Translations under genes and position numbers: made by a program
Assembly (NCBI GenBank): GCA_041650755.1
Contig: JBAZKN010000001.1
Coordinates: forward strand, 238,886-302,885
Reading direction: 5' to 3'
Source of the DNA: Patescibacteria group bacterium
GTDB taxonomy: Bacteria; Patescibacteriota; Patescibacteriia; UBA1558; GWA2-36-10
DNA length: 64,000 nt
In this document: positions 1 through 64,000 of the stretch, piece by piece
How the letters are laid out: every line of letters begins with the position of its first letter
Position numbering within the stretch: position 1 is the first letter of the stretch
The notes under the pieces: model-generated
The model's database searches: none
What the model saw: the letters and a program-made list of their open reading frames with translations, nothing else
Told to the model about the DNA's origin: nothing

Positions 1-628
1 ATTCGGTGTAGGCACCGCCGTCATCGCAGACTTCAGACAAAACTAATACCGCGCTACAAGAGCTGTTACAATAATCACTGCCGCTTTGCGTAGTGCCGTC
101 TCCGCAACCCTCGGTATCTGTATCGCCATCGTCGCATACCTCGGAGCCCTCCACTACCCCATCACCGCAGATTGTCGCACCGGCATTGTACCGGGTGATA
201 TTGTCACGATAAGAATAAATGGAAATCGGTGTGGTCGAAACAGCAATTTGGGCAATCACTTGCCGATTCCAATTGCCCACTGCCGAGGTGGTGGTAGCGG
301 TTGAGGTAACATATTTATATCCATCCATAATGCTAGATATTTGATATGCACAAGCAACACCGACAGTACTGATAGAGTAAGACCCTGATACAGTAGTACT
401 GGAGGAAATGCGCCACAAAGCATCATCAAGACAAGCATCAATATTATTGCTTACCTTAATTGCTTCAGAAACTTGATAATTTGATAAGGAATTAGAAGTA
501 TTTACCAGAGCAATAATCACGCTGGAAACAATTATTAAACTAGTGACCATGATTACCACCAGCAAAGCAATAAAACCCTGGTTTGACGTCTTTAATAGAC
601 TTAATAAATTTTTTATATACTTTAACAT
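1..628 (-). CDS. Pilin-like (minor pilin/pseudopilin-like) protein with Cys-rich CGDG/CDDG repeats; partial, with the C-terminus beyond the window start
   Basis: Not in the ORF track because no stop falls in the window. Manual minus-strand translation from ATG at 628-626 gives MLKYIKNLLSLLKTSNQGFIALLVVIMVTSLIIVSSV..., a prepilin-like leader plus hydrophobic helix (G|FIALL, no Glu+5). Further on come ...ICGDGVVEGSEVCDDGDTDTEGCGDGTT...SEVCDDGGAYTE, matching the CxxCGDG/E.CDDG cysteine-rich repeat type. The frame is open through to position 1. It starts 4 nt after the stop of the upstream pilin gene. Confidence 0.5.
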   Translation of the reverse strand, partial: MLKYIKNLLSLLKTSNQGFIALLVVIMVTSLIIVSSVIIALVNTSNSLSNYQVSEAIKVSNNIDACLDDALWRISSSTTVSGSYSISTVGVACAYQISSIMDGYKYVTSTATTTSAVGNWNRQVIAQIAVSTTPISIYSYRDNITRYNAGATICGDGVVEGSEVCDDGDTDTEGCGDGTTQSGSDYCNSSCSAVLVLSEVCDDGGAYTE

Positions 629-631
629 ATA

Positions 632-1912
632 TTAATTACCGGCCGATTGCAAAGCCCAAATTTCCTTATCGGTCAAAGCGCGCCCGTAAATACGGAAGTC
701 ATCCATCGTACCTTCAAAATTATAGCCGATTCGAGGATAATCAGCCGTTGAATCATTTACCAAAAAGGGCAGGGATGAAGCTGTGGTAGTGCTCACCCCG
801 CCAACTCCTTTTTTGAAAATCAGCATCTTGGCGCTATCATTGGGTTGGTCATAAACTATGGTAATATTATAAACCGTAGCGTCATCAACAACGCCAGCCA
901 CATCAAACACCGATTCACAAGTGGTGCCATCACAAAGATAAAAAACCATTTCACCCCAAGATTCTAGATTATAAAAATAATAACCCTTGATGCTGCTCGC
1001 GTTTTTATCGATAAAGGTGTGTTCAATTTCACCTGGGCTATCTGTCTTAAACCACACCGAAATTGTAAAACTGTTGCCAAGATTTAATTTTTCTGGATTA
1101 TCCACAGAACAGCTGTCTGAATCTGAAACATTAAAATCAAAAGCTTTGCTGCTGCCATTAATCAAAGGATCCACCGAAGATGGCCCGCCAGTACCGGTAC
1201 AAGTCAAATTATAGCCGCTAATACTATCTGCAGCCGTAGCTGTGTCTGTCTCATCAAATTTCCACCAAGAAATCAGGCCGCTAGGTTGCTCATTGCGCAA
1301 AACCTCTGTGCTGGTGGCGGCCGAACTGGCCTGCAAATTTACTTGGCCGGCAGATGGAACACTGACTTTGACATGGGTGGTAATACTCCTGAAACCATCC
1401 AAAGTACTGGTGGCTGTCGAAGTAGCAAAAGTCAAATCTGTATTGGTAACCATTAAATCCGGCCCGGTCAGCCAATAGCTATTGCCGGCTGTAGCTGAAC
1501 AAGCGCCATATTGACCATTGTTGGTAATATTAGGATAGCAGGTCATTTTTATCCGGTTACTAGATATGGTGATTTTCACACCACCCCCATTTTCCACGCA
1601 AGTACCCGGCAGCCAGGTGTCATTATTAAAATAAAGAGCTAAAATCGGCGGCGTCACCCCAAAACTAGAGCAATCGCCACTAGTGTCTTTCAAAAAACCG
1701 TCGGCGTTGCGTATCAAATAGCTGATGATATTTAAAGACAGGCGGCGATCCCTAGAAACATCGATATTTGAGCCCAGTTTACTGGTGGTACGGCCCAAAG
1801 TCATGCTAAACTCTATCACCGATGTCAAGATAATGCCAACAATGGCCAAATACAAAATTGTCTCAATCAGAGTAAACCCCGTTCTATTATTTTTAAAAAA
1901 TTTGGCTGGCAT
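632..1912 (-). CDS. Type IV pilin-like protein (426 aa) with C-terminal LamG/concanavalin-like domain
   Basis: N-terminus MPAKFFKNNRTG|FTLIETILYLAIVGIIL is a classic prepilin cleavage/methylation motif (G-F-T-L-I-E) plus TM helix. C-terminus ...TMDDFRIYGRALTDKEIWALQ matches the Laminin_G_3 signature. Confidence 0.65.
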   Translation of the reverse strand: MPAKFFKNNRTGFTLIETILYLAIVGIILTSVIEFSMTLGRTTSKLGSNIDVSRDRRLSLNIISYLIRNADGFLKDTSGDCSSFGVTPPILALYFNNDTWLPGTCVENGGGVKITISSNRIKMTCYPNITNNGQYGACSATAGNSYWLTGPDLMVTNTDLTFATSTATSTLDGFRSITTHVKVSVPSAGQVNLQASSAATSTEVLRNEQPSGLISWWKFDETDTATAADSISGYNLTCTGTGGPSSVDPLINGSSKAFDFNVSDSDSCSVDNPEKLNLGNSFTISVWFKTDSPGEIEHTFIDKNASSIKGYYFYNLESWGEMVFYLCDGTTCESVFDVAGVVDDATVYNITIVYDQPNDSAKMLIFKKGVGGVSTTTASSLPFLVNDSTADYPRIGYNFEGTMDDFRIYGRALTDKEIWALQSAGN

Positions 1913-1915
1913 ATA

Positions 1916-4900
1916 TTATTTAAAATTCCATTTGACTGAATATAAAGTTGGCGCCTGTGAATTACTGTTACAGTTAGTCATATCCACCTTATAGCGCAAA
2001 TAGCGCTTATGATTCAAAGTCACGGGCGTACTGCTGGTATATATACTGGCGCTAACATCGCTAAAAACGTTGGAAACCACACTGGAAAAAGCTGAACTAT
2101 CTGAAGCCTCCATGGTAATGCTCAAGCCACAACCGGACGGCACGTTTTGCTCCACCGTCACGCTGCGCAATTCTTTGTCGGCCGAACCGAGATCATAAAT
2201 AGAAGAATATATATAGCCCGGCGACTGATAGCCGGAAGCGGCCGCTTCTTCGCCAATGCTATAAAAGGTCGAAGTTGAATTTATATTATTATAGCCGGTA
2301 GTCATCCAGCCTGCACTGCGCAAAGTCAGCGAAACTCTAAATTCATCCAACTCCCCTTTGAAAAAATAATCAGTAAGAGAATACCATCTGCCTATAACCC
2401 CGTCATATGTCTCACCAATAGATAGGCCGACTGATGTAGTGGCTAGGCTAGTATCTGCCGCGGTATTAAGATAAAACTGATAACCCACATCTCTATCGGC
2501 TGTCAAAGCAGTGTAGGTCCAAGTTGAATCATCCGCTGTTATGGCACTGCTATAAAAATTACCCAACTGCGCGTGATTATCATTGCCCATGCCAAAACGT
2601 AATTTTCTTAAAGTAGGATAATAAGCAAACATCCAACCATCATCATTACTAAAATCACCATTACCAAAATATATCAGGCCGTTGGAGGTACTCACATAAG
2701 TTGCCGATGGCTTGACCCAAAACTCTACTGTGAAATCATTGGTCGTCTGATCTTTATCAGCGTTCTTCTCAACTGTCAAATAGTCATAACTACCGTCAAA
2801 GCTCTGGCCACGGCCTATTTTACCAGAAGATCCAGTCGGTGCATTGACCCCATATTTGAACCAGCCGTTGCTGCTAGTCAAGCTTGTACTCACTCCGCCA
2901 ACACCGACATCATTCATATGGCTGACTATCTGATAATTATTGCTCCAAACGCCATCAACGTTCTCTTGGGTGCTGGTAATATTTGGATTGCCGTAAAACA
3001 TGTAAATAGTTGTATTGGTAGCTAAAGACGGAATTTTCACCCAAGCCACCAATTCTCCATTGGTCGGATTATAAGTTTCTATTTCATGGTCCAATACAGT
3101 ATTACCGTCTGAATCAGAGGCAAAAATAATATCATAACCGTTTTCATTATATACCTTGCCGCCGTTGGCAACGCTTTTTAGATACTCTTGCGTCTCAGAA
3201 ATCACCACCGGAAAATCAGTGTGCGGCCCGCTTGATACTGTGCTGCCCAAGCCCAAAGTGATTGCCCGCTTATAGTCAAAAGTACCGCCGGTTGCCTTGG
3301 TAAAAGACCTGCCGATAAAATGCAGGTTTACCAGATTACTGGTGGCTACGTGATCATGCACAAAAAATCCATAAGAAGTCGTGCTATACAACATCTGATC
3401 GTAAGTATAGTAATTGGAATGCGTATTAAAGGTGGTATTACTCATGCTAGCATCCGTCGGACTTGCCCTATTGGTAATATCAATGGCATAAACGCTGGCC
3501 GGGCTATAATAATGCAGAAAAGCCATATTGGCTCGATCAGAAGTCACTTCAGCATATGACTGGCTGGTCGGTACGTTATAGGAGCCAATTTTTGTAAGAG
3601 AACTTCCCTGATCTTCTACAATCATAAATTCCTCAGTAGAAGATTCTGTGCCCAAAATAAACCTATTTTTACCGGATGAAACTTCTAAGAGCTCAATATC
3701 TGTATAGTCAGCCGTTGGACTACTGTCAACATAGGCATAAGTAGAGGTAGAGCTAAACCACTGTTTGTCAGAATCAAAACCCATTTTAATAAACTCTCCA
3801 GAATTATGGTCAGTCACTAAATATATATAGGGATTAGCCGCTGATTCATCCAAATAGACTTGATTGATCGTATAGCCAGATGCTGGAGTCAAAACTTGCC
3901 CGGCATTCAATAAAGCAAGCGTTGCTCCGCCATTGGATATGGAAAAAGTATAACCATAGCCATAATTATCAAATACATATAGTCTATCAGCGGCAGCATT
4001 GATAACCATGCTGGTAATATACCAAGTAGCGCCCGGGGGATTCAAATCATAGCAATCATTGACGGTATCTAGACTAAGATCATTTAAATCAGTTATGCAA
4101 ATCACATCCTCCGTAGTGGTAGCCAACCGCCTTCCCAAGTATGCGTAATCGCTATTGGGATTAATGGCCATAGCCATCATATGCCACCAGGATAAAGGTA
4201 TTTTAAATTCTGGCCTGATAATGCCGGCGGCTGCCCGAGAAATATCGTATTTAACAAAATCAAAATTTACCGTCCCAATGATATAAAGGCTTTTCCCGTC
4301 CGGCCCCAAATAATAATTATAAAAATCTTCCCAAGCTTGATATTTGGCCGTCACATCCTGCGTAAGATCTGCCCAGGCAGACCAGCTCATTTCCGTGCCG
4401 GAAATTTGTGAGAGGGTTAATTCACCGGACGTAGAAGTATTGACATTACTAAAACTGGACGAGGCCATAGCGGCATCGCTCCAAAATTCACGCGCACCAT
4501 TACCAGACCAATCTGTCTGCAGCCAAGATTGGCTGGACCAATTACTAAAATAAGAAGTCAAAGTATAATCGCTGATACCAAAACCAGATACAGTGACTAA
4601 GACTTTTTTAGTATCCGGATCATTGGTCCCACCGCTGGCAACAATATTATAGCTAGTATCCCTCTGCACATCACTGACTACAATAATCCTAGTTAGAGTA
4701 CCCAGAGTATTGCTGGTACCGCTATACTCCCACAGACCGCTGGCGTTTTTCACCACGCCTTTGTTGCCAGCGCCAGCCGCCGCCACAAAAGCCTGCCAGC
4801 TATTATCCCTCATGCTTTTGACTGCCTCCATGCCTTCTTGCGCAAACTGAACTACCACCTGCCGATCGCCGCCACCAAAAAAATTTCTATATGAACTAAG

Positions 4901-5005
4901 CACTACATAGGTCACTCCGGCTGCCAGAATAGCAAAAATGCCGATCGCCACCAAAAGCTCGACCAAAGAAAATCCTTGATTCTGTTTTTTGCGTCTAAGT
5001 GCCAT
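1916..5005 (-). CDS. Giant type IV pilin-like protein (1029 aa) with LamG-like domain
   Basis: N-terminus MALRRKKQNQG|FSLVELLVAIGIFAILAAGV is a prepilin motif with Glu+5. The rest is a large extracellular region containing FWVKPS...GELDEFRVSLTL, which is LamG_3-like. Confidence 0.65.
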   Translation of the reverse strand: MALRRKKQNQGFSLVELLVAIGIFAILAAGVTYVVLSSYRNFFGGGDRQVVVQFAQEGMEAVKSMRDNSWQAFVAAAGAGNKGVVKNASGLWEYSGTSNTLGTLTRIIVVSDVQRDTSYNIVASGGTNDPDTKKVLVTVSGFGISDYTLTSYFSNWSSQSWLQTDWSGNGAREFWSDAAMASSSFSNVNTSTSGELTLSQISGTEMSWSAWADLTQDVTAKYQAWEDFYNYYLGPDGKSLYIIGTVNFDFVKYDISRAAAGIIRPEFKIPLSWWHMMAMAINPNSDYAYLGRRLATTTEDVICITDLNDLSLDTVNDCYDLNPPGATWYITSMVINAAADRLYVFDNYGYGYTFSISNGGATLALLNAGQVLTPASGYTINQVYLDESAANPYIYLVTDHNSGEFIKMGFDSDKQWFSSTSTYAYVDSSPTADYTDIELLEVSSGKNRFILGTESSTEEFMIVEDQGSSLTKIGSYNVPTSQSYAEVTSDRANMAFLHYYSPASVYAIDITNRASPTDASMSNTTFNTHSNYYTYDQMLYSTTSYGFFVHDHVATSNLVNLHFIGRSFTKATGGTFDYKRAITLGLGSTVSSGPHTDFPVVISETQEYLKSVANGGKVYNENGYDIIFASDSDGNTVLDHEIETYNPTNGELVAWVKIPSLATNTTIYMFYGNPNITSTQENVDGVWSNNYQIVSHMNDVGVGGVSTSLTSSNGWFKYGVNAPTGSSGKIGRGQSFDGSYDYLTVEKNADKDQTTNDFTVEFWVKPSATYVSTSNGLIYFGNGDFSNDDGWMFAYYPTLRKLRFGMGNDNHAQLGNFYSSAITADDSTWTYTALTADRDVGYQFYLNTAADTSLATTSVGLSIGETYDGVIGRWYSLTDYFFKGELDEFRVSLTLRSAGWMTTGYNNINSTSTFYSIGEEAAASGYQSPGYIYSSIYDLGSADKELRSVTVEQNVPSGCGLSITMEASDSSAFSSVVSNVFSDVSASIYTSSTPVTLNHKRYLRYKVDMTNCNSNSQAPTLYSVKWNFK

Positions 5006-5507
5006 AATATACCAAGCCCACTGCCGTCACCGTAACAGTCAGCTGCTCGCCAATATTGTTTTTTAAAATAATAGTTTTATCATCATCGGAGCTTGACCAG
5101 CCAGAGATGGGATTAAAATAAAAGGACTGAATCTGGCTGCTTTCCAAATAAACGCCATTATTTATATTGACCACCCGGTCATAGCCCATATCGCGAGTAG
5201 AATAAGCAGTCCCCTTAAAAACTACGATGCAATCACCGCTATCCTGACAATAGCCATTATCATTGAGGACTTGCACTCCCCAGGCACTGCCAAAATAGCC
5301 GCTAGCGGCATAGCCGCGAGCTTCACTGATTAACTCTACGACTTCCCTGGCTTTGGCGTCCAAACTTTTTTGCGGAGTTTTGCTACCCAAGATTGAGACG
5401 CCAATGGATAACAAAATCAAAGCCACGGCTATCACGATCAAAATTTCAATCAAAGTAAACCCCGCCAGAGAAGCACTAAAATTATTATTTTTAAAACGCC
5501 TTGCCAT
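4995..5507 (-). CDS. Type IV pilin / pseudopilin (170 aa), candidate major pilin
   Basis: MARRFKNNNFSASLAG|FTLIEILIVIAVALILLSIGVSIL is a prepilin N-terminal methylation motif. It sits immediately downstream of pilC. Confidence 0.7.
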   Translation of the reverse strand: MARRFKNNNFSASLAGFTLIEILIVIAVALILLSIGVSILGSKTPQKSLDAKAREVVELISEARGYAASGYFGSAWGVQVLNDNGYCQDSGDCIVVFKGTAYSTRDMGYDRVVNINNGVYLESSQIQSFYFNPISGWSSSDDDKTIILKNNIGEQLTVTVTAVGLVYYGT

Positions 5508-5513
5508 AAAAAA

Positions 5514-6728
5514 TTAGGCTCCGGTTGCTTGGATTAATTTAAAAATCGGCTGAATAATGGAAATGGCGGCAAAAGCGACGGTCAAACCGATAATCACCAA
5601 AAGAGCCGGCTCCAAAACATTAGAAAAATTCTTAGTAGTATTATCCACATCCTCCTCATAAAAACTAGCCAAATATTCCAACACTTCACTTAAATTACCG
5701 GACCGCTCGCCCACTCTGATCATCCGATATAAAATGGAAGGAAAATATTTTCTATTACTCAAAGAGTCAGCCAAAGAATTGCCTTTCAAAATATTATGAT
5801 AAACAATGGTGATCTGCTCTTTGTAAACGGCGCTGGGCAAAGTCTCGGCCACAATTTGCAGAGCCTTATCAATGGTAATGCCGCTATTCAATAACGAGGC
5901 CATCGTGCGGCAAAACAAGGCCAGATTCATGTTGCGAGAAATTTTACCAAACAGGGGCAGCTTAAGGGCGATATAATGCAGCCACAGCTTGGTGTTATAA
6001 AAACGCAACATCACCTGAATAGCTACAAATATCAGAGCTACGCCGCCAACTACTGCCCACCAATATTTCTCCATAAAAGTAGCTGTGGTTATCAATATCT
6101 TGGTGGACAATGGCAAATCAGTGCCCAAGCCCACAAAAAATGTCATCAAGCGCGGCAAAACATAAACAGAAATTATGGCCACCAAAACGATTACCAAGAC
6201 GATAACTATCGTTGGGTAAATAGAGGCTGCCCTGATTTTATTTCTCAAGTCATAAGTCTTGTGCTGCTGGGCAGCTAATAATTCTAAGTTTTTGGCCAGC
6301 GTGCCGCCCGACTCACCGACCGCTACCATGTTGACAAATAAATTATCAAAATCGCGCGGATATTTTTTTAAAGACACCGACAAAGCATTGCCCTTGCGCA
6401 CATCAGATAAAACCTGGTTCATCCTTTGGGAAAAAAGCTGTGAAGCATTTTCGGATAAAACCTCCAGAGCTCCGTCAATAGACATGCCGGCTTTGATCAT
6501 GACGGACAAATGCTTAGCAAACATGACCTTCTCTAGCAGCCTGATATGGCCTATGGTTAAATTAAATTCTAAAACTTTATGTTTTTTATCTTGCAAAATC
6601 GGCTCCAGAGAAACAATGGTGCCCTCCTGCAAGGCCAGACGATTGCGGGCATCCACCAAGGTAGCTGCTTCCAATTTACCTTTGCTGATTTTACCCTTAC
6701 TATCGCTTAATTGATAAGCAAATTGCAT
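5514..6728 (-). CDS. pilC: Type IV pilus assembly platform protein PilC (GspF/T2SS-F family)
   Basis: 404 aa with two T2SSF-type repeats and 3 TM segments. Adjacent to pilB. Confidence 0.85.
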   Translation of the reverse strand: MQFAYQLSDSKGKISKGKLEAATLVDARNRLALQEGTIVSLEPILQDKKHKVLEFNLTIGHIRLLEKVMFAKHLSVMIKAGMSIDGALEVLSENASQLFSQRMNQVLSDVRKGNALSVSLKKYPRDFDNLFVNMVAVGESGGTLAKNLELLAAQQHKTYDLRNKIRAASIYPTIVIVLVIVLVAIISVYVLPRLMTFFVGLGTDLPLSTKILITTATFMEKYWWAVVGGVALIFVAIQVMLRFYNTKLWLHYIALKLPLFGKISRNMNLALFCRTMASLLNSGITIDKALQIVAETLPSAVYKEQITIVYHNILKGNSLADSLSNRKYFPSILYRMIRVGERSGNLSEVLEYLASFYEEDVDNTTKNFSNVLEPALLVIIGLTVAFAAISIIQPIFKLIQATGA

Positions 6729-6732
6729 ATTA

Positions 6733-8418
6733 TTATTCTTTAGTTACTCTGAATACTTCTTCCATGGTGGTCTTGCCAGCAAAAGCTTTGATAAAGCCGT
6801 CCTCCAGCATACTCACCATGCCATTGGCCATGGCCTGTTTTTGAATCTGATCAGAATCGGCTCGGCCAAGAATAAGCTCCTTGATATTTTCTGATAATTG
6901 CAAAACTTCAAAAATACCCAAGCGGCCGCTATAACCGGTGTGATTACAATTATCGCAACCTTTGCCTTTATATACTCTGATTTCTTTGACCTGTTGTGCA
7001 TCAACGAATTTATCAAGGTTAATTTGTTGGCGCAGATCATTTACTTCTTGTGGATTCAAAGTATAGCTATATATGCACTTCATGCAAATCCTGCGCACCA
7101 GGCGCTGGCCAATAATAACATTGATGGTCGAGGCCACCAAAAATGGCTCAATGTGCATATCTATCAGGCGCGGCAAAGCAGTGGCGGCATCATTGGTGTG
7201 CAAAGTAGACAAAACCATGTGGCCGGTCATGGCCGAATTGACAGCAATGCCGGCGGTTTCATTGTCGCGAATTTCTCCAACCATGATGACATCCGGATCC
7301 TGCCGCAGCAACGAACGCAAACCGGCCGCAAAAGTAAGATTGGTCATGGGGTTGACCTGTACTTGATTCACGCCATCCAAACTATATTCTACTGGATCTT
7401 CAATAGTACAAATATTTACATCCCGATGATTCAAAAGCTTGATCAGAGCATAAAGCGTGGTTGTTTTACCGGAGCCAGTCGGACCAGTGGACAAAACCAT
7501 GCCATAAGGCTTGTTGATGGCTTCAGTGACTTTGGCCAAATCCGCCTCACTCATCCCTAATTCTTCCAAAGTAAATTGCTTGCCCTGGGAAGACAATAAG
7601 CGCATCACTACTTTCTCTCCATGAATAATCGGCAAAATGGAAACCCTGATATCCACCTTGATACCCTCAACTTCTGTAATAATTTTGCCATCCTGGGCGC
7701 TGCGACTTTCATCGGTCCTCAACTTAGCCAATATTTTAATACGGGCCACAATCATCTCTAAAATATTTTTGGGTAGGTTGATAATATCGTACAAAATGCC
7801 ATCAATCCGAAAACGAACAACTATTTCTTTTTCGGTGGGCTCGATATGTATATCAGAAGCATGATTAATAAAGCCGTAGCTAATCACATCATCCACCAAA
7901 CGAACTACCGAAATATCTTCCTGAGTGGCTCCTTGGGCCTTGATGGCATTTTTCTGAATATTACTGACATATTCTTTTTGTATAGTCTGACGATATAAAC
8001 TAAAGCTATTATTGATTTCATAATCAGTTGAATAGAAAGGCAACACCTTATCACCCAATTTTTTTTCTAGGGCTTTAATCATCGGATAATCAAACGGATC
8101 ACTCATGGCGACCTTGGCGCCCTCGGCGTCTCTGGCAAATAATATGACTCGCTGCTTGCGCGCCACAATTTCCGGCAACAAAGTCAAAACATCCGATTTG
8201 ATATTTTCCTTGGCAAGATTAGCGTATTTAACATGTAGATTATTGGCAATCAACTGGCCTATTTCCTGGGGCTTGATTAAGTCCTGCTTAATCAAAAATG
8301 TTGCCAAATCTTCATTTTTTTCCCGAGCAGTCTTTAGAGCCATATCCAAAACATCTGGCTTAATCAGCCCAATCTTAGTGATTATTTGATAAATTTTGTC
8401 ATCAGAAAATGCTGGCAT
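6733..8418 (-). CDS. pilB: Type IV pilus assembly ATPase PilB (GspE family)
   Basis: Has a GspE N-terminal domain, Walker A LSTGPTGSGKTTTLYA, and a tetra-Cys zinc motif CMKC...CDNC. Confidence 0.9.
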   Translation of the reverse strand: MPAFSDDKIYQIITKIGLIKPDVLDMALKTAREKNEDLATFLIKQDLIKPQEIGQLIANNLHVKYANLAKENIKSDVLTLLPEIVARKQRVILFARDAEGAKVAMSDPFDYPMIKALEKKLGDKVLPFYSTDYEINNSFSLYRQTIQKEYVSNIQKNAIKAQGATQEDISVVRLVDDVISYGFINHASDIHIEPTEKEIVVRFRIDGILYDIINLPKNILEMIVARIKILAKLRTDESRSAQDGKIITEVEGIKVDIRVSILPIIHGEKVVMRLLSSQGKQFTLEELGMSEADLAKVTEAINKPYGMVLSTGPTGSGKTTTLYALIKLLNHRDVNICTIEDPVEYSLDGVNQVQVNPMTNLTFAAGLRSLLRQDPDVIMVGEIRDNETAGIAVNSAMTGHMVLSTLHTNDAATALPRLIDMHIEPFLVASTINVIIGQRLVRRICMKCIYSYTLNPQEVNDLRQQINLDKFVDAQQVKEIRVYKGKGCDNCNHTGYSGRLGIFEVLQLSENIKELILGRADSDQIQKQAMANGMVSMLEDGFIKAFAGKTTMEEVFRVTKE

Positions 8419-8427
8419 AAATTTTAT

Positions 8428-8850
8428 TTAGCTATTATGATTATTATTTTTGGCTTGCTTGCTTTGTGTCTTGGAGTTCAAATATTGGCTGACTTTATCA
8501 ACCAGCAAATCCAAAGTGATGCTGTCTTTTTTTAAATAATCAACCGCCCCCAAGTCTATGCCTTTTTTTCTGTCATTTTCCTGGGCCAGATTAGACAGGA
8601 TAACTACCGGAATATTGTGCGTCTTGGGGTTGTGCTGTAATTCAGTCAAAACCTCAAAGCCACTTTTCTTGGGCATGATCATATCTAAAATAATCAGATC
8701 TGGATCTTCCAATTGGGCTTTTTCTAGACCCTCTTCACCATCGGCTGCCAAACTGACCTGATAGCCATGATCGGTCAATTCAGCCTGATAGACTTTGCGC
8801 AAAAAAGCATCATCATCAACAAATAATATTTTTGCTTTAGCTTCTGACAT
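8428..8850 (-). CDS. CheY-like response regulator (receiver domain only; PilH/PilG-like)
   Basis: ILFVDDDAFLRKV...DLIILDMIMPKKSGFEVL is the receiver-domain acidic pocket with the phospho-acceptor Asp. Confidence 0.8.
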   Translation of the reverse strand: MSEAKAKILFVDDDAFLRKVYQAELTDHGYQVSLAADGEEGLEKAQLEDPDLIILDMIMPKKSGFEVLTELQHNPKTHNIPVVILSNLAQENDRKKGIDLGAVDYLKKDSITLDLLVDKVSQYLNSKTQSKQAKNNNHNS

Positions 8851-8856
8851 GGATTT

Positions 8857-10422
8857 TTAAATTAATTTATTAACATCTAATATCAAAATTGGCCGGCCAG
8901 CTGAAGAAATGCCAACCCCCCTGATAAAATCCAAACTGCGTAAACTAGTCGGCGATTTTTTCATCACCAATTCGCTCTCCTTCAAGTTGCCGGCAATCGG
9001 TAAAGCATATCGACCAGATTGGTTTTTGATATACAAAACATATTTAGCCAAAGGCGGCCAATGCGGTAAGGCCAAAACTTTATTTAAAGACAAGAGCTGC
9101 AGCCGTCGCTGATTGCGCACAAAAAATTTATCTTTACTAAAATCTCGTAAATCATCTAGCTTCACTAATTTATCTACCTGTGCCAGAGGTATAGCTAGCG
9201 ACCAATCACCCACCTGAAAAGTAATGCTTCTAAATACAGACAAAGTGAGCGGCAAAGTAATAGTAAACACCGTACCCTTGTTGGCCTGGCTACTGACGCT
9301 GATCTGGCCGTGTAAACCCAAAACCTTGCTTTTAACCAGGCTCAAGCCCACGCCCCGACCGGCATTGGTGCTGATCGTGCTTTGACTGGACATACCAGGC
9401 TGAAACAACAGGTCAGCGAGCTGATTGGTGGTCAATTTTTTGGCCGCCCGGGCATCAATCATTTTGTGCTTAATGGCCAGCTCTACAACTTTTTGCCAAT
9501 CAATGCCACGGCCATTATCAGATACTTTTATTACGATCTGATCTGATTCCAAAATGGCGCTAACCTTGACTTGACCATTTTTTTGTTTCAGCCAGATACC
9601 ATGGACAATAGAATTCTTTACCAACTGGACAACTACGATCAAAAGTTCATCTAGGGTAGACTTATTGAGAGATAATTTATTATCTTCGATAATAAAATCA
9701 ATTTTTTTATCTTCATCTTTGGCTACCGACCGCACTAAATATGGCAAAGAAGAAAAGGCTTGGGCCAAAGATACAATGCGCAAACGTTCTAGCTCGCGGC
9801 GCAAATTATTCACTAGGGTATCAGCCGACACACAATCAGCCAGCAGCTGACTCTGGTTTAGTTTTATAGCTTTGGCTTTTATGGCCATGATGTTGACCAA
9901 GAGGTCATCGACTATATTTTGTACCTTATCAAATTTATCATCTGTGACAGTGATTTCGCTGCTTTTAGACACAGCTACTATGCTAGGAGTGGCTGCCTTG
10001 CCGGTCTTGATTTTGTCCTTTGTTTTGGCAGATTTTGGAGCTAATGGCCGCTGCAAAATATTTTGCAAATCTCCCCTGCTTTGGGAAAAATCCAGCTGTT
10101 TGTCATTTTTTTGAATAGACTGCAAATTAGCATTCAATAAATCAACCTGACGGAATAATAAATCTAAAATGTCTTTACTTAAAATAAGGTGGCCGGCACC
10201 GGCTGCTTGAACCACGCTTTCTATATCATGGACGAAATCAACTGTCTGCTTATAGCCCATCATAGCCGCTGAACCTTTCATTGAATGCAAAGACTGGGCT
10301 AAACGCGTTACAGTAGCCTGATCTTGGGGATTCTTATCTAAAATTAAAAGCCAATCAGCTAATTCTTTGAGTTGCTCTTGGGTGCTGGTCAAATATAAAT
10401 CTTTATACTTTTCGCTAATCAT
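8857..10422 (-). CDS. CheA-like histidine kinase (Hpt - dimerization/HATPase_c - CheW domain; ChpA/PilL-like)
   Basis: N-terminal Hpt motif AQSLHSMKGSAAMMGY. Also has an N-box LVKNSIVHGI, a G1 box DNGRGID, a G2 box GRGVGLSLV, and a C-terminal CheW-like domain. Confidence 0.8.
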   Translation of the reverse strand: MISEKYKDLYLTSTQEQLKELADWLLILDKNPQDQATVTRLAQSLHSMKGSAAMMGYKQTVDFVHDIESVVQAAGAGHLILSKDILDLLFRQVDLLNANLQSIQKNDKQLDFSQSRGDLQNILQRPLAPKSAKTKDKIKTGKAATPSIVAVSKSSEITVTDDKFDKVQNIVDDLLVNIMAIKAKAIKLNQSQLLADCVSADTLVNNLRRELERLRIVSLAQAFSSLPYLVRSVAKDEDKKIDFIIEDNKLSLNKSTLDELLIVVVQLVKNSIVHGIWLKQKNGQVKVSAILESDQIVIKVSDNGRGIDWQKVVELAIKHKMIDARAAKKLTTNQLADLLFQPGMSSQSTISTNAGRGVGLSLVKSKVLGLHGQISVSSQANKGTVFTITLPLTLSVFRSITFQVGDWSLAIPLAQVDKLVKLDDLRDFSKDKFFVRNQRRLQLLSLNKVLALPHWPPLAKYVLYIKNQSGRYALPIAGNLKESELVMKKSPTSLRSLDFIRGVGISSAGRPILILDVNKLI

Positions 10423-10840
10423 AAATTTTGACTGCGGAAAAAATCTCCTCTGGATTCAAAATATATATTCTACTGGATTTATTTTTTAAATAGGTCTTAA
10501 AAATCTTCTGGCTGTGATCTCGAAAAATATTGCCAGCCGTCAGCGTGTCTTGTCCGGCTGATACCAAAAATGCGTAATACTCATCATGATAATTAAATAA
10601 CAAGGCCCGTTGGCTAAGTATCGGCTCAAGACCCAATAGCTTATCCATACGCAAAACTGTGACCAGTTGACCATTGTGATAAGTAATGCCGGCTAATCTA
10701 TCGTCTAATTTTGGTATCGATAAAATATATTCACAGCTAAAAAATTGGCTGGCAGTTGTCAAATGTATGGCATACAACTGATCGTGTAATTTGAAAGTCA
10801 CAAATTTATCCAATTTTTTGGGCATTTTAATTCCTGCCAA
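10415..10840 (-). CDS. CheW-like coupling protein (PilI-like)
   Basis: 141 aa with a single CheW-like fold (FVTFKLHDQLYAIHL...GQLVTVLRMDKLLGLEP). Overlaps cheA by 8 nt. Confidence 0.65.
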   Translation of the reverse strand: MAGIKMPKKLDKFVTFKLHDQLYAIHLTTASQFFSCEYILSIPKLDDRLAGITYHNGQLVTVLRMDKLLGLEPILSQRALLFNYHDEYYAFLVSAGQDTLTAGNIFRDHSQKIFKTYLKNKSSRIYILNPEEIFSAVKIYD

Positions 10841-11969
10841 CTAACTGATTAAGAGTGTCTGTCACCTTATTTAAGGCCAAAGATGAACGATTTAAAGATT
10901 TGGTCACGGCCAACTGATTTTGGATAACTTTATTGATATCATCGGCCTGCTTGACTAACAGCTTTGACTGCTGGCTAATATTTCTGATCACGCTATTTAC
11001 TTTACCGGCTTCTTGGTGGGTCGAATTGGTTTCATCATTAATCACGCCCACACCGGCGGCAATATTGCCAACATTACTGATAATCTTGCCAAAAAAATTG
11101 AGTGTCTGACTGACAACATTGATGCTTTTATTTGTTTCCCGCCACTCAAAAACTGCCGATTGCCTTGATTGCTCTATCTGCCGATGCATATCCTGAGCTA
11201 AATTTTGAATGCTGGAGGCTGCCTGTTCACTGGCAATATTCAAATCTCTGATTTGAGCCACTAGGCCGGTAAATTCCTCGCCAAAGGCCGCTTTATTGGC
11301 TTCAATAGATATATTGAGGCTAAAAAATTTAGCTGTATCAGCTACTATGCTAACCCGTTTGGCAATATCTGAAACTTTGTGGGCATATTCATCCAGCGCT
11401 TGGCTTAACTTCTGATTTTCAGTCAATAAATTCTTGACTGCCGCTAGGCTAGCCAAAGCCTTCTGTGATTTATCTGATCCTTCCTTGGCTAAATTATCGG
11501 CCCGATTTGTATCGTTGGCCATAGCTTTGGTTTTTTGGGCTATTTCATCCAAAGATGAGACCATGCCGGATAAAGCTTGACTACCGGATTTTAGGCCAGT
11601 TTGTTGTTGCTGGCTAGAAACCAACAAAAACTGTGAGATTTGATTATTGGTTTGACTAATGTCAGATAAGCCTTGGATTGATTTTAATAATAAATTTACT
11701 ACTTTAGATAGTTCACTGACAGAAACCTGTATAGGAGCAGTCACGACCTTGGATAAATGCCGCGTAGCCAACAAGGACAACCACAAGACCAAGGCTAGAG
11801 CCACAAAAATACCAATCCAAATAAGCCCGGGCAGATTTATCAGACGAAATATCGGATTAGTTTGGCCGGCAATATGAAAACTAAGGAGCAAAGCCACTAT
11901 TGGCAATAGAGCCACTCCAATAAACCAAACAATAAACTTGAGGTAAATTTTGGTCTCAACTATTTTCAC
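10827..11969 (-). CDS. Methyl-accepting chemotaxis protein (PilJ-like), GTG start
   Basis: N-terminal TM hairpin, then a long coiled-coil MCP signalling domain with a Q/S-rich methylation-helix region. The start codon is GTG (RC of cac at 11967-11969). Confidence 0.75.
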   Translation of the reverse strand: MKIVETKIYLKFIVWFIGVALLPIVALLLSFHIAGQTNPIFRLINLPGLIWIGIFVALALVLWLSLLATRHLSKVVTAPIQVSVSELSKVVNLLLKSIQGLSDISQTNNQISQFLLVSSQQQQTGLKSGSQALSGMVSSLDEIAQKTKAMANDTNRADNLAKEGSDKSQKALASLAAVKNLLTENQKLSQALDEYAHKVSDIAKRVSIVADTAKFFSLNISIEANKAAFGEEFTGLVAQIRDLNIASEQAASSIQNLAQDMHRQIEQSRQSAVFEWRETNKSINVVSQTLNFFGKIISNVGNIAAGVGVINDETNSTHQEAGKVNSVIRNISQQSKLLVKQADDINKVIQNQLAVTKSLNRSSLALNKVTDTLNQLVGRN

Positions 11970-12004
11970 TTTATTTTTGTTTTTGCCTTATCAATCTGGT
12001 CTTT

Positions 12005-12033
12005 ATTATAACATATTTCACCACTTAAAACAA
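12005..12033 (-). promoter_or_regulatory. Putative sigma70 promoter of the chemosensory/pilus operon: -35 TTGTTT, 17-nt spacer, extended -10 TGTTATAAT
   Basis: Minus-strand TGTTATAAT is the RC of plus attataaca at 12005-12013. It lies ~36 nt upstream of the GTG start at 11969. Confidence 0.35.
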
Positions 12034-12054
12034 AGAGTTGCCCACAGTAATTTA

Positions 12055-12098
12055 GACAAATAAAAAACCACCAATCCAGCTAGTCAAATGGGTGGTTT
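12055..12098 (-). terminator. Putative intrinsic terminator after the O-antigen-ligase-like gene
   Basis: 8-bp stem AAACCACC (12065-12072) pairs with GGTGGTTT (12091-12098) around an 18-nt loop. On the minus strand it is followed by TTTTTTATTTGTC. Confidence 0.35.
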
Positions 12099-12118
12099 GG
12101 CCATTAAAACAATGAATT

Positions 12119-14299
12119 TTATTTTAATAAATCAAGAACGGCTGTTTGTTTATTTTTGGTGGCTAGCTCAATAAAATAATTAATCTTAGCTTGATCGTTT
12201 GCATCAAAATCAATCTTGCTTTCCTTTTGGTTAAAACTCTTGATCGCCTGCAAATTGCTGGCCATGCTAGATATATCGCCTGCTCGAAAGTCAACCAAAA
12301 ATTCATTCCAGTAAGGTTCTTTGGTCCAAGTCACCAGAGATTTTAGCTCAGCGGCTATTTTTTTGGCTGAATCAATATCTCCAAGCATCAGATAGGCATT
12401 GGTCATGTGTAGGTAAATATCTGGCCGAAGCGGTGCCCAAGCGTGAATGCGTTCCAAAATCGCGACATTTTTAGAACTCAATGATGGCACCACCTGGCTA
12501 ATTACAGAATAAAAATTTGATAAAAACATGTTGAGCCTAACATCGTTGGGATACTTATCAGCTAAAGAAGACAAATTATCGTTGACTAGATTAAAGTAAC
12601 TATCTTTGATTTGATTATTTAAATTCTGGTTGTTCACCACTTGAGCAAACATATCCGGCAAGAGTTGAACTTTTTCCTTGTCACCTAAAATGGTAGTATC
12701 CCATGATTCTTGCCAAAAATTTTTGGCCTGCTCGGCATCAGCGTCAGTATTGGCCGTCATAGCCTGTCGGACAGATCGATACAACAAGGTGTTGGCGTGA
12801 TATGGTTTATAAACAAAATTCCACACCATGAAAAACATCAGAGCTAAACATAAAATGCCAAAAAAATATTTTTTCACCTGGCTATCAGTCGCCTTTAGCC
12901 CCCAGTCTTTTATGGCTAGTTTCACTTTTTGGCGCCAGGACAAAACCTGCTCGGCTATCGTTGTCTGCTTACCGGCTGGCCGGGTCAATAAATAGGCTAA
13001 TATTAAATAAAAAATAACATTAGTATTGACGCTATCAAAGATAAAAAAGTCTTGGAATAAAAAGCTAATTAAAAATATTATCCAAAAATAAGAGGGTAGC
13101 CAGTGGTCTCCTTGACGATGTTTTTTGAACAAAATAGTAATCAAATAAACAAAAATACTCAAATACAAAAGGAAACCAAGAGCGCCGCCGTCTATCAGAT
13201 GCTGAACCAATATATTGTGCGGGCGATCAAACCAAGTTTCTGAGCTGGCATCATGAAAAATTTTGGTCGGAAAATATTTATTGAATACATAATGAAAATT
13301 TTCCAAACCCCAACCAAAAATAGGCTTGTCTCTAAATCCTGATAAGCTATTCTTCCAAATCAACAAACGCGATTGGGTGGTGATATCGTTGGTAATAGAA
13401 ATGCTGGCTAGCTTAGAAAACAATGGCACATCCTGCACCCAGGGCTTGTCTTTCTGGATAAAAATCAAGCTGACTGACAAAACGCTAGCCAAACTAACGA
13501 CTAAAATAAAATAATAAAACCAAGGGCGTCGCTTTTTGCTAAACCACAAATAAGAAATAGCCAGTAGCCAAGCAAATAATAACAAACCCAGGAAAGCACC
13601 GCGTGTCTGAGTCACGATTAAAACATAAGAGAACAAAAATATGCTGACAATATAAAATAAATTTATCCAGCGCTTAGTATAATTATTCATTAGATTACTA
13701 AACCAAAGCCAAGCAGCTACTACTATATGCAAAAACATATAAGAGCCTACGTAGGCGGCGTTACCCAAGGAAGCGGTCAAACGGCTACCGCCCGAAGATG
13801 GCTGGATAAAAGAAAGACCAAAGCTAAATTCTTGGGCAAGACCATAAAGAGCTACTAGCCAAGCGACCAGCAAAGAAGCTCCAAAAAATGTTCGCCAGTT
13901 TCTATCTGATTGTAAGACGCCCAATAAAATCACTACGTACATCAAGATATGATACCAGGTCACCAGGCCGTCCATGCGTTCAAAATTGCTCCAAAAACTA
14001 AAAGCCGGATTCGGCCCCAGGATACTGGAAATGCTCAGGGCCAATACAAATAACAACAAAATCGTCCAGGCAAAATTGGCCTTTGGCCGCCACTGATTGC
14101 TTCTGGCCAATAAAAATAAATACAGACAAAAAATAATCTCAATAATCAGCCGCCAATATAGATTGCGCGGCACAATGTAAGGGAAATAAAAACCATGGCC
14201 TATGACCAAGGGGGCGAACAAACTCAAAAATAAACCTATTTTTATGAACAAAAGCAAATACTCATCTAGATTGCGCGGCCAAGTAAAAAATTTACTCAT
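12119..14299 (-). CDS. O-antigen ligase / Wzy_C family membrane protein with C-terminal TPR region (paralog 1)
   Basis: ~10 TM N-terminal domain carrying the WaaL/PglL-type periplasmic motif RPHNILVQHLIDGGALG (H-N-x9-G-xx-G). The C-terminal ~300 aa are TPR-like. Confidence 0.7.
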   Translation of the reverse strand: MSKFFTWPRNLDEYLLLFIKIGLFLSLFAPLVIGHGFYFPYIVPRNLYWRLIIEIIFCLYLFLLARSNQWRPKANFAWTILLLFVLALSISSILGPNPAFSFWSNFERMDGLVTWYHILMYVVILLGVLQSDRNWRTFFGASLLVAWLVALYGLAQEFSFGLSFIQPSSGGSRLTASLGNAAYVGSYMFLHIVVAAWLWFSNLMNNYTKRWINLFYIVSIFLFSYVLIVTQTRGAFLGLLLFAWLLAISYLWFSKKRRPWFYYFILVVSLASVLSVSLIFIQKDKPWVQDVPLFSKLASISITNDITTQSRLLIWKNSLSGFRDKPIFGWGLENFHYVFNKYFPTKIFHDASSETWFDRPHNILVQHLIDGGALGFLLYLSIFVYLITILFKKHRQGDHWLPSYFWIIFLISFLFQDFFIFDSVNTNVIFYLILAYLLTRPAGKQTTIAEQVLSWRQKVKLAIKDWGLKATDSQVKKYFFGILCLALMFFMVWNFVYKPYHANTLLYRSVRQAMTANTDADAEQAKNFWQESWDTTILGDKEKVQLLPDMFAQVVNNQNLNNQIKDSYFNLVNDNLSSLADKYPNDVRLNMFLSNFYSVISQVVPSLSSKNVAILERIHAWAPLRPDIYLHMTNAYLMLGDIDSAKKIAAELKSLVTWTKEPYWNEFLVDFRAGDISSMASNLQAIKSFNQKESKIDFDANDQAKINYFIELATKNKQTAVLDLLK

Positions 14300-16475
14300 A
14301 TTTTTTATTTAAATATTCTTCCAATAATTTTATTTGATCAATCTGTCTATTTATTCTAGCTAAATCCAAGTAAGCTTGCAAGCGATCTCGGTCAGCAGCA
14401 GTAAAAGTATCCGGTCTTTTATTGGCTGGTAGCTGGGCATTAAAAGCAATGATTGCATCCAAACACTTCCTCATATTAGCCTCATTATTATCCTGAAAAT
14501 AAACCGCCAATAGATTCCACCAAGGTTCCTTGGCCCAAGGAAAAAATGCCAACATTTTTTGAGCTGCGGCTTCGGCATTACTTATGTCTTTATTGGCCAA
14601 ATAGGCATTGGTTTGCCTGACTAAAATATCTGGGCGCTGCGGCGCAAATAAATGCATTTTATTAAGCAACGCGATATCTTTTTGGATCAGCTCCGGATGG
14701 TCAAAATTGGCCAGATTATAAAAAGTTGATAAAAAAGTGGCTAACATAATATCCTGAGGGTATTTTTCTACTGCGGCTGTCAAATATTTATCAGTTACCT
14801 GAAAAACGGCCTCGCGAGTTTTTTCGCTCACCCTAGGCGTAGCTAATATCTCCCTATATAAATTTGACAAAACCTGAACCTTGTCTTTCTCCCCACTAGG
14901 ACTCAAAACAAAAGATTTTTGCCAAGTATGCAAAGCATCCAGAATATCACTTTCTTGATTGGCGCCAATTACATTTTGGATGGTTTTTAATAAAAGCTGG
15001 TTGCTCTTGGCTGGCAAAAAAACTGTTTGCCAAATTAAAACACCGGGCAATAATAGACAAAGTGGGACTAAGATTATTTTATTTATTTTAAAATCTCTTT
15101 CTAAGCCAGCAGGTCTAGTAGGAGATATTTTGAATAAAAAGGCTAGGATCAAATAAAAATATATATTGCTGTTTAAGTGATCAAAAGTAAATAAGTCGTG
15201 AAACAAGAAGCTTATTAAAAACGCTATCCAAAAAAAATAAAATAGCCAAGCTGCCTGGCTCTTATATTTTTTATATAAAATAATCCCTAAATAAACAAAA
15301 ATAGCCAAATAGAAGCCCAGAGCCAATACACCACCCTCTATCAAATATTGCAGCAAAACATTGTGCGGCCTATCCAGCCAAATCTCCGAACTGGCTTCCT
15401 GATAAATTCGCCGGGGAAAATACTTACTAAAAACTTCGGAAAAATTTTCCACGCCCCAGCCAAGAATCGGCTTGTCTCTAAAACCTAAAAGGCTGTTTTG
15501 CCAGACAAAGAGACGTGTCTGACCAGCTACATCCACTTTATTTGATTGGCTGACGGTAGTATCTAGATTCAAGGATATGAGAGATATTTTTCTCAACAAT
15601 TCATCATTGTTTACCCAAGCTGTATCTTTTTGCCACCATAACAAAGACAAAAATAAAAGCAAAGCAATTATCAAAGATGAAATCAAATAATAAAACCATT
15701 TTTTTTGCCGCCGCTCAAACCATAAATAAAAAACACCTAAAAGAATAAAAAATAAAACCAGACTAAAAAAATCTCCCCGCGTCTGAGTTTCAAGCAAAAT
15801 AAAAATAAACAAAAATAAACTGACCAAATAAAAAATATTATGCCAATAGCCGACTGCTTTATATTTCAAATTATTTAACAGCAAATAGGCCGCTATGACT
15901 ATCTGTAAAAAGAAAAATGATGCCAAAAAAGAAGCATTGCCAAAAGTGCCGGTCAAGCGCGGCCCACCATCAGAAGAAGCTATAAATGACCAATCGAGAT
16001 TGAGCCATTGCATCAAGGAATATATGGCCACCAGCCAGGCCGCCAACACAGAAATATTGAAATAGAGCAGCCAATCCTCTTTCTTTTTTAATGTGCCCAG
16101 CAAAACTACCACATAAAGCAAAATGTGGTACCAACTTACCAGGCCATCCATGCGGACAAAGCTGCTCCAAAAACTAAAACCAAAATTCGAACCAAGCAAA
16201 GAAGAAATAGTCAGACTCAATACTAGACCGAGCAACAAAACAAAACCCCAATTAAATTTTGGCCGCCAAGCCTTATTTTTAATAGCCAAAAACATATAAA
16301 CAGCAAATATCAGGTCCACTAGCAGCCGCCAATATAAATTACGCGGCACAATGTAGGGAAAATAGAAGTGATCACCAATGATCAAGGGTAAAAACAAAAT
16401 CAGAGCCAAACCTATTTTAATAAATAAAGCTAAATAATCGTCAAAATTTTTGGGCAAATTTAAAAAAAATTTCAT
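14292..16475 (-). CDS. O-antigen ligase / Wzy_C family membrane protein with C-terminal TPR region (paralog 2, tandem)
   Basis: N-terminus MKFFLNLPKNFDDYLALFIKIGL...FYFPYIVPRNLYWRL is nearly identical to paralog 1. Contains the RPHNVLLQYLIEGG motif. Overlaps paralog 1 by 8 nt. Confidence 0.7.
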   Translation of the reverse strand: MKFFLNLPKNFDDYLALFIKIGLALILFLPLIIGDHFYFPYIVPRNLYWRLLVDLIFAVYMFLAIKNKAWRPKFNWGFVLLLGLVLSLTISSLLGSNFGFSFWSSFVRMDGLVSWYHILLYVVVLLGTLKKKEDWLLYFNISVLAAWLVAIYSLMQWLNLDWSFIASSDGGPRLTGTFGNASFLASFFFLQIVIAAYLLLNNLKYKAVGYWHNIFYLVSLFLFIFILLETQTRGDFFSLVLFFILLGVFYLWFERRQKKWFYYLISSLIIALLLFLSLLWWQKDTAWVNNDELLRKISLISLNLDTTVSQSNKVDVAGQTRLFVWQNSLLGFRDKPILGWGVENFSEVFSKYFPRRIYQEASSEIWLDRPHNVLLQYLIEGGVLALGFYLAIFVYLGIILYKKYKSQAAWLFYFFWIAFLISFLFHDLFTFDHLNSNIYFYLILAFLFKISPTRPAGLERDFKINKIILVPLCLLLPGVLIWQTVFLPAKSNQLLLKTIQNVIGANQESDILDALHTWQKSFVLSPSGEKDKVQVLSNLYREILATPRVSEKTREAVFQVTDKYLTAAVEKYPQDIMLATFLSTFYNLANFDHPELIQKDIALLNKMHLFAPQRPDILVRQTNAYLANKDISNAEAAAQKMLAFFPWAKEPWWNLLAVYFQDNNEANMRKCLDAIIAFNAQLPANKRPDTFTAADRDRLQAYLDLARINRQIDQIKLLEEYLNKKYE

Positions 16476-16495
16476 CTATTTTTTTCTTGACCTTC

Positions 16496-16525
16496 TTGAC
16501 AAAAACCAAGTAATATTATTATAAT
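16496..16525 (+). promoter_or_regulatory. Near-consensus sigma70 promoter TTGACA-N18-TATAAT for the plus-strand glycosylphosphotransferase/flippase pair
   Basis: TTGACA at 16496-16501 and TATAAT at 16520-16525. The ATG is at 16551, giving a ~18-nt leader with no obvious SD. Confidence 0.5.
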
Positions 16526-16550
16526 ATAGAATAACAATAAACACAAACGC

Positions 16551-17918
16551 ATGAAAAAATTCACCCTCTTGCTTGGCGACATCGCCTTATTGTACATCGG
16601 CTTACTACTAACTTTGTGGATCCGCTATGGACACGTCAATCAGGCCTTATGGGATCAACATTGGCGGCCCTTTTCTATTATCTTTGCCATTTGGCTAATA
16701 GTCTTTTTTATCAATGGTCTTTATGAGATACGCAAAGTCAGGAATGACTTTAAATTCTACAGTAGCTTATTACAAAACCTATTGATCAATGCTGCTATAG
16801 CCATTCTTTTCTTCTACCTGCGCTTAGGAGGTGTAGCTAGCCATATCCGACCGCAAACCATCTTGGTGATTTTGATCTGCGTTTTCGCTGTTTTATTTTT
16901 ATCCTGGCGAAGAATCTTTTACCAGCTAAGCGCCAGTCGTAGTTTTGGCAATAATCTAGCCATAGTGGGCGTCAATCCTGAGTCCCTGATGCTCGCCGAG
17001 GAAATTATCAATAAGCCACAGCTGGGCTATCAGCTAAAGCTCATCGTCAACCCCGATCATAGTCCGCTACCCGAAAAGTTTCAAATCACTCCAATTATTA
17101 AAGATATTTCTGATCTCAAAAACCAACTAATCAAACATAATATCAACACTGTTGTTTCTATCAACGACCCAAAATATGGGCCAGAAGTTGCCCGGTATTT
17201 GTTTGAAAGTATTGTCTTAAAAATCCAATACTATAATCTGGTAGATTTCTATGAAAAAATAACCGGTAAAATTCCGCTGGTGTCTTTGGAAAGAAATTGG
17301 TTTTTAGAAAATATAACCCAACAAAATAACCGCTGGTTTCCAATGGCCAAAAGATTGATAGATATTTTTTTCTCGTGTGTATTCGGCATCATCTCTCTCC
17401 CCTTTTTACTATTATTGATATTGTTTATCAAGCTAGAATCAGCCGGGCCGGCTATTTATAAACAGCAACGAGTGGGCCTTAATAATAAAATTTTTACTGT
17501 CTACAAATTGCGCTCTATGCGCAAAGATGCGGAAAATAATGGCGCTGTCTGGGCCAGCAAAAATGATGAGCGGATTACGCGCATGGGCAAATTTATGCGT
17601 CGCACCAGACTAGATGAGATACCGCAGTTTTGGAATATCTTGATGGGCAACATGAGTTTTGTCGGCCCACGACCAGAGCGTCCGGAATTTGTTGAACAAT
17701 TAAAAACTGCTATGCCTTTTTACAATGAAAGGCACTTAGTAAAACCGGGCCTGACTGGTTGGGCGCAAATCAACTACCCTTATGGTGCCAGCGTCGAAGA
17801 TGCTCGAGAAAAATTACAATACGATTTATTTTATATAAAAAATCAGTCAATTGTTCTGGATATTTCCATAATCCTCAAAACCATCAACACAATGTTTAAT
17901 ATTAGCTTTGGCCGCTAA
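16551..17918 (+). CDS. Polyprenyl glycosylphosphotransferase (WbaP/sugar transferase, Bac_transf domain), initiating enzyme
   Basis: 4-5 N-terminal TMs plus a C-terminal domain LIDIFFSCVFGIISLPFLLLL...KQQRVGLNNKIFTVYKLRSMRKDAE...DEIPQFWNILMGNMSFVGPRPERPEF. Confidence 0.85.
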   Translation: MKKFTLLLGDIALLYIGLLLTLWIRYGHVNQALWDQHWRPFSIIFAIWLIVFFINGLYEIRKVRNDFKFYSSLLQNLLINAAIAILFFYLRLGGVASHIRPQTILVILICVFAVLFLSWRRIFYQLSASRSFGNNLAIVGVNPESLMLAEEIINKPQLGYQLKLIVNPDHSPLPEKFQITPIIKDISDLKNQLIKHNINTVVSINDPKYGPEVARYLFESIVLKIQYYNLVDFYEKITGKIPLVSLERNWFLENITQQNNRWFPMAKRLIDIFFSCVFGIISLPFLLLLILFIKLESAGPAIYKQQRVGLNNKIFTVYKLRSMRKDAENNGAVWASKNDERITRMGKFMRRTRLDEIPQFWNILMGNMSFVGPRPERPEFVEQLKTAMPFYNERHLVKPGLTGWAQINYPYGASVEDAREKLQYDLFYIKNQSIVLDISIILKTINTMFNISFGR

Positions 17919-19168
17919 TGTGGGAAAAAATAAAAGCTAAAAGCTATAAATTTTTACGGTGGAGCGAAAAATACACCAAAACTGACATGGTCTATCTGGC
18001 CAGGGGTGGTTTTTGGTTATCCTTTGGTCAAGTAATATCTTCTGGCTCTACTTTTATTCTAGCCATTGCCTTTGCCAACCTCTTGCCCAAAGAAATCTAT
18101 GGCCAATATAAATACATCCTATCTATTGTGGCTATTCTGGGTATTGCCACATTAGGCGGCATGGATCTCTCGATCATGAAAGCAGTGGCCAATGGCCATG
18201 ATGGCACAGTCAGACCAGCTCTCAAAACCAAAGTGCGCTGGGCACTGCTTAGCGGCTTGGGCAGCCTAGCGGTAGCCGCTTATTATTATTTGCAGGGCAA
18301 CCACAATTTGTCTCTGGGCTTTTTGATTATCGCCTGCTTTTTGCCATTTATGGATCCTTTTTTTATCTACAATGCTGTCTTACAGGGCAAGAAAAATTTT
18401 CGTACTTCGTCTATCTACAATATGGTTGGCAAGATTATCAGCATTGCCATCATTATTCTGGTCATCTGGCTGTCAGATAACCTTTACTTACTATTACTCG
18501 CTTATTTTGCCAGCTGGACTTTCTTGAGGCTTTTTTATCTGCGCCAAACCTTAAAAAAATCTATCCAAAATAGCAGCGTTGATCCTGATGCTATTAATTA
18601 TGGTAAACATCTAAGTGTCATCAATATCATTGGTGTAGTGGCCACTTACATTGATCAATTGCTGATCTTTCACTTTTTAGGAGCTACTCGACTAGCTGTT
18701 TATGCTATGGCCATAGCTGCTCCCGAACAAATCAAGGGCGCAATAAAAAATCTAGGTACCTTGGCTTTTCCTAAATTTGCCACCAATGACCAAAATAGCA
18801 CCAAAAAAAATATACGCGGAAAAACTATAAAACTGGCTCTGGCTATTTTAGCCATCACCATTCTCTATATCATACTGGCTCCTTGGCTATTTAGTATATT
18901 TTTACCGCGCTATATGGAGTCTGTCTTATATTCACAAATATTTGCTATTTCTCTGCTGACCGGCCTGACCATTATACCGGCTACTTTTTTAGAATCGATT
19001 GGCGCCAAAAAATACTTATACATCTATAGTACCTGGTCATCAATAATACAAATTATTATGCTGATAATCTTAGTGCCTATGTTCGGCCTGATGGGCGCAG
19101 TGATTGCCAGGGTTCTATCCAGGTTTATCAATATGTTGCAAGCTTTTTGGTATATGAAAAAGGCCTAA
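17918..19168 (+). CDS. Wzx-like polysaccharide flippase (MOP superfamily)
   Basis: 416 aa with ~12 predicted TMs. Its start overlaps the previous gene's stop (TAATG). Confidence 0.65.
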   Translation: MWEKIKAKSYKFLRWSEKYTKTDMVYLARGGFWLSFGQVISSGSTFILAIAFANLLPKEIYGQYKYILSIVAILGIATLGGMDLSIMKAVANGHDGTVRPALKTKVRWALLSGLGSLAVAAYYYLQGNHNLSLGFLIIACFLPFMDPFFIYNAVLQGKKNFRTSSIYNMVGKIISIAIIILVIWLSDNLYLLLLAYFASWTFLRLFYLRQTLKKSIQNSSVDPDAINYGKHLSVINIIGVVATYIDQLLIFHFLGATRLAVYAMAIAAPEQIKGAIKNLGTLAFPKFATNDQNSTKKNIRGKTIKLALAILAITILYIILAPWLFSIFLPRYMESVLYSQIFAISLLTGLTIIPATFLESIGAKKYLYIYSTWSSIIQIIMLIILVPMFGLMGAVIARVLSRFINMLQAFWYMKKA

Positions 19169-19172
19169 AAAG

Positions 19173-20255
19173 CTAAAGATGCTCAAAAATTCTCTTGCTC
19201 ACACCGCTGTCCCAAAGGGGGATATTTTTTGTTTTAAAATCAGTGCGATTTAAATGTTCAATCATAACCTCAGCCTGATCTAGTTCTATGGGGAATAATT
19301 TGTTGGAACCAGATTCTATGGTAATTGGCCTCTCGGTATTATCCCGTAAAGTAGCGCAGGGAATACCTAGGTGTGTAGTTTCTTCTTGAATGCCCCCGGA
19401 ATCAGTAATGATGCCCTTGCTTTCAGAAACGAGTTTGATAAATGCAAAATAGCCCAAGGGGTTGATGATTTTTATATTATCCAAATATTTATTGAGGTTA
19501 TATTTCTCAATGGCTGCCTTGGTGCCGGGATGCATGGGGAAAACCACTGGGATTTTTTCGTTGACCTTATTAATAATTGAAAGAATTTTTTCCAAATAAA
19601 AAATATTATCGGTGTTTTCCTGGCGATGGAATGTCAAAACAGCATATTGTTTGGGCGCTAATGAAAGCTGCTCCAAAATTTGACAATCTTTTATCTTGTC
19701 CCAAAATATCTCCAGGCTTTCGATCATTATATTGCCTACATAAAAAATCTTACTCGGTTCAATGCCTTCCAGAAGCAAATTTTCATTACCGGATGGTTCG
19801 GTGGTAAATAATTTTTCTGATAAATGGTCGACTGTGACGCGGTTTATTTCTTCAGGCATGCGGCGGTCATGACTTCTTAGGCCGGCTTCAATATGCACCA
19901 CCGGACAGCTATTTTTGGCAGCTGCCAAAGCACCCGCTAAAGTTGAGTTGACATCACCAAACACAATGCAACCGTCAAAATTGTAGCCCTTGTATACTCT
20001 GGACAAAGCATTGAACATCTTGCCGATTTTTTCTGTGTGAAATTTGCCTTTGATATCCAGATGAATATCGGGAGTAGGAATATTTAATTCCTCAAAAAAC
20101 ACCTTGGACATATTAGGATCAAAATGCTGACCAGTATGAACTATGGTAAACTGGTATTCTGGATGATTTTTGGCCTCATGGAAAAAAGCGGCCGCTTTTA
20201 TAAAATTTGGCCGAGTGCCCAAGACCACTACATAATGCTTATTCTTTGTTATCAT
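19173..20255 (-). CDS. wecB: UDP-N-acetylglucosamine 2-epimerase (non-hydrolysing)
   Basis: Matches the epimerase_2 family: HYVVVLGTRPNFIKAAAF...VHTGQHFD...HIEAGLRS... Confidence 0.85.
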   Translation of the reverse strand: MITKNKHYVVVLGTRPNFIKAAAFFHEAKNHPEYQFTIVHTGQHFDPNMSKVFFEELNIPTPDIHLDIKGKFHTEKIGKMFNALSRVYKGYNFDGCIVFGDVNSTLAGALAAAKNSCPVVHIEAGLRSHDRRMPEEINRVTVDHLSEKLFTTEPSGNENLLLEGIEPSKIFYVGNIMIESLEIFWDKIKDCQILEQLSLAPKQYAVLTFHRQENTDNIFYLEKILSIINKVNEKIPVVFPMHPGTKAAIEKYNLNKYLDNIKIINPLGYFAFIKLVSESKGIITDSGGIQEETTHLGIPCATLRDNTERPITIESGSNKLFPIELDQAEVMIEHLNRTDFKTKNIPLWDSGVSKRIFEHL

Positions 20256-21096
20256 GCGGTTTATTTATTTCTGTTAATAATTGCTCTATACGCTGCGCAT
20301 CCCAGCCCAGGTTGGCAAATTGGGGTTGAGCTAAAGCCAAAAGCAGGGTAGCTTTGGCTGGGCCGGTTAATTTATCGCTTCTGATCATTGTCTCAAGATC
20401 TGCCAAATTAATTTCGGCAAATTGCTTGGAGTCAACTGTTGGCATTTGATTATCAACCTCAGCATACATGGCGATATCATGCAAGGAGTAGTGTTGATCA
20501 TAGATCCGCTCCACACCAACACTGACGAGCTCCGGTATTTCCAAACCCAATTTTCTCCTAAATCTGTCTTTGGCTGTCGCAAATGGATCGGCATTTTCGA
20601 AGTCCGGATTTAGCACCCCGCCCGGCGCATCTATCTTGCCACCCTCTTCTTGAGAGGCTGATGGCCGAACACTCAAATAAAAACAGTTTCTCGATCGATC
20701 ATAGACCACGCCGCAAATTGACAAAGCGCCATATTTTTCACCAAAGGTGGCTGGGTTTTCCTGGCGCAGCTGATGAGCGGCAAAGTAAACAAAATAATGT
20801 AAACGTTCGGCATCGATTACCATTTTGCCATCCTCTGCCGATCTAAAAATTGGGTTACCTAAAAGTACGCCATTGAAAGTTCCGGGTGAGTCAATTTGGA
20901 AATCTCTCGCTTTCTTAATTATTTCCCTCAAATCCTTTAGGTCAGGAAAGGCTGTCCGGACTGATAAATCTTTTTCGGGAAAATGTAAATCAATTTCTCT
21001 ATAAACCTCGCCCAAGGGCGTTTCAAAGCTAATACCCATTTTTGGCGGCTCTGGCGTCTCTTGAGTTTTATCTACTGCCATATATTCTGCTTCCAT
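20239..21096 (-). CDS. Hypothetical protein (285 aa) inside the glycan operon
   Basis: No confident family assignment. There is a weak Nudix-box-like stretch (GGKIDAPGGVLNPDFE...RFRRKLGLE). Confidence 0.4.
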   Translation of the reverse strand: MEAEYMAVDKTQETPEPPKMGISFETPLGEVYREIDLHFPEKDLSVRTAFPDLKDLREIIKKARDFQIDSPGTFNGVLLGNPIFRSAEDGKMVIDAERLHYFVYFAAHQLRQENPATFGEKYGALSICGVVYDRSRNCFYLSVRPSASQEEGGKIDAPGGVLNPDFENADPFATAKDRFRRKLGLEIPELVSVGVERIYDQHYSLHDIAMYAEVDNQMPTVDSKQFAEINLADLETMIRSDKLTGPAKATLLLALAQPQFANLGWDAQRIEQLLTEINKPHDNKE

Positions 21097-21103
21097 AAAT
21101 CCT

Positions 21104-22057
21104 CTATTTAATTTTATAATATTCTCTCATCCAGTCAATAGTCTTTTTTACTCCGTCTTCAAGTTTGATGGTCAGTTTGTGATCCAGGTCTTTGACGGCC
21201 TTGGAAATATCGACTTTTTTGGATTTGGTAGTCAAAATCTCCGTATCCCGATACTCTATCAGTTTTTTATCAGCGCCGGTATAATCCCAAATAATGTTGA
21301 CCAAGGTCTCGATGTCGTGGTATTCCAAGCCACCGATATTATAGACTTCACCGGGTTTGAACTTATCTATAATATTACATAAAGTCCGGCAAGTATCCTC
21401 CAAATAAGTAGATGTCCGATAATGGCCGCGATGCACCACTACCGGCAAACCATGCAAAGCGTGGTAGCAAAATTTGCAATTCACACTGCGGTAAGGATGA
21501 TACCACTCGCCCGGTCCATAAGTATTAAACAATCTGACAACCACTGTCTCTGTTTTGTGCTGGGCCGCTGAGTTTCTGATTTGCATTTCATTCACCCATT
21601 TGCTCATGGCATAATCATTGAGCTGCTTGATTTCAGTCTGGTCCATCACCTCCTCTTTCATCAGCTCTTCATAATCGCCATAAACCTCCGATGAAGAAAA
21701 GTGTATCAATTTAAATTTTAATTTTTCCTGCAAGCGAATAATGTTTTTCGTGCCAATGGCATTGGAATGCCAAACCTGCTCATAATAATCTTCTCCATTC
21801 CAGCGGCCAAATTCAGCGGCTGTATGATAAACAAAATCAAAAGGGCCATATTTAGCAAAAACCCTTTCCAATTGCCTAAAATTACCCACATCGCAACGCG
21901 CATAATAACTTTTGGCTTTGGACATTTCGTGCTCCCAGCCGACTTCTCCCAAGCTATGATACAAATCTATGCCAAAAACATCATGGCCCTTGTCAGCCAA
22001 CATCTTGACTAAATATGAGCCAACCACTCCTTTGCTGCCGGTGACTAAAATTTTCAT
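21104..22057 (-). CDS. NAD-dependent sugar epimerase/dehydratase (extended SDR)
   Basis: MKILVTGSKGVVGSYLV is a Rossmann-type motif, consistent with an extended-SDR sugar enzyme. Confidence 0.8.
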   Translation of the reverse strand: MKILVTGSKGVVGSYLVKMLADKGHDVFGIDLYHSLGEVGWEHEMSKAKSYYARCDVGNFRQLERVFAKYGPFDFVYHTAAEFGRWNGEDYYEQVWHSNAIGTKNIIRLQEKLKFKLIHFSSSEVYGDYEELMKEEVMDQTEIKQLNDYAMSKWVNEMQIRNSAAQHKTETVVVRLFNTYGPGEWYHPYRSVNCKFCYHALHGLPVVVHRGHYRTSTYLEDTCRTLCNIIDKFKPGEVYNIGGLEYHDIETLVNIIWDYTGADKKLIEYRDTEILTTKSKKVDISKAVKDLDHKLTIKLEDGVKKTIDWMREYYKIK

Positions 22058-22094
22058 AATATTATTTTAAAAATTTATTAACTATTTTTTCAAG

Positions 22095-22907
22095 CTATTT
22101 TCTGGTGGCGCTGACAACCAAATGCCTGCCCCAAAAACAATTTCTATCCGAAAAAAATTTCTCCAAATTGATAATGGCTCGTTGGCTAATTTTGATGTGT
22201 AATAAAATCTTCAACAAAAATTCAAACCAGCGCGGCCCATCAATAAAAGATACCGACTTGAATTCTATTATTTTCAAGCTATTGGCTTCCAGCCATTGAC
22301 GCAGCGAATCGCGGCTAAATTCTCGGACATGGGCATCGCCATGCTGGGCCAACTCTTCTTTGGAAAAAACATTGATCGGTTTGAATTTTCTTACCCCCAA
22401 TAAACGCAAAAATCTGCCCCAGACAGTGGCGTCAGCATTGAGATTTGGTACGGTGATCAACAATAAGCCGCTTGGTTTTAATACTCGGAGTAGCTCCCGC
22501 AAAGCCACATCTTTATCAAACACGTGCTCTAATACCTCGGCGCAAATAATTTTATCAAAAGTAGCCTCAGCAAAAGGTATATTTTCTACGTCGCCTTTGG
22601 CAAAGTGCAAATTATGAAAACCATTTTCATTTTTGTACTGATCAGCCATATCAATAAAATTCTGGGCAATATCAATACCATGGCCAGTACCAATCTGCCC
22701 AGCCAGCTGAAACAGCTGCTTACCGGCAGCACAGCCGCAATCCAAAACCACATCACTTTTTTGCGGATGCAAAAATTTGACGATAAAGCATTCGCGCAAA
22801 TAATTGGTCAAACCTATCCTATAAGTGGGTTGAAATTTGTAGCCCAAATACGACGCCTTGCCCTTACCAAAGTCTTCCCACATTTTTTCATAAGACTGCT
22901 GAAGCAT
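22095..22907 (-). CDS. Class I SAM-dependent methyltransferase
   Basis: VLDCGCAAGKQL is motif I; LKPSGLLLITVPN follows it. Confidence 0.8.
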   Translation of the reverse strand: MLQQSYEKMWEDFGKGKASYLGYKFQPTYRIGLTNYLRECFIVKFLHPQKSDVVLDCGCAAGKQLFQLAGQIGTGHGIDIAQNFIDMADQYKNENGFHNLHFAKGDVENIPFAEATFDKIICAEVLEHVFDKDVALRELLRVLKPSGLLLITVPNLNADATVWGRFLRLLGVRKFKPINVFSKEELAQHGDAHVREFSRDSLRQWLEANSLKIIEFKSVSFIDGPRWFEFLLKILLHIKISQRAIINLEKFFSDRNCFWGRHLVVSATRK

Positions 22908-22910
22908 AGT

Positions 22911-24017
22911 TTATTTTAATTTGGCTAAATATTCATTCATCTTTCTACCGATAATTTCCCAGGTCAAATTATTTTTGACAAACTCAATTGCCCTATCGCC
23001 CATGGCCATTCTTTCTTCTTTGCTCATCTTGTATACCTTATATAGACTCTCTTCCAGCTCTTTGACCACATCATCAGTCCCAATCACCAGACAAACATCC
23101 TTGCCCAACAAGAGCTCTTCGACTGGACCAACATTGGTCAAAATATTGACTATGCCGGTAGCCAAATATTCCGGCAATTTGGCCGGATAGGCATATTCAG
23201 TCATCATGATGCCGCTGGGGCGAGCCAAGACCAAGACATCTGATTGATTGATGATATCGTTGACCAAATGATGCTCAATATTATGATGCATGACAGTTTC
23301 TGCCTCCAAATCATTTTCGCGGATCAGTTTTCTGGTCTCTTCTGGATCTTCGCTGGTCACCAGATTGAGCTTAAAAGGAAAAAGTTTTTTCTGTTTAATA
23401 TTTTTGGCCGCTCGGCACAAAAGATCAAGGCCCTGATATGAGCGGGCATTACCCATGTAGCCAATAAACAGATAATCATGGTTTTGATATTCAGCTCTTT
23501 GAAATTCTGCCAAATCCACACCGCCGTATATCACTTCTATATTTTTATTGACATCTTTATAATAATCTTTCAGTTTACCGGACACGACAAACAGCAAATC
23601 ATAAAAACGCAAGAAAAATTTTATCATAATTTTCCTCATTATCATGGTTTTTTTGTCTATATAGCCATGATAGTATGGTTCTTCAAAGTCCAGACCGTGC
23701 AAATCTATGACGATTTTTACCCCCAACAAAAGCTTCAAAATAACCAAGAGCTTGATATTGGTGCCAGTACCACTCATCACAATGCCAATTTTTTTGTCTT
23801 TTATTATTTTTTTGAAGAATAGGAATTTCTTGAAAGGGTTCACTTTCGGAATTTCAAAAAAATTATCAGCAAAATCTTTGTGGCCGGTCTGGGCGCAAAC
23901 CCAAATATTATTGGCTTTTTGGATTTGTAAAATAAATTTATAAATCCGTAAAGGCGTGCCCCGCATAGGATTGTCCAACTTGACGCTGGAAACAAATAAA
24001 ACATTCTTGCGTTCCAT
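22911..24017 (-). CDS. Glycosyltransferase family 4 (GT-B)
   Basis: Two-Rossmann GT-B architecture with a C-terminal GT4-type region. Confidence 0.65.
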   Translation of the reverse strand: MERKNVLFVSSVKLDNPMRGTPLRIYKFILQIQKANNIWVCAQTGHKDFADNFFEIPKVNPFKKFLFFKKIIKDKKIGIVMSGTGTNIKLLVILKLLLGVKIVIDLHGLDFEEPYYHGYIDKKTMIMRKIMIKFFLRFYDLLFVVSGKLKDYYKDVNKNIEVIYGGVDLAEFQRAEYQNHDYLFIGYMGNARSYQGLDLLCRAAKNIKQKKLFPFKLNLVTSEDPEETRKLIRENDLEAETVMHHNIEHHLVNDIINQSDVLVLARPSGIMMTEYAYPAKLPEYLATGIVNILTNVGPVEELLLGKDVCLVIGTDDVVKELEESLYKVYKMSKEERMAMGDRAIEFVKNNLTWEIIGRKMNEYLAKLK

Positions 24018-24022
24018 ACTTT

Positions 24023-25399
24023 TTACATTAATTTCGATTTAATAAACTTAAACGCTTTTTTAAATATTTTGGGATTCAAAAAATAAAATCTGCCAAACTT
24101 AAATCTATTTTTATAATGCCAGCGATAGATTCTGGCTATAGTAGGGTGTTGTTCGACACCCACTCGACCAGCATATTTTTCTAAATTTTCCCAATCAAAA
24201 TCTTTGCCTTCTTGCTCTCTTAGCATCTCATAAAGCTGTGTGCCAAAATAAGGGATAGGCAAAGCCGGCTCAACCATAGTGGTTAAATTATTATCGGCCA
24301 AAAATTTCTCCGTCTCTCTGATAGTCTGTTTATCTTCACCCGGCAGATTGATAATAGAATACAAGCCAATCACTATGCCGTGCCTTTTTAAAATATCAAC
24401 ACACTTCTTGGTCTGTTCCATGGTGGTTTTCTTATCGGCTTTGTCTAGTACTTTCTGCGAACCGCTTTCAAAACCAACATTGATGCGCACGCAACCCGCC
24501 TGTTTCATCTTGATAAGCAATTCCTCATCAAGGTCGCTCACCCTGGCGTTGCATCCCCATTTGATGTCTATTTTCTCCTCAATCAGCAGATCGCAAATTT
24601 TTCTCACTCTAGCCTTATCAATCACGAATTCCCAATCCTGAAAATAAATGCCCTTGACCCCAAAATTATTGACTAAATATTTTATCTCTGCCAGCACGCT
24701 CTCCGGACTACGGGTAATGTAAAACTTATCCATCATTACCTTCAAGCAATAAGTGCAATTAAAGGGACAGCCGCGCGAACTCAAGATGATAGAAAATGGC
24801 TGGGGAATATCGCCGAAAGTGTAGCGATACTTATCCATCGGCAGCATATCATAAGCTGGAATTGGCAAGGCGTCTAAATTTCTGTTGCGTTCAGCCGGTG
24901 GATTATTGATCACCCGGCCGTCTTTGATATAAGAAATGCCCGCAACCCGGCTGACATCACCCTGCTCTGCCAAAGTTTTGACCAAGTCTAATACTATAAG
25001 CTCCGGCTCATTGCGCACCACAAAATTGACTTTGCTCTTTTCCAAAATCCACTCTGGCATGACTGAGCCATGCGCGCCAGTCAAAATAATACACGGGATT
25101 TTGGCAGCTTCAATAGTTTTGACTATATTGCCCACCAAAAGCTTGATATGGGCATGGGACGGCACTTCCCAGCGATCAACCGGCGTAGAAGTTAAAATCA
25201 AAATCTCGGGATTAAACCGCTTAATTTCTTCAATAGTATCTTCTAAGCTAAGATTCAAAACATTGGCATCCAATAATTTCACCTCATGATCGGGCTTGAG
25301 CAAGCTAGCGATATAAGCCAAAGCCAAAGGCTGCCTCTTGCGAGACATTTTAGTCAGCTTTCCTGAAAACAAGAATGGATTTAAAATAAATATCCTCAT
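24023..25399 (-). CDS. B12-binding radical SAM protein (class B rSAM)
   Basis: N-terminal cobalamin-binding Rossmann region, then SSRGCPFNCTYC (CX3CX2C). Confidence 0.8.
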   Translation of the reverse strand: MRIFILNPFLFSGKLTKMSRKRQPLALAYIASLLKPDHEVKLLDANVLNLSLEDTIEEIKRFNPEILILTSTPVDRWEVPSHAHIKLLVGNIVKTIEAAKIPCIILTGAHGSVMPEWILEKSKVNFVVRNEPELIVLDLVKTLAEQGDVSRVAGISYIKDGRVINNPPAERNRNLDALPIPAYDMLPMDKYRYTFGDIPQPFSIILSSRGCPFNCTYCLKVMMDKFYITRSPESVLAEIKYLVNNFGVKGIYFQDWEFVIDKARVRKICDLLIEEKIDIKWGCNARVSDLDEELLIKMKQAGCVRINVGFESGSQKVLDKADKKTTMEQTKKCVDILKRHGIVIGLYSIINLPGEDKQTIRETEKFLADNNLTTMVEPALPIPYFGTQLYEMLREQEGKDFDWENLEKYAGRVGVEQHPTIARIYRWHYKNRFKFGRFYFLNPKIFKKAFKFIKSKLM

Positions 25400-25404
25400 A
25401 AAAA

Positions 25405-26565
25405 CTAGTGCATAAACTCAAGAATGTTTTTTGCCCTATTGAGCCAGCTATATCCGCTCACTTCGGCCAAAGCGACTTTGGATATTCTAACACTTAAATC
25501 ATCATTTAGCAATGCTCTTTGGATGCCAGTTGCCAAAGAATCTGCTTGGTCTGGCAAGAAGAAAATACAGTTCTTTTCCTGCAAAATTTCCCTGATTGAG
25601 GGTAGGTCGCTGGCTACAATTGGTCGGCCAGCTGCCATGTATTCGAACAACTTTAAGGGCGAGGTATAAAGTCGGGAAATTTCCTCTCGGCTGGAATTGG
25701 GCAAGACCAAAACATCAGCCGCCCTCAGATATAAAGGCACCTGATAATGTGGTTTGCGACCAACCACTAAGACGTTGGCCTGCTGTTTATTTTTTTCTTG
25801 AAAAGAGGCAATGTCTTTATCGGTGCCACCGATAAAAACTACCAAAACATCCGGGGGTAAAAGCTTGGCTGCCTCAGCCAAAACTTGCGCTCCCTTCCAG
25901 CTATAAAGATGCCCGGAATAAAGAGCTATCTTTTTATCAAGTGGCAAATCTAATTTTTGCCTGGCCTGCTGTTTATTTTCTTGGACGTGACAAAATTTAT
26001 CAAGATTGACGCCATCATGAGCCACCAAAATCTTATCCTCCTTAATACCGATGCTGATCAGATCCTCTTTTAATTTATGATTAATGGTGACTAGTCCAGC
26101 GCAACGCTGCCAATACTTTTTATAATAATTTTTATTCTGGGGAATATTGTGAGCTTCCCAATAAACTTTGCTAAAAAATAATTGCAAAACCGGCAATAAA
26201 TATTCATCGCGGGTATAAATCACTGCCTCTTTTTTATTTTTTAAAAACAGACAATAAAAAAATATTTTTATAACAAACAATAGACCTTCAATTTTTATAT
26301 AGGTGCCTTTGGGAAATTTTAATAAAAATACCGGATCGAAAATAGCTAGAGTCTTGATCTTAAAATTTTTGGCTACCCGATAATAAACAAAGGGGTCCTT
26401 ATTTTCCACGCCTTCATTTTTGCGGCTAGGCACCAGCAACTCCAAATCAGCTCCATGATGAGCAAAAGATTGGCACATTTCCATGATCTGCATGCCATGA
26501 GCTTTTTCAGTCGGTATGCGGACGTTGGCGAAAAATAAAATCTTATTAGTCATTTTTTTGAGCAA
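25405..26565 (-). CDS. Glycosyltransferase family 4
   Basis: C-terminal GT4 region (VVGRKPHYQVPLYLRAADVLVLPN...EYMAAGRPIVASD). Confidence 0.7.
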   Translation of the reverse strand: MLKKMTNKILFFANVRIPTEKAHGMQIMEMCQSFAHHGADLELLVPSRKNEGVENKDPFVYYRVAKNFKIKTLAIFDPVFLLKFPKGTYIKIEGLLFVIKIFFYCLFLKNKKEAVIYTRDEYLLPVLQLFFSKVYWEAHNIPQNKNYYKKYWQRCAGLVTINHKLKEDLISIGIKEDKILVAHDGVNLDKFCHVQENKQQARQKLDLPLDKKIALYSGHLYSWKGAQVLAEAAKLLPPDVLVVFIGGTDKDIASFQEKNKQQANVLVVGRKPHYQVPLYLRAADVLVLPNSSREEISRLYTSPLKLFEYMAAGRPIVASDLPSIREILQEKNCIFFLPDQADSLATGIQRALLNDDLSVRISKVALAEVSGYSWLNRAKNILEFMH

Positions 26566-27196
26566 TAAAAAAGAAACCCAAAGGATAGCGCTGGCGCATC
26601 TTTGGTTTTATTTTTAAAAATAACTTATCCAACAAATAATAGGGGTAAAAAAGTACTACTCTCAAAATACGAGGCAAGAGAATCATGATGTTATTATAAT
26701 TGGCTGACCACGGCCCAAAACCAAGAGCAGTAATTTTTATCTGGCTAAATTTTGCCTGCTGAAGCATTTTTTCTAGAGCTTCGTGGCTATAACGAAAATA
26801 ATCGTGTGGATCCGGGTGATAATTAATGATAAATGGCACAAAGCCGATCAACTGGCCAGTCGGCTTTAATACTCGGCTGATTTCTGCCAAAAGAAAATTA
26901 TGATTATAAATATGCTCCAAAATATTAAAAGCTAATGCCTGATCAACCGAACAGTCAGCAAATGGCAAGGCATCCCGCTCCAAATCCAAGCGCTGATCGG
27001 CTTTGATATCTAAATCCAAATTTATTATTTTGGCATCTTCCATTTTATTCAAAAAACGAAAATAGCTGGAACCAGCGCCGCCGCCAATGTCCAAAACCAA
27101 ACCATGAACAGTAAATTTTTTTAAATGCAGATTGAGCAGAGCGCGCATCAATGATTTGCCCCTGCAAACCTGTTTTAATAATTCCCCACTTAACAT
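26546..27196 (-). CDS. Class I SAM-dependent methyltransferase
   Basis: VLDIGGGAGSSYF is motif I; LKPTGQLIGFVPF follows it. Confidence 0.75.
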   Translation of the reverse strand: MLSGELLKQVCRGKSLMRALLNLHLKKFTVHGLVLDIGGGAGSSYFRFLNKMEDAKIINLDLDIKADQRLDLERDALPFADCSVDQALAFNILEHIYNHNFLLAEISRVLKPTGQLIGFVPFIINYHPDPHDYFRYSHEALEKMLQQAKFSQIKITALGFGPWSANYNNIMILLPRILRVVLFYPYYLLDKLFLKIKPKMRQRYPLGFFFIAQKND

Positions 27197-27197
27197 A

Positions 27198-28382
27198 TTA
27201 ATTTTTGGCTATCAAATTATATAAATTTTGATAAATCAATGATATCTGTGACCAGGAAAACTTTTCAGCAATCAGTGCCCTAGCACCATTGCCCAGGGTT
27301 TGCCGCCAGACCAGATTTTTAGCTAGATCAATAATCGCTTCGGCTAACTGCTGCTTATCATTGGGAGCAAGCACCAAACCATTGACTTTATCCTGAATTA
27401 TTTTTTCTACACCCTGGTAATCCCCTACTATCACCGGCAGAGCAAAGGCCATAGCTTCCAAAGTAGACAAGCCAATGCTTTCTGAAGAAAAATCTGGCGG
27501 ATAAGATAGGACTGAAGAAAATATATCAATTACCGCCAAGATCTCCGGCACATCACCGCGGGGCCCCAAAAAAATTACTTGATCATTATTTAGCCCCAGA
27601 TCTTTGGCCAGCTGCCGCAAATTTGGCTCTTCAATGCCCCCACCGGCTATCAATAAAACTAAATTTTTTATCTCCTTGAGGGCAATAGCTAAAGCTCTAA
27701 TTAAATTAGCTTGTCCTTTCCAAGGCAGCAAGCGGGCGACAGACAAAACTACTGTTTTACCGGCATCTGTGCCAAGTGATTGCCGCTTGGCTTCTAAATC
27801 AATTTTTGCCTGGATTATTTTCGCTCCTTCAAGATCGACTCCATTAAATATGGTGTAAGAATTGTATTGCAATTTTTCTGTGGCTGAAGAAAAAAAGTTG
27901 CAACGGGAAAAAATTTCTTGCTCGACTTCCGGTGAATAACAAATAGTCAAACGAACAAATTTTCTCAATATTTTGGTCAGCCATCTGACCTTAAAAGAAT
28001 AAAATTTGTGGGTATTATGTTCATGAATAATAATCTGCCTAATGCCGGCCAAGCGGGCAGCTATCACACCCAGAATCACCGACCAAGGTAAGTGGCAATG
28101 AACTATATCTGGTTTGACCTTTCTCAAAAATACAAACAAATCATAGATCCTGACTAAAGTATTTCTTTTATCAGACATGGCCACAAAATCAAAACCATGT
28201 TGGGCAGCGACCCTCTGGGCATCATAATATTTATTGGTCTTTAAATCGTCTTGCCGCAAACTACAAACTGTCACGGCAAATTTATTTTTATCTAGATAAG
28301 TCGCCAAATCCAAAACCATCTTCTGGGCTCCGCCAAACAAGAAAGTGTTTATCAAATAAATAATTTTTATTTTTCTATCCAT
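27198..28382 (-). CDS. Glycosyltransferase family 4
   Basis: LSVARLLPWKGQANLIRA...FLGPRGD...EAMAFALPVIVGD. Confidence 0.75.
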   Translation of the reverse strand: MDRKIKIIYLINTFLFGGAQKMVLDLATYLDKNKFAVTVCSLRQDDLKTNKYYDAQRVAAQHGFDFVAMSDKRNTLVRIYDLFVFLRKVKPDIVHCHLPWSVILGVIAARLAGIRQIIIHEHNTHKFYSFKVRWLTKILRKFVRLTICYSPEVEQEIFSRCNFFSSATEKLQYNSYTIFNGVDLEGAKIIQAKIDLEAKRQSLGTDAGKTVVLSVARLLPWKGQANLIRALAIALKEIKNLVLLIAGGGIEEPNLRQLAKDLGLNNDQVIFLGPRGDVPEILAVIDIFSSVLSYPPDFSSESIGLSTLEAMAFALPVIVGDYQGVEKIIQDKVNGLVLAPNDKQQLAEAIIDLAKNLVWRQTLGNGARALIAEKFSWSQISLIYQNLYNLIAKN

Positions 28383-28402
28383 ATCGACAGACCAAATGCC
28401 AC

Positions 28403-29437
28403 TCAGTCAAATAATCGCACTATTTTTTTGACCAATTGATCTAAGCGGTGATTATTTACGACATATTGCCGTAAAGCTAGGCCAAGAGCTTTTCTGTCTA
28501 TTTCCTCTAGCCGCATGACTTTCCCCCTAGCTGCTTGAGGGCTAGAGAGTATCAGCTCTGGGGCTACATTTTGTAAAATCACTCGCCCCGAATCATTACT
28601 AGTAAGAACTAGCGTGCCACAGCTCATGGCTTCCAAAATAGTTTTATCTAAACTACCGGTCACACTAAAATTCAAAAAAATATCTGCCCACTGATAAAGC
28701 GCCGGGGTCTCACAATTGACTATGGAACCCAAAAAAATCACTGCATCCTGCAAGCCTAAGTTATCCACCTGGGCCCGCAGATCAGCCAAATATTTATTAC
28801 CTACCACTAGACTGGGTGCACCGGCTATTTTTAAAATTACTTCTTTCCCCTGACGCCTTAAATCGGCCACCAAATCAATCATTAAATGAATATTTTTGCT
28901 AGCCGAGATCCGGCCAACAGTAAGTAAACGCAAACCTTTGTGTATTTCTTTTTCTCGATAAGCAAAAACATCAGTATCAATACCCTGATGCAAAACAACC
29001 GCCTTCTTACTGGACAGACGAAAGCCCTGACTAGTAGAAGTAACTATTTTATCTACCAAAGCATTGAGTAGGGCTACTTTAAAATTCACTGCCCCGTGAG
29101 CATACCAGGCAATAATTGGTTTCTTAAACAAGCGAGCCCAAGGAGCCAGCATGATGCCATATTCAGGATTCTGATGGGTGAAAACACCGTCAACTTTTGG
29201 TACTAAACTAAAGGCTAATTTTTGCAAACGCCAAAATTCGAGCCAACGATTTTTACCTTTCTCCTTGCCCAAAGAGTGAACGGCCGCATTTTCCGGCAGG
29301 CCGGCTATTTCCCCCTTTTCTAGACAAATAACATCCAAATGATCTACATTGCCAGCAAATTTCTTTACCCAATTATAAGTAAAGCCGGCTAGGCCATCAT
29401 TTTTATCAACTTTTCTGGTGAACATCAATAGACGCAT
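28403..29437 (-). CDS. Glycosyltransferase family 4
   Basis: TVGRISASKNIHLMIDL...EAMSCGTLVLTSN. Confidence 0.7.
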   Translation of the reverse strand: MRLLMFTRKVDKNDGLAGFTYNWVKKFAGNVDHLDVICLEKGEIAGLPENAAVHSLGKEKGKNRWLEFWRLQKLAFSLVPKVDGVFTHQNPEYGIMLAPWARLFKKPIIAWYAHGAVNFKVALLNALVDKIVTSTSQGFRLSSKKAVVLHQGIDTDVFAYREKEIHKGLRLLTVGRISASKNIHLMIDLVADLRRQGKEVILKIAGAPSLVVGNKYLADLRAQVDNLGLQDAVIFLGSIVNCETPALYQWADIFLNFSVTGSLDKTILEAMSCGTLVLTSNDSGRVILQNVAPELILSSPQAARGKVMRLEEIDRKALGLALRQYVVNNHRLDQLVKKIVRLFD

Positions 29438-29439
29438 CT

Positions 29440-30570
29440 TTATAATTTATTATTAATAATGTCAGACCAAAATTCGGCAATTTTTTCTGTATTATCACTA
29501 AATAATTCGCGCACCAATTTTTGGCCATTGAGACCCATGGCCTTACTTTCAGACGCATGCTCAAATAAGTAGATAATTTTTTCTGCCAAAGCTGACGGGT
29601 CGCCAATCGGCACCAAATAACCATTGTAGCCATCCCGCACAATACTTACCGCGCCGGTAGTAGCGGTCGACACTACTGGTTTAGCACAGGCATTGGCTTC
29701 AACCAAAACCTTGCCAAAACTTTCGTTGGTTGAAGACATGACAAATACTGAACACTGGTTGTACTCTGCCGGCAGATCATCGTGATCAACTGCACCCACT
29801 ATATCAATAAAAGGACTATCCTGAACTATTTTTTTTAAATTATTGTACTCTGGCCCCTGACCGATAATCTTTAAATGCAAGTCGGGATATCGCTGAAAAA
29901 TAATTTTAGCAGCCGCAATCAAAGTAGGAAAATCCTTAGCAGCTACCAGTCGCCCCACTGACAAAATATCATGCGGTTTAAAATCAACTTCTGCCAAATT
30001 ATTAAATTTTTCCAAATCTACCGGCGTGGGAATTACGCGAATAATCTTGGTTGGCAAACCAAACTTGATCAGCTTCTCCTTGATGCCTTGACTCATGACC
30101 CGCAGAGCATCTGCCTTGGTCACCGTCCAATGACCCAAGATAAGTAAAAATCTATTTACCCAGGCTTCCTGGCGCCATTGTTCGTTGGCAAAAAAATCTC
30201 CATGAAAATGAATCAATAACTTGCAAGAAAATTTCCTTTTCAGCCAAATACCCACCCAAGCGGTCAAAAACGGATCCTGGGTAAGTACCAGATCGATCTG
30301 ATTTTTTTGACAAATATCCTTGGCTATCAGCCAGGCGTCCCACAAAAAACTGATCGGATTACGAGAATTGGTCGGAAAAATAAAGACATTGTCTGATAAT
30401 TTTTTATTGCCCAGGCGCGAACTTTTTTTAGAATAAGTCACAGAAAATAAATTGGCCACATAAGCACCATAAGCGATATTCCTTTTTTGGGCATCACCAT
30501 AATCGCCGCTATCACTGGCTAGGGTTGGATCCCAAGAAATTGTCAAAATATTATAGGGTAATGATGCCAT
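29440..30570 (-). CDS. Glycosyltransferase family 4
   Basis: LSVGRLVAAKDFPTLIAAAKII...EANACAKPVVST. Confidence 0.75.
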   Translation of the reverse strand: MASLPYNILTISWDPTLASDSGDYGDAQKRNIAYGAYVANLFSVTYSKKSSRLGNKKLSDNVFIFPTNSRNPISFLWDAWLIAKDICQKNQIDLVLTQDPFLTAWVGIWLKRKFSCKLLIHFHGDFFANEQWRQEAWVNRFLLILGHWTVTKADALRVMSQGIKEKLIKFGLPTKIIRVIPTPVDLEKFNNLAEVDFKPHDILSVGRLVAAKDFPTLIAAAKIIFQRYPDLHLKIIGQGPEYNNLKKIVQDSPFIDIVGAVDHDDLPAEYNQCSVFVMSSTNESFGKVLVEANACAKPVVSTATTGAVSIVRDGYNGYLVPIGDPSALAEKIIYLFEHASESKAMGLNGQKLVRELFSDNTEKIAEFWSDIINNKL

Positions 30571-30573
30571 ATA

Positions 30574-32013
30574 CTATGTTCCTCTGACTAAATTATAAGT
30601 TCGGCGCAAAAGTTTCCCCAAAAAGCCGCGCTGTTCTATGGCTAGACCAGATAAATATTCCGTCAAATAAATGTCAGCACTAAAAGCAAAGAAGCGATGT
30701 CGGATGCGCCACTCAAACCATTTTTTGATTGGCCCCAAGCGCCAATTCAAAAACTTGAAATATTCTCTGATCCGCCAAACCTTTTGAGCATCAACCCAGG
30801 GTGAATGAAAATTTTTGCGGAAGCGATCAATCTTGCCCCAATCCTCGGTTCTGGACGGCGGCACAAAACCATTTTGAATAGCAAAATCATACATGCGTGA
30901 TCCGGGATAAGGCAAATAAGCACCCAGGGTAAAAACTGCCCGGGGGTGTAATTTATAAATCTGATACATTAAATCAATAGTTGCTTCAAACTCTGCCTTA
31001 GTTTCGGTGGGCAGACCGACAATCGCTGAATAAGAGGCCGGCAAATCATGATGATGGATAATCTTGACGGTAGATATAATCTTCTCGGTGGTAATTTTTT
31101 TATCGATCATTTCCAGAAGACGATTGCTGCCTGATTCAACGCCGATCAACATGTCAAAGACTTTATAGTCTTTGAGTTTCTGCGCCACCTCGTCATTTAT
31201 AGAATCTATCCTGATCTCAAGGTGTGAGGGCAATTGAATCCTTTCCAAAATCTCAAAGGCTCTGTTTTTGTTAACAAAAAAATTATCATCATAAAATTTG
31301 ACAGCGTCTATCTGATAATTCTCTTTTAGCCACTTGATGTCCTCTACCACCGCGTCAATTGACCAGGCTCGCCATTTGTTTTTATTAAATAAATTGTTAT
31401 AGCAAAAAGCGCAATTAAAGGGGCAGCCGCGGGAAGTCTTGTAAGCAATCACCCGCTTATATTTGCCCAAAGGAAAAATAAATTTTTCTATATCCTGAAG
31501 TAAGGCGAAATCCAGACGATACTGATCCAAATTTTCTATAAAAGGCCGCCAAGGATTAACTATTGTCTGGCCGGCTTGTTTGTAGCCGACGCCCAAGACG
31601 CCAAGCGGTGCCAGGTCGGCTTTTATCTTCTCGGTCAATTCAATAATTGTAATCTCCCCCTCAGAGATCACCACATAATCAATATAGTCTTCACTTAAAC
31701 ACTGCTCTGGCAACAATGACGGATGGATACCGCCCCAAACTATCGGGATATTGCTCTGTGCTTTTATTTTTTTTGATAATTCGGCACTATGTTCGGTCTG
31801 TATGCCAGTCATGACTGACAAGCCCACATACAAAGGTCGTTCTTTGACTATACGATCTGCTGTTTGAGCTATTTCTTTTTCATTGATATTATAAAGCTCC
31901 ACTTCCCAGCCAGCTTGCTTTAGAGTACTGCCCACACACAAGATGCCCAGCGGCAAAATTTTCTCTGAGTGATCTTCGGTATAATTTATTTGTACCAAAA
32001 TAATCTTGGACAT
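30574..32013 (-). CDS. B12-binding radical SAM protein (class B rSAM)
   Basis: N-terminal B12-binding domain, then TSRGCPFNCAFC. Confidence 0.8.
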   Translation of the reverse strand: MSKIILVQINYTEDHSEKILPLGILCVGSTLKQAGWEVELYNINEKEIAQTADRIVKERPLYVGLSVMTGIQTEHSAELSKKIKAQSNIPIVWGGIHPSLLPEQCLSEDYIDYVVISEGEITIIELTEKIKADLAPLGVLGVGYKQAGQTIVNPWRPFIENLDQYRLDFALLQDIEKFIFPLGKYKRVIAYKTSRGCPFNCAFCYNNLFNKNKWRAWSIDAVVEDIKWLKENYQIDAVKFYDDNFFVNKNRAFEILERIQLPSHLEIRIDSINDEVAQKLKDYKVFDMLIGVESGSNRLLEMIDKKITTEKIISTVKIIHHHDLPASYSAIVGLPTETKAEFEATIDLMYQIYKLHPRAVFTLGAYLPYPGSRMYDFAIQNGFVPPSRTEDWGKIDRFRKNFHSPWVDAQKVWRIREYFKFLNWRLGPIKKWFEWRIRHRFFAFSADIYLTEYLSGLAIEQRGFLGKLLRRTYNLVRGT

Positions 32014-32015
32014 AA

Positions 32016-33461
32016 TTAATGCACAACAAATCTTTTGGCCAGCTTAAACTCAATCGGCCAGGAAAAAAATTTTAGTTTCCAGCGCAATTTGCATAATAAA
32101 ACAAAAATTAATTTAACCAACTTTTGCGCTCTGACGCTGGAACCCATGGCATTTTTTATGCTATGAGCGCCAAAGCGAACATAGGCTTCCATTGACTCAA
32201 CAAAATCCTTATCTTTGACCCAGGGAAAATTCTGTACTGTCAAATAGCTCAATTCATTGTGCACCAGCTCTGCCCAGGCATTGACTGATTGTGGCGCTTG
32301 CCAACCAGCCGCCAGACACTCCTCATACAGCTCCGAGCCGGGATACGGCCTAAAGGCTTGCGGCCCTAAAATCTGCACATCTTCACCCAATTTGATCAAA
32401 TCATCAATCAGCCCCAGAGTCATCATCATGTCTGCTCTGCTCTCCCCCGGCAGACCGATCATAAATGAATACTGCGGTATGATGCCGTGCTTTAGACAAG
32501 ACTTGGCTGAATAAATTATTTCTTCCGGAGTCACGTCTTTTTTTATTTTGGATAAAATGCTCGGACTACCGGACTCAGCGCCAAATGATAGCAAATAACA
32601 GCCTGATTTTTTGAGCTTGGCCATAAAATCATCATCAATCATGCCGGGCCTGATGTAGTTGGCTCGCACCGTAGTTTCCCAAGGTATAATCAAGTTTTCT
32701 TTGATCATGCCCTCGATAATTGCCCGCGCCCGCTTGATGTCGACAAAAAAATTCTCATCCCAAAAACGCAATTTTTTATCCTTAAAATAAGGTTGGCTTT
32801 TTATAATCCGCAAATCTTCAAGAACCTGCTCGGCCGTGCGAAAACGCCAGCGGTTTTTCAAAATAGCATTGATACAAAAAGTACAGCGATGCGGACAACC
32901 ACGCGAAGTCAATGAAGGGATCAAATATAAATTATGTAAAATTTCTTCTGGAACCAAATCCCACTTAAAGAGAGGCATCTTGGCCGGATCATGCAAGGTG
33001 CGCAAAGGATTAATTTTTACCTCACCAGCTTGCTTGTAGGCAATGCCATCAATGCCGGACCATTCTTTGCCTTGCACTATATCTAAGGCTGTCAGCTCGC
33101 CTTCGCCAAAACAAGCCAGATCCACCAGCGGATGGGCTATTGTTTGTTCAGTAAAAAAAGTCGGATGCGTGCCACCCCAGATAATAACTGCTTTGGGATT
33201 TATTTGCCTAATCAGCTGGCTGGCCTCAATGGCATGGGCCAGCTGCGTAGTCATAACCGACAAACCAATATAATCATAGTGTGGGGCTTTTTGCTTGATG
33301 AGCTCCAAATAATTTTTTTGTCTGACGCCGTCCAATATTTCCACTTTAATCCCCCGACTATCAAGATAAGTGGCAATACTCAAAAGACCAACCGAAACGG
33401 AGCTATCGTAATTCTCTTTGGCTATATTAAATGGCGGATTGATGAGTAATATTTTAGACAT
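32016..33461 (-). CDS. B12-binding radical SAM protein (class B rSAM)
   Basis: N-terminal B12-binding domain, then TSRGCPHRCTFC. Confidence 0.8.
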   Translation of the reverse strand: MSKILLINPPFNIAKENYDSSVSVGLLSIATYLDSRGIKVEILDGVRQKNYLELIKQKAPHYDYIGLSVMTTQLAHAIEASQLIRQINPKAVIIWGGTHPTFFTEQTIAHPLVDLACFGEGELTALDIVQGKEWSGIDGIAYKQAGEVKINPLRTLHDPAKMPLFKWDLVPEEILHNLYLIPSLTSRGCPHRCTFCINAILKNRWRFRTAEQVLEDLRIIKSQPYFKDKKLRFWDENFFVDIKRARAIIEGMIKENLIIPWETTVRANYIRPGMIDDDFMAKLKKSGCYLLSFGAESGSPSILSKIKKDVTPEEIIYSAKSCLKHGIIPQYSFMIGLPGESRADMMMTLGLIDDLIKLGEDVQILGPQAFRPYPGSELYEECLAAGWQAPQSVNAWAELVHNELSYLTVQNFPWVKDKDFVESMEAYVRFGAHSIKNAMGSSVRAQKLVKLIFVLLCKLRWKLKFFSWPIEFKLAKRFVVH

Positions 33462-34617
33462 TTTTTATCTGACTAATCAATTCTACGGTTTGTTTGATGG
33501 TGCTGTCCCAATTAAAATCAGCTAATTTCGCTTTAGCTTGCATAGTAAACTTTTTAGCTAAATCATGGGTGCTTAAAATTTTTATAGTGGCTGTCTGCAA
33601 AGCCGGCAAATCATTGTAAGTCACCAGCCAGCCACTCACGCCTGACTCAATCACTTCTGGATTGCCGCCAACATTAGTGCTGATAATAGGCACTTCCGCG
33701 CGCATGGCTTCCAATAAGGTATGCGACAAGCCTTCATAATTTGTATTTAAAATAAATAAATCGGCTGCCCGAAAATAATTAATAATCTGATGATGGTCAA
33801 TAACGCCCAAAAATTCAACCTGGTCAGCTATTTTTAAACTTTGGGCCAGCTCTTTTAAATTTTCCAATTCAGCGCCAGCCCCCAAAATCAATAGCCTAGT
33901 CGGTCCAAGCTGTTTGATGATCTGGGGTAAAATTTTTATGAGCCCTGACATCCCTTTCCAGGGCACCAGTCTAGCTGCCGAGATAATGATTTTTTCTGAA
34001 GCAGGATACTGCTGCCTGATCCTACCTGCTGCCTGCTCATCTAAAGATTCCTCACTGATGAAATCAACCGAATTATAAATGACTTTTATTTTTCCATCAC
34101 TCACGCCAATTTTTTTAGCTAGCTGGGCAATAAAATTGCTGACAGCGATAACTTTTTCAGCAGCTAATAATATTTTTTGCCGGCGCAGTTTCAGCTTTTC
34201 AATTTTCTCATCATATTGCCTGTCCTGAAAATCCATAATATAATCATAGGTCCAACCCATGGCTGTGGCTGTCTCCCAAGCGCTATCCCCGGCAAACCTG
34301 ACAATATATTTTTTGCCGAAAAATTTATTCAACAACCAGGCAAAATAGCCGACGCTATAAGTATCGGTTGCATATACCAAGTCAGCTTGACTTGCCAAAA
34401 AAAACATTTTGGCCAAATAATGCCAGCGGCTATAAAATCTATTCTTGGCAATCCGATAAACGAATCCTTTTTCATCGGCAGAATTTTTCACCGCAGAATA
34501 AGTAATGATCTTAACGCCAAAACCGTGCTCTTGCAAGGATTTGGCCAGAGCTCGCAATATGGTAGCTGGACCACCGATATCAGGCGGATATAAGCCAGTG
34601 GCGATTAATATTTTCAT
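33454..34617 (-). CDS. Glycosyltransferase family 4
   Basis: ISAARLVPWKGMSGLIKIL...EAMRAEVPIISTNVGG. Confidence 0.75.
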   Translation of the reverse strand: MKILIATGLYPPDIGGPATILRALAKSLQEHGFGVKIITYSAVKNSADEKGFVYRIAKNRFYSRWHYLAKMFFLASQADLVYATDTYSVGYFAWLLNKFFGKKYIVRFAGDSAWETATAMGWTYDYIMDFQDRQYDEKIEKLKLRRQKILLAAEKVIAVSNFIAQLAKKIGVSDGKIKVIYNSVDFISEESLDEQAAGRIRQQYPASEKIIISAARLVPWKGMSGLIKILPQIIKQLGPTRLLILGAGAELENLKELAQSLKIADQVEFLGVIDHHQIINYFRAADLFILNTNYEGLSHTLLEAMRAEVPIISTNVGGNPEVIESGVSGWLVTYNDLPALQTATIKILSTHDLAKKFTMQAKAKLADFNWDSTIKQTVELISQIKNV

Positions 34618-34631
34618 CTTTAGGATAACAA

Positions 34632-35351
34632 TTATTTTTTCTCAAACACGCAGACTAAGGCTTGACCCCAGTTTTTTAAAAAATCCAGCCGGCACAGCTT
34701 GTCATCAATGGTATGAATAAAGCGGTTACTAAACCAAAACCTGGGCAAACCTAAATAATGCAAGGGTGGCCAGAGAGTGGAAGCTCTGGATTTTTTCAGC
34801 TGCCAACCATTGGCTGACATGAACCCCAGCCATTGTTTGAGATTATAATCATATTGATGCTGATCAGGATCCCAGCCTTCCTTGATAACAGTGCGTGAAT
34901 GACGTCGCAAAATTTTACGACCAACAAATTTAAAAAAATTTTCCCATTTGTCGTGCATGGCCGGAAAAGTGATCAAAATACGGCCACCAGCCTTGGTCAG
35001 ACGATGCATTTCTTTTAAAACCAAATTGGGATGGATGACATGCTCAATAATATCGATGGCAATGCATTTATCAAATTGCTCGTCTAATGGTATAGACTCC
35101 ACGTCAGCCTGGACAGTCACAAAGTTTGCAATATTATTTTCTTTCATCAGGGCTCTGGCTGTAGCTAGCCTCTCTTCATTGATATCAACGCCGATCATTT
35201 TTTTAAATTTACCCTTATAAACTAGGGCTTGGACGCCATCGCCGCAACCAACATTTAAAACTGAATCTTCTTCTGTCAGGGGAAAAAATTTAGGATAAAT
35301 AATGCCGGAAATTAACTTACCTTTTTTAAATTTTATTGCCATTGACCCCAT
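34632..35351 (-). CDS. Class I SAM-dependent methyltransferase (first gene of the long minus-strand glycan operon)
   Basis: VLNVGCGDGVQAL is motif I; TKAGGRILITFP follows it. Confidence 0.75.
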   Translation of the reverse strand: MGSMAIKFKKGKLISGIIYPKFFPLTEEDSVLNVGCGDGVQALVYKGKFKKMIGVDINEERLATARALMKENNIANFVTVQADVESIPLDEQFDKCIAIDIIEHVIHPNLVLKEMHRLTKAGGRILITFPAMHDKWENFFKFVGRKILRRHSRTVIKEGWDPDQHQYDYNLKQWLGFMSANGWQLKKSRASTLWPPLHYLGLPRFWFSNRFIHTIDDKLCRLDFLKNWGQALVCVFEKK

Positions 35352-35414
35352 AAATTAATAATAAAAATTGGGAATTTTTTGGCCATAATTCTTGCCAAAA
35401 GATTAATAATGGGC

Positions 35415-35443
35415 TTGCATTAAGTCCATAAATTCTATAAAAT
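35415..35443 (+). promoter_or_regulatory. Putative promoter TTGCAT-N17-TAAAAT for the plus-strand GT4 gene
   Basis: TTGCAT at 35415-35420 and TAAAAT at 35438-35443. It overlaps the divergent minus-strand -10. Confidence 0.3.
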
Positions 35444-35470
35444 TATAACAGAAATGCTAAAAAAAATCAA
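35442..35470 (-). promoter_or_regulatory. Putative promoter of the 16-gene minus-strand glycan operon: -35 TTGATT, 17-nt spacer, extended -10 TGTTATAAT
   Basis: Minus-strand TGTTATAAT is the RC of plus attataaca at 35442-35450. It lies ~84 nt upstream of the ATG at 35351. Confidence 0.4.
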
Positions 35471-35500
35471 TAAATAATTTATCTAAAATTAGCCAAAAAT

Positions 35501-36697
35501 ATGCCCGAATTAGAAGCTCATAAACTACAAAATAAGAAGATCCTCTATCTGGTAACCCAAACCAAATGGGGTGGCGCACAAAAATATGTGCTCCAATTAG
35601 CCAAATATTTCAGCCAAAATAACCAGGTAACTATTGCTTTTGGCGAGGATGGCGGCCTTGACCCGCAATTTTTGGATGCCTGCCGGGCAATGAATATACG
35701 CACCATTACCCTCAAAAATCTGGTGCGCGAAATAAACATCCCCAAAGAAATGGCAGCCATCAAAGAATTGGCTAAAATATTAAACAAAGAAAACTACCAC
35801 CTGATTCATCTCAACAGTTCAAAAGCCGGCTTGATAGGCAGCTTGGCAGCCAAGCTGTATGCCAGCAATCCTTTTAATACCAAATTGCGCATTGTCTATA
35901 CCGCCCATGGTTTTGTATTTAATGAAAGGCTAAACCCTTGGATGAAAAAAATCTATGTCGCCTCAGAGACTTTCTCGGCCGGCCTGCAAAATCTGATCAT
36001 TGCCGTCTCTGAATATGACAAGCGGACTGCTCTAGCCAACAAAATTTGCCCGGCCTACAAAATCTTTGTGGTGCCCAACGGCATTGATCCGGCAGATTAT
36101 CATTTTTTGGATACCGACTCTGCCCGACAAGCGCTGCATTTGGCGCCAAATAAAAAATATTTCGGCACCATTGCCAGTTTTTATGCTAACAAAGGATACA
36201 CTTATCTGCTTGAGGCTATAAAAATCTTGCAAGACAAAAATTCTCCCCTGCTGAAAAATTGCTCTTGGGTTTTTATCGGCGATGGTCCAGAATTGGAAAA
36301 TATAAAAAAACAAATAGCCGCTGCCCATTTAGAAAATTTTATAACTATCATTGGAGCCAAAGACCAAGCCTGGCAATACTTATCAGCTTTTGATTATTTT
36401 ATCCTACCATCTATCAAAGAGGGTATGCCTTATACTATTTTGGAAGCCGGCTTGGCCAGAGTGCCGATTATAGCTAGTCGGGTGGGCGGCATACCGGAAA
36501 TTATTGATGACCAAAAAACCGGCTTGCTTACTTTGCCGGCCAATCCCCTGTCCTTAATTGAGGCCATGGAAAAAATAAGCGGCCATCCTTCTTTTGCCAA
36601 GCAACTGGCTCACCATAACTATCAAAATATTATCAGTCGCTTTTCTCTGAAAAAAACTTTGACCAGCACTGAAGACTTGTACCTAAAATTATTTTAG
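35501..36697 (+). CDS. Glycosyltransferase family 4
   Basis: GTIASFYANKGYTYLLEA...EAGLARVPIIASRVGGIPE. Confidence 0.75.
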   Translation: MPELEAHKLQNKKILYLVTQTKWGGAQKYVLQLAKYFSQNNQVTIAFGEDGGLDPQFLDACRAMNIRTITLKNLVREINIPKEMAAIKELAKILNKENYHLIHLNSSKAGLIGSLAAKLYASNPFNTKLRIVYTAHGFVFNERLNPWMKKIYVASETFSAGLQNLIIAVSEYDKRTALANKICPAYKIFVVPNGIDPADYHFLDTDSARQALHLAPNKKYFGTIASFYANKGYTYLLEAIKILQDKNSPLLKNCSWVFIGDGPELENIKKQIAAAHLENFITIIGAKDQAWQYLSAFDYFILPSIKEGMPYTILEAGLARVPIIASRVGGIPEIIDDQKTGLLTLPANPLSLIEAMEKISGHPSFAKQLAHHNYQNIISRFSLKKTLTSTEDLYLKLF

Positions 36698-36706
36698 CCA
36701 AAAAAT

Positions 36707-38425
36707 TTATAAGTCTATTTTATAAACCCGAAAAACAGTCTGCTGTCTGGCATCTTTTATTTCTCTTACCAGACTAGCCGGCGGCAAACTATTCTCCCAT
36801 TGGTTTAAGCTTTGCAATAATTCCGGGGTCACTGTTGCCTGGATGGGCAATTTATCAGTCGGCGCAATATAATACACCTGCCTTACCCCCATTTCCTTTA
36901 GGACAGCGGGCTTATCTTTTATTTTTGATGCCTGATAAGCCTCAAAAGACACTACCGGCCAGGCTTGATATAGCATCCGCCGAGTCAAGGACCAGACAAT
37001 GCCCTCATTATTTATACGATCATTATAAACAAATAGCCAGGGCTCTGCTTGGCCAATCTGTTTGGCAAAACTTTGACTGATCAAATTATCAATATTGGCA
37101 TTGACGGCCGTCAGCTTTACCGCCGGACGCTTATCTTGCAATAAATTATCCAAATAGTTGTCCAGCTGGTTATAGCCATAATTGTAGGCTTGATACTTGA
37201 GCCGAGAATAGCTGACGCCCTCTTGGCCTATTTTTTGGTAGCTGATATTGGTATTATAGCTAAAAAATGCTTCCCACAAACAAAGCGCGATAATCAATGG
37301 ATAGCTGATATTTTTTGGCCAAGATTGGCAAAAATTTAATATAGCCAGAGCTAAAAGTAAAGATAGCCAAGGCATCAATAATGCTAAAAATCTAGCCGGA
37401 CTGCCGATAAAAATAAACAAAACAATTTGCCAACCAATAATCAAAATCAACCACCAGAAATTCTGGCTGGTCTTTTTTAGACCGTTCTTAATAATTTTAT
37501 AAAGCGCCCAAATAAAACTCAGTGAAAATAAATAAAACAAAGATGGCGACAAAGAATATTTTAAGCCAGACACCATAAATGGCAAGCTTTCCAGTTTGCT
37601 GGGAATTTCCGCTCGCCCGGGTCTAGCCTGCCAGGCAGCGACCGACTGCTTGAACATAAAAGATAATTGGAAATCAAAGTGGCTAAAATTGCGATATAGA
37701 AAAATATTATAAATAATATATGGCGAACAAATCAGCAAGGTGAGCGTCAGCCCCCAATATAATTGCCTCATCCTAAAAATATCGCGACGCCAAATTATTA
37801 AGTAAGTAAAAAATACCGGTAACAAAACTATGGTAGTCAACTTGGTCATCAGGGCCAACCCCAAAACTATGCCCCAAACATAAAAATACTTTTTATTTTC
37901 TACGGACTTCAAAAATAACCAAACGCCCAAAAGGATCAACAAGATCGAGAGCGATTCTTGCAAAGCCAAGCGCGATACCCAGACATGGAGATTGTTGACC
38001 GCCAATAAAATAGCCGCCAGCCAAGCGACCCGATTATTAAATAATCTTTTGGCTATCAGATAAAGCAAATAAATACTGACCAAGCCATACAGAGCCGGCC
38101 AAAATCTGACAGCTAGAAGGCTGACGTCGGTCATCTGCAGTTGCAGCCATTGCAAAAAAAAGCTAAAGCTGGGATGATCATGAAAAGACAGATAAGACCA
38201 CCACGGCCTAGTATTCAGCCACTCCAAGGGAGTAGTTTGATAAGGGGTGGCTAGCCAGTCAAAATATCCTATGCTCCGCAAAGCCAGGGAGGCCTCGTCA
38301 GTCAGAACGTCAGCTCTAGCCAAAGCAAAAAAACGCAAAAAAGCAGCCGCGGCCGCCACTAGCAAAAATAAATAAGTAAATCGATTTTTAAATTTAGCAG
38401 TAAAATTTAAAAAGATATTTGGCAT
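36707..38425 (-). CDS. GT39 / ArnT-like (PMT family) membrane glycosyltransferase
   Basis: 572 aa with 10 or more TMs. N-terminal region ADVLTDEASLALRSIGYF is typical of dolichyl/undecaprenyl-phosphate-sugar:protein or lipid transferases (GT-C). Confidence 0.7.
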   Translation of the reverse strand: MPNIFLNFTAKFKNRFTYLFLLVAAAAAFLRFFALARADVLTDEASLALRSIGYFDWLATPYQTTPLEWLNTRPWWSYLSFHDHPSFSFFLQWLQLQMTDVSLLAVRFWPALYGLVSIYLLYLIAKRLFNNRVAWLAAILLAVNNLHVWVSRLALQESLSILLILLGVWLFLKSVENKKYFYVWGIVLGLALMTKLTTIVLLPVFFTYLIIWRRDIFRMRQLYWGLTLTLLICSPYIIYNIFLYRNFSHFDFQLSFMFKQSVAAWQARPGRAEIPSKLESLPFMVSGLKYSLSPSLFYLFSLSFIWALYKIIKNGLKKTSQNFWWLILIIGWQIVLFIFIGSPARFLALLMPWLSLLLALAILNFCQSWPKNISYPLIIALCLWEAFFSYNTNISYQKIGQEGVSYSRLKYQAYNYGYNQLDNYLDNLLQDKRPAVKLTAVNANIDNLISQSFAKQIGQAEPWLFVYNDRINNEGIVWSLTRRMLYQAWPVVSFEAYQASKIKDKPAVLKEMGVRQVYYIAPTDKLPIQATVTPELLQSLNQWENSLPPASLVREIKDARQQTVFRVYKIDL

Positions 38426-38449
38426 TGCTTGATAAACAAGCTGATATAT

Positions 38450-40783
38450 TTAGTCAAGAGGAAAATTGTCCTTGCTGACCGTTTGTTTGACGTATTGGTT
38501 AGTCCTGACTTTTTCAATAAATTTCACAGCCTCCGTTTCATAATTGCCGCCAAATTTTTTGATTTGCCCGGCAATAGCAATTGCTTTATCTTTTTCGCCA
38601 ATATTGGCATAAGACAAAGCCAAACTGATCCAGTATTCCGGATTATCCTGATAGTTTTGAGTCAGCAAAGAATAAAAGTTGACTGCCCAGGAAAAATTAT
38701 CAGCATAGACAGCTGAATTGGCCAGACGATTCAATGTTTTCTCCTTTTTATAATCAATCCCCAAAGCATCCATTTGATCAATATAGCTCTGGATTTTTTC
38801 CGGCATATCCCCCGGCAAAAGTGCCATAACCATATTAACATAAGATTCGTCTGTGTATGGATTTAGATCAATGGCTTTTTGAAAATTAGCCAGCAGCTTA
38901 TCCTGATAAATTTTGGCTTCGCCAATTTTCCCCTGCTCTTTCATCCATAAATATAGGTAAAGCTCGCCATAGCCCATTTCATAATAAAACTGCTGCCTGG
39001 TAGGGCTATATTTTATGGCTTCCTGACCGAGCTTATCTACTTCGTACAAACGATTAACGTCCAAAATATAGGTATAATTATAATGCCTCATAGCCAACAA
39101 ATAATTGGCTGCATCAAATGGGTCGGCTTGCTGGCGCTGTTTAAGCAGAGCATCTATCTTTTCCGTGTATTGCATGGCTACGTAGGGCGTAACTTTTTTA
39201 TTTATCAATAAATGATTAGAAAATTCTACCAGCTGACGCAAAAATTCATTACTACCGGAACTATGGTAATTCATGGCCTTAATAAAAGTCTGAAAAGATT
39301 TGTCAGTATCCACCGCCTCAAGGCGCAAAGCTTGGATAAAAGTAAGGTTGGCCTTGGTCTCGCGCCAGTTCACAAAATACATAATTGGAACAAAGGCCAA
39401 TAAATAAACGATAAAAGAAATTAGAACAATTTTATTATTGCGATAAGCCCGGCGCGGCTCAATATATTTCTGGGCCACCATGGCTAATAATAGTAGGAGC
39501 GGCAAATAAGTCACCAATGCTTCAAACACAACTAGGCCTTGTATAACAAAGGCTAGCGCCATCAAAAATAAAATTTGCTGGCTAAGCACGGCTTGCCAGG
39601 GCTCGCCCTTATCAAGCTGCAGCACTTTGCGGCCCAAAATATACAAAGGGCCAAGGATCAAAAATAAATACAATATAAAGCCCACCAAGCCGCCAGTCAC
39701 CAAGTGATCCAAAAATATATTGTGCGCCCGATCAAACCAGATGATCGCTCCGGCATGAGCAAAAATATTCGGATTATAATATTTATTAAAAACTCTATAA
39801 AAATTTTCCGCTCCCCAGCCAAAAATTGGTTTTTCTTTAAAGCCTTGCCAAGCCGATCCCCAAGCCATAAAACGAGTTTGCATGGTGCGCTCACCTAGGG
39901 ATATACTTGTCAAACGTGTCAGAGCAGTGCTATTTTGCACCCAAGGCTGACCTTTGTTTATATAAGCAAAAGACAAAAACCCCACAAAGATAAGGCCTAA
40001 AATTAGCAAACTATACTTAATTTTTTTCTGCGGCAAACGTAATAGATTGTAGACTATAAATACTAAAATACTAACCAGCAAAGCAATCAAAGCTCCCCTG
40101 GTGCCAGATTGAAAAATAATAAATATATCCAAAAGAATCCCCAAAATATAATAAATGCTCAAATAACGCGATTTTCTTTGCAGGGCCAAATAGGCGCCGG
40201 CAAAAACAGCAAACAGTAAATAACCGGCCGTATAGGCGGCATTGCCTATAGTTGAGGCTACCCTGTCATTGGAAATCAAAGATGATTTGTTTATCAGATC
40301 TATACCCAAATACTGCAAAAAGCCAAAAACAGCAACCACTTGCGCTGCCAAGAAAAAAATATCCCACAATACAGACCACTCTTTTTTGCTGTTTATAAAA
40401 TTGCGCAAAACCAAAAACCAGATAAATAAATGCAGCCAGAGCAAAAGCCCCTCGCTCCTCTCGGTATTGCTCCAAAAGCTAAAATAAAAATTTCCCCCAA
40501 TAAGAGAAGAAACAAACAGGCTGACAAGAAACAAGGCAAAGACAATGCTTAGCCAGTCAACTTTTAGCAGGCTGTCTTTGCGCAAATACCATCTCGCTAG
40601 CCATAAAAGCAATAAAAGTTCCGTCAGTATGCGAAAAACTATAGCTTTGCTGGAAATAAAGGGAAACAATAAATCACTGTTGACATAAGTAGGCACCAAC
40701 ATTATTAAACCCAAAACTACCCAAATAGCGCCGTCTATAAATTTTAGTTTTGACATTCTGTTATTATTTAAAACTTGGATCAA
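38450..40783 (-). CDS. O-antigen ligase / Wzy_C family membrane protein with C-terminal TPR region (paralog 3)
   Basis: SGTRGALIALLVSILV...RAHNIFLDHLVTGGLVGF (H-N-x9-G-xx-G), followed by a TPR-rich C-terminal half. Confidence 0.7.
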   Translation of the reverse strand: MIQVLNNNRMSKLKFIDGAIWVVLGLIMLVPTYVNSDLLFPFISSKAIVFRILTELLLLLWLARWYLRKDSLLKVDWLSIVFALFLVSLFVSSLIGGNFYFSFWSNTERSEGLLLWLHLFIWFLVLRNFINSKKEWSVLWDIFFLAAQVVAVFGFLQYLGIDLINKSSLISNDRVASTIGNAAYTAGYLLFAVFAGAYLALQRKSRYLSIYYILGILLDIFIIFQSGTRGALIALLVSILVFIVYNLLRLPQKKIKYSLLILGLIFVGFLSFAYINKGQPWVQNSTALTRLTSISLGERTMQTRFMAWGSAWQGFKEKPIFGWGAENFYRVFNKYYNPNIFAHAGAIIWFDRAHNIFLDHLVTGGLVGFILYLFLILGPLYILGRKVLQLDKGEPWQAVLSQQILFLMALAFVIQGLVVFEALVTYLPLLLLLAMVAQKYIEPRRAYRNNKIVLISFIVYLLAFVPIMYFVNWRETKANLTFIQALRLEAVDTDKSFQTFIKAMNYHSSGSNEFLRQLVEFSNHLLINKKVTPYVAMQYTEKIDALLKQRQQADPFDAANYLLAMRHYNYTYILDVNRLYEVDKLGQEAIKYSPTRQQFYYEMGYGELYLYLWMKEQGKIGEAKIYQDKLLANFQKAIDLNPYTDESYVNMVMALLPGDMPEKIQSYIDQMDALGIDYKKEKTLNRLANSAVYADNFSWAVNFYSLLTQNYQDNPEYWISLALSYANIGEKDKAIAIAGQIKKFGGNYETEAVKFIEKVRTNQYVKQTVSKDNFPLD

Positions 40784-41444
40784 TAGCTAATAATTTTTCT
40801 TTATACATAGCGGACTTTTCCGGATCGCTATCAGCAAAAAAAGTATACAAATATTGGTAAAATTGCCTTTGCTCCACATTGCCAGCCTTAGCTACACCCT
40901 CTAGCATTATGGCTTCTACTTTGCCGGGGTTAGCCGGCAAATAACCAGCCGTATAAAGCTCAGCATAAGATTGATAGTCAAAAAAATAGCCAATATTATC
41001 TATCTGAATTGTCTTGTCATAATAATAGACGGATTTTTCATAATCATTGCCAAATACTTTATAATAATTGCCTAAATTGCTATAAGCCAAAGGTCGCTTG
41101 GGATTCAACACAATAGCATACTGCCAAGCTTCCACTGCGCCGGCATAATCCTTTAGGCCCAGCTTGGTGTTCCCAATATCTACCCAAATGTCATATTTAT
41201 CAAAATCAATGTTTTGGCGCAAATAATCATAGTCTTTATTTAAGCGAGTGACTAGATCGCCAAAAGCAGACTCTGGGTCTTTACTCACTTGGGGAAAATC
41301 ATCTAGCGTATAAACTTTGGTAATATCGGGTTGATTACTGACCGTTGATTGCTTGTCTTTTATAAAAAATCCCAGGCCAATAAGCAGGCCAATAACAACT
41401 ACCAAAATTATGATAAAAATAAATTTTTTTCGATTTAAATGCAT
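40764..41444 (-). CDS. Membrane-anchored TPR-repeat protein
   Basis: N-terminal TM segment FIFIIILVVVIGLLIGLGFF, then TPR-like repeats (AGAVEAWQYAIVLNP...). Confidence 0.55.
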   Translation of the reverse strand: MHLNRKKFIFIIILVVVIGLLIGLGFFIKDKQSTVSNQPDITKVYTLDDFPQVSKDPESAFGDLVTRLNKDYDYLRQNIDFDKYDIWVDIGNTKLGLKDYAGAVEAWQYAIVLNPKRPLAYSNLGNYYKVFGNDYEKSVYYYDKTIQIDNIGYFFDYQSYAELYTAGYLPANPGKVEAIMLEGVAKAGNVEQRQFYQYLYTFFADSDPEKSAMYKEKLLAIDPSFK

Positions 41445-41466
41445 AATTTCTATTTAATACCTGCTA

Positions 41467-41495
41467 ATTCTAAAATATTTTGGAGCTTCTGACAA
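41467..41495 (-). promoter_or_regulatory. Putative sigma70 promoter TTGTCA-N17-TAGAAT for the TPR / ligase-3 / GT39 operon
   Basis: -35 is the RC of tgacaa at 41490-41495; -10 is the RC of attcta at 41467-41472. The ATG is at 41444 (~16-nt leader). Confidence 0.45.
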
Positions 41496-41525
41496 GCCCC
41501 CGTCCCGCATTGCGGGACGGGGGCT
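41495..41525 (-). terminator. Strong GC-rich hairpin (14-bp perfect stem, 3-nt loop), a terminator for the large surface-protein gene
   Basis: AGCCCCCGTCCCGC-att-GCGGGACGGGGGCT, 55 nt downstream of the stop at 41580. On the minus strand it is followed by TTGTCAG, and on the plus strand by TGTCTTTAT, so it could act in either direction. Confidence 0.6.
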
Positions 41526-41579
41526 GTCTTTATATAAACCACTTCAAATAAAGCAATTTATACGAGCTGTCAAGAAAAC

Positions 41580-44500
41580 TTAGCTTGACCAACCAATGAC
41601 GTAAGCTGTACCTGTGGTATTGGCACCCAAACCGGATACTAAGTAGCCGTTGTACCATTGACCATAGGCAGTAGCATTAGAGCCATCGGTAGCTAAGCCG
41701 CGGTTCTTGAAGTTATCTGACCAGACAAAGTTGCCTTGGTTCATAGTGCCCCAAGCATCAGCCAAGTTTTGGCCAGCAGCAGCTGGAGTACCAAAACTAG
41801 CGGCTGGTGTGGATGAAGCAGTATCACCCAACATAGAAACGCTCAAGTTATCACCAGTGCCAGCAGTAGCGATTGTACAATTCAACTTGTAAGTCATGCT
41901 AGCGCCCGGAGAAATCATCAAAGCCTCTTTGGTGTCACCAGCAGAAACAGTTGGATTATCAAAAACATAGCTGACATAACCTGCTGTAGTGGCATCAACA
42001 TCAGTTAAATTAGTGGAAGCACCAACTGTATTGCCCTCTGAGTCTTTAACATAACATGAAGAGACTGAGATGGCACCATCACCGCCAGTGGCAATCTCAA
42101 AGCTTGTTCTATAGAGCAAGACTTCCGAGCCATTGGCATCGGCCGCTACCTTATAGGCAAAGACGTCAGATGCGCCATTGACCATAGCAGTAGCCGCACC
42201 CAAAACATTGCCAGACTGTGAATAAGTCACAGTTGGGATAGCCTTGTGAATTATCATGGATGATGTGGTTGAACCATTGTAGGTTTCAGTAGAGACAGTA
42301 GCGTTGGATGAATTACCGATTGCGGTAATACCATCTGTACCGCCAATACCAAACCTGACATCAGCCGCTGGAGTAGCTGGAGCATTGTCCAAGTTCTGGT
42401 TGATAGTACCGATATCAGCCTTGATGGTCAAGATCTTTGACTGATCTTGTTGAACAGTCAAGACGCCGCGATCAAGGTTGAAAGTAATATAACCATTAGA
42501 TGAGACAGGACCGCTGGCAATCACCTTGGTGCCATCATAGACATAAAGTTGAGTTACGTCTTGATAGTTACCAGTAGCTGTGCCGGTCAAGCCGCCATCA
42601 GTCGTGAAGATTTTCAAAACTGTCACATCAATTGGCTCATATTGGGCATCCAATTTGATGGAGCCAAAAGTTACGCCAGTTGCACCAGCGCGCACAAAGC
42701 CGTTAGTTGGATTATTAGAGGTGCTGATAGTGATTGAACCACCGGCTGAGTAGGTCAAAACTGCGCCGTTATCAGCTGTCAAAGCCAAAGTAGCGCGATT
42801 GCCTGTGCTCACACCATAGGCCAATACTGAAGCATTGGCTGTGGTATTGGTATCAGTCAAACCAAATTCAGATGACTGATTGGTGGTAGCAGCACTGTTG
42901 ATATCACCAACTAATTGGATGGTCCTGTTAGTACCCTTGGTGATGATAATTGGATCATCAAAGGCAAAGGTTGAAGACTGGCCATCGCCGGCTGTCGGAG
43001 CATCATTGATTGGGCTCTTGGCTACGCCGCCGCTGCCATAAACACCATCATAAACTGTCAAGTTTGACACTTCGGTTGAAGAAGCGGCAAAGACCAATGA
43101 AGTTATTCTGATGTTTTCGCCAGAATTGGTAGCATCAAAGTTCCATGAACCCAATAATACGTCCTGGGCGCCTTTGATGACATTGTTGCTGGATGGCAAA
43201 GTATTGCGGGTAACTGTCAAGTATGCGGCTTTGACAGTCTGGGTGTTGGTGTCTATCTGTGAAGCAGTAGTCGGGGTAATAGCATCACCAGTTGTCTGAC
43301 CAGTAGCAATGATCTTGCTAGCTGGAGTATTCAAAGAGGCATAAATAGTGTCATTGGTTGCCCAACCACCATTAGTAGACAAATTACCAACTACCTTAAC
43401 CACTGTATCACCCACCGGCAAAGTAAAGGTATCGGTGAATGGTACGGTCAAAGCAGTCAAATCAGTTGGACCAGCCAAGGTTTTGCCATTGGCGTCAACC
43501 AACTTAACAGCCTGCAAAGCATCTTCGATCTGACTGCCAGATGAAGAAGTAATGGTCAAAGTCAAAGCAGTCACATCAATTGGCTCACCTTTGACAGTGA
43601 ATTTGAAAGCACCCAAGGTTTGATCGTTGCCAACAGTGATGTTGGTAGCGGTGACCGTGTTGCTTCTTTCAACAGTCATAGTACCACTGGAAATGGTGGC
43701 TGTATTGCCCCAGAACACCGGATTGGTGGTAGCTGAAGCAGAAGTGCCAGTGCCAGAAGTTGTCGGGGTGATATTATAGCCATAGGTTTGGCCTTGGACC
43801 AAAATATCAGTGCGGCGATAAAAGCCGACCTGAACAGTTCTGGCTGAACCACTCTCAACATCAGCCCTTATCTGGAATTGATAGGTTTGACCTTTAGGAA
43901 TGGTCAAAGGTGAAGTCAAGATAAAGTTGATGTATTTGCTATTGCTAGTATCGACAACACCATCAGCTATTTTGGTACCGTCTCTCAATAGTTCCCAATT
44001 GTTCAAATCACTGGTCAAAGAAGCAGTGCCAATCTGATAAGCTGACATTTGCTTCAAAGTCACATCTTCAGCTGAACCAGCCTGGATTTGGAAAGCGGTA
44101 AAAGTATAGTCAGTCTTACCAACTTCCAAAGCAGTGGAGGTAGCGTTTAGATATGAACCACGAGAAACAGTGGCTGAACCAATGGTGATAGTGGCATTCA
44201 ATGTCTGGGTATTGCCATAAATTGGCAAGGTGCCAGACACAGTGCCGCCGCCAGTCAAGGTGATAGATGACACACCCAAAGCTGGGGCTTCACCAGCATA
44301 GTCGGTCAAGGTACCCATATTACCAGACAAGATCAAATACTTGGTAGTATTGGCTGGAATGGTAATATCTTTGGTAAAGGTAGCTTCATGGTTAGAATTG
44401 AAAGTTTTGGAATTAGTATCAAGCGGTAAATTTGTGCTAGCATCCAAAACATCAACGCTAGAGAAAGCGCCGTCCTGACCAATGCCGCCTCGTTTGACAA

Positions 44501-45344
44501 TCATGGTGTCAATAGTAGCGGCTTGGCTGCCAGTAGTCACTGCCAATTTGGTAAATGGAGCTCTGGCTGAATTGCTGACTACCATACCAGAAGCTGGGGT
44601 ATCAGCAGCCAAAGAAACGGTCACACCACCAGTATTGCCAGGAGTGGGTGTTGAGCTGGTCAAACCGGCCAAAGCACTCTCCTTGCTGGTGATAGAAGTA
44701 CCGTCAGTGTAGGCAGACAAATCTGTGACAGTGATCACATCGGCAGTGTTGAAATTGTTATCAGCAAAGCCGGTTCCGGCAAATGGTCTCTTGGTTGAAC
44801 CATCAATATAATAAGTGGTTGAACCAGATTTAACCAGAGTACCAGTTGGGTACGTGCTGGATAAATCAGTACCTACAGTATAGGTAGAAGAGAAAAAGCC
44901 AGGGATCACATCATAGACTTTTTTGGCCCAATCGCTGCCATACAAAGTAGAAGCGGTGCTTGCATCTGGAATCCAGCGGATCACACTATTTGGTTCCACT
45001 GCGTAGATTTTTGCAGTGTTCATGTGTGTGACCAGCTTGGTGCCAGGGCGAAGACCGACAGCACCACCATCAGGATATTTATCCAACTCAGTCACTGGAA
45101 CTCTGACTACTTTGTCAAAGTTTGTGTACCAAGTGAAATATTCCTTGGTGCTGGGGAAAACCTTCTTAGTGCCATTGTCCATAACAATATAGACAGCTGC
45201 ACCTTTCTGACCTTGCAATGCCAACAATGAGCCGGCTGGGTAACTACCAGCAGCTTGGGCAGTAGATACAAAACCTGCACCCACTGACCAAAGAATGGTG
45301 GTCATTACCACAGCGGAGGTAAAAATTTTCTTGAGTAAACTCAT
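41580..45344 (-). CDS. Large secreted cell-surface protein (1254 aa), S-layer/adhesin-like, T/S/G/A/N-rich
   Basis: Signal peptide MSLLKKIFTSAVVMTTILWSVGAGFVSTAQA|AG. Long low-complexity beta-rich repeats. Aromatic-rich C-terminus (YGQWYNGYLVSGL...YVIGWSS). Confidence 0.6.
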   Translation of the reverse strand: MSLLKKIFTSAVVMTTILWSVGAGFVSTAQAAGSYPAGSLLALQGQKGAAVYIVMDNGTKKVFPSTKEYFTWYTNFDKVVRVPVTELDKYPDGGAVGLRPGTKLVTHMNTAKIYAVEPNSVIRWIPDASTASTLYGSDWAKKVYDVIPGFFSSTYTVGTDLSSTYPTGTLVKSGSTTYYIDGSTKRPFAGTGFADNNFNTADVITVTDLSAYTDGTSITSKESALAGLTSSTPTPGNTGGVTVSLAADTPASGMVVSNSARAPFTKLAVTTGSQAATIDTMIVKRGGIGQDGAFSSVDVLDASTNLPLDTNSKTFNSNHEATFTKDITIPANTTKYLILSGNMGTLTDYAGEAPALGVSSITLTGGGTVSGTLPIYGNTQTLNATITIGSATVSRGSYLNATSTALEVGKTDYTFTAFQIQAGSAEDVTLKQMSAYQIGTASLTSDLNNWELLRDGTKIADGVVDTSNSKYINFILTSPLTIPKGQTYQFQIRADVESGSARTVQVGFYRRTDILVQGQTYGYNITPTTSGTGTSASATTNPVFWGNTATISSGTMTVERSNTVTATNITVGNDQTLGAFKFTVKGEPIDVTALTLTITSSSGSQIEDALQAVKLVDANGKTLAGPTDLTALTVPFTDTFTLPVGDTVVKVVGNLSTNGGWATNDTIYASLNTPASKIIATGQTTGDAITPTTASQIDTNTQTVKAAYLTVTRNTLPSSNNVIKGAQDVLLGSWNFDATNSGENIRITSLVFAASSTEVSNLTVYDGVYGSGGVAKSPINDAPTAGDGQSSTFAFDDPIIITKGTNRTIQLVGDINSAATTNQSSEFGLTDTNTTANASVLAYGVSTGNRATLALTADNGAVLTYSAGGSITISTSNNPTNGFVRAGATGVTFGSIKLDAQYEPIDVTVLKIFTTDGGLTGTATGNYQDVTQLYVYDGTKVIASGPVSSNGYITFNLDRGVLTVQQDQSKILTIKADIGTINQNLDNAPATPAADVRFGIGGTDGITAIGNSSNATVSTETYNGSTTSSMIIHKAIPTVTYSQSGNVLGAATAMVNGASDVFAYKVAADANGSEVLLYRTSFEIATGGDGAISVSSCYVKDSEGNTVGASTNLTDVDATTAGYVSYVFDNPTVSAGDTKEALMISPGASMTYKLNCTIATAGTGDNLSVSMLGDTASSTPAASFGTPAAAGQNLADAWGTMNQGNFVWSDNFKNRGLATDGSNATAYGQWYNGYLVSGLGANTTGTAYVIGWSS

Positions 45345-45387
45345 GTTTGATTTTAATTAATCAATGCTCTTTACGATATCAATTTAG

Positions 45388-45439
45388 CCATCATGATAGG
45401 GCACCCCGCTCAGCGGAGCTAAAAAACTATCATCCTGGT
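45388..45439 (-). promoter_or_regulatory. Imperfect 12-bp inverted repeat enclosing a small CCGC-TCA-GCGG hairpin, in the leader/upstream region of the surface-protein gene
   Basis: ccatcatgatag (45388-45399) pairs with ctatcatcctgg (45428-45439) at 10 of 12 positions. The inner hairpin is at 45406-45416. Confidence 0.3.
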
Positions 45440-45748
45440 CATCCACTCTTTCGAGGCCGACCTTTCTGATAAGCCAAGTAATAGGCTCTATCAAATGATC
45501 TAAATGATAAACTATAAAGAACACCTAATTAGATACTCTCTCTGCCGTACGGACATCGAGAGCTTCCCTAAAGTCGCGCGCGATTTAGCGATAAGTTAGG
45601 GACAACAACAACTAATTAATCATTACATAATTGTTAATTGTCTCAATTAAACAATTAACTATTAGTTACTATTGCCCATAACCTATCTGCGACTGACTAG
45701 GCCGCGTCGCACACTATTTGGGAAAAATTATTTTTTTAAAATAACTTT

Positions 45749-47077
45749 TTATTGAAAGAGCTCTGTTTCTGTATTCTCTGGCATGATAATGCCTTCCTCT
45801 GCTTTAATCTCCCGATTGATATCTTCGGTATCAGTAGTCGTCTCACTGGATGATTTTATCGGCTGACCTATCGGCAAACTTCTAGTGGAAGAGGCATTGA
45901 CAGGCGGTGTACTGGTGGAATTCTTATTATCTTTGGGTTCATCAGCCTGATTTTCGATATTTTTCAAAACTGTTTCTGTGGCTTGGGTCTTTTCTTTGAC
46001 TTCCACTATCTTATTTAAAGTGTCTTTAAAGGCGCCCTTGTCCAGTAGCTCCTTAGCTTCATTCAAACCAGCTTGGGCCTCTGCCGGGCTTTTCTTGATA
46101 TTGTCGATACTTTGGGCATCAACGCCGGATTTTTCGTCTACAATCTGGACTTTATCTTTTACGCCCTGCACTTCTGAAGATAAATCTTGGATAGCAGAGT
46201 CAAGCATCTTAGAAACCGCCTCTTGGACAGCCTTTACTTCTTGAGAGCTTGGATTATTATCGTCAATTTTGACTGTGGTGCTGGCTGGGGTGTTAATTGG
46301 AGCCTGCCCGCCGTCTTGCTGGGCTACTGCCTTGGCAACCACCTCTTCATGAACCTCTAGAGCCAGGGAAACAGCTGAAGTCTTGACATCATCATTCACT
46401 TGCTTGGCGTTATCCAAAGCCTCTTCAATAACTTTATCTTGAGAATCATTGGCTTTGGCAGCCAAAGTAGAAGCAGTCTCTTTGGTGGCGTTGGTGACTT
46501 TTTCTGCCAAGGCAACGACTGCTATCGGATCTTTCTCACCTGTCTCTTTGACTACCCGCAAAGTAGTATTGGCGGCTACCACGTCTTTTTCTAAATGACT
46601 GACTGCCTGCTTAATGGCCTTTTCTTTTTGCACATCAGCCGCAGAATTATTATTGTCAGTAGTTTCACTCAAAATCTTGTCTATCTCATCCAAACGCTTA
46701 CCAGCATGCTTGATGTGTAGTTCGGTTTCTTTTACCGGCCCCCAGGCCAAGGCCAACTCCCCTTTCTCTAAACCGCGCTTGAGTGACCAAAGCGTATCAC
46801 CCGGCACAGCTGCTTGAGCAACTACGCCAAGACCAGAACCAATGGACAAAACCAAAAAAACAGCGATTGCTTTGGTCGCCTGCGACATCAATCTCACGCC
46901 CAAGCGCATGCCGAATATGTCCAATTTTTCAGCAGAAGTCAAACTTTGGGCCTTCATCAACTTATTTTGAACATAAATTTCTGACAATAAGTTGTATTTG
47001 GTAGTTCGGACCCACTTTTTTTCTGGCTGCAATTCTGGCAAATACTTGAGGTGGGATAATTTTTTTCTTAGACTCAT
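45749..47077 (-). CDS. Single-pass membrane protein downstream of ECF sigma; putative anti-sigma factor (DUF5667-like), coiled-coil-rich
   Basis: ~68-aa cytoplasmic N-terminus, a TM segment AIAVFLVLSIGSGLGVVAQAA, then ...PGDTLWSLKRGLEKGELALA..., and a long K/E/A/V-rich extracellular region. Gap to the sigma gene is 5 nt. Confidence 0.45.
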   Translation of the reverse strand: MSLRKKLSHLKYLPELQPEKKWVRTTKYNLLSEIYVQNKLMKAQSLTSAEKLDIFGMRLGVRLMSQATKAIAVFLVLSIGSGLGVVAQAAVPGDTLWSLKRGLEKGELALAWGPVKETELHIKHAGKRLDEIDKILSETTDNNNSAADVQKEKAIKQAVSHLEKDVVAANTTLRVVKETGEKDPIAVVALAEKVTNATKETASTLAAKANDSQDKVIEEALDNAKQVNDDVKTSAVSLALEVHEEVVAKAVAQQDGGQAPINTPASTTVKIDDNNPSSQEVKAVQEAVSKMLDSAIQDLSSEVQGVKDKVQIVDEKSGVDAQSIDNIKKSPAEAQAGLNEAKELLDKGAFKDTLNKIVEVKEKTQATETVLKNIENQADEPKDNKNSTSTPPVNASSTRSLPIGQPIKSSSETTTDTEDINREIKAEEGIIMPENTETELFQ

Positions 47078-47082
47078 ATATT

Positions 47083-47634
47083 TTATTGATTGATAGTCAA
47101 GCTTTTTAGCTTGGCTAAAGCGCGATGCAAGAGAACGCGCACATTATTTTTATCTTTTTGCAGAATACCGGCTATATCTTCGATGGACAAATCTTCCACA
47201 AAGCGTAAGAGCAAAACTTCTTGGTATTCTGGTTTTAAATTACGCAATAGTTTGAGCAGAGTCTCGGTGTCCATGGACTTATCTAGAGTAGCCGCTTTAT
47301 CGTCCGCTGGCTCCTGGCTCTCATCCAAATATTCCAGAGGCAGCTCTTGGCGATATGATTTGCGATAATAATCCACTACTGAATTTCTGGCAATGCGGAA
47401 AATAAAGGCGGAAAAGCTGCGAATATCTTTTTTATCAACCAGGTGCTGCCAAATCTTCAAAAATATATCTTGGGTAAGGTCCTCGGCCACCTGCTTATCA
47501 GAAACCTTGATAAAGACAAAACGATATATCCGATCTACATATTGGTCATAAAAAAAAGAAAAAGCGTCTGAATCACCGGATTTTAGCCGCAAAAAAGCTA
47601 TCTTTTCTTGTAAGTTGCTCCTTAAACTATTCAT
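47083..47634 (-). CDS. ECF-type RNA polymerase sigma factor (sigma-70 regions 2 and 4)
   Basis: Region 2 is RIYRFVFIKVSDKQVAEDLTQDIFLKIW. Region 4 HTH is LSIEDIAGILQKDKNNVRVLLHRALAKLK. Confidence 0.85.
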   Translation of the reverse strand: MNSLRSNLQEKIAFLRLKSGDSDAFSFFYDQYVDRIYRFVFIKVSDKQVAEDLTQDIFLKIWQHLVDKKDIRSFSAFIFRIARNSVVDYYRKSYRQELPLEYLDESQEPADDKAATLDKSMDTETLLKLLRNLKPEYQEVLLLRFVEDLSIEDIAGILQKDKNNVRVLLHRALAKLKSLTINQ

Positions 47635-47732
47635 AAATATAGACGCAAATAGTACCTAAATATTACACTAATAAAAACAAAAATATGCCAATATAATGAC
47701 TATTATTATAAATTGAATAAATAATTTATCAA

Positions 47733-47760
47733 ATTATAACATTTTAATTTTAATTTGTAA
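47733..47760 (-). promoter_or_regulatory. Putative promoter of the ECF sigma gene: -35 TTACAA, 16-nt spacer, extended -10 TGTTATAAT
   Basis: Minus-strand TGTTATAAT is the RC of plus attataaca at 47733-47741. It lies ~92 nt upstream of the ATG at 47634. Confidence 0.25.
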
Positions 47761-47868
47761 ACCCCGCTAGAGGTGCCCTGTAAAATATAAATGGTAGTTG
47801 ATGGTTTAAATTTATTTTCAAATTGTTTTTTATATTAATTTTGACAACTTTGGCACCTCTAGCGGGGT
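47761..47868. repeat. 17-bp perfect inverted repeat (ACCCCGCTAGAGGTGCC / GGCACCTCTAGCGGGGT) flanking a 74-bp AT-rich spacer
   Basis: Arms at 47761-47777 and 47852-47868. The spacer contains a TTGACA at 47841-47846. It lies in the divergent sigma/HTH intergenic region. Confidence 0.6.
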
Positions 47869-48039
47869 GAACCCATAAAATTGCATATTAAACCCCTACT
47901 TGATAGCTGTCTTTGAGCTTGATTTCTGTACTGCCCATGATTATACCATCCCCATTATATAAAGCAAAAAATACCCAGCACATACCAAAATAAAGCCAAA
48001 AAATGCCCTACTTTAAACATATAAAAGTTATCCACTTTT

Positions 48040-48068
48040 TTGACAAAATATATCGGAAGGTGTAGAAT
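48040..48068 (+). promoter_or_regulatory. Near-consensus sigma70 promoter TTGACA-N17-TAGAAT; the predicted TSS is ~6 nt before the ATG, so the mRNA is essentially leaderless
   Basis: TTGACA at 48040-48045, TAGAAT at 48063-48068, ATG at 48082. Confidence 0.55.
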
Positions 48069-48081
48069 AGTGTATACTTAA

Positions 48082-48381
48082 ATGCAAAAAAATATGGAAA
48101 ATATCCTACGCCTATCAGTGTCTGAAGCAGCTAAGCTATTTGGCGTTTCTTCCAAAACTATACGCCAAGCCATTAAGGATGAGGAGTTAAAATACATTGT
48201 GGTAAAAGGCAGGTACAAAATAAACTTTTCTTCCCTGATTGACTGGTCACAAAAATCTACTCGCCGCGCCAATCTGCTGAAAAACTCCGGCCTGGGTCAA
48301 TATGTGGAGCAGTGGAAAATACGCAACAAAAAATACAGCCCCAGTCCAGAATTATTAAAAGATAAAGAAAAACCCTCCTAA
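48082..48381 (+). CDS. Small helix-turn-helix DNA-binding protein (excisionase/MerR-like HTH_17 type), 99 aa
   Basis: LSVSEAAKLFGVSSKTIRQAIKDEELKYIVVKGRYKI matches the 'excisionase family DNA binding domain' pattern. It is a lone plus-strand gene with a basic C-terminus. Confidence 0.55.
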   Translation: MQKNMENILRLSVSEAAKLFGVSSKTIRQAIKDEELKYIVVKGRYKINFSSLIDWSQKSTRRANLLKNSGLGQYVEQWKIRNKKYSPSPELLKDKEKPS

Positions 48382-48400
48382 ATTAAAGGAAGGTTTTTTT
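48373..48400. terminator. Putative bidirectional intrinsic terminator between the convergent HTH and HtrA-like genes
   Basis: CCCTCC-taaattaaa-GGAAGG (5 of 6 bp) followed by T7. An A-tract lies upstream, which serves the minus strand. Confidence 0.35.
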
Positions 48401-48419
48401 ATTTTAATATAAAATGATA

Positions 48420-49496
48420 TTACGGCTTGATTTCAAGATCCTGCTCTGTGCCTTGGCGATTAATTTTTAAGATAATCTTATCACCCGAGCGATAATTTTG
48501 CAGAATAGATGTTATTGTCCTGTCTTTGGAGATCACATCATTATTGACAGCTATTAGACGATCGCCAGCTTTTAGGCCAGCTTTGGCGGCCAAACTATTG
48601 GCTGTTAAGGGCTTGCCGTTTGGACCATATATCATATTACCTTTTTCTTCAAAGCCGGTATTATTTTCCAAATCAACATAAGCTATGCCCCAAGTCGTGC
48701 GACTGGTATTATTCAATAAATGCTTGACTGCTTGACGCAGATATTCAGACGGTAATAATAAGGTCTCTTGATTCAGTTGGTAGCCCATGCCTATCATATC
48801 GCCTTTAACGTTAAAATATGGGGCAGCCAAAATCCTAGTATTGCTGCCTGAAATCTGCAAATAATAATCAACGTTGTCAGTAGATAAATAAGGCGTCAAA
48901 GTATAGTGGGTACTAGCCACCAAAGCCGATTGAAAAGAATGGCCCAGGCTATTGGGAATATCTAGGTTGGTATATACTCTCTCACCGGGTTTAAGACCAT
49001 CAGCCAAAGGAAAATTGACAGGCTGCAAACCACTGGCCTCAATTTTTATAAAAACTGCGCCGGAAAATTTATCAACCCGAGTAGCTTTGACGTCGTAAGA
49101 CTCGCCGGCCAATAGCACCACCTCCTTACTGCCATCAATCACCTGATTAGTGGTCATCAGCCAACCATCTGAGGTCACAACCACTGCTGAACCTAAAAAA
49201 TCATTATTGGTATAGAGCGGTTCGCCTACCCCGGCTATGACTTTACTAGATCGATAAATGCCGGCAATACTTTTTTGATTGTTATCAGCCAAGTTTACTA
49301 AGGGCTGTTCGAGATTTATCTTTAAATCCGGCTGATTATTAAAAAAATTAAATTGAGTTGGCAAAAAAGTCCTACCCAATAAATACCCGCCCAAGCCAGC
49401 TACCAAACCAAAAAATATCGCCAATAATGAAAGGTTAAATAATGATGGTGGCCGATCAGTAGTTGGTCGGACAAAGTGTTCTCGCCTGTCTGACAT
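48420..49496 (-). CDS. HtrA/DegP-like PDZ-domain protein with apparently degenerate catalytic triad (pseudoprotease)
   Basis: N-terminal TM segment, a trypsin-fold region and a C-terminal PDZ domain (AGLKAGDRLIAVNNDVI). Aligned to the DegP motifs, TNNHVV reads TTNQVI (His to Gln), DIALIQI reads GAVFIKI (Asp to Gly), and GNSGGAL reads GSNTRIL (Ser to Asn). Confidence 0.6.
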   Translation of the reverse strand: MSDRREHFVRPTTDRPPSLFNLSLLAIFFGLVAGLGGYLLGRTFLPTQFNFFNNQPDLKINLEQPLVNLADNNQKSIAGIYRSSKVIAGVGEPLYTNNDFLGSAVVVTSDGWLMTTNQVIDGSKEVVLLAGESYDVKATRVDKFSGAVFIKIEASGLQPVNFPLADGLKPGERVYTNLDIPNSLGHSFQSALVASTHYTLTPYLSTDNVDYYLQISGSNTRILAAPYFNVKGDMIGMGYQLNQETLLLPSEYLRQAVKHLLNNTSRTTWGIAYVDLENNTGFEEKGNMIYGPNGKPLTANSLAAKAGLKAGDRLIAVNNDVISKDRTITSILQNYRSGDKIILKINRQGTEQDLEIKP

Positions 49497-49507
49497 AATT
49501 TTTTTAA

Positions 49508-50236
49508 TTATAAATTAAATAAAGAAGTAGCTAGTAGTACAATATTGGCTAGCATAAATAAGGTCAAAGACCCCAAAAAATGCGGCCCAGCTTCTACTAT
49601 ACTATCGGAAATAAAGAAAAACCACAAGCTAAGTAGGGCCCCGGCTACATAAAAATTCACTGGCAAAAAATATATGACAAGCACCAGCTGGAGCATGATA
49701 AAAAATAAAAGCAGCATATTGAGCCAGCGAGTATGCCAAGGCCCGGTCGACAAATCATAGCCCGATAATAATACAACCAGCAATAAAACCGCCGCGGAAT
49801 AATACATAGGTAAACCGACAAAAATAACTAGAGCATAGGCGCTACTAGATAAGAGCCAAAAATTGAAATAATACCAAAACCTCCTAAAGACAAGATAATC
49901 TTTTGATTGCCAGAGTAAGACATTACGAGAATATCTGATCACCAGAAACCAAACGGCCGACCAAAGGGCAGAAAAAACAAAAGCCAAAATATAGCGCCAA
50001 TGTTCGGTTTTTAGCAGCAGTAAAAATAAAAATTGCCCAAAATAACACCATAAAAAATTTAGCCACATACCCTTTAGTGACCACCACTGGCTTTTAGCTA
50101 TAAAACGACCAGTCAAAATAATCAATATAGCAGAAACAATGGCTATAATGCCAACGCCGCGTTGATAATAAAAAAACCACCACCACGAGGCTAAAAACCA
50201 AATCGAACTAATAAATGGCAATAAAACCTTAAACAT
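49508..50236 (-). CDS. Polytopic Trp-rich membrane protein, unknown function
   Basis: 242 aa with ~7 TMs. No recognisable motif. Confidence 0.45.
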   Translation of the reverse strand: MFKVLLPFISSIWFLASWWWFFYYQRGVGIIAIVSAILIILTGRFIAKSQWWSLKGMWLNFLWCYFGQFLFLLLLKTEHWRYILAFVFSALWSAVWFLVIRYSRNVLLWQSKDYLVFRRFWYYFNFWLLSSSAYALVIFVGLPMYYSAAVLLLVVLLSGYDLSTGPWHTRWLNMLLLFFIMLQLVLVIYFLPVNFYVAGALLSLWFFFISDSIVEAGPHFLGSLTLFMLANIVLLATSLFNL

Positions 50237-50642
50237 CTTCAGCTAATATATTTTCTAATCTTTTTATCTCCGAATCTAGAGCTGGCATTTTTTCATCAGC
50301 TCTTTGCAAAAAATCACTAATCTGATTTTTGAGATCAGGATTCTTTGTTTTTAAATACTCCTGCCAAACATCAAAAGCTAAAAATAAATTCATGTGAGCA
50401 TCACCGACCGATTTATCGTGACTTTTTAAATATAGCAGTTTATCGTGAATATTGGCAATGTCTCGAGCTTGATATGTTTCAGTAACCGAACCCAACCAAG
50501 GCGACACAGTCTCAAGATACTCTCGTTCGTTGTTAATAATTTTTGTTTGATTGTGTAAATTATAAAATAAAATTAAAAAAATGGCTAATGTTAGCAAAAA
50601 AATAACAATAAACCACTTATTTTTCGCTAAAAATTCTTTCAT
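50229..50642 (-). CDS. Small membrane-anchored protein, unknown function
   Basis: N-terminal TM segment WFIVIFLLTLAIFLILFY, then a soluble helical domain. Confidence 0.4.
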   Translation of the reverse strand: MKEFLAKNKWFIVIFLLTLAIFLILFYNLHNQTKIINNEREYLETVSPWLGSVTETYQARDIANIHDKLLYLKSHDKSVGDAHMNLFLAFDVWQEYLKTKNPDLKNQISDFLQRADEKMPALDSEIKRLENILAEDV

Positions 50643-50645
50643 ATT

Positions 50646-50966
50646 CTATTTGAAAAAACCTGTCCCCTCTACTTTTAACCAATCGTCTCTATCCTCTGAC
50701 CATTGATAAACCTCTAGATGATGCACTTTGACTTCCGGATCATAAATATACTCGACTTTGACACCAGAGCCTATGCGATTTGAATATTGGGTTTTCTTAC
50801 CTAAGACTTTTGCTTGACTAAGTAGCTTTATTTTAATCTTGCCCATCGGCCCCACAAACTCAAGCACTTCGCTGGTACCAGAGTCAAGCTCTTCTTGATA
50901 TTCAGCTAAAACTGAAAATTTACTTTTAATTTCTGACTTTAAATCTGACCAACGTTCTGGTGTCAT
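50646..50966 (-). CDS. Hypothetical small protein (106 aa)
   Basis: ORF tightly packed in the operon (3-nt and 6-nt gaps). No motif recognised. Confidence 0.4.
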   Translation of the reverse strand: MTPERWSDLKSEIKSKFSVLAEYQEELDSGTSEVLEFVGPMGKIKIKLLSQAKVLGKKTQYSNRIGSGVKVEYIYDPEVKVHHLEVYQWSEDRDDWLKVEGTGFFK

Positions 50967-50972
50967 AAAAAA

Positions 50973-51500
50973 CTAAATGTTTTTAAATATTACTTTGTCG
51001 CCGGCCTTAATCCCCAAGGCATCAATGGTGCCGCTACCAAACTCCAGAACTTTGTCGACTGCCACCGGTGAACTATAGCGCAATAGCTGATCATCACTAA
51101 TACCAGCTGCCGGTGCCGGCATATTTTTTTCAAAAGCTACTATGCTGTCATCCTTGATCCAGAGCAAATCAACATTAAATTTCATGTCTTTCATCCAAAA
51201 AGTCAAAATTTGGTAACCAGCATAAACAAACAGCATGCCGCTATCTTCTGCTAAATCAGCCTGGCTAGATAGACCCTCGCGCTGTAAAGCCGGCTCATTG
51301 GCCACCACTACTTTAAAAACTTTATCTTTGATTATTACCTGCGGCTCGATAACAGAGTTCTCGGCTGGCTGGACAACTATTGAATTGGTCTGATTGGCTA
51401 TAAAATTTGGCTTAGGCCATGGCCGTGAAGCCAAATACCAGGCAAGCAGCACTAAAGCAACTATCAATACGATTAGCCAAAAAATTTTATTTTTAAACAT
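50973..51500 (-). CDS. DUF192-family protein (COG1430-like), N-terminal signal anchor
   Basis: GLSSQADLAEDSGMLFVY...FWMKDMKFNVDLLWI...IVAF resembles the DUF192 core. Confidence 0.55.
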   Translation of the reverse strand: MFKNKIFWLIVLIVALVLLAWYLASRPWPKPNFIANQTNSIVVQPAENSVIEPQVIIKDKVFKVVVANEPALQREGLSSQADLAEDSGMLFVYAGYQILTFWMKDMKFNVDLLWIKDDSIVAFEKNMPAPAAGISDDQLLRYSSPVAVDKVLEFGSGTIDALGIKAGDKVIFKNI

Positions 51501-52551
51501 AGTTTTTATTTTTTAATTTATAATTCAGCCATAAACTAATGGCCAACATAATTATTATTAATAAAACCAAAGCGCTCAATTTGGCTCTAGTAGTCACAAA
51601 TAAAGACACCAAACCAAAAGCTAAACTAATAAAACTAAGCAGCAACACTGCTTGATATTGTTTTAGGCCGGCTGACAACAAACGAAAATGCAAATGTTCT
51701 TGGTCACCCTGCCACCATGGTTTATGTTTTATCAAGCGGCGGATAATCACAATCAAAATATCCAAAACTGGCAAGCCCATCACTAGTAAGGCGGTAGCAA
51801 TCTTGCTGCCAGAAATAATGGCCAATACCCCCAAAGTAAAACCAATCAATGTGCTGCCACCTTCACCTAAAAAAATTTTGGCTGGCTGCCAATTCCAAAA
51901 CAAAAACCCAGCCAAAACTCCAGCCAAACTTATGGCCAACCAAGAAGTGGTGGACCCAACCACATCCCAAGATAAACTGACCAAAAATATAACTATACTG
52001 GCTACTAGACCGATACTGGTGGCTAGGCCATCTAAACCATCTAATAATTTAGTAGTGTAGGTCATGCCTAAAAGCCAAACAAATGTCAAAATTATACTAA
52101 AAAAACCTCCCCACCAATGATCAAGATACAAAACCCCTCCGCCTGGGTTGGTAATATAAGAAACCTTTAGGCCGGCCAACATAAGCACCATAATAGCTAA
52201 AATTGGCCCCCAAATGCTCCATTTGGCTGGTAAATGCCATTTATCATCGGCTAGGCCGGCTAGCACTAATAATAGCCCCCCCAGCAAAAACCAGACCAAT
52301 AAATCAGTATTTACCCTAGTGTCAATAAGGCTATTATTTAACCATAAAAAAATAACCACCAGCAGCCAAGATAAATAAATAGCTATGCCCCCAGCCAAAG
52401 GTAGGGCTTGAGTGTGTATTTTTCTGGCTGCCAGCTCAGGGCGATCAACTATCTGATACTTACTAGCAAAAATCATGACCAGCTTTGTCAAAACCAAGGC
52501 CAGAACAAAGGCTAGACAAAATACAAAAATAATTTTACTATAATCCAACAT
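51493..52551 (-). CDS. GT4-family polyprenyl-phosphate N-acetylhexosamine-1-phosphate transferase (WecA/TagO/MraY-like)
   Basis: 10-11 TMs. Motifs LAGLADDKWHL and TKLLDGLDGLATSIG (DGxDGL). Confidence 0.75.
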   Translation of the reverse strand: MLDYSKIIFVFCLAFVLALVLTKLVMIFASKYQIVDRPELAARKIHTQALPLAGGIAIYLSWLLVVIFLWLNNSLIDTRVNTDLLVWFLLGGLLLVLAGLADDKWHLPAKWSIWGPILAIMVLMLAGLKVSYITNPGGGVLYLDHWWGGFFSIILTFVWLLGMTYTTKLLDGLDGLATSIGLVASIVIFLVSLSWDVVGSTTSWLAISLAGVLAGFLFWNWQPAKIFLGEGGSTLIGFTLGVLAIISGSKIATALLVMGLPVLDILIVIIRRLIKHKPWWQGDQEHLHFRLLSAGLKQYQAVLLLSFISLAFGLVSLFVTTRAKLSALVLLIIIMLAISLWLNYKLKNKNYV

Positions 52552-52939
52552 TATTTTTTTGCAAATAAGTATCTAGAATAGCTGTTGCTGAGTGCTTATC
52601 TAAATCTTGCTTAATCCCCTGGCGACTATAAAGTTGCGAAGTAAATTGCTCATCTACTGCCTCCACTGGAATATTTAGATGTTTTTTTAACTGTTCAATA
52701 AAATTTTTGGTGATGGATAAGCGTTCATTAATATTACCAGACAAGCTATGAGGCAGACCAACTACTACTGCCTTAATATCTTCTTCACCAATAATTTGTT
52801 CTAATTCGGCAAATAAACTTTGGCCGGAATTAGTCATGATCTTAAAAGGCACTGCAATGCTGCCAACATTAGCCAAAGCTAAACCCAAACGCTTGTCGCC
52901 ATAATCTATGCCTAAAATTTTGTCGCCCTTATTCAACAT
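52538..52939 (-). CDS. yqgF: YqgF/RuvX-like putative Holliday junction resolvase / pre-16S rRNA nuclease
   Basis: ILGIDYGDKRLGLALAN...AVVVGLP is an RNase H-like fold motif. Confidence 0.8.
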   Translation of the reverse strand: MLNKGDKILGIDYGDKRLGLALANVGSIAVPFKIMTNSGQSLFAELEQIIGEEDIKAVVVGLPHSLSGNINERLSITKNFIEQLKKHLNIPVEAVDEQFTSQLYSRQGIKQDLDKHSATAILDTYLQKNNVGL

Positions 52940-52940
52940 T

Positions 52941-53687
52941 TTATTCAGTCAAAATTAAATAGCCATCATCTGTGACAGCCACAGTATGCTCAAAATGGGC
53001 GGTCAAACTATGATTATATGATTGGACAGCCCAACCATCTTCGGCTACTATAACCCGATCGTCATTACTGGCAATGATCATTGGCTCAATGGCAATTACT
53101 AGCCCGGGAAACATTTTATCCATTTTGAAGCCCGGATCATAATTTGGCACCATAGGATCTTCATGAATTTGGCGACCGACGCCATGGCCAGCCAAATCTT
53201 TGACAATGCCAAAACCAAATGGTTTGATAAACTTAGCTATGGCCCGGCCTATATCGCCGATATAATTATCCGGACCGACCTGGCCAATACCTATAGTCAA
53301 GGCCTGTTGGGTAACTTTTAATAATGTCTTGGCTTCAGGGCTTATTTTGCCCACTCCCACAGTGGTAGCCATATCGGTATATAGACCCTTATACTTCATG
53401 CCAATATCCAAACCAACAATATCGCCCCCCTGAAATTGTGTGTCATCAGGTAAACCATGCACTACGGTGTTATTCAACGAAACACATAAAGTATAGGGAA
53501 AGCCGCGATAATTCTTAAAAGCTGGCTGGCCGCCGGCTTTTTGAATCAAATCAGAGGCCAACCTATCCAAAGTTATACCAGTAGTACCAGGTTTCACCGC
53601 CGCTGCCAATTGCTCCAAAATCAAAGCCAACTTATGGCCGCCTTCTTTTAAGATCAAAATTTCTTGGTCTGTTTTTTTATCCAACAT
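52941..53687 (-). CDS. map: Methionine aminopeptidase, type I
   Basis: Pita-bread fold metal ligands: ...DIVGLDIG...GHGVGRQIHEDP... Confidence 0.9.
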   Translation of the reverse strand: MLDKKTDQEILILKEGGHKLALILEQLAAAVKPGTTGITLDRLASDLIQKAGGQPAFKNYRGFPYTLCVSLNNTVVHGLPDDTQFQGGDIVGLDIGMKYKGLYTDMATTVGVGKISPEAKTLLKVTQQALTIGIGQVGPDNYIGDIGRAIAKFIKPFGFGIVKDLAGHGVGRQIHEDPMVPNYDPGFKMDKMFPGLVIAIEPMIIASNDDRVIVAEDGWAVQSYNHSLTAHFEHTVAVTDDGYLILTE

Positions 53688-54330
53688 TTTCTTTTAAATA
53701 GGCTAAAATCCTTTCACTTACTTGGGGTATGCTGCCAGTGCCATCAAAGACAACCAGCTTGTGCTGCTGATCATAATAAGATAATAGTTTACTGGTCTCC
53801 TGACGATAAATCGCCAGTCTCTTTTTGACTAGCTCAGGCTTATCATCTTCACGGTAAAATAAGGCCTGATGGCAAATATCACAGAGTTCTTCTTTGAGAG
53901 ACTTTTTATGCTCAATGTGCCAAACGTGGCCATTGGGGCAAATACGCCTGCCGGATATCCTCTCAATAGCCGTCTCATCCGGAATCTCGATATTAAAAAC
54001 CTTATCGATTAAATAATGCCGATCAAGATTGGCAGCTTGGTTTAAATTTCTAGGAAAGCCGTCCAAAATAAAGCCACCTCCATATTGATCTTGCTGAAGC
54101 TGCGTTAAAAATAAATCTATCATCAGAGCATCGGGTATTAGCTCGCCTTTATTTACAAAATTAGCCAAGCGGTTTCCCAGATCTGTTTTTTGACTGATAG
54201 CCTTACGCAAAAGGTCGCCGCTGGCTAGAATCGGAACATGCAAAAAATCGGCAATTACTTTGTCTTGAGTGCTTTTACCTGACCCTTGAGGCCCCAGCAA
54301 AATAATCTTTTTTAGGCTAGTCTTTGCCAT
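53677..54330 (-). CDS. adk: Adenylate kinase with zinc-binding lid
   Basis: P-loop ILLGPQGSGKSTQ. Lid cysteines CPNGHVWH...CDIC. Confidence 0.9.
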   Translation of the reverse strand: MAKTSLKKIILLGPQGSGKSTQDKVIADFLHVPILASGDLLRKAISQKTDLGNRLANFVNKGELIPDALMIDLFLTQLQQDQYGGGFILDGFPRNLNQAANLDRHYLIDKVFNIEIPDETAIERISGRRICPNGHVWHIEHKKSLKEELCDICHQALFYREDDKPELVKKRLAIYRQETSKLLSYYDQQHKLVVFDGTGSIPQVSERILAYLKENVG

Positions 54331-54400
54331 AATTTAGTATTATTTTATCTAATGACTATCAAATTATATCAAAATAAAACATTTTACTCAATTTTGCCCT

Positions 54401-54429
54401 AAAAAAATCAAGCCCCTGAAAAAGGGGCT
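54401..54429 (-). terminator. Intrinsic terminator between secY and adk
   Basis: AGCCCCT-gaaaa-AGGGGCT hairpin at 54411-54429. On the minus strand it is followed by TGATTTTTTTAGGG. It starts 15 nt after the secY stop. Confidence 0.5.
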
Positions 54430-54443
54430 GATATTATATATTT

Positions 54444-55721
54444 TTAGAAGCCTTCATAATCCCGCATAATCAGCTGGGCATCTATTTGTTTAATAGTTTC
54501 TATTACCACCGACACTACGATCAATAATCCGGTACCGCCCAAAGCAACCGTACTAATGCCAGTCAATGGACTGCTAATAATAGGCAAAATAGCAACTATG
54601 CCCAAAAATATAGCGCCAGCCAAAACTACTCTGTTCATCACCAAATTAAGATAATCAGCTGTTGGCCGGCCAGGGCGAATACCGGGTATGAAGCCACCCT
54701 GCTTTTGCAAATTTTCCGCAATCTGCTGCGGCTTGAAAATCACGGCTGTATAAAAATAAGTGAACAGGAAAACTAAAACAAAATAACTAATGGCATAAAT
54801 AGTCTGGTCCTTAAAAACATCAATGGTCCATTGGGCAACATGGGCCATCCAAGCCACCTGCGATCTGATAAAAAATTGAGCAACCATCGGCGGCACCAAA
54901 ATCACGGAAATGGCAAAGATAATGGGGATCACGCCAGCCTGATTGACGCGTAATGGCAAGTGAGTAGTCACTCCGCCAACGCTTCTGGAGCCAACCATGT
55001 GTCGAGCATAAGACACTGGTATGTTTCTCTGACCTTCGGTCATCAACACTACGCCGGCGATAGTAATCAAGGCCACAGCGGTAAAAATAATCAAATTCAA
55101 AACCATGGTGCTATCAAAGGCCAGCAGGGTATTACGGATAGAGCTTGGCACTCTGGCCACAATACCAGCAAAGATAATCAAAGAAACGCCGTTGCCGATA
55201 TGTTTTTCAGTAATCAATTCGCCTATCCACATCAAAAACATAGTACCGCCAGTGATAATCACCATGGTGGTCAGCAATTGAAAAGTAGACATGCCGGACA
55301 ATAGGGCACCGCCGGTTTGATTTGACAATATTTTTAAATAGCCATAAGCCTGAATAAAAGACAATGGCACCGTCAAAATCCTGGTATATTGATTGATCTT
55401 CTGCTGGCCATACTCCCCTTCTTTTGACAAAGATTCTAAACTGGGGATTATCATCACTAAAAGTTGGAAAATAATAGAAGCAGTGATATATGGACCAACA
55501 CCCAACATGATTATAGAAAAATTCTGCAAAGCTCCGCCAGAAAACAAGTTTAATAAGCCCAAGGCTTGATTACTGGCCAAATAGTCTTTGAGCTCTACTA
55601 TATTGATGCCCGGAATAGGGATATGAGCAGCAATTCGATAGACAATCAGTAAAGCCAAAACATAGCCGATGCTATTACGAACATCTTTGGCTTTCCATAA
55701 TTGTTTTAATTTTTCTAGCAT
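54444..55721 (-). CDS. secY: Preprotein translocase subunit SecY
   Basis: 425 aa with 10 TMs, in the conserved position after L15. Confidence 0.9.
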   Translation of the reverse strand: MLEKLKQLWKAKDVRNSIGYVLALLIVYRIAAHIPIPGINIVELKDYLASNQALGLLNLFSGGALQNFSIIMLGVGPYITASIIFQLLVMIIPSLESLSKEGEYGQQKINQYTRILTVPLSFIQAYGYLKILSNQTGGALLSGMSTFQLLTTMVIITGGTMFLMWIGELITEKHIGNGVSLIIFAGIVARVPSSIRNTLLAFDSTMVLNLIIFTAVALITIAGVVLMTEGQRNIPVSYARHMVGSRSVGGVTTHLPLRVNQAGVIPIIFAISVILVPPMVAQFFIRSQVAWMAHVAQWTIDVFKDQTIYAISYFVLVFLFTYFYTAVIFKPQQIAENLQKQGGFIPGIRPGRPTADYLNLVMNRVVLAGAIFLGIVAILPIISSPLTGISTVALGGTGLLIVVSVVIETIKQIDAQLIMRDYEGF

Positions 55722-55730
55722 ATAATTTGG

Positions 55731-56249
55731 TTATTTTGCCTGTTTTACTTTATCGCCCTTGATCTGTTTGGCTGACAATATTTTTATTTGGCCACCAGCG
55801 GCTTCGATTTTCTCTTGAGCGATCTTGGAAAAGGCCTCGGCTTCAACAATTAATTTCTTTTTTAGCTCTCCGCTGGCCAAAATTTTTATGCCGTTAATTC
55901 TGGTCTTTATTAAGCCTAATTTTAATAAGGCCTGGCCATTGACTTTATCACCATTCTTAAAATTTTTGTCCAGATCAGTTAAATTGACAACGGCAAATTT
56001 TGGATAAATTGATTGAAATCCGCGACTCTTGGGAATACGTAAAACATAGGTGCGCATACTACGCAAAGCTAAACCGGATTTGCCACCAGAACGAGCCCTT
56101 TGCCCTTTCATACCGCGAGTAGAATAATTACCATGGCCAGAACCGCTACCACGACCAATGATTTTTCGGCGGCGGGTAGATTTTTTGGCTGCTTTTAGGT
56201 TATGTAATCCTAACATATTATTTCTTATTATTAACCGGGGTTTTATCAT
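55731..56249 (-). CDS. rplO: 50S ribosomal protein L15
   Basis: Gly-rich N-terminus RGSGSGHGNYSTRGMKGQ. Overlaps rpsE by 32 nt, leaving no room for L30. Confidence 0.85.
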   Translation of the reverse strand: MIKPRLIIRNNMLGLHNLKAAKKSTRRRKIIGRGSGSGHGNYSTRGMKGQRARSGGKSGLALRSMRTYVLRIPKSRGFQSIYPKFAVVNLTDLDKNFKNGDKVNGQALLKLGLIKTRINGIKILASGELKKKLIVEAEAFSKIAQEKIEAAGGQIKILSAKQIKGDKVKQAK

Positions 56250-56877
56250 GTTCTTTATGGTGTATGGGCTGCGCTGGCTTATTTTCTGGCTTAGCAGCTT
56301 TGGCTATTGTGCTGGTTTTGGGGAACGAGCGCGGCACAAAAGAATCTAGGGCCAGCAAAGTAGCTCTGGCATTATTGATCTTATTATTGGCACCCAAAAT
56401 CTTGGCTGATATGTCTTTGATGCCGGCTAATTCCAAAACTGTACGCACCACACCACCAGCCTTGATACCGCTACCTTTTTTGGCTGGCTTTATCATTATT
56501 TTAGCTGATTTCAGCTTAACTGTCACTTGATGGGGAATGGTGCCGTCAATAATCGGCACGTTCTGCCAATGTTTTTTGGCTTGCGTGACTGACTTGGCAA
56601 TGGCCATAGAAACATCAGCACCCTTAGCCAAGCCCATACTGACACGTCCATTTTTATCACCAATCACCATACAGGCTCTAAATTTCATACGCTTGCCACC
56701 GGCCATCACCCTAGTTACGCGCGCTAAATCTACAATCCTCTGCTCGAACTCTTCGGCAGGCTTTTCAGCCCTACGACCACGCATAGGTGGACGAGGACCG
56801 CGTCTGCCACCCTTGACCTTTTCGCTAATCGGCATACTGGTAGATTTTTTTTGTTCGCTTGTATCGATTTTATCCAT
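56218..56877 (-). CDS. rpsE: 30S ribosomal protein S5 with N- and C-terminal extensions
   Basis: Core VTRVMAGGKRMKFRACMVIGDKNGRVSMGLAKG. It has a ~45-aa basic N-terminal extension and a ~45-aa K/P-rich C-terminal extension. Confidence 0.85.
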   Translation of the reverse strand: MDKIDTSEQKKSTSMPISEKVKGGRRGPRPPMRGRRAEKPAEEFEQRIVDLARVTRVMAGGKRMKFRACMVIGDKNGRVSMGLAKGADVSMAIAKSVTQAKKHWQNVPIIDGTIPHQVTVKLKSAKIMIKPAKKGSGIKAGGVVRTVLELAGIKDISAKILGANNKINNARATLLALDSFVPRSFPKTSTIAKAAKPENKPAQPIHHKEHDKTPVNNKK

Positions 56878-56886
56878 ATCTATAAC

Positions 56887-57243
56887 TTAAAATTTTATAC
56901 CTGACTTCCTTAAGCCTTCGGCTATGGCCTTGACGCGACCATGATACTTATAGGCTCCTCTGTCAAAAATTATTTGACTGATTTTTTTGGCTTGCAATTT
57001 TTTACCCATCAGTTCTCCCAAGGCCAAAGCAATATCTGTCTTTTTGCCCTTAGTACTAAGCTCGGTATCAGCGGCCGCCACTAAAGTCACGCGCTTGATA
57101 TCGTCTATGGCCTGGGCAGAAACATGACTTAAACTTCTAAAAACCGACAAGCGTGGTTTAGTAGCCGTGCCGACTATTTTTGCTCTGGTGCGACGTTGAC
57201 GACGGAAGGCCTGGTCGCGTTTTACTTTATTTAAATTTTTCAT
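56887..57243 (-). CDS. rplR: 50S ribosomal protein L18
   Basis: RRQRRTRAKIVGTATKPRLSVFRS. Confidence 0.85.
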   Translation of the reverse strand: MKNLNKVKRDQAFRRQRRTRAKIVGTATKPRLSVFRSLSHVSAQAIDDIKRVTLVAAADTELSTKGKKTDIALALGELMGKKLQAKKISQIIFDRGAYKYHGRVKAIAEGLRKSGIKF

Positions 57244-57260
57244 AAACTTATATTAAAATT

Positions 57261-57836
57261 TTATGCTTTGACTACCTTACCAGCCTTACGACGAATAAGC
57301 TCGTCTTGATATTTTATGCCCTTACCTTTGTAGGACTCCGGTTTCTTGATGTGCCTAATCTCAGCGGCTGTTTGGCCAACAATTTGTTTATCAATACCGC
57401 TAATGATTATTTGATTTTTATCCACGCTAATATTTATACCGGCGCTTGGATTGTACTCTACCGGATGAGAAAAACCAACATTAAGAATCAATTTTTTGCC
57501 CTGCATGGCAGCCTTAAAACCAACACCGTTGATTTCTAGAGTTTTGCTAAAACTATCAGTCACACCCTTGACTGCATTATTGACCAATGAGCGAGCCAAA
57601 CCCCATAAAGCTCGGTTATTTTTGCTTTCATCGCCCAGTAAGCTAAAAGTCAGCTGTTGTTCTGTATTGCTAGCCTTGATGCCCACTGGCAAAGCCACGC
57701 TTAAAGTACCCTTTGATCCTTTAAGGTTTATCACCTCATGATCAGCCAACTGACTAATCTGGACAGTCACTCCGCTGGGTAAAACAATTGGTTTTTTTCC
57801 TATTCTAGACATAAATTTATCATTACCAAATTTCAA
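57261..57836 (-). CDS. rplF: 50S ribosomal protein L6
   Basis: MSRIGKKPIVLPSGVTVQI. Confidence 0.85.
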   Translation of the reverse strand: MKFGNDKFMSRIGKKPIVLPSGVTVQISQLADHEVINLKGSKGTLSVALPVGIKASNTEQQLTFSLLGDESKNNRALWGLARSLVNNAVKGVTDSFSKTLEINGVGFKAAMQGKKLILNVGFSHPVEYNPSAGINISVDKNQIIISGIDKQIVGQTAAEIRHIKKPESYKGKGIKYQDELIRRKAGKVVKA

Positions 57837-58254
57837 ACATTAGCTCGCCGCCAATATTTTCTTGACTGGCTTCCTGACCGGTCATCAGGCCGCGAGAAGT
57901 AGATAAAATAGTAGTACCATAACCGTTGAGCACTTTGGGGATTTCTTTGCCGGCCACATAAATTCTCTGGCCAGGCGTAGAAACACTCTTAATATGGCGA
58001 ATGGCTGGACCGCGATCAGAATACTTTAGACCAATCTTAATAAAATCAAAATTATCCATCTTCACTTTCTCTGCGCTACTGATATAATTTTCGCGAACCA
58101 GAATTTGAGCAATGCTAAACTTAATTTTGGAAAAAGGTAAAACTACCTCTGGCTTTTTGACGGCCACAGCATTACGAATTCTTGTTAGCATGTCTGCGAT
58201 AGGATCTGTCATATTATTGCTTATGGCTAATAGCGTATGGCTTATAGTCTCCAA
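57823..58254 (-). CDS. rpsH: 30S ribosomal protein S8 (TTG start)
   Basis: TDPIADMLTRIRNA. The start codon is TTG (RC of caa at 58252-58254), immediately after an in-frame TAG. Confidence 0.85.
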   Translation of the reverse strand: METISHTLLAISNNMTDPIADMLTRIRNAVAVKKPEVVLPFSKIKFSIAQILVRENYISSAEKVKMDNFDFIKIGLKYSDRGPAIRHIKSVSTPGQRIYVAGKEIPKVLNGYGTTILSTSRGLMTGQEASQENIGGELMFEIW

Positions 58255-58277
58255 CTACCGTTTTATCTATAAGCCAT
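58237..58277 (-). promoter_or_regulatory. Perfect 11-bp inverted repeat ATGGCTTATAG / CTATAAGCCAT bracketing the S8 start codon (RNA hairpin with the start codon in a 19-nt loop)
   Basis: Arms at 58237-58247 and 58267-58277. The TTG start at 58252-58254 lies in the loop. The motif recurs at 62418-62449. Confidence 0.45.
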
Positions 58278-58347
58278 TGTATCAGCAAATATTTATTATT
58301 TATATCTTTTTGATAAATTATTATCTATATTATGGCTATGAGCCATT

Positions 58348-58533
58348 TTACCAGCTAGATTTGGTGACACCCGGGATCTCTCCCTTGTCAGCCAACTCCC
58401 TAAAACAAATGCGGCAGAGGTCAAACTCGCCCATATAGGAGCGATTCCGTCCACAGCGCCAGCAACGCCGTACAATTCGAGTGGAATATTTTGGCGTTTT
58501 TCTAGATTTTGCTTTTTTTGCTTCGGTTGCCAT
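58348..58533 (-). CDS. rpsZ: 30S ribosomal protein S14 type Z (zinc-binding)
   Basis: 61 aa with CWRCGRNRS...CRIC. Confidence 0.85.
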   Translation of the reverse strand: MATEAKKAKSRKTPKYSTRIVRRCWRCGRNRSYMGEFDLCRICFRELADKGEIPGVTKSSW

Positions 58534-58539
58534 AATTGT

Positions 58540-59100
58540 TTATTTCTTAGTTTTCTTAAAGGGAAATCCTAGGGAGCTCAAAAGCGCCAGTGTTTGCTCA
58601 TCATTTTTAGCTGAAGTGTTGATGGCGATCTCCAAACCATGTATCTTATCAACATCTTCCATACCAATTTCTGGAAAAACTATATGCTCTTTAAAACCCA
58701 TCATATAATTACCGCGACCATCGAAACCTTGCTTGCGATCCAAGCCATAAAAATCACGCAAACGCGGTATAGTGGCATTGACCAACTTTTCCAAAAAGTC
58801 ATACATCCTAGCTCCCCGCAGAGTCACCTTAGCACCGATCAGCATGCCTTCTCTGATCTTAAAATTGGAGATTGACTTTTTGGCCTTGGTCAAAATTGGC
58901 TTCTGGCCAGTGAGGCGAGTCAGGATTGATTCCGCCAGCTCAATATACTTTTTATCTTGGCTAGCTTGACCAGCACCGATATTTACCACCACTTTACGCA
59001 CTTTGGGCACGGCCATAATATTATCCAGACCCAAGTCAGCCTTTAATTTTGGCCTAAGTTCGGTCTGATATTTTTTTTGTAATTTATTCATATTAGTCAA
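58540..59100 (-). CDS. rplE: 50S ribosomal protein L5
   Basis: VPKVRKVVVNIGAGQA. Confidence 0.85.
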   Translation of the reverse strand: MTNMNKLQKKYQTELRPKLKADLGLDNIMAVPKVRKVVVNIGAGQASQDKKYIELAESILTRLTGQKPILTKAKKSISNFKIREGMLIGAKVTLRGARMYDFLEKLVNATIPRLRDFYGLDRKQGFDGRGNYMMGFKEHIVFPEIGMEDVDKIHGLEIAINTSAKNDEQTLALLSSLGFPFKKTKK

Positions 59101-59431
59101 TTACTTCTTGGCAATGTCGGCAAATGCGCACCTTGGTTTTTTTAGTTTTGCCTTCAATGGTTACTGAGCCCAATTTAAAACCAATACGAGAATTTTTGCC
59201 ACATTTGGGGCAAACTAGCAAAACATTAGCCACATTAATTGGGCCATTGAATTGTACTCGCTGACCTTTATCGCCCTTCTTTTGCGAACGCAAGTGCTTA
59301 TACATTACATTGACACCATCGACCACCAGCTGATTTCTGGTAGGTAAAACTTGGATGACCTTGCCGGTCTTCCCCTTGTCTTTGCCGCGCATGACGGCTA
59401 CCTTGTCATTGGTTTTAATCTTTAATTTCAT
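59093..59431 (-). CDS. rplX: 50S ribosomal protein L24 with C-terminal CxxC...CxxC zinc-ribbon-like motif
   Basis: KOW motif KVAVMRGKDKGKTGKV. C-terminus CPKCGKNSRIG...CRHCQ. Confidence 0.8.
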   Translation of the reverse strand: MKLKIKTNDKVAVMRGKDKGKTGKVIQVLPTRNQLVVDGVNVMYKHLRSQKKGDKGQRVQFNGPINVANVLLVCPKCGKNSRIGFKLGSVTIEGKTKKTKVRICRHCQEVID

Positions 59432-59433
59432 AA

Positions 59434-59805
59434 TTATAATACCTCCGGCGCTAAAGAGATTATTTTATTGTACCCTTTGACCCTTAATTCTCTGGCTACT
59501 GGCCCGAAAATACGGGTGCCAACCGGCTCTTTAGTTTTTTTATCAACAATCACAACAGCATTTTCATCAAAACGGATATAAATACCGTTGCTGCGACGAA
59601 TTTCTTTGCGTTGCCTGACTAGCACCGCGTGCAAAACTTGGCTCTTTTTGACCGGCGCATGTGGCTGGGCCTCTTTGACCACCACATTGATCATGTCGCC
59701 AATTTGAGCATAGCGTTTTTTGTAGCCACCCAAAACCCGGATGCACTGCACTAGCTTGGCACCAGAATTATCAGCAACTTGTAACATTGACCGATGTTGT
59801 ATCAT
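59434..59805 (-). CDS. rplN: 50S ribosomal protein L14
   Basis: [17 protein letters not shown]. Confidence 0.9.
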
Positions 59806-59818
59806 ATGCTTATTTTAT

Positions 59819-60100
59819 TTATTTTGAATTGTCGTTCTTTTTAATCACTCGCCAGGTCTTGTCCTTGGATATCGGTCGGCAAGCTTCAATCACCACCTTA
59901 TCGCCGATATGATATTCTTGCTTGGCATCGTGAGCTTTATATTTTTTGCTGACTTTGTAGTGCTTTTTATACTTGGGGTGCAATTTGACGGTCACTACAC
60001 TGACTACTACCGTCTTGTTCATTTTATTGCTCAGCACTACACCGCTCAACTGACGACGATGCTTGCCTGACTGATTAATCTTGGTTTTATTAACTGTCAT
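59819..60100 (-). CDS. rpsQ: 30S ribosomal protein S17
   Basis: LSGVVLSNKMNKTVVVSV. Confidence 0.85.
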   Translation of the reverse strand: MTVNKTKINQSGKHRRQLSGVVLSNKMNKTVVVSVVTVKLHPKYKKHYKVSKKYKAHDAKQEYHIGDKVVIEACRPISKDKTWRVIKKNDNSK

Positions 60101-60115
60101 ATTTACCCTTTAAAA

Positions 60116-60337
60116 TTATTTTTTATCAATTTCTTTTTCTGGTAATGCGTCATCTGCCCGGCCATTTAAAACCGTCAAAATTTGGGCGATCTCGCGTTTA
60201 ACCTGCCTAGTCAAACGGACGTTTTTTAATTGATTGTTGACAATACTAAAACGATGTTCACGCACTTGCTGGCGTAATTCGGCCAATCTGGCCTGCAATT
60301 CAGTTTTATTTAATTTCTGTAAATCTTTGAATTCCAT
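60116..60337 (-). CDS. rpmC: 50S ribosomal protein L29
   Basis: 73 aa, helical, in the conserved position between L16 and S17. Confidence 0.75.
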   Translation of the reverse strand: MEFKDLQKLNKTELQARLAELRQQVREHRFSIVNNQLKNVRLTRQVKREIAQILTVLNGRADDALPEKEIDKK

Positions 60338-60341
60338 AATT

Positions 60342-60758
60342 TTATCTTAATTCTTTACTGACAAATTTACTTTTCACCGAAAGCTTGTGTCGAGCTAACT
60401 CCATAGCTCGTTTGGCAGACTCTCGACTGACACCGCGCATCTCAAACATAATGGTGCCTGGTTTGACCTCGGCGACATAGTGATCAACCGCACCCTTACC
60501 TTTACCCATCGGCATTTCATTGCCTTTGAAAGTAATCGGCTTATCCGGAAAAATACGAATAAAAACATCGCCACCGCGTTGGATATAGCCAACAATGGCT
60601 CGACGAGCAGCTTCAATCTGACGGGCGCTGACCCAGCCGGCTGATAGACATTTGAGGCCATATTCGCCAAACACCAAATTGGTGTTGCGGGTGGCCTTAC
60701 CTTTGATCTGATCACCGCGCTGCCACTTTCTATGTTTTACTTTCTTGGGTGCTAACAT
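60342..60758 (-). CDS. rplP: 50S ribosomal protein L16
   Basis: [15 protein letters not shown]. Confidence 0.9.
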
Positions 60759-60763
60759 ATAAT

Positions 60764-61540
60764 TTATTTCTTAGTTTTAGCTTTCTTGCTGCTAGACGGG
60801 GCTTTAGAACCTTTAGCCAAAGATTCCAAAGATACAGTCTTGTCCTTGCTAAATAATTTGACTGTCTTACTGGGAATTTTGGTAGTTTCTTTTTTGGCAG
60901 TAGTTTTATCAAAATACTCGCCCTTATAGATCCAAACCTTGATACCGATGACACCATAAATGGTTTGGGCCATACCACGACTATAATCAATGTTGGCCCG
61001 CAAAGTGTGCAAAGGAATTTTACCTTCACTCAATTTTTCTGTACGAGCAATCTCGGCGCCGTTTAAACGACCAGCCACTACAATCCTGACGCCCTGTGCA
61101 CCGGCTTTCATCACTTTGTCAATGTTTTGCTTCATCACCCGGCGAAAAGGCATACGTTTTTCCAAATCTTCTTTGATATTCAAAACAATAACATTGGCTG
61201 ATAGATTGGCAACCGACACCTCGGTAATATTGATCTGTAATTTGGTTTCTTTATCTAAATATTGGCGACGCACTTTCAGCTTCAATTCTTCAATGCCGCT
61301 ACCGCCCCGACCGATAATCACGCCTGGCTTGGCAGCGCTGATATTAATAATCACTTCGCCACGGCTGCGCTCAATATCTATTCGGTCAATGCCAGCCTCT
61401 TTGAGCTCTTGCTGCAATAATTTACGAATCAAAATATCCTGGCGTAAAAATTTCTTGAAATCTTTATTGGAATACCAGCGTGAACGCCATTTTTCACTCA
61501 AGCCCAAACGAAATACTCTTGGATTTATTTTTTTCCCCAT
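60764..61540 (-). CDS. rpsC: 30S ribosomal protein S3 with K-rich C-terminal extension
   Basis: MGKKINPRVFRLG...KH domain. Confidence 0.9.
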   Translation of the reverse strand: MGKKINPRVFRLGLSEKWRSRWYSNKDFKKFLRQDILIRKLLQQELKEAGIDRIDIERSRGEVIINISAAKPGVIIGRGGSGIEELKLKVRRQYLDKETKLQINITEVSVANLSANVIVLNIKEDLEKRMPFRRVMKQNIDKVMKAGAQGVRIVVAGRLNGAEIARTEKLSEGKIPLHTLRANIDYSRGMAQTIYGVIGIKVWIYKGEYFDKTTAKKETTKIPSKTVKLFSKDKTVSLESLAKGSKAPSSSKKAKTKK

Positions 61541-61546
61541 ATATTT

Positions 61547-62089
61547 TTAACCTTTTTTGACTTTTACGCCCTTGACGGCACGATCTAAGTTCTGGGTATC
61601 CTTTATTTTTTTCAAGGGGTTTATCTTATCTTTAAACTTCTTATCCTTGGCGCCAGCCTTCTTGGCTTCAGCAGCGGCTTTTGGCTCAACCTTAGTCAAA
61701 TCAACAGTAGACACCTCGGCTGCTTTTTTTTCATGAGATTTGACGGTTGCGCCTTCTTTTAGACCCAAGGTCAAAATCACACTGCAAGAATGCTTACTAA
61801 AAGGATGAGCCCGGCCAAAAGCTGAAGGCTTCCAGCGCTTGGTATCCACGCCTTTATTGACCAATATACTTTTGATAAATAAATCCTCTGTTTTCACTTC
61901 ATATCTGTCGTGGGCATTGGCAATGGCTGACTTAAGCAGCTTGTCTAATGGCTGGGAAGATTTCTTGAAAATAACCTGCAAGCGAGCTTCGGCTTTGACC
62001 ACGTCCAAACCACGGATGGCATCCGCTACCAATCTGACTTTTTTGGCTGAAATTTGTGCTCTGCGCAATTGGGCTTTGACTTCAATCAT
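61547..62089 (-). CDS. rplV: 50S ribosomal protein L22 with ~65-aa K/A-rich C-terminal extension
   Basis: MIEVKAQLRRAQISAKKVRLVADAIRG. Confidence 0.85.
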   Translation of the reverse strand: MIEVKAQLRRAQISAKKVRLVADAIRGLDVVKAEARLQVIFKKSSQPLDKLLKSAIANAHDRYEVKTEDLFIKSILVNKGVDTKRWKPSAFGRAHPFSKHSCSVILTLGLKEGATVKSHEKKAAEVSTVDLTKVEPKAAAEAKKAGAKDKKFKDKINPLKKIKDTQNLDRAVKGVKVKKG

Positions 62090-62094
62090 ATATT

Positions 62095-62388
62095 TTATTT
62101 AGCCGATTCTTCTTTAGTTTGACTCTTGGCCATCTTACCGCCATGAACAACAAACTTTCTGGTTGGAGCAAATTCACCCAAGCGATGACCAACCATATTT
62201 TCTACCACATGCACTGTAGTGTGCTCTCTGCCGTTATGAACACCAAAAATATAGCCTACCATCTCCGGTGTAATCACCGAGGCTCGAGACCAAGTTTTTA
62301 TAACCCTACCGTCCTCCGGCCTAATTTTGGCCAGCTTATTTAATAGTTTGGGATCAGTAAAGGGGCCTTTTTTCAAACTTCTGGACAT
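62095..62388 (-). CDS. rpsS: 30S ribosomal protein S19
   Basis: [10 protein letters not shown]...[13 protein letters not shown]. Confidence 0.9.
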
Positions 62389-62417
62389 ATTTTTTTGCTT
62401 ATTGCTTATGGCTTATT

Positions 62418-62449
62418 GCTTATAGTATCATTATTGTTTACCTATAAGC
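62418..62449 (-). promoter_or_regulatory. 8-bp inverted repeat GCTTATAG-N16-CTATAAGC in the L2-S19 spacer; the same core as the S8-start hairpin
   Basis: Arms at 62418-62425 and 62442-62449. The spacer also holds tandem GCTTAT(T/G)GCTTAT repeats (62401-62425). Confidence 0.4.
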
Positions 62450-62455
62450 TATTAG

Positions 62456-63343
62456 CTATTTCTTGCGTCTTTGAATAATAAATCTATTGGAATATTTATT
62501 GGCTTTTCTAGTTTTGACACCCAAGGCTGGCTTACCGGTGTAGGTCTTAGGATGTTTCATACCAATTGGGTTGTGGCCTTCACCACCACCATGAGGATGA
62601 TCGACCGGATTCATGACTTTGCCTCTGACAGTCGGCCTGATGCCGCGATGGCGCATACGGCCAGCTTTGCCCCAGCGGATATTTCTAAATTCTATATTGC
62701 TGGGCACACCAATACTGGCAGCGCAATTCTCTGATACGGCCCTGATTTCGCCGCTTGGCATCTTGAGCTGGGCCATGCCGTCAGCTAGCGACATCAAAAC
62801 CAAACCATTACCAGCGGCTCGAGCAATTTTACCGCCCTTGCCGGGAATCAGCTCTACATTATATATAGTAGTGCCGGTAGGAATATTTTTTAAAAGCGTA
62901 CGATTACCGGGTTTAATGGCTATACTACTTTTGGAAGAAACAACTTGATCACCCACCTGTAAACCATCCGGGGCTATGATATAAGCACGGACACCATTGG
63001 TGTACAAAAGCAAAGCAATACTAGTATTACGGTTTGGATCATGCTCCAAAGCTACGACTCTAGCTGGAATATCAAAACGCTCTTGTTTAAAATCAATAAT
63101 GCGAACCAGTTTACGACTGCCGCCACCCTGATGTCGAACAGTGATTTTACCAGAATTATTGCGACCAGCGGCTCTTTTTTTATAAAATAACAAAGACTTG
63201 ACCGGTTTGGTTTTGCTCAAATTACGATTTACCAAAACACTGGTCTTACGACGAGCAGCAGTAGTTGGTTTGTAAACTTTAATTGGCATATTTTTTGTTA
63301 TGACGTGTGGCTTATATTCCTTCGTATAATTTAATGGTTTCAC
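62456..63343 (-). CDS. rplB: 50S ribosomal protein L2
   Basis: GGGSRKLVRIIDF...HPHGGGEG. Confidence 0.9.
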   Translation of the reverse strand: MKPLNYTKEYKPHVITKNMPIKVYKPTTAARRKTSVLVNRNLSKTKPVKSLLFYKKRAAGRNNSGKITVRHQGGGSRKLVRIIDFKQERFDIPARVVALEHDPNRNTSIALLLYTNGVRAYIIAPDGLQVGDQVVSSKSSIAIKPGNRTLLKNIPTGTTIYNVELIPGKGGKIARAAGNGLVLMSLADGMAQLKMPSGEIRAVSENCAASIGVPSNIEFRNIRWGKAGRMRHRGIRPTVRGKVMNPVDHPHGGGEGHNPIGMKHPKTYTGKPALGVKTRKANKYSNRFIIQRRKK

Positions 63344-63731
63344 CTTTTTTCAAGGTCACAATGGCCTTTTTGACACGCTTGCGTGTGCCAAAAGTACGAC
63401 CGACTCTCACCTTTTTTCCAGCTTGATTAATAATATTGATACTTAGGGGAGCAACTTTATAAAGCTCTTGAATAGCTTTTTTTATCTCTACCTTATTGGC
63501 GCGAACATCAACTTCAAAAACATATTGCTGTAAAGAATTGGCAATAGTGGCCTTCTCTGAAATGACCGGCTTAAGTAAAATCCGATAAGGGCGCTGAGTC
63601 ACCGGCAAATCCATAGCTACCTTTGGCTTGGCTGTAGCAGTCTTTTTGGCCCGAGGCTTTGTTTCTGATTTTGGTTTATCAGCTACTGGGGCCTGGTGAC
63701 TAGTTTTATCTTTTTTGGCAAAAATTCCCAT
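63312..63731 (-). CDS. rplW: 50S ribosomal protein L23 with ~38-aa basic N-terminal extension
   Basis: RPYRILLKPVISEKAT...YVFEVDVRANKVEIKKAI. Confidence 0.8.
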   Translation of the reverse strand: MGIFAKKDKTSHQAPVADKPKSETKPRAKKTATAKPKVAMDLPVTQRPYRILLKPVISEKATIANSLQQYVFEVDVRANKVEIKKAIQELYKVAPLSINIINQAGKKVRVGRTFGTRKRVKKAIVTLKKGETIKLYEGI

Positions 63732-63735
63732 ATCT

Positions 63736-64000
63736 TTATGAATAATGTTCCGTTATTTTAGCCAGCAATTTTTTGCTAACTAGTAAATATTCGTTTTTCA
63801 ATAAATCAACCACATTCAAGCTGCCATAATGAATAGTCTGAATTTTTGATAAATTCTTGGCGGCCAAGACAATTTTGTCTTTGGCGGTTTCTGTGACAAT
63901 CAGAACTGACTTTTTGGCAACTGGCAATTTGGCAATGCCGGCTACTAAAACTTTAGTCTTGGCATCAGTAAAATTATAATCCTCCACAACAATCAAATGA
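63736..64000 (-). CDS. rplD: 50S ribosomal protein L4, C-terminal part (gene continues beyond the window end)
   Basis: The C-terminal ~86 aa resemble the L4 C-terminus. The frame stays open to position 64000. The start shown in the ORF track (TTG at 63994-63996) is an artefact of the window edge. Confidence 0.7.
   Translation of the reverse strand, partial: HLIVVEDYNFTDAKTKVLVAGIAKLPVAKKSVLIVTETAKDKIVLAAKNLSKIQTIHYGSLNVVDLLKNEYLLVSKKLLAKITEHYS

What the first reader, a model, noticed from the sequence alone, without database searches (positions are those of the whole stretch)
19173..35351. Sixteen-gene glycan operon interleaving three B12-binding radical SAM enzymes, three SAM methyltransferases and seven GT4 transferases
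A single minus-strand transcription unit of about 16 kb, with gaps of 40 nt or less, encodes these genes in order of transcription: MT, GT4, rSAM, rSAM, GT4, GT4, GT4, MT, GT4, rSAM, GT4, MT, SDR epimerase, hypothetical, WecB. Class B (cobalamin-dependent) radical SAM enzymes typically perform chemically difficult C-methylations or other radical alkylations (Fom3, GenK, TsrM and CysS types). Three paralogs sit among the transferases of an envelope polysaccharide/glycoconjugate pathway. This points to heavily C-methylated or otherwise radical-modified sugars, which is chemistry not described for surface glycans of small-genome bacteria. The observed 1:1 count of rSAM to classical MT genes is also striking.
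Basis: partly seen in the sequence, partly recalled or inferred. Interest (0 to 1): 0.75.

Follow-up and report, generated by a model that had tools for sequence, protein, structure and literature searches.

The report
Radical-SAM-studded glycan operon in Patescibacteria
A tiny-genome (Patescibacteria) bacterium carries a tightly packed 15-gene sugar-chain assembly operon in which three vitamin-B12-type radical enzymes sit next to specific sugar transferases; this pairing recurs across many related genomes and points to an uncharacterised radical modification of a surface glycan.

Summary
Window 19173-35351 (minus strand) holds 15 genes, not 16, with gaps of -20 to +37 nt: 3 class I methyltransferases, 6 GT4 transferases (a 7th is divergent, outside the range), 3 B12-binding radical SAM proteins, an SDR, a WecB and a 'hypothetical' that folds like a NUDT22-type Nudix nucleotide-sugar hydrolase. 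A phosphoglycosyltransferase, Wzx, three Wzy_C proteins and a PMT_2 transferase flank it. All three rSAMs pass Pfam PF02310 and PF04055 and keep CxxxCxxC. They are 24-30% identical to one another and reach no curated NCBIfam family; the best partial matches are HpnJ and BchE. The link to the glycan genes is strong. GT4a-rS1 and GT4e-(MT)-rS3 adjacencies recur in many Patescibacterial loci, and the rSAMs are the best-conserved proteins there (62-74% against 35-52% for their GT partners). The chemistry is unresolved. C-methylation is plausible, but the closest families and fold (HpnJ, BchE, AprD4) do not methylate, and two active-site markers give opposite signals. The 1:1 rSAM:MT count is not conserved. 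I found no description in the searchable literature. Verdict: new variant of a known kind, moderately high interest.

The parts
35442..35470 (-). Best sigma-70-like promoter match (TTGATT-17-TATAAT with TG), in the 149-nt divergent intergenic region upstream of the first gene
   Evidence: This is a consensus match only, not shown to function.
34632..35351 (-). MT1, class I SAM methyltransferase (239 aa)
   Evidence: Pfam Methyltransf_11/31/25 at E about 1e-18. No NCBIfam cut-off reached.
33454..34617 (-). GT4a, GT4 glycosyltransferase. Its stop overlaps the rS1 start by 8 nt. Conserved upstream partner of rS1.
   Evidence: Pfam PF00534 133.7 bits. A GT4a-like gene lies directly upstream of the rS1 ortholog in L037, L122, L123, L124 and L125.
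32016..33461 (-). rS1, B12-binding radical SAM protein (481 aa). C189xxxC193xxC196, GLSVM70 and WGGTHP motifs.
   Evidence: PF04055 74 bits and PF02310 65.7 bits. More than 120 cluster representatives at 69-76% identity, all those named being Patescibacteria. Best PDB sequence matches are MgmA/QCMT 9ccb at 2e-17 and OxsB at 1e-14. Best NCBIfam is HpnJ, 156 against a cut-off of 578.
30574..32013 (-). rS2, B12-binding radical SAM protein (479 aa). C197xxxC201xxC204, GLSVM68 and WGGIHP motifs.
   Evidence: PF04055 92.4 bits and PF02310 76 bits. 30% identical to rS1. Best NCBIfam is BchE, 132 against 481. PDB sequence matches: AprD4 4e-15, QCMT, TokK 1e-8. The order rS(1/2)-GT4b-GT4c recurs in L086, L093, L100 and L102.
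29440..30570 (-). GT4b glycosyltransferase
   Evidence: PF00534 123.5 bits. Orthologs at 38-62% identity in syntenic loci.
28403..29437 (-). GT4c glycosyltransferase (only the C-terminal GT1 domain is detected)
   Evidence: PF00534 69.9 bits. Syntenic orthologs at 35-55% identity.
27198..28382 (-). GT4d glycosyltransferase
   Evidence: PF00534 117.5 bits and PF13439 70 bits.
26546..27196 (-). MT2, small class I methyltransferase (216 aa) with a hydrophobic C-terminal tail. Recurrent companion of the GT4e-rS3 pair.
   Evidence: PF08241 38.7 bits. A methyltransferase of about 190-220 aa lies beside or between GT4e and rS3 orthologs in L001, L005, L086, L090, L094, L098, L104 and L106.
25405..26565 (-). 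GT4e glycosyltransferase (TTG start). Conserved upstream partner of rS3.
   Evidence: PF00534 86.9 bits. A GT4e-like gene lies upstream of the rS3 ortholog in 19 of 29 loci with enough flank (a few near-duplicate contigs still counted), and in every locus with an ortholog of at least 58% identity and enough flank.
24023..25399 (-). rS3, radical SAM protein (458 aa) with a divergent B12-type N-terminal domain. C211xxxC215xxC218. A conserved T70-S-T-P-x-D-R-W77-E-x-P80 loop replaces the GLSVM motif.
   Evidence: PF04055 92.4 bits; PF02310 38.2 bits against a cut-off of 32.1. HpnJ 195 and BchE 191 bits, both below cut-off. AF2 model pLDDT 90. Best TM-scores to AprD4 (0.74/0.75); best Foldseek E-value to TsrM. 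Residue conservation.
22911..24017 (-). GT4f glycosyltransferase
   Evidence: PF00534 45.2 bits and PF13439 40.5 bits. 75% identical ortholog in the same position in L086.
22095..22907 (-). MT3, class I SAM methyltransferase (270 aa)
   Evidence: PF13847 93 bits.
21104..22057 (-). SDR-family NAD-dependent nucleotide-sugar epimerase/dehydratase
   Evidence: PF01370 137.8 bits. No NCBIfam equivalog reached. 75% identical ortholog in L125.
20239..21096 (-). 'Hypothetical' protein: a divergent Nudix-fold protein resembling NUDT22, a probable nucleotide-sugar diphosphatase
   Evidence: No Pfam or NCBIfam hit even at E<=10. Family of 17 cluster representatives. AF2 pLDDT 89. Foldseek best hit is human NUDT22 at E 1e-10 and TM 0.60 over the full length, then GDP-mannose hydrolase YffH. 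Also adjacent to WecB in L125.
19173..20255 (-). WecB, non-hydrolysing UDP-GlcNAc 2-epimerase
   Evidence: PF02350 312 bits. TIGR00236 282.5 bits, above its cut-off of 210.
35501..36697 (+).
   Evidence: PF00534 106.5 bits.
16551..17918 (+). Initiating polyprenyl-phosphate glycosylphosphotransferase (Bac_transf)
   Evidence: PF02397 232 bits. TIGR03025 381 bits, above its cut-off of 295.5.
17918..19168 (+). Wzx-type flippase (Polysacc_synt), convergent with WecB
   Evidence: PF01943 57 bits.
12119..16475 (-). Two tandem Wzy_C (O-antigen ligase/polymerase family) membrane proteins of 726 and 727 aa
   Evidence: PF04932 81.9 and 72.8 bits.
36707..40783 (-). PMT_2 (GT-C type) transferase at 36707-38425 and a third Wzy_C protein at 38450-40783
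   Evidence: PF13231 89 bits; PF04932 70.1 bits.

Best explanation
This is a chromosomal Wzx/Wzy_C-type locus of a Patescibacterium that assembles a lipid-linked oligosaccharide. A Bac_transf phosphoglycosyltransferase starts the chain on a polyprenyl phosphate. Six or seven GT4 enzymes extend it at the cytoplasmic face. SDR, a NUDT22-like Nudix protein and WecB supply or edit UDP-sugars (UDP-ManNAc at least). Wzx flips the product, and the Wzy_C and PMT_2 membrane proteins polymerise it or attach it to an acceptor.

Radical tailoring modules are embedded in the assembly line: GT4a-rS1, rS2-GT4b-GT4c, and MT2-GT4e-rS3. Each soluble [4Fe-4S]/SAM enzyme with a B12-type Rossmann domain acts on the sugar handled by its neighbouring transferase. 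The substrate could be the residue just added to the lipid-linked intermediate or the transferase's nucleotide-sugar donor.

The single most likely chemistry is as follows. A 5'-deoxyadenosyl radical abstracts a hydrogen from an unactivated sugar carbon, and methylcobalamin then transfers a methyl group to it (GenK/GenD1-like C-methylation). The three class I methyltransferases add O- or N-methyl groups.

Shown: gene content, domains, motifs, conserved synteny and strong purifying selection on the rSAMs. Inferred: co-transcription, substrate, cobalamin use and the methyl-transfer outcome.

I put about 0.8 on 'the rSAMs tailor this glycan' and about 0.45 on the full statement including C-methylation.
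For: - Domains and motifs.
- Complete pathway context (phosphoglycosyltransferase, Wzx, Wzy_C x3, PMT_2, WecB above equivalog cut-off).
- Tight spacing, overlaps and a single strong upstream promoter-like site.
- None of the three rSAMs has a predicted membrane segment, so they should act before flipping.
- Conserved neighbours: GT4e-like upstream of rS3 orthologs in 19 of 29 loci with enough flank, and in all loci of at least 58% identity with enough flank. GT4a-like upstream of rS1 orthologs in 5 of 5 loci. In L123 the GT4-rS1 pair is the only + strand gene pair, lying between minus-strand genes. L086 repeats the order rS2-GT4b-GT4c-MT2-GT4e-rS3-GT4f.
- The rSAMs are the most conserved proteins of the locus: rS1 70-72% and rS3 62-74%, against 35-52% for the partner GTs.
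- Fold of rS3 matches class B enzymes (TsrM, OxsB, CysS, MgmA, TokK) and the sugar-acting AprD4.
- Most characterised B12-rSAMs are C-methylases, including carbohydrate-acting ones in gentamicin biosynthesis (review PMC12931638).
- The residue aligned with the lower-axial position (OxsB N186, TsrM R69) is a strictly conserved Met in rS1 (120 of 121) and in rS2. It is hydrophobic, as in radical methylases.
Against: - No biochemical data exist for any member.
- No curated methylase family cut-off is reached. The top partial matches are HpnJ and BchE, which are non-methylating.
- The best whole-chain structural neighbour of rS3 is AprD4. By my recollection AprD4 has a B12-like domain but does not use cobalamin, so a PF02310 hit shows the fold and not the cofactor.
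- rS3 lacks the GLSVM and GGxHP motifs and barely passes PF02310.
- The residue two positions after the third cluster Cys (TokK W215, TsrM E236) is Asn, Asn and Lys. It is polar, unlike TokK and Mmp10.
- From general knowledge, Patescibacteria usually cannot make cobalamin. No cobalamin riboswitch or transport gene was seen in the window.
- One 44%-identical relative (L003) sits among pilus and redox genes with no GT4 nearby.
- Three ordinary methyltransferases already cover methylation.
Confidence: 0.45

Rival explanations
1. Same locus and same GT-rSAM pairing, but the radical enzymes do not methylate. They would carry out other radical chemistry on sugars. Options are ring contraction or carbocycle formation (as proposed for HpnJ on the glucosamine of a hopanoid glycolipid, and shown for OxsB on a nucleotide's deoxyribose), 1,2-diol dehydration leading to deoxygenation (AprD4-like, possibly without cobalamin, at least for rS3), epimerisation, oxidation or C-C coupling. 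All methyl groups would then come from the three class I methyltransferases.
For: The highest NCBIfam scores are to HpnJ (rS1 156, rS3 195) and BchE (rS2 132, rS3 191), over nearly the full length for rS3. AprD4 is the best PDB sequence match for rS2 and rS3 and has the best TM-scores for the rS3 model, 0.74/0.75. OxsB is among the top matches for rS1. The residue at C+2 after the cluster motif is polar (Asn, Asn, Lys) as in TsrM, and OxsB lacks this stacked residue. rS3 has a non-canonical, weakly scoring B12 domain. Three dedicated methyltransferases are present.
Against: All of these matches are far below the family cut-offs: 195 against 578 for HpnJ, 191 against 481 for BchE, 95 against 500 for AprD4. 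rS1 and rS2 have the hydrophobic lower-axial Met typical of radical methylases. rS1's best PDB sequence match is the methylase MgmA/QCMT. The characterised class is dominated by methylases. The HpnJ reaction itself rests on genetics only, by my recollection.
Confidence: 0.35
2. The rSAMs are co-located with the glycan genes but act on something else. Candidates are the polyprenyl carrier, a membrane lipid, or a protein or peptide acceptor of the glycan such as a pilin or S-layer protein. The GT neighbours would then reflect shared regulation rather than a shared substrate.
For: A 44%-identical relative lies among type IV pilus and thiol-redox genes with no GT4 (L003/L004). Relatives at about 30% identity in Bathyarchaeia, Chloroflexota and others often form arrays of 2-7 B12-rSAM paralogs with no GT4 detected by my screen. 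In L122 another B12-rSAM paralog sits with UbiA, DUF6580 and an FAD oxidoreductase. Several partial NCBIfam matches are to lipid-modifying enzymes (ladderane lipid rSAM, HpnR).
Against: Adjacency to orthologous GT4 genes holds over 36-74% sequence identity, often with overlapping stop and start codons. A GT4-rS1 gene pair stands alone on its strand in L123. The phmmer screen could not detect GT2 or other glycan genes, so 'no GT' in distant loci is weak evidence. No peptide precursor, SPASM domain or lipid-synthesis gene is present in the window's operon.
Confidence: 0.1

Closest known systems
GenK / GenD1 (gentamicin) and related cobalamin-dependent radical SAM C-methyltransferases acting on sugars
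   Same: N-terminal B12-type Rossmann domain plus a CxxxCxxC radical SAM core. They act on sugar carbons within a pathway that also contains glycosyltransferases and ordinary methyltransferases. rS1 and rS2 have a hydrophobic residue at the lower-axial position.
   Different: Those enzymes tailor secondary-metabolite pseudo-oligosaccharides in actinomycetes. Here the setting is a primary Wzx/Wzy_C surface-glycan locus of a reduced-genome bacterium. No curated methylase model is matched, and I could not compare sequences with GenK or GenD1 directly. Methyl transfer here is untested.
HpnJ, with the glycosyltransferase HpnI, in hopanoid cyclitol-ether synthesis (TIGR03471)
   Same: Highest-scoring curated family for rS1 and rS3. 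By my recollection, a glycosyltransferase first puts a hexosamine on a lipid and the B12-type rSAM then rearranges that sugar. That is the same GT-then-rSAM logic as the conserved pairs here.
   Different: Scores of 119-195 bits against a cut-off of 577.6. No hopanoid genes are present. The partner here is a GT4 in an oligosaccharide assembly line. HpnJ chemistry is inferred from mutants only.
AprD4 (apramycin 3'-deoxygenation; PDB 6fd2)
   Same: Best PDB sequence match for rS2 and rS3, and the best TM-scores for the rS3 model (0.74/0.75) at the same chain length. It acts on a sugar of a pseudodisaccharide.
   Different: The NCBIfam AprD4 model scores 95 against 500 and covers only the radical SAM core. 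By my recollection AprD4 does not bind cobalamin and works with a separate reductase (AprD3). No obvious equivalent partner is paired with rS3.
Structurally defined class I B12-rSAMs: OxsB, TsrM, TokK, CysS, MgmA/QCMT
   Same: Same two-domain architecture and fold, with Foldseek E-values of 1e-14 to 1e-22. Same motifs.
   Different: 14-22% sequence identity. These proteins are shorter (458-481 aa) and lack the extra N- or C-terminal domains of OxsB, TokK and CysS. Substrates differ: nucleotide, tryptophan, carbapenem, polyketide-type and protein.
Wzx/Wzy-dependent O-antigen, EPS or protein O-glycosylation loci
   Same: Initiating phosphoglycosyltransferase, GT4 series, Wzx, Wzy_C-family proteins and nucleotide-sugar genes.
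   Different: Three Wzy_C paralogs of about 730-780 aa and a GT-C PMT_2 enzyme. No chain-length regulator was seen in the window. Multiple B12-type rSAMs are interleaved, and the 2026 review of these enzymes mentions neither polysaccharides nor glycans.

Membership tests
Radical SAM superfamily | CxxxCxxC cluster motif and PF04055 above the gathering score | tested here: met
   rS1 C189/193/196, rS2 C197/201/204, rS3 C211/215/218. The motif is invariant in 121 and 119 family members. PF04055 scores 74, 92.4 and 92.4 bits against a cut-off of 29.5.
Class B (B12-binding domain) radical SAM | N-terminal Rossmann B12-binding domain (PF02310) preceding the radical SAM core | tested here: met
   65.7, 76.0 and 38.2 bits against a cut-off of 32.1. 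The rS3 model superposes on TsrM, OxsB, CysS, MgmA and TokK. rS3 is marginal and lacks the GLSVM and GGxHP motifs.
Class B (B12-binding domain) radical SAM | Actually binds and uses cobalamin | not testable with these tools
   By my recollection AprD4 shows the fold without the cofactor. No riboswitch or corrinoid transporter was found in the window.
B12-rSAM radical C-methyltransferases (TokK/Mmp10/QCMT/GenK type) | Match to a curated methylase family (PhpK, KedN5, HpnR, TsrM, MgmA, RiPP C-MT models) | tested here: not met
   All scores are 25-118 bits against cut-offs of 282-700.
B12-rSAM radical C-methyltransferases (TokK/Mmp10/QCMT/GenK type) | Hydrophobic residue under the corrin (TokK W76 position) and a hydrophobic residue between the corrin and the cluster (TokK W215 position), per review PMC12931638 | tested here: inconclusive
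   Lower-axial equivalent: Met70 in rS1 and Met68 in rS2 (hydrophobic); Thr72 or possibly Trp77 in rS3. Position C+2: Asn198, Asn206 and Lys220 (polar). The rule rests on seven structures.
HpnJ (TIGR03471) | Score at or above 577.6 bits, and a hopanoid (hpn) gene context | tested here: not met
   156, 119 and 195 bits. No hpn or squalene-hopene cyclase genes among the annotated ORFs.
BchE (TIGR02026) | Score at or above 481 bits, and a bacteriochlorophyll context | tested here: not met
   91, 132 and 191 bits. No tetrapyrrole genes in the window.
AprD4 family (NF033070) | Score at or above 500 bits | tested here: not met
   35, 70 and 95 bits, covering the radical SAM core only. The structural resemblance is nonetheless the closest by TM-score.
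Wzx/Wzy-dependent glycan assembly locus | Initiating polyprenyl-P glycosylphosphotransferase, Wzx flippase, Wzy_C-family polymerase or ligase, and serial glycosyltransferases | tested here: met
   TIGR03025 381 bits against 295.5; PF01943 57 bits; PF04932 three times at 70-82 bits; PF00534 in seven GT4s. Whether the Wzy_C proteins polymerise or ligate is not tested. No chain-length regulator was found.
Nudix hydrolases (for ORF 20239-21096) | Nudix fold, and a Nudix box or sequence-family match | tested here: inconclusive
   The fold matches NUDT22 over the full length (E 1e-10, TM 0.60) and YffH. There is no Pfam or NCBIfam hit at E<=10, and I did not verify a canonical Nudix box.

The most novel reading that the evidence does not exclude
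Patescibacteria, and apparently some DPANN archaea, build their surface glycan with dedicated glycosyltransferase-radical SAM modules. These would install carbon-level modifications (C-methyl or chain-extended sugars, carbocycles or deoxygenated residues) on lipid-linked sugars. That would be a class of envelope-glycan chemistry not yet described for any primary surface polymer. It would depend on corrinoid scavenged from hosts or neighbours, linking the cell surface of episymbionts to community B12 supply.
Probability: 0.4. Interest if true: 0.8.

Novelty: new variant of a known kind. Interest (0 to 1): 0.6.

Why it matters
More than half of radical SAM classes have no validated function (review PMC12931638). 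The B12-dependent group is known almost entirely from antibiotic, cofactor and protein-modification pathways. Here, two uncurated subfamilies are fixed next to particular GT4 transferases in the main glycan locus of many Patescibacteria, and they are conserved more strongly than anything else in that locus.

This gives the enzymes a concrete, testable substrate hypothesis: the sugar handled by the neighbouring transferase. It also suggests that the cell surface of these episymbiotic, reduced-genome organisms carries unusual, costly sugar modifications. The cost is Fe-S, SAM and possibly scavenged B12.

If confirmed, it would add a new reaction context for class B radical SAM enzymes. It would also give a handle on the surface chemistry that mediates attachment of candidate phyla radiation (CPR) bacteria to their hosts.

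Tried and rejected
- **Curated family assignment.** NCBIfam gave no equivalog for any rSAM, methyltransferase or GT4. Only WecB and the phosphoglycosyltransferase passed.
- **Exact look-up of rS3.** It failed because the deposited gene call starts 9 codons later.
- **Genome-contig scan with the rS3 alignment.** It returned mostly relatives at about 30% identity from many phyla. That was useful for breadth but not for orthologs. The metagenome scan with the single protein gave the orthologous loci.
- **Literature.** Ten searches combined radical SAM, cobalamin or B12-binding, and class B with Patescibacteria, CPR, Parcubacteria, polysaccharide, O-antigen and glycosyltransferase. None found a paper describing such loci. 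The one Parcubacteria hit was irrelevant. The library lacks most subscription journals, so this is not proof of absence.
- **Cobalamin riboswitch or other RNA.** None found at Rfam gathering thresholds. No tRNA genes.
- **AFDB fold search.** Not available.
- **The '1:1 rSAM:MT' idea.** Rejected, because counts in related loci vary. L001 has 3 B12-rSAMs plus a SPASM rSAM with 2 methyltransferases. L089 has 5 rSAM-like ORFs with only two weak methyltransferase hits. L124 has 2 rSAMs with at least 4 methyltransferases.
- **Horizontal-transfer island.** Rejected. GC content is 0.38-0.42, as in the flanks. The window also carries the ribosomal-protein, SecY and Adk cluster.
- **TIGR04157 'glyco_rSAM_CFB' hit for GT4a.** At 90 bits against a cut-off of 400 it is too weak to mean anything.

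Full report
**1. What is in the sequence**

Between 35351 and 19173 the minus strand carries 15 consecutive ORFs. Their spacing runs from -20 to +37 nt, and four stop/start pairs overlap: GT4a/rS1 by 8 nt, MT2/GT4e by 20 nt, Nudix/WecB by 17 nt, and the near-abutting remainder.

Pfam assigns them, in order of transcription:

| Gene | Coordinates | Assignment |
|---|---|---|
| MT1 | 34632-35351 | class I methyltransferase |
| GT4a | 33454-34617 | GT4 transferase |
| rS1 | 32016-33461 | B12-binding radical SAM |
| rS2 | 30574-32013 | B12-binding radical SAM |
| GT4b | 29440-30570 | GT4 transferase |
| GT4c | 28403-29437 | GT4 transferase |
| GT4d | 27198-28382 | GT4 transferase |
| MT2 | 26546-27196 | class I methyltransferase |
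| GT4e | 25405-26565 | GT4 transferase |
| rS3 | 24023-25399 | B12-binding radical SAM |
| GT4f | 22911-24017 | GT4 transferase |
| MT3 | 22095-22907 | class I methyltransferase |
| SDR | 21104-22057 | NAD-dependent epimerase/dehydratase |
| unnamed | 20239-21096 | no family hit |
| WecB | 19173-20255 | UDP-GlcNAc 2-epimerase |

The title counts are off by one: 15 genes, and six GT4s in the operon. The seventh GT4 is at 35501-36697 on the + strand, divergent from MT1.

All three rSAMs pass both PF02310 (65.7, 76.0 and 38.2 bits; cut-off 32.1) and PF04055. They carry CxxxCxxC and are only 24-30% identical to one another. They are old paralogs, not recent duplicates.

**2. Context**

The operon sits inside a complete glycan-assembly neighbourhood:
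- a Bac_transf polyprenyl-phosphate glycosylphosphotransferase (16551-17918, TIGR03025 381 against 295.5);
- a Wzx flippase (17918-19168);
- three large Wzy_C proteins (12119-14299, 14292-16475, 38450-40783);
- a GT-C PMT_2 enzyme (36707-38425).

WecB passes its equivalog cut-off (282.5 against 210). Further out lie type IV pilus genes, CheA and MCP, an ECF sigma factor and the ribosomal-protein, SecY, Adk and Map cluster. GC content is uniform. This is core chromosome, not an island.

The identical rS1 and Nudix-like proteins are deposited as Patescibacteria group bacterium proteins on a 405 kb contig.

Co-transcription is inferred from spacing. The best promoter-like site on the minus strand is just upstream of MT1 (35470-35442). 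Terminator-like sites are not in excess. A weaker promoter-like site fills the 37-nt gap before the SDR gene.

**3. Is the rSAM-glycan association more than chance?**

Yes. I fetched loci around homologs and annotated their ORFs by phmmer and BLASTP with the window's proteins.
- rS3 orthologs (36-74% identity) have a GT4e-like gene immediately upstream, sometimes with a small methyltransferase in between. This holds in 19 of 29 loci with enough flank (a few near-duplicate contigs remain in that count), and in every locus of at least 58% identity with enough flank.
- rS1 orthologs (70-72%) have a GT4a-like gene directly upstream in all five loci examined: L037, L122, L123, L124 and L125. In L123 this pair is the only + strand gene pair, lying between minus-strand genes.
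- L086 repeats the window's order rS2-GT4b-GT4c-MT2-GT4e-rS3-GT4f. L093, L100 and L102 keep rS(1/2)-GT4b-GT4c.
- Across 42 non-duplicate Patescibacteria-type loci, 23 of 66 B12-rSAM ORFs have a GT4 directly upstream, 9 have a methyltransferase and 5 have another rSAM. My screen could not see GT2 or other families, so the rest are not evidence against.

The rSAMs are the best-conserved proteins in these loci: rS1 70-72% and rS3 62-74%, against 35-52% for their GT partners. The rS1 family alone has more than 120 cluster representatives at 69-76% identity. Those that carry names include Buchanan-, Magasanik-, Kuenen- and Portnoybacteria.

The 1:1 rSAM:MT ratio is not conserved.

**4. What are the radical enzymes?**

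No curated NCBIfam model is reached. The best partial matches are HpnJ (rS1 156, rS3 195; cut-off 578) and BchE (rS2 132, rS3 191; cut-off 481). Weaker matches follow to PhpK, ladderane-lipid, ApyD, BzaD, MgmA, HpnR and AprD4 models.

By sequence against the PDB, rS1 is closest to MgmA/QCMT (9ccb, identified via PMC12931638) and OxsB. rS2 and rS3 are closest to AprD4.

An AlphaFold model of rS3 (pLDDT 90) matches TsrM, AprD4, OxsB, CysS, MgmA and TokK. The best TM-scores are to AprD4, at 0.74/0.75.

So the proteins are class-B-fold radical SAM enzymes of uncurated subfamilies.

I tried two structure-derived markers from the 2026 review, mapped through the printed alignments:
- **Residue under the corrin** (OxsB N186, TsrM R69; TokK W76 plays the same role per the review but was not aligned here). 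It corresponds to the last residue of the GLSVx motif. It is Met70 in rS1 (120 of 121 family members) and Met68 in rS2. This is hydrophobic, as in radical methylases.
- **Residue two positions after the third cluster Cys** (TokK W215, TsrM E236). It is Asn198, Asn206 and Lys220 (113 of 119). This is polar, unlike TokK or Mmp10.

rS3 replaces GLSVM with a conserved T-S-T-P-x-D-R-W-E-x-P loop, lacks GGxHP, and scores marginally on PF02310. Its cobalamin use is the least certain of the three. The markers therefore disagree, and the chemistry cannot be called from sequence.

**5. Most likely mechanism and rivals**

*Best-supported reading.* The locus is a lipid-linked oligosaccharide assembly line. 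Soluble rSAMs (no membrane segments) act at the cytoplasmic stage on the sugar handled by the adjacent transferase. I put about 0.8 on this general statement.

For the chemistry, I favour C-methylation (about 0.45 for the full statement). Most characterised B12-rSAMs, including carbohydrate-acting ones, are C-methylases. rS1 and rS2 also have the hydrophobic lower-axial residue.

*Main rival (0.35).* The enzymes perform non-methylating sugar radical chemistry: HpnJ-like ring contraction, AprD4-like dehydration, or similar. The closest families and fold and the polar C+2 residue support this.

*Minor rival (0.1).* The substrate is not the glycan. This is suggested by a 44% relative in a non-glycan context and by rSAM-only arrays among relatives at about 30% identity in Bathyarchaeia, Chloroflexota, Omnitrophota and DPANN. 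The conserved, often overlapping GT-rSAM pairs argue against it.

**6. Comparison with known systems and novelty**

The parts are known kinds: a Wzx/Wzy_C locus, GT4s, and class B rSAMs that can act on sugars in aminoglycoside pathways. The new element is the arrangement. Several B12-type rSAM subfamilies are fixed beside particular GT4s in the primary glycan locus of reduced-genome bacteria, and the subfamilies are absent from curated libraries.

Ten literature searches found no description. The 2026 review of B12-rSAMs contains neither 'polysaccharide' nor 'glycan'. The library is incomplete, so prior mention elsewhere cannot be excluded. I recall BchE-like 'Fe-S oxidoreductase' genes in some O-antigen loci such as Leptospira rfb, but I did not verify this.

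I rate it a new variant of a known kind, interest 0.6.

**7. Side result**

The 'hypothetical' gene (20239-21096) belongs to a family of 17 cluster representatives. It models confidently (pLDDT 89) as a Nudix-fold protein. It is most like human NUDT22 (by my recollection a UDP-glucose/galactose hydrolase) and E. coli GDP-mannose hydrolase. It is again next to WecB in L125. It is probably a nucleotide-sugar diphosphatase that edits the donor pool.

Noticed in passing
window 20239-21096 (-); L125 10001-10828: The operon's 'hypothetical' protein has no Pfam or NCBIfam hit even at E<=10. It nevertheless folds (pLDDT 89) like human NUDT22 and E. coli GDP-mannose hydrolase. It is a narrow, unannotated Nudix-like family of 17 cluster representatives, and it is conserved next to WecB.
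   Followed up: yes
window 12119-16475 (-), 38450-40783 (-), 36707-38425 (-), 632-8418 (-): Three paralogous Wzy_C proteins of about 730-780 aa and a PMT_2 GT-C enzyme flank the operon. A type IV pilus cluster with N_methyl pilin-like proteins lies nearby. From my own knowledge, Wzy_C is also the domain of PglL/PilO protein O-oligosaccharyltransferases, so the product may be attached to pilins or other surface proteins rather than polymerised.
   Followed up: no
L122-L125, L037, L086, L089-L104 compared with window 24023-33461: The radical SAM proteins are the most conserved genes of these glycan loci: rS1 70-72% and rS3 62-74% identity, against 35-52% for their GT4 partners and about 35% for the methyltransferases.
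   Followed up: yes
L010-L085 (genome-contig scan): Relatives at about 30% identity in Bathyarchaeia, Chloroflexota/Anaerolineae, Omnitrophota, Aminicenantes and DPANN archaea commonly occur as arrays of 2-7 B12-rSAM paralogs within 20 kb. Several DPANN loci (L054, L080, L021, L051) also hold GT4 and methyltransferase genes.
   Followed up: partly
L007, L008, L034, L037: These contigs are labelled 'uncultured Gammaproteobacteria' yet encode proteins up to 63-71% identical to the Patescibacterial rS1 and rS3, in the same synteny. The bins are probably misassigned.
   Followed up: no
L122 3558-7785: In a Magasanikbacteria genome, a block of UbiA prenyltransferase, DUF6580, another B12-rSAM paralog and an FAD amine-oxidase-like enzyme lies just upstream of the GT4-rS1 pair. 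This hints at radical modification of a prenyl-linked substrate.
   Followed up: no
L001 17382-18350; L122 15206-16982: Related loci also contain a SPASM-domain radical SAM protein. In L122 it sits next to a polysaccharide deacetylase. L124 and L125 have an Asn-synthase-like amidotransferase. None of these is in the window's operon.
   Followed up: no
window 51493-52551 (-): A second polyprenyl-phosphate sugar-phosphate transferase, of the MraY/WecA family (PF00953), lies next to a DUF192 gene near the ribosomal-protein cluster.
   Followed up: no
window 41580-45344 (-): A 1254-aa ORF with no Pfam match lies downstream of a DUF5667 protein and an ECF-type sigma factor (45749-47634). A 1272-aa gene with no Pfam hit on record (it runs off the locus end) lies near a Wzy_C gene in L123. 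It may be a surface protein.
   Followed up: no
window 22064-22093 (-): A promoter-like match (TTGAAA-18-TAAAAT) lies in the operon's largest gap (37 nt) before the SDR gene. SDR-Nudix-WecB may therefore have its own start.
   Followed up: no

What the first reader, a model, noticed from the sequence alone, without database searches (positions are those of the whole stretch)
41445..45748. Large (1254 aa) S-layer-like surface protein with a 404-nt upstream region, flanked by a very strong hairpin terminator
The ORF has a cleavable signal peptide (…STAQA|AG), T/S/G/N-rich beta-repeat composition and an aromatic C-terminus. These are properties of S-layer or adhesin proteins. It is preceded by the longest non-coding stretch in the window (404 nt) and followed by a 14-bp perfect GC stem. 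That arrangement resembles highly expressed S-layer genes, which have long stabilising 5' UTRs and strong terminators. The Ser/Thr richness makes it a natural substrate for the adjacent O-glycosylation locus.
Basis: partly seen in the sequence, partly recalled or inferred. Interest (0 to 1): 0.55.

Follow-up and report, generated by a model that had tools for sequence, protein, structure and literature searches.

The report
Candidate S-layer glycoprotein gene of Patescibacteria
This gene encodes a large, secreted protein that is probably made in very large amounts and is conserved across hundreds of ultra-small Patescibacteria, which makes it the best candidate for their unidentified surface-layer protein, and it sits behind a previously undescribed conserved RNA structure.

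Summary
A 1254-aa ORF (41580-45344, minus strand) has a Sec signal peptide, a 404-nt upstream gap and a 14-bp hairpin downstream. There is no Pfam, NCBIfam or PDB sequence match. The gene belongs to a large Patescibacteria-only family: about 1,300 clusters at 50% identity, almost all 1150-1300 aa and collinear. AlphaFold models (pLDDT 91-94) show an N-terminal triple alpha/beta repeat followed by six cohesin/Ig-like beta-sandwiches, with no enzyme domain. The gene has the strongest codon bias in the window, stronger than the ribosomal protein genes. A strong terminator hairpin follows it in 48 of 49 related loci. Synteny is conserved: an ECF sigma gene and a DUF5667 putative anti-sigma gene lie upstream, and TPR, Wzy_C+TPR and PMT_2 genes plus a complete Wzx/Wzy glycan locus lie downstream. 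The long leader is also conserved (median 372 nt). It contains a structured RNA motif absent from Rfam: helix P1, an unpaired AAAGGYCGR, hairpin P2, then the P1 return strand. All 15 base pairs show compensatory changes. Most likely this is the major cell-surface (S-layer-type) glycoprotein, expressed from an insulated transcript under RNA-level control. Lattice formation, glycosylation, the transcription start and the RNA's function are all untested.

The parts
41580..45344 (-). CDS of the 1254-aa secreted surface protein ('BIG'), stop codon included
   Evidence: ORF list. An identical protein is in NCBI as a hypothetical protein from a Patescibacteria MAG. The family has about 1,320 cluster representatives.
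45252..45344 (-). Sec-type signal peptide, residues 1-31, cleavage after AQA
   Evidence: Read directly from the sequence. The KK + hydrophobic + AxA pattern is conserved in 20 homologues.
44649..45251 (-). N-terminal domain (residues 32-232): three ~65-aa alpha/beta repeats with the pattern G.L[VI]k...[VI]Y.[VI]..G.kR.fps...f...g; putative wall-anchoring module
   Evidence: AF2 model with pLDDT >90. No Pfam hit. The third repeat is absent in some homologues. The anchoring role is an inference only.
41583..44624 (-). Six tandem, distantly homologous beta-sandwich domains, D1-D6, residues 241-1254
41625..41738 (-). Conserved aromatic C-terminal motif GNFVWSD...QWYNGYLVSGL
   Evidence: Invariant F1206, W1208, W1230, G1233 and V1236 in alignment A1.
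45345..45748 (-). 404-nt structured leader / intergenic region
   Evidence: MFE -137.2 kcal/mol against -92.5 +/- 5.6 for shuffles, z = -7.96. Sequence blocks conserved in 8 related loci. No Rfam match.
45434..45478 (-). Window copy of the conserved leader RNA motif: P1 (45478-45468 paired with 45443-45434), unpaired AAAGGUCG (45465-45458), short P2 with a GAAA loop
   Evidence: Constrained folding. Model R3 hits 45439-45472 at 16.9 bits. Family-wide covariation.
45565..45602 (-). Invariant block TCCCTAAcTTATCGCTaAATCGCGCGCGA..TAGGGA (inverted repeat with a conserved loop)
   Evidence: Alignments of 8 leaders. It occurs only in BIG leaders among the 88 loci and the window. Whether it acts as an RNA hairpin or a DNA operator is undecided.
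45515..45533 (-). Conserved block TCTAATTAG.(C)GTTCCTA, predicted to pair with the stretch about 20-30 nt before the ATG (45365-45374)
   Evidence: RNAalifold long-range helix with compensatory changes in 3 or more pairs.
41495..41525 (-). Terminator hairpin, 14 bp with a 3-nt loop
   Evidence: Scan. -37.3 kcal/mol with its outer extension (about 41491-41528). An equivalent hairpin is present in 48 of 49 loci.
41467..41495 (-). Sigma-70-like promoter match (TTGTCA-17-TAGAAT) for the downstream TPR / Wzy_C operon
   Evidence: Consensus scan, 10 of 12 positions. This is a match only, not proof of function.
45749..47077 (-). DUF5667 membrane protein (442 aa), putative anti-sigma factor
   Evidence: Pfam PF18915. 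It lies between the ECF sigma gene and BIG in most loci.
47083..47634 (-). ECF sigma factor (183 aa)
   Evidence: Pfam Sigma70_r2, r4_2 and Sigma70_ECF. On the same strand within 3.5 kb upstream of BIG in 59 of 65 loci.
47642..47667 (-). ECF-type promoter TGTAAT-N16-CGTC(TA), abutting the sigma gene's ATG
   Evidence: Conserved in 8 loci. Unique in the window. In the loci it is found almost only upstream of the ECF gene: nine of ten matching loci, with L062 not checked.
40764..41444 (-). TPR protein (226 aa), first gene after BIG
   Evidence: Pfam TPR. Conserved position.
38450..40783 (-). Wzy_C (O-antigen ligase / O-oligosaccharyltransferase family) + C-terminal TPR, 777 aa; overlaps the TPR gene by 20 nt
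   Evidence: Pfam PF04932 + TPR_17. Found downstream of BIG in 36 of 50 loci.
36707..38425 (-). PMT_2 (GT-C protein mannosyltransferase-like), 572 aa
   Evidence: Pfam PF13231 / PF02366. In Falkowbacteria it lies directly next to BIG.
12119..36697 (.). Wzx/Wzy-type glycan assembly locus: Bac_transf initiating transferase, Wzx flippase, epimerases, 8 GT4 glycosyltransferases, 3 B12-radical-SAM enzymes, 3 methyltransferases, 2 more Wzy_C proteins
   Evidence: Pfam scans.

Best explanation
The ORF encodes the major cell-surface structural protein of a Patescibacteria (probably Komeilibacteria/ABY1-type) cell. Most likely it is the S-layer protomer.

Proposed mechanism:
1. The protein is exported by Sec and its signal peptide is removed after AQA.
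2. Its N-terminal triple repeat is proposed to hold it on the cell wall.
3. Six rigid beta-sandwich domains form the exposed layer.
4. It is probably O-glycosylated. The neighbouring Wzx/Wzy locus would build an undecaprenyl-linked glycan, and the co-inherited TPR + Wzy_C-TPR enzyme (PglL/WsaB-like) and/or the PMT_2 enzyme would transfer it.
5. The gene is an insulated, very highly expressed unit. A long structured leader carries a conserved RNA motif (P1 / unpaired AAAGGYCGR / P2). This motif probably binds a factor that sets mRNA stability, processing or translation. A strong terminator hairpin separates the gene from the glycosylation operon, which has its own promoter-like site.
6. An ECF sigma / DUF5667 putative anti-sigma pair, usually with an HtrA-like PDZ protease, sits directly upstream and probably couples envelope status to this locus.

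Shown here: secretion signal, fold class, family size and fixed architecture, codon bias, conserved leader, RNA motif and terminator, and synteny.

Inferred: lattice formation, wall anchoring, glycosylation, the role of the RNA, and control by the ECF system.
For: Family:
- Full-length homologues occur across Komeili-, Falkow-, Portnoy-, Doudna-, Buchanan-, Magasanik-, Uhr- and Kerfeldbacteria.
- 248 species genomes carry a relative.
- There are 1,320 cluster representatives at 50% identity, and nearly all are 1150-1300 aa and collinear.

Fold:
- pLDDT is 93.7 and 90.5 for the two halves. pTM is 0.86 for D4-D6.
- The protein is made of all-beta sandwiches and has no catalytic domain.

S-layer-like chemistry: pI 4.6, 2 Cys, T/G/A/S-rich.

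Expression proxy:
- ENC is 40.9, the lowest of 47 ORFs.
- CAI against the window's ribosomal protein operon ranks 2 of 42.
- Gly GGA+GGG is 1% against 19% in other genes, and Leu TTG is 76% against 39%.

Transcription unit:
- The leader has a median length of 372 nt.
- A terminator hairpin is present in 48 of 49 loci.

RNA motif:
- AAGGTCG occurs in 42 of 56 leaders, 43 occurrences against 1.1 expected. It is the commonest 7-mer.
- One-mismatch variants occur in most of the remaining leaders.
- Covariance models find 34 hits in 2 x 1.3 Mb, and about 30 of them lie just upstream of BIG homologues.
- 96.8-98.5% of cells are paired against 55-62% after shuffling. All 15 pairs have compensatory changes. 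Slid-partner controls give 33-45%.
- A second copy precedes another secreted T/G/A-rich protein in L082.

Synteny:
- ECF sigma is upstream in 59 of 65 loci. Wzy_C or PMT is downstream in 41 of 50.
- In L032 and L034, BIG and the downstream Wzy_C are replaced together (35% and 28% identity) while ECF stays 68% identical.

The glycan locus is complete.

S-layers have been seen on Patescibacteria by microscopy. The papers searched name no protein for these lineages (PMC13293708).
Against: - There is no experimental evidence of abundance, lattice formation or glycosylation.
- No SLH, CWB2 or other known anchoring domain is present.
- The window's own copy of the RNA motif is degenerate: P2 has only 3-4 bp, and it scores 16.9 bits with E 0.24 in the window alone.
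- The transcription start is unknown, so some of the 'leader' could be untranscribed or part of a read-through transcript from the ECF operon.
- The ECF-type promoter found upstream of the sigma gene is absent from the BIG leader.
- The Wzy_C family also contains polymerases and ligases that do not act on proteins.
Confidence: 0.6

Rival explanations
1. The protein is a host-attachment adhesin or fibril of an episymbiotic cell. It projects from the surface to bind the host rather than forming a closed 2-D lattice.
For: The tandem beta-sandwich architecture resembles integrin legs, pilins, and Bap-, PrgB- and CLIPPER-type adhesin domains. Patescibacteria are largely episymbionts (established knowledge). 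In Portnoy- and Doudnabacteria the gene lies beside type IV pilus genes. Its rapid divergence relative to its neighbours would also fit host-specificity evolution.
Against: The family has a fixed set of six non-identical domains and an almost invariant length. Fibrillar adhesins usually have a variable number of near-identical stalk repeats. There is no LPXTG or other covalent anchor and no distinct tip or lectin domain. Codon bias exceeds that of the ribosomal proteins, which argues for a bulk structural protein. The D4-D6 arrangement is compact (pTM 0.86).
Confidence: 0.2
2. It is a secreted, wall-associated scaffold or sheath component that is abundant but not lattice-forming. For example, it could be a carrier for the glycan made by the adjacent locus, a proteoglycan-like matrix.
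For: Glycan-transfer genes are tightly co-inherited with it. It is Thr/Ser-rich. No known S-layer anchoring domain is present.
Against: The well-folded, rigid multi-domain model is unlike mucin-type carriers. Conserved domain interfaces suggest a defined architecture.
Confidence: 0.12
3. The 404-nt region is not a 5' UTR of this gene. It would be an independent small RNA gene or a DNA-level regulatory region (operators and promoters), and the apparent RNA motif would be incidental.
For: The transcription start is unmapped. The invariant TCCCTA...TAGGGA block shows no covariation and could be a protein-binding palindrome. The window copy of the motif scores poorly.
Against: The motif is always on the coding strand, 80-260 nt before the ATG of BIG homologues, and once before another secreted protein. 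P1 and P2 covary extensively. A predicted long-range helix links the leader to the region just before the start codon. No terminator consistently separates the motif from the ORF.
Confidence: 0.08

Closest known systems
S-layer glycoproteins of Geobacillus stearothermophilus / Paenibacillus alvei (SgsE, SbsC, SpaA) with their slg gene clusters (WsaP initiating transferase, WsaB/WsfB Wzy_C-type O-oligosaccharyltransferase)
   Same: A large, acidic, Cys-poor, secreted protein built from strings of beta-sandwich domains. SbsC appears among the Foldseek hits. It lies next to a glycan locus with a Bac_transf initiating enzyme and Wzy_C-family candidate transferases. The gene is monocistronic with a strong terminator.
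   Different: There is no detectable sequence homology. There is no SLH or SbsC-type coiled-coil anchoring domain; the N-terminal triple repeat is uncharacterised. The glycan pathway here is Wzx/Wzy-type, with TPR-fused Wzy_C and PMT_2 enzymes. An ECF sigma / anti-sigma pair is attached. (The properties of the known systems are from established knowledge, not tested here.)
Clostridioides difficile SlpA and its variable S-layer cassette
   Same: A highly expressed surface protein that diverges much faster than its neighbours. In some strains it is swapped as a cassette together with adjacent genes. Compare L032 and L034: BIG is 35% and Wzy_C 28% identical while ECF is 68% identical.
   Different: SlpA is anchored by CWB2 repeats, is cleaved into two subunits, and depends on SecA2. 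None of these features is seen here.
Long structured 5' UTRs of S-layer and outer-membrane protein mRNAs (Lactobacillus slpA, Thermus thermophilus slpA, E. coli ompA)
   Same: A long, highly structured leader (z = -7.96) in front of a very highly expressed envelope protein gene.
   Different: Those leaders are lineage-specific hairpins without a widely conserved sequence motif. Here an invariant unpaired AAAGGYCGR, framed by two covarying helices, is conserved across classes of Patescibacteria and is absent from Rfam.
Fibrillar adhesins (Bap, SasG, PrgB and CLIPPER-domain adhesins)
   Same: Tandem Ig/cohesin-like beta-sandwich domains and a surface location.
   Different: This family has a fixed six-domain architecture, no near-identical repeats, no sortase or T1SS/T5SS signals, and extreme codon bias.
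Sigma-E / RseA / DegS envelope-stress module of Proteobacteria
   Same: An ECF sigma, a single-pass membrane protein directly downstream, and a PDZ-containing HtrA/DegS-like protease a few kb upstream. The adjacent surface protein ends in a conserved aromatic motif.
   Different: The DUF5667 protein has no recognised anti-sigma domain. No RseP-like protease was seen. Linkage of such a module to one structural gene is not a feature of the classical system. The functional analogy is speculation.

Membership tests
Bacterial S-layer proteins (functional class) | Secreted to the cell surface | tested here: met
   Sec signal peptide with an AxA site, conserved in homologues. No TM segment or lipobox in the mature part.
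Bacterial S-layer proteins (functional class) | One of the most abundant cell proteins | tested here: inconclusive
   Only proxies are available: lowest ENC (40.9) of 47 ORFs, codon bias stronger than the ribosomal proteins, and a strong terminator. No expression data.
Bacterial S-layer proteins (functional class) | Self-assembly into a regular 2-D lattice | not testable with these tools
   Needs cryo-ET or in vitro reassembly.
Bacterial S-layer proteins (functional class) | Non-covalent cell-wall anchoring module | tested here: inconclusive
   A distinct N-terminal triple repeat exists. It matches no Pfam family, and a homologue search gave only 4 fragments.
SLH-domain or CWB2-domain S-layer proteins | SLH (PF00395) or CWB2 (PF04122) repeats | tested here: not met
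   No Pfam or NCBIfam hit at E<=1 for the whole protein or at E<=10 for single domains.
Fibrillar adhesins | Variable number of near-identical stalk repeats, plus an adhesive tip and a covalent or secretion-system anchor | tested here: not met
   The six domains are only 21-29% identical to each other. Family length is nearly constant. No LPXTG; the C-terminus is ...VIGWSS.
Known enzyme families | A recognisable catalytic domain by sequence or fold | tested here: not met
Protein O-glycosylation systems with a Wzy_C-type oligosaccharyltransferase (PglL / PilO / WsaB) | A Wzy_C-domain membrane enzyme encoded with the acceptor protein and a lipid-linked glycan pathway | tested here: met
   Wzy_C+TPR lies two genes downstream. 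Bac_transf, Wzx, GT4s and two more Wzy_C genes are in the window. Synteny holds in 36 of 50 loci.
Protein O-glycosylation systems with a Wzy_C-type oligosaccharyltransferase (PglL / PilO / WsaB) | Demonstrated transfer of glycan to Ser/Thr/Tyr of the protein | not testable with these tools
   Needs glycoproteomics. Wzy_C also includes polymerases and ligases.
Rfam RNA families | A match to any curated covariance model | tested here: not met
   Only sub-threshold noise hits (miRNA and snoRNA models) on the window leader and on two strong exemplars, L066 and L042.
ECF sigma factors (for the upstream gene) | Sigma-70 regions 2 and 4 only, a cognate membrane partner gene, and an AAC-type -35 / CGT-type -10 autoregulated promoter | tested here: met
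   Pfam r2, r4_2 and Sigma70_ECF. DUF5667 partner. TGTAAT-N16-CGTCTA conserved before the gene. The partner's anti-sigma activity is untested.

The most novel reading that the evidence does not exclude
This family is the so far unidentified S-layer protomer of the ABY1 / Paceibacteria-type Patescibacteria, and the AAAGGYCGR leader motif is a new class of cis-regulatory RNA dedicated to surface-protein genes in this phylum. The RNA would be read by an unknown protein or ligand. It might work together with a sigma-E-like circuit, in which the HtrA/PDZ protease, the DUF5667 anti-sigma and the ECF sigma sense unassembled subunits through their conserved aromatic C-terminus.
Probability: 0.3. Interest if true: 0.75.

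Novelty: new variant of a known kind. Interest (0 to 1): 0.62.

Why it matters
Patescibacteria (CPR) make up a large share of bacterial diversity. Electron microscopy shows a surface layer on some of them, but the papers I could search name no protein for it in these lineages.

A single, phylum-restricted and nearly ubiquitous family gives a concrete candidate. It has a confident structural model, signs of extreme expression, and a dedicated glycosylation cassette. This candidate can be fitted into tomograms, looked for in metaproteomes, and used as a cell-surface marker or as a target for antibodies and phage-receptor studies.

The leader RNA motif adds a new structured RNA family from a phylum where almost no regulatory RNAs are known. 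The invariant linkage to an ECF sigma pair suggests how genome-reduced cells monitor their envelope.

Tried and rejected
- **Sequence searches of the protein.** Pfam, NCBIfam and PDB sequence searches of the whole protein and of each domain found nothing.
- **N-terminal domain alone.** A homologue search returned only 4 fragments and no other architectures. tblastn found no paralogous copies of the N- or C-terminal modules in the window or in the flanks of 88 loci.
- **Rfam.** Searches on the window leader and on two strong exemplars gave noise only.
- **Seed alignments for the RNA model.** MAFFT alignments of diverse motif copies were out of register (A5, A6, A7). I therefore started from two same-geometry sequences and iterated R1 to R3.
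- **AAGGTCG as an ECF promoter element.** Rejected. Only 7-9 nt are conserved, the flanks covary as helices, and the real ECF-type promoter (TGTAAT-N16-CGTCTA) is found only upstream of the sigma gene.
- **Motif at the extreme 5' end behind a fixed -10 box.** There is no consistent -10 box upstream of P1.
- **Small ORF or tRNA in the leader.** None is credible.
- **Phage or mobile-element origin.** Not supported. The context is chromosomal (ribosomal protein operon, pilus and glycan loci) and synteny is conserved across classes.
- **Literature.** Searches for a named CPR S-layer protein or for DUF5667 found nothing specific.

Full report
**1. Observation**

The minus-strand ORF at 41580..45344 encodes 1254 aa. 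It begins MSLLKKIFTSAVVMTTILWSVGAGFVSTAQA|AG, a textbook Sec signal peptide with no lipobox. The mature protein is 126 kDa with pI 4.6. Its composition is T 15%, G 10%, A 10%, S 10%, and it has 2 Cys.

The next upstream gene ends at 45749, which leaves 404 nt with no credible ORF and no tRNA. Downstream, 41495-41525 forms 14 perfect base pairs (12 G-C) around a 3-nt loop. With the outer pairs the hairpin folds at -37.3 kcal/mol.

One detail of the finding is wrong. The 447-nt gap at 47635-48081 is longer than the 404-nt gap.

**2. What the protein is**

Pfam, NCBIfam and PDB sequence searches find nothing, either for the whole protein or for each domain alone.

The protein nevertheless belongs to a large family.
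- The word-indexed search gave 214 hits. All are annotated 'hypothetical', and they come from Komeili-, Falkow-, Portnoy- and Doudnabacteria and unclassified Patescibacteria.
- 248 GTDB species genomes carry a relative.
- An exhaustive phmmer search of 1.84 billion cluster representatives found 1,320 at E<=1e-3 and 956 at E<=1e-10. Nearly all are 1150-1300 aa and align end to end.

The family therefore has a fixed architecture, not a variable repeat number. Internal comparison shows six distantly related domains of about 150-180 aa (D6 about 220 aa), 21-29% identical to each other.

AlphaFold2 with a 102-sequence alignment gave pLDDT 93.7 for residues 32-706 and pLDDT 90.5, pTM 0.86, for residues 707-1254. 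The model shows three ~65-aa alpha/beta repeats, a short linker, then all-beta sandwiches.

**3. Evidence bearing on expression**

The gene has the lowest effective number of codons of the 47 ORFs of 150 aa or more in the window: 40.9, against 43-55 for the others.

The window contains a ribosomal protein operon at 57.2-63.3 kb. Using it as the reference, the gene ranks 2 of 42 by CAI. Its bias is more extreme than that of the ribosomal proteins themselves:
- Gly GGA+GGG is 1%, against 8% in ribosomal proteins and 19% in other genes.
- Leu TTG is 76%, against 41% and 39%.
- NCG codons are at 2% or below.

This is what translational selection on a very abundant protein looks like, but it is a proxy only.

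**4. Transcription-unit anatomy is conserved**

In 56 related loci the upstream gap has a median of 372 nt, which is long for such compact genomes. In 48 of 49 loci a strong G+C-rich hairpin follows the stop codon, usually with a U-tract. The median is -26.2 kcal/mol, against -12.9 for random 200-nt segments.

A sigma-70-like match (TTGTCA-17-TAGAAT) lies directly after the window's hairpin, in front of the TPR gene. The structural gene therefore looks insulated from the enzymes downstream.

**5. The leader contains a new structured RNA motif**

The 404-nt leader folds far better than shuffles: -137.2 against -92.5 +/- 5.6 kcal/mol, z = -7.96.

Alignment of eight related leaders shows invariant blocks, and between them are hairpins whose sequences differ but still pair.

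Across all lineages the heptamer AAGGTCG is present in 42 of 56 leaders. That is 43 occurrences against 1.1 expected, and it is the commonest 7-mer. It typically lies 80-200 nt before the ATG. One-substitution variants with the same flanking helices occur in most of the remaining leaders, for example AAGGCCG and AAGGTTG.

The architecture is: P1 5' strand, 1-3 nt, unpaired AAAGGYCGR, hairpin P2, 0-3 nt, P1 3' strand.

I built covariance models iteratively from two same-geometry copies (R1 to R3). R3 finds 34 matches in 1.3 Mb searched on both strands. About 30 of them lie immediately upstream of BIG homologues.

On the resulting alignments:
- 96.8-98.5% of cells are standard pairs, against 55-62% after shuffling (0 of 500 shuffles reach the observed value).
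- All 15 pairs show changes on both sides.
- Sliding the partners by 1-3 columns drops pairing to 33-45%.

The alignments are fitted to the model, which inflates these numbers somewhat. As an independent check, a strict descriptor scan finds the architecture at 22 of 43 sites, against 2.3 with shuffled flanks.

Rfam 15 has no match for the window leader or for two strong exemplars.

The window's own copy (45434-45478) is degenerate. P2 has only 3-4 bp with a GAAA loop, and the copy scores 16.9 bits with E 0.24 in the window alone. Its identity rests on position and on the alignment with close relatives.

A second good copy in L082 lies about 107 nt upstream of a different secreted T/G/A-rich 362-aa protein. 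The motif therefore seems tied to surface-protein genes rather than to one family.

In the closest relatives, RNAalifold also predicts a long-range helix between the conserved GTTCCTA block and the stretch 20-30 nt before the ATG, with compensatory changes.

I could not determine the transcription start. There is no consistent -10 box before P1.

**6. Neighbourhood**

The upstream genes are a DUF5667 single-pass membrane protein and an ECF sigma factor. An ECF sigma gene lies on the same strand within 3.5 kb upstream in 59 of 65 loci. An HtrA-like PDZ protease often lies further upstream.

The sigma gene has two promoters conserved in eight loci. One is sigma-70-type, TTTACA-N17-TGTTATAAT. The other is ECF-type, TGTAAT-N16-CGTCTA, and abuts the ATG. 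The ECF-type motif does not occur in the BIG leader. If ECF controls BIG, it would have to be by read-through or through a different element.

The downstream genes are a 226-aa TPR protein, a 777-aa Wzy_C+TPR protein that overlaps it by 20 nt, and a PMT_2 enzyme. Wzy_C or PMT lies within 7 kb downstream in 41 of 50 loci.

The rest of the window from 12 to 36 kb is a complete Wzx/Wzy-type glycan locus. It includes a Bac_transf initiating transferase, Wzx, epimerases, 8 GT4 enzymes, B12-radical-SAM enzymes, methyltransferases and two more Wzy_C genes.

In L032 and L034 the ECF, HtrA and GT4 genes remain 55-68% identical to the window. BIG drops to 35%, and in L032 the downstream Wzy_C drops to 28% (L034 ends before it). 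This is a cassette-like co-replacement, and it argues that BIG and its Wzy_C partner work together.

**7. Interpretation**

The best reading is a major, probably S-layer-forming, O-glycosylated surface protein expressed from an insulated unit with RNA-level control. I put confidence at about 0.6 for S-layer specifically, and higher for 'abundant structural surface protein'.

The main rival is a host-attachment adhesin, at about 0.2. The fixed architecture, the absence of an anchor signal and the codon bias argue against it, but it is not excluded, and the two roles can coexist.

S-layers have been reported on some Patescibacteria by microscopy (PMC13293708). Proteins with SLH domains are invoked for Absconditicoccaceae (PMC13059738). 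I found no paper naming this family.

**8. Novelty**

The kind of thing is known: an S-layer-type glycoprotein gene with a long leader and a terminator. Three elements are not described in Pfam, Rfam, the PDB or the literature I could search:
- the protein family itself;
- its N-terminal module;
- the AAAGGYCGR leader motif, together with the near-obligatory ECF / DUF5667 linkage.

I therefore rate it a new variant of a known kind, of moderate to high interest.

Noticed in passing
window 47642-47667 (-) and 47733-47761 (-): The ECF sigma gene has two conserved promoters. One is sigma-70-type with an extended -10 (TTTACA-N17-TGTTATAAT). The other is a textbook ECF-type promoter (TGTAAT-N16-CGTCTA) whose -10 lies only about 6 nt before the ATG, which implies a leaderless or nearly leaderless autoregulated transcript.
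   Followed up: partly
L082 1380-1414 (-), upstream of ORF L082 185..1273 (-); also L084 529-570 (-): A second good copy of the AAAGGUCG leader motif (40 bits) precedes a different secreted T/G/A-rich 362-aa protein with no Pfam match. This suggests a small set of surface-protein genes shares the motif.
   Followed up: partly
L032 and L034 compared with the window: There is a cassette-like replacement. ECF sigma (68%), HtrA (55%) and GT4 (56%) stay similar, but BIG is only 35-36% identical. In L032 the downstream Wzy_C is only 28% identical and the TPR gene is not detected; L034 ends too soon after BIG to tell. This resembles S-layer cassette switching.
   Followed up: partly
window 48082-48381 (+): A 99-aa HTH_17 (excisionase/MerR-like) gene is transcribed divergently between the HtrA-like protease and the ECF sigma gene. 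An equivalent small HTH gene is present in L003 and L082.
   Followed up: no
window 12119-16475 (-): Two further tandem Wzy_C paralogues (726 and 727 aa) lie at the far end of the glycan locus, giving three Wzy_C genes in 30 kb. They could serve as polymerase, ligase and protein-transferase, but this is unresolved.
   Followed up: no
window 24023-25399, 30574-32013, 32016-33461 (-): Three B12-binding radical SAM enzymes are embedded among the GT4 glycosyltransferases. This hints at unusual C-methylated or otherwise modified sugars in the glycan.
   Followed up: no
window 632-11969: A type IV pilus locus (PilB/T2SSE, PilC/T2SSF) includes giant pilin-like proteins: 1029 aa with N_methyl + DUF2341, and 426 aa with N_methyl + Laminin_G_3. 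CheA-like and MCP-like genes follow.
   Followed up: no
leaders of L054, L057, L060, L064, L066, L076, L077 (about 40-65 nt before P1): A lineage-specific conserved block GCCATACAGT(A) lies upstream of the motif in Magasanikbacteria-like loci. A different block (AGTTCATT...TTTGGAG.AATTAGG.TCT) lies there in Buchananbacteria-like loci. The whole leader, not only the motif, is under constraint.
   Followed up: no
L007/L026, L025, L036 (Doudnabacteria-like loci): The few loci that lack the leader motif are also those that lack the upstream ECF / DUF5667 pair; pilin genes sit there instead. Whether this reflects functional coupling or only shared ancestry cannot be separated.
   Followed up: no
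window 2258-2295 (+): With filters off, model R3 scores a site inside, and antisense to, the 1029-aa pilin-like ORF slightly higher (17.7 bits) than the true leader copy. This is most likely chance, and it shows that the window copy alone is not statistically significant.
   Followed up: partly

What the first reader, a model, noticed from the sequence alone, without database searches (positions are those of the whole stretch)
48420..49496. HtrA/DegP homolog with all three catalytic-triad positions apparently substituted (pseudoprotease with intact PDZ)
Aligned by eye to the DegP motifs, TNNHVV reads TTNQVI (His to Gln), DIALIQI reads GAVFIKI (Asp to Gly), and GNSGGAL reads GSNTRIL (Ser to Asn). 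The trypsin-fold scaffold, the N-terminal membrane anchor and the C-terminal PDZ domain are retained. A catalytically dead HtrA would act as a chaperone or substrate-binding adaptor rather than a protease. This is notable if it is the organism's only HtrA-like protein.
Basis: partly seen in the sequence, partly recalled or inferred. Interest (0 to 1): 0.5.

Follow-up and report, generated by a model that had tools for sequence, protein, structure and literature searches.

The report
Dead HtrA protease of Patescibacteria
This gene encodes a membrane-anchored relative of the HtrA/DegS quality-control proteases that has lost all three catalytic residues but keeps its peptide-binding PDZ domain, and it belongs to a large, strongly conserved and unstudied family in the tiny Patescibacteria (CPR), where it most likely binds envelope proteins rather than cutting them.

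Summary
ORF 48420-49496(-) encodes a 358-aa protein with a cytoplasmic tail, one TM helix, an HtrA-fold domain and one PDZ domain. Pairwise, multiple and profile alignments put Gln118, Gly146 and Leu223 at the His, Asp and Ser positions.

This is not decay. All 95 orthologs (43-82% identity) lack the triad, with Gln in 94. None of 133 more distant cluster representatives has H-D-S or GNSGG. dN/dS is 0.04-0.14, and the protease-like domain is as constrained as the PDZ. The PDZ carboxylate-binding loop is intact, and no alternative nucleophile is conserved.

The gene ends a tightly packed operon, p106-p137-mem242-pHtrA. It is always preceded by the polytopic membrane protein mem242. In most lineages a leaderless ECF sigma / DUF5667 anti-sigma pair and an S-layer-like protein follow it.

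My best reading is a binding-only envelope sensor or holdase. Coupling to the sigma pair is inferred only.

Dead HtrA homologs are already known (MamO, PflC, the RsgI9 sensor domain), so this is a new variant of a known kind and of moderate interest. Whether the genome also has an active HtrA could not be tested; the 64-kb window has none.

The parts
48420..49496 (-). pHtrA: CDS of the triad-less HtrA homolog (358 aa plus stop)
   Evidence: ORF. Identical protein P0001 is named 'S1C family serine protease [Patescibacteria group bacterium]'. HtrA homology.
49440..49496 (-). Cytoplasmic N-terminal tail, aa 1-19 (MSDRREHFVRPTTDRPPSL), carrying the ortholog-conserved motif HFxRPTxxRPPS
   Evidence: H7, F8, R10, P11, T12, P16 and P17 are >=95% conserved in 95 orthologs. 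Four Arg residues precede the TM helix, which by the positive-inside rule puts the tail in the cytoplasm (read from the sequence). The motif is not conserved in the wider superfamily.
49365..49439 (-). Single transmembrane helix, aa 20-44
   Evidence: The AlphaFold2 model has helix H20-44. The segment is hydrophobic.
49305..49364 (-). Flexible linker, aa 45-64
   Evidence: pLDDT is below 50 for residues 48-61, and conservation is low.
48711..49304 (-). Protease-like (chymotrypsin/HtrA-fold) domain without a catalytic triad, aa 65-262
49143..49145 (-). Codon of Gln118, at the catalytic His position
   Evidence: This column is Q in 94 and R in 1 of 95 orthologs.
49059..49061 (-). Codon of Gly146, at the catalytic Asp position
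   Evidence: The column reads G69 N13 R5 S3 H2 K2 Q1, with no Asp.
48828..48830 (-). Codon of Leu223, at the catalytic Ser position (GNSGGP aligns with RILAAP)
   Evidence: The column reads L48 A7 S7 K5 and others. No family member has a G[ND]SGG motif.
48423..48710 (-). PDZ domain, aa 263-358, with an intact carboxylate-binding loop R266-x-x-W269-G270-I-x-Y273
   Evidence: PDZ_2 and PDZ_6 match. In 133 distant representatives R266 is 76%, L/W269 83%, G270 100% and Y273 96% conserved, as in active HtrAs.
48368..48398 (-). Terminator-like hairpin (12 pairs plus a T run) directly after the pHtrA stop codon; marks the end of the operon
   Evidence: sequence.
49508..50236 (-). mem242: polytopic membrane protein with no known family; the gene immediately upstream of pHtrA in every lineage examined
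   Evidence: There is an 11-nt gap to pHtrA. Adjacency is kept in all subgroups, including L049-L051. No Pfam or NCBIfam hit. No conserved polar catalytic residues. The AlphaFold2 model predicts ten helices of at least 4 residues (nine of about 19-29 residues) but has low confidence, pLDDT 58.
50229..50642 (-). p137: bitopic membrane protein (N-terminal TM helix plus helical ectodomain); operon member
   Evidence: It overlaps mem242 by 8 nt. Conserved in most loci. No family hit.
50646..50966 (-). p106: small protein with no TM segment or signal peptide; first gene of the conserved four-gene set; conserved C-terminus ...W.K[LI][DE]....LF
   Evidence: The only family match is a weak DUF6449 hit, E 0.0012.
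48082..48381 (+). HTH_17 DNA-binding protein, transcribed divergently from the sigma gene and convergently with pHtrA (opposite strand, lying between the two)
   Evidence: HTH_17, E 1.4e-9. Present at this place in about 40 loci. A sigma-70-like promoter lies at 48040-48068.
47642..47667 (-). ECF-type promoter TGTAAT-N16-CGTC ending about 7 nt before the sigma start codon, which implies a leaderless and presumably autoregulated sigma gene
   Evidence: It is the only match in the window. It is conserved upstream of the sigma gene in 40 loci and absent upstream of the pHtrA operon.
47083..47634 (-). ECF sigma factor
   Evidence: Sigma70_r2 and r4_2 match. The best NCBIfam match is the BldN family at 138 bits, below its cut-off.
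45749..47077 (-). DUF5667 membrane protein, the presumed anti-sigma factor (5 nt downstream of the sigma gene)
   Evidence: DUF5667 match. Always follows the sigma gene. The anti-sigma role is inferred from position only.
41580..45344 (-). 1254-aa secreted Thr/Ser/Gly-rich protein (S-layer-like); conserved downstream neighbour
   Evidence: Signal peptide and composition are read from the translation. No Pfam, NCBIfam or PDB hit. Conserved in the loci.

Best explanation
The gene encodes a functional pseudoprotease. It is an HtrA/DegS-type protein, anchored in the membrane by one N-terminal helix, whose protease-fold domain and single PDZ domain face the outside of the cell. It can no longer cut peptide bonds.

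Shown: His, Asp, Ser and the GNSGG oxyanion loop are all replaced, here and throughout a large Patescibacteria family. The fold is kept. The PDZ carboxylate-binding loop is kept. All parts are under strong purifying selection.

Inferred mechanism: the protein works by binding. The PDZ groove, and possibly the remnant substrate cleft, capture exposed C-termini or unfolded stretches of exported envelope proteins. It acts as the ligand-binding subunit of a membrane complex with the protein made from the gene just upstream (mem242), and probably also with p137 and p106.

In most lineages the module sits next to an ECF sigma / DUF5667 anti-sigma pair and a large S-layer-like protein. I therefore take the most likely role to be a non-proteolytic envelope sensor that reports the state of exported surface protein to that anti-sigma factor. 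This would be DegS-like sensing with RseB-like gating, by occupancy rather than cleavage.

Probabilities:
- No serine-protease activity: about 0.9.
- Acts by PDZ/cleft binding together with mem242: about 0.6.
- Feeds into the neighbouring sigma/anti-sigma pair: about 0.35.
For: Triad loss:
- Three independent alignment methods agree.
- Among 95 orthologs the His column is Q in 94 and R in 1, with no His within +-3 columns.
- None of 133 distant 50%-cluster representatives has H-D-S or G[ND]SGG. About 190 clusters score E<=1e-30.

Selection: dN/dS is 0.04-0.14 in the tail plus TM, the protease-like domain and the PDZ alike.

Binding competence: the PDZ loop R-x-x-L/W-G-phi-x-Y is conserved as in active HtrAs. 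Positions conserved in the wide family are scaffold and PDZ residues only.

Complex with mem242: the gap is 11 nt or the genes overlap, and adjacency is kept in every subgroup down to 23-30% identity.

Sigma link:
- The order pHtrA - HTH_17(-) - ECF sigma - DUF5667 - big1254 is kept in about 40 loci.
- It is also kept in a subgroup with 28-30% identity where the upstream SecY-Adk-Map context is gone.
- The pHtrA operon lacks the ECF promoter, as expected for a constitutive sensor rather than a stress-induced chaperone.
Against: - No biochemical data exist for any member.
- In the most distant members (L049-L051) the sigma pair is not adjacent, whereas mem242 is. The sigma link may therefore be lineage-specific, or may reflect inherited gene order in genomes with very stable synteny.
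- No conserved C-terminal PDZ ligand was found in any module protein, including the anti-sigma candidate.
- The anti-sigma role of the DUF5667 protein rests on position alone.
- Residue-level structural superposition on DegS could not be done with these tools.
- Oligomeric state is unknown.
Confidence: 0.55

Rival explanations
1. A membrane-tethered holdase or assembly chaperone for newly exported surface proteins. The dead protease body and the PDZ domain hold unfolded S-layer-like or other large secreted proteins as they leave the Sec translocon. There is no signalling role.
For: - In the core family the gene ends the long operon rpl/rps - SecY - Adk - Map - RuvX - GT4 - DUF192 - p106 - p137 - mem242 - pHtrA.
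- Large secreted proteins are nearby: big1254 here, and a 757-aa Beta_propel protein inside the operon in L051.
- A surface-glycan island follows, with TPR, Wzy_C, PMT_2 and several glycosyltransferases.
- From general knowledge, DegP with its serine mutated keeps chaperone activity.
- The sigma pair is not adjacent in L049-L051.
Against: - This does not explain why adjacency to the sigma/anti-sigma pair is kept after the SecY context is lost.
- No client is identified and no conserved C-terminal ligand was found.
- This reading is not exclusive of the sensor model.
Confidence: 0.25
2. A non-catalytic activator or adaptor of a separate active protease or hydrolase. Examples of the partner would be an active HtrA paralog elsewhere in the genome or the protease that cleaves the anti-sigma factor. 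This parallels MamO, which promotes MamE activity.
For: - MamO's presence, but not its triad, is needed for MamE-dependent processing (PMC4794232).
- Canonical active HtrAs with GNSGG exist in Patescibacteria, for example P0106 from Candidatus Paceibacterota.
- HtrA proteins form mixed oligomers in some systems (general knowledge).
Against: - No active protease gene is found in the conserved module or in the 64-kb window.
- mem242 has no conserved catalytic-type residues.
- Co-occurrence with an active paralog could not be shown. P0106 lies on a contig of different composition from the pHtrA contig of the same sample.
Confidence: 0.12
3. A structural scaffold. The HtrA oligomerisation tendency is reused to build a lattice or ring in the envelope, as PflC does in the Campylobacter jejuni flagellar motor.
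For: - PflC is an HtrA homolog without a triad that forms the medial-disk lattice (PMC12222027).
- Here there is a conserved set of membrane partners and a neighbouring S-layer-like protein.
Against: - In PflC the catalytic region is atrophied and the His loop is lost. Here the whole fold and the PDZ peptide-binding loop are preserved as in active HtrAs.
- No evidence bears on oligomeric state.
Confidence: 0.06
4. The protein is still a protease and uses non-canonical catalytic residues.
For: - Ser, His and Asp residues exist elsewhere in the domain: S109, H197, D110, D142 and D210 are conserved in the close orthologs.
- Seven of 95 orthologs have Ser in the nucleophile column.
Against: - In the wide family H197 and D210 are not conserved.
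- S109, D110, G111 and D142 are also present in active HtrAs, where they are scaffold residues.
- No His lies within +-3 columns of the His position in any ortholog.
- The oxyanion loop GNSGG is gone in all members.
Confidence: 0.04
5. A decaying pseudogene, or an alignment or annotation artefact.
For: - The Pfam Trypsin_2 score is only just above threshold, 28.6 against 27.6.
- Most orthologs do not reach that threshold in the precomputed Pfam assignments.
Against: - The full-length ORF is intact in more than 95 orthologs.
- dN/dS is 0.04-0.14.
- The structure model is confident, pLDDT 86.5.
- Structural matches are highly significant.
Confidence: 0.01

Closest known systems
DegS (E. coli site-1 protease of the sigma-E envelope-stress pathway; HtrA family)
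   Different: There is no His-Asp-Ser triad and no GNSGG loop, so it cannot carry out site-1 cleavage. The score against the DegS model is 36 bits, with a cut-off of 423. The neighbouring anti-sigma candidate is a DUF5667 protein, not RseA. The organism has no outer membrane, so OMP C-termini cannot be the signal.
MamO (magnetosome HtrA-family pseudoprotease, Magnetospirillum)
   Different: MamO keeps His and Asp, has Thr at the nucleophile position, binds metal through a di-His motif, and lies in a magnetosome island next to the active paralog MamE. Here all three residues are replaced. No ectodomain His is conserved in the wide family. A PDZ domain is present and the context is SecY operon / ECF sigma / S-layer. 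The inactivation was independent.
PflC (Campylobacter jejuni flagellar medial-disk protein, HtrA homolog without a triad)
   Same: It is a bacterial extracytoplasmic HtrA homolog that lacks the catalytic triad and has been reused non-catalytically (PMC12222027).
   Different: PflC is soluble, has two PDZ-like domains, has lost the His-bearing loop and forms a lattice in a flagellar motor. The protein here is membrane-anchored, has one PDZ domain and keeps the complete fold with Gln in place of His. There is no flagellar context.
RsgI9 ectodomain (Clostridium thermocellum anti-sigma-I factor with an S1C protease-like sensor domain, PDB 7sjy)
   Different: In RsgI9 the S1C-like domain is fused to the anti-sigma factor itself and is paired with an NTF2 domain, not a PDZ. 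Here it is a separate polypeptide with its own membrane anchor and a PDZ domain, encoded next to an ECF-type (not SigI-type) sigma factor. Any link to the anti-sigma factor is inferred.
Canonical HtrA/DegP/DegQ and M. tuberculosis PepD/HtrA (active S1C proteases)
   Same: These are the best sequence and structure matches. The protease-PDZ order is shared. The M. tuberculosis sigE-rseA-htrA gene cluster is a known example of an HtrA gene kept beside an ECF sigma/anti-sigma pair (from memory, not tested here).
   Different: The catalytic triad and oxyanion loop are absent. The score is 59.8 bits against a cut-off of 416 for TIGR02037. Identity is only 20-25%.

Membership tests
HtrA/DegP/DegQ/DegS serine endopeptidases (MEROPS S1C; TIGR02037) | Chymotrypsin-fold protease domain | tested here: met
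HtrA/DegP/DegQ/DegS serine endopeptidases (MEROPS S1C; TIGR02037) | His-Asp-Ser catalytic triad in the TNxHV / DxAxLK / GNSGGP motifs | tested here: not met
   The three positions are Q118, G146 and L223 by pairwise, multiple and profile alignment. The triad is absent in all 95 orthologs and all 133 distant representatives.
HtrA/DegP/DegQ/DegS serine endopeptidases (MEROPS S1C; TIGR02037) | At least one C-terminal PDZ domain with a carboxylate-binding loop | tested here: met
   PDZ_2 and PDZ_6 score above cut-off. The loop R266..W269-G270 is conserved.
HtrA/DegP/DegQ/DegS serine endopeptidases (MEROPS S1C; TIGR02037) | Score above the curated family cut-off | tested here: not met
   TIGR02037 scores 59.8 bits against 416.2, and NF047968 scores 58.7 against 470.
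HtrA/DegP/DegQ/DegS serine endopeptidases (MEROPS S1C; TIGR02037) | Trimer-based oligomer and measurable proteolysis | not testable with these tools
   Only single-chain prediction is available, and there is no biochemistry.
DegS-type site-1 protease of an ECF sigma pathway | N-terminal membrane anchor plus protease domain plus a single PDZ | tested here: met
   The AlphaFold2 model has a helix at 20-44, the protease fold at 65-262 and a PDZ at 270-358. Pfam agrees.
DegS-type site-1 protease of an ECF sigma pathway | Catalytic cleavage of the anti-sigma factor (requires the triad) | tested here: not met
   The triad is absent. TIGR02038 scores 36.2 bits against 422.95.
DegS-type site-1 protease of an ECF sigma pathway | Functional link to an ECF sigma / membrane anti-sigma pair | tested here: inconclusive
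   The gene is adjacent to ECF sigma plus DUF5667 in about 40 of 52 loci, including a 28-30% identity subgroup. It is not adjacent in L049-L051. There is no RseA homolog.
MamO-type magnetosome pseudoprotease | Degenerate catalytic triad in an HtrA-fold domain | tested here: met
MamO-type magnetosome pseudoprotease | Surface di-histidine metal-binding motif, with the paralog MamE and a magnetosome island as context (PMC4794232) | tested here: not met
   No His of the ectodomain is conserved in the wide family. The context is the SecY operon and an ECF sigma, with no paralog in the window.
PflC-type flagellar scaffold | Soluble periplasmic protease:PDZ:PDZ protein with the His loop lost, part of a flagellar motor (PMC12222027) | tested here: not met
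   The protein has one PDZ domain and a membrane anchor. The strand that carries His is kept, with Gln in its place. No flagellar genes lie in the neighbourhood.
RsgI9-type anti-sigma factor with an S1C-like sensor domain | S1C-like domain fused in one chain to an N-terminal anti-sigma domain and an NTF2 domain | tested here: not met

The most novel reading that the evidence does not exclude
pHtrA, mem242, p137 and p106 form a trans-membrane complex specific to Patescibacteria. In it, a DegS-descended but non-proteolytic sensor reads the state of exported S-layer glycoprotein. It gates a new class of ECF anti-sigma factor (DUF5667) by occupancy instead of by site-1 cleavage. This would be an envelope-stress or surface-assembly pathway in which the initiating protease has been replaced by a binding-only module.
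Probability: 0.2. Interest if true: 0.65.

Novelty: new variant of a known kind. Interest (0 to 1): 0.4.

Why it matters
Patescibacteria (CPR) make up a large share of bacterial diversity, yet almost nothing is known about how they build and monitor their envelope.

This gene is currently named 'S1C family serine protease' in public annotation. That name implies an activity the whole family cannot have, so metabolic and proteostasis inventories of these organisms over-count proteases.

The family is a fourth, independently derived example of an HtrA scaffold reused without catalysis, after MamO, PflC and the RsgI9 sensor domain. It is the first to keep the full DegS-like architecture with a binding-competent PDZ domain.

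Its fixed partners are an uncharacterised polytopic membrane protein, an ECF sigma with a DUF5667 anti-sigma candidate, and an S-layer-like protein. Together they form a concrete, testable module for envelope sensing in organisms that cannot yet be manipulated genetically.

Tried and rejected
1. Alternative catalytic residues. I looked for any Ser, His, Asp or Lys conserved across the wide family. Only scaffold residues shared with active HtrAs, plus PDZ residues, are conserved. Rejected.

2. PDZ ligand within the module. I compared the C-termini of DUF5667, p106, p137, mem242, big1254 and p226 across loci. The anti-sigma C-terminus is not conserved. p106 has a conserved ...LF end but has no signal peptide or TM segment, so it is presumably cytoplasmic. 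No ligand was identified.

3. ECF promoter upstream of pHtrA. The motif TGTAAY-N15-18-CGTC is conserved before the sigma gene in 40 loci. It is absent upstream of p106, mem242, pHtrA and big1254. pHtrA is therefore not an evident regulon member.

4. Active paralog. There is none in the 64-kb window. The active HtrA P0106 occurs in the same two samples as ortholog P0037, but on a contig with 43% GC against 34% and a tetranucleotide correlation of 0.41, so it is a different genome. P0102 lies on a 2.4-kb contig and is uninformative.

5. Nature of mem242. Only 6 homologs were found by the word-indexed search. The AlphaFold2 model has pLDDT 58, too poor for a fold search. No conserved polar residues suggest an enzyme.

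6. The afdb50 fold library was not available.

7. The primary RsgI9 structure paper (PMC9177573) is not held. Whether RsgI9 keeps its triad was therefore not checked.

8. Literature searches for Patescibacteria or CPR with HtrA or PDZ, and for DUF5667, returned nothing relevant.

9. big1254 and the DUF5667 protein have no PDB sequence relatives.

10. Rfam and tRNA scans of the window found nothing.
Full report
**What is there.** The minus-strand ORF 48420-49496 encodes a 358-aa protein. Public collections hold it with identical sequence, named 'MAG: S1C family serine protease [Patescibacteria group bacterium]', on a 405-kb contig.

Pfam finds a Trypsin_2 domain at residues 102-237, just above threshold (28.6 bits against 27.6). 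It also finds a PDZ domain at residues 299-357. NCBIfam HtrA, DegP and DegS models match at E 2e-16 to 4e-9, but 7- to 12-fold below their trusted scores.

An AlphaFold2 model built on an 84-sequence alignment is confident, with pLDDT 86.5. It shows:
- a disordered 19-residue N-terminal tail;
- one long helix at residues 20-44;
- a low-confidence linker;
- a beta-rich protease-fold domain at residues 65-262;
- a PDZ domain at residues 270-358.

**The triad.** Three independent kinds of alignment agree:
- phmmer pairwise alignments to three solved HtrAs;
- MAFFT with 19-22 active HtrAs;
- a profile HMM built from 14 active HtrAs.

The serine was placed four residues too early: it corresponds to Leu223, not Asn219. 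Codon coordinates were verified.

**It is a family trait, not decay.** The word-indexed search returned 95 full-length orthologs at 43-82% identity, all about 360 aa and all from Patescibacteria where a source gives a name. Their columns read as follows:
- His position: Q in 94, R in 1.
- Asp position: G69 N13 R5 S3 H2 K2 Q1.
- Ser position: mostly Leu.
- No ortholog has a His within three columns of the His position.

A profile search of 1.84 billion cluster representatives found 190 clusters at E<=1e-30. Of the 133 full-length representatives listed, none has H-D-S or a G[ND]SGG motif. Eighty-five carry the hallmark SDGW.

Nei-Gojobori dN/dS on 25 ortholog pairs is 0.04-0.14. The protease-like domain (0.04-0.13) is as constrained as the PDZ domain.

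Across the wide family, the positions that stay conserved are those also conserved in active HtrAs (core glycines, D110-G111, D142, K151), the PDZ carboxylate-binding loop (R266, L/W269, G270 at 100%), and a few family-specific aromatics (W112, F149, Y273, Y335). No alternative nucleophile or general base is conserved. I conclude that this is a functional pseudoprotease with a binding-competent PDZ domain.

**Surroundings.** The gene is the last of a tightly packed run on the minus strand. Gaps or overlaps are at most 14 nt between each gene from Adk through pHtrA; SecY is separated from Adk by a 113-nt gap. The run is SecY, Adk, Map, RuvX, a GT4 (MraY/WecA-like) transferase, DUF192, p106, p137, mem242 and pHtrA. 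A 12-pair terminator hairpin follows directly at 48368-48398.

Downstream lie:
- a divergent HTH_17 gene (48082-48381, plus strand);
- an ECF sigma factor (47083-47634);
- a DUF5667 membrane protein that starts 5 nt after the sigma stop codon, the presumed anti-sigma factor;
- a 404-nt gap;
- a 1254-aa secreted Thr/Ser/Gly-rich protein that looks like an S-layer protein;
- TPR, Wzy_C, PMT_2, several GT1/GT4 glycosyltransferases, a methyltransferase and two B12-radical-SAM genes. This is a surface-glycan island.

In 52 related loci the order p106-(p137)-mem242-pHtrA-HTH_17(-)-sigma-DUF5667-big1254 is kept. The loci comprise 48 from GTDB species representatives plus four from assemblies.

The order persists in a subgroup whose pHtrA is only 28-30% identical and in which the SecY/Adk/Map context is gone. 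In the most distant members (L049-L051) the sigma pair is not adjacent, but mem242 still immediately precedes pHtrA. In L051 a 757-aa secreted beta-propeller protein sits inside the operon.

The tightest partner is therefore mem242. It is a polytopic membrane protein without any family assignment, without conserved polar catalytic residues, and with only a low-confidence model.

**Regulation.** A motif TGTAAY-N16-17-CGTCTA ends about 7 nt before the sigma start codon in 40 loci and in the window at 47642-47667. It is a typical ECF-type autoregulated promoter and implies a leaderless sigma mRNA. The motif does not occur upstream of p106, mem242, pHtrA or big1254. pHtrA is therefore not visibly part of the sigma regulon. 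It is expressed with housekeeping genes, which fits a resident sensor or handling factor better than a stress-induced chaperone.

**How it most likely works.**

Shown:
- an outward-facing, membrane-tethered HtrA fold without catalytic residues;
- an intact PDZ binding loop;
- strong selection;
- an obligatory neighbour, mem242;
- frequent adjacency to an ECF sigma/anti-sigma pair and to large secreted proteins.

Inferred: the protein binds exposed C-termini or unfolded segments of exported envelope proteins and acts within a membrane complex. I favour a sensor role feeding into the neighbouring anti-sigma factor, that is, DegS-like sensing with RseB-like gating. The DegS/RseA/RseB scheme is summarised in PMC8103513. 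I favour it for three reasons:
- The adjacency survives loss of all other context.
- The gene is not under the ECF promoter.

I put this specific link at about 0.35. The closely related holdase reading is at about 0.25. An adaptor role for another protease is at about 0.12, following the MamO/MamE precedent (PMC4794232).

**Comparison with known systems.** Catalytically dead HtrA homologs are documented:
- MamO binds metal and promotes MamE (PMC4794232).
- PflC is the lattice of the C. jejuni flagellar medial disk and lacks the triad (PMC12222027).
- The RsgI9 protease-like sensor domain is the third case.

The present family is a homolog of S1C proteases but fails the defining catalytic features and the curated score cut-offs. 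It should not be filed as a serine protease. It differs from MamO in having no di-His motif and no magnetosome context, and in having a PDZ domain. It differs from PflC in having a membrane anchor, one PDZ domain and a preserved fold. It differs from RsgI9 in being a separate polypeptide with a PDZ domain, encoded beside an ECF-type sigma factor.

I found no paper on this family.

**The paralog question.** No other HtrA-like ORF is in the window. Active HtrAs with GNSGG do occur in Patescibacteria (P0102, P0106, P0117). The one case where an active HtrA and a pHtrA ortholog share a sample turned out to involve different genomes. Whether this organism has an active HtrA remains open.

**Verdict.** The pseudoprotease interpretation is supported and extends to a large, old, selectively maintained Patescibacteria family with a conserved gene module. 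The concept is known and the function is unproven. I rate this a new variant of a known kind and of moderate interest.

Noticed in passing
window 45345-45748 (minus strand): The 404-nt gap between the DUF5667 gene and the 1254-aa S-layer-like gene is 356-680 nt in all 34 loci measured. In the 25 of these that were aligned it holds invariant blocks: ATAGGTTATGGG, TCCCTAACTTATCGCTAAATCGCGCGCGA..TTAGGG and CCAGAAAGGTCG. RNAalifold predicts 31 pairs, 16 of them with compensatory changes, including a long-range helix ATAGGTTATGGG/..CCCTAACTTAT. There is no Rfam, tRNA or tmRNA match. This may be an undescribed structured RNA or a long structured 5' leader of the surface-protein mRNA.
   Followed up: partly
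window 47642-47667 (minus strand); same place in 40 related loci: A conserved ECF-type promoter TGTAAY-N16-17-CGTCTA ends about 7 nt before the ATG of the ECF sigma gene. This implies a leaderless, autoregulated sigma transcript. It is the only match to the motif in the window.
   Followed up: yes
L001, L003, L005, L012 and others, about 45-60 nt upstream of the sigma -35 element; window 47749-47777 / 47852-47880: Many related loci carry the palindrome GGCTAATATTAGCC between the divergent HTH_17 and sigma genes, possibly the HTH_17 operator. The window lacks it at this place. It has instead a 29-nt inverted repeat with a 74-nt spacer.
   Followed up: partly
window 41580-45344 (minus strand): A 1254-aa protein with a signal peptide and a Thr/Ser/Gly/Ala-rich sequence, with no Pfam, NCBIfam or PDB relative. 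It is probably the S-layer or major surface protein. Its C-terminus ...GYLVSGLG..T.AY.IGWSS recurs in several lineages. GC content and GC skew rise over this gene.
   Followed up: partly
window 28403-41444: A surface-glycan or glycoprotein island follows the S-layer-like gene. It contains a TPR protein, a Wzy_C (O-antigen-ligase-like) protein of 777 aa, a PMT_2 glycosyltransferase, four GT1/GT4 transferases, a methyltransferase and two adjacent B12-binding radical-SAM genes at 30574-33461.
   Followed up: no
window 49508-50966 (minus strand): Three conserved genes with no family assignment precede pHtrA: p106, p137 and mem242. p106 has a conserved C-terminal ...W.K[LI][DE]....LF. p137 has a very weak resemblance to PspB, E 0.004. 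mem242 is conserved mainly in aromatic residues.
   Followed up: partly
L006, L008, L010, L015, L016 and about 12 further loci: Many third-party MAG records titled 'uncultured Gammaproteobacteria bacterium' carry this Patescibacteria-type locus with full synteny. The organism names of these records look wrong. L039, a 2.7-kb contig in a Prolixibacteraceae bin, looks like bin contamination.
   Followed up: no
L032, L033, L038 (bin LaPlata-b_bin-0293): One bin holds three copies of the pHtrA-sigma locus on three contigs. L032 and L033 are 93% identical with dS about 0.46. This suggests a mixture of related strains in the bin rather than paralogs.
   Followed up: no
window 48040-48068 (plus strand): A near-consensus sigma-70-type promoter (TTGACA-17-TAGAAT, 11 of 12 matches) ends 14 nt before the ATG of the HTH_17 gene. 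Two further near-consensus promoters lie upstream of the sigma gene at 47705-47761 on the minus strand.
   Followed up: no
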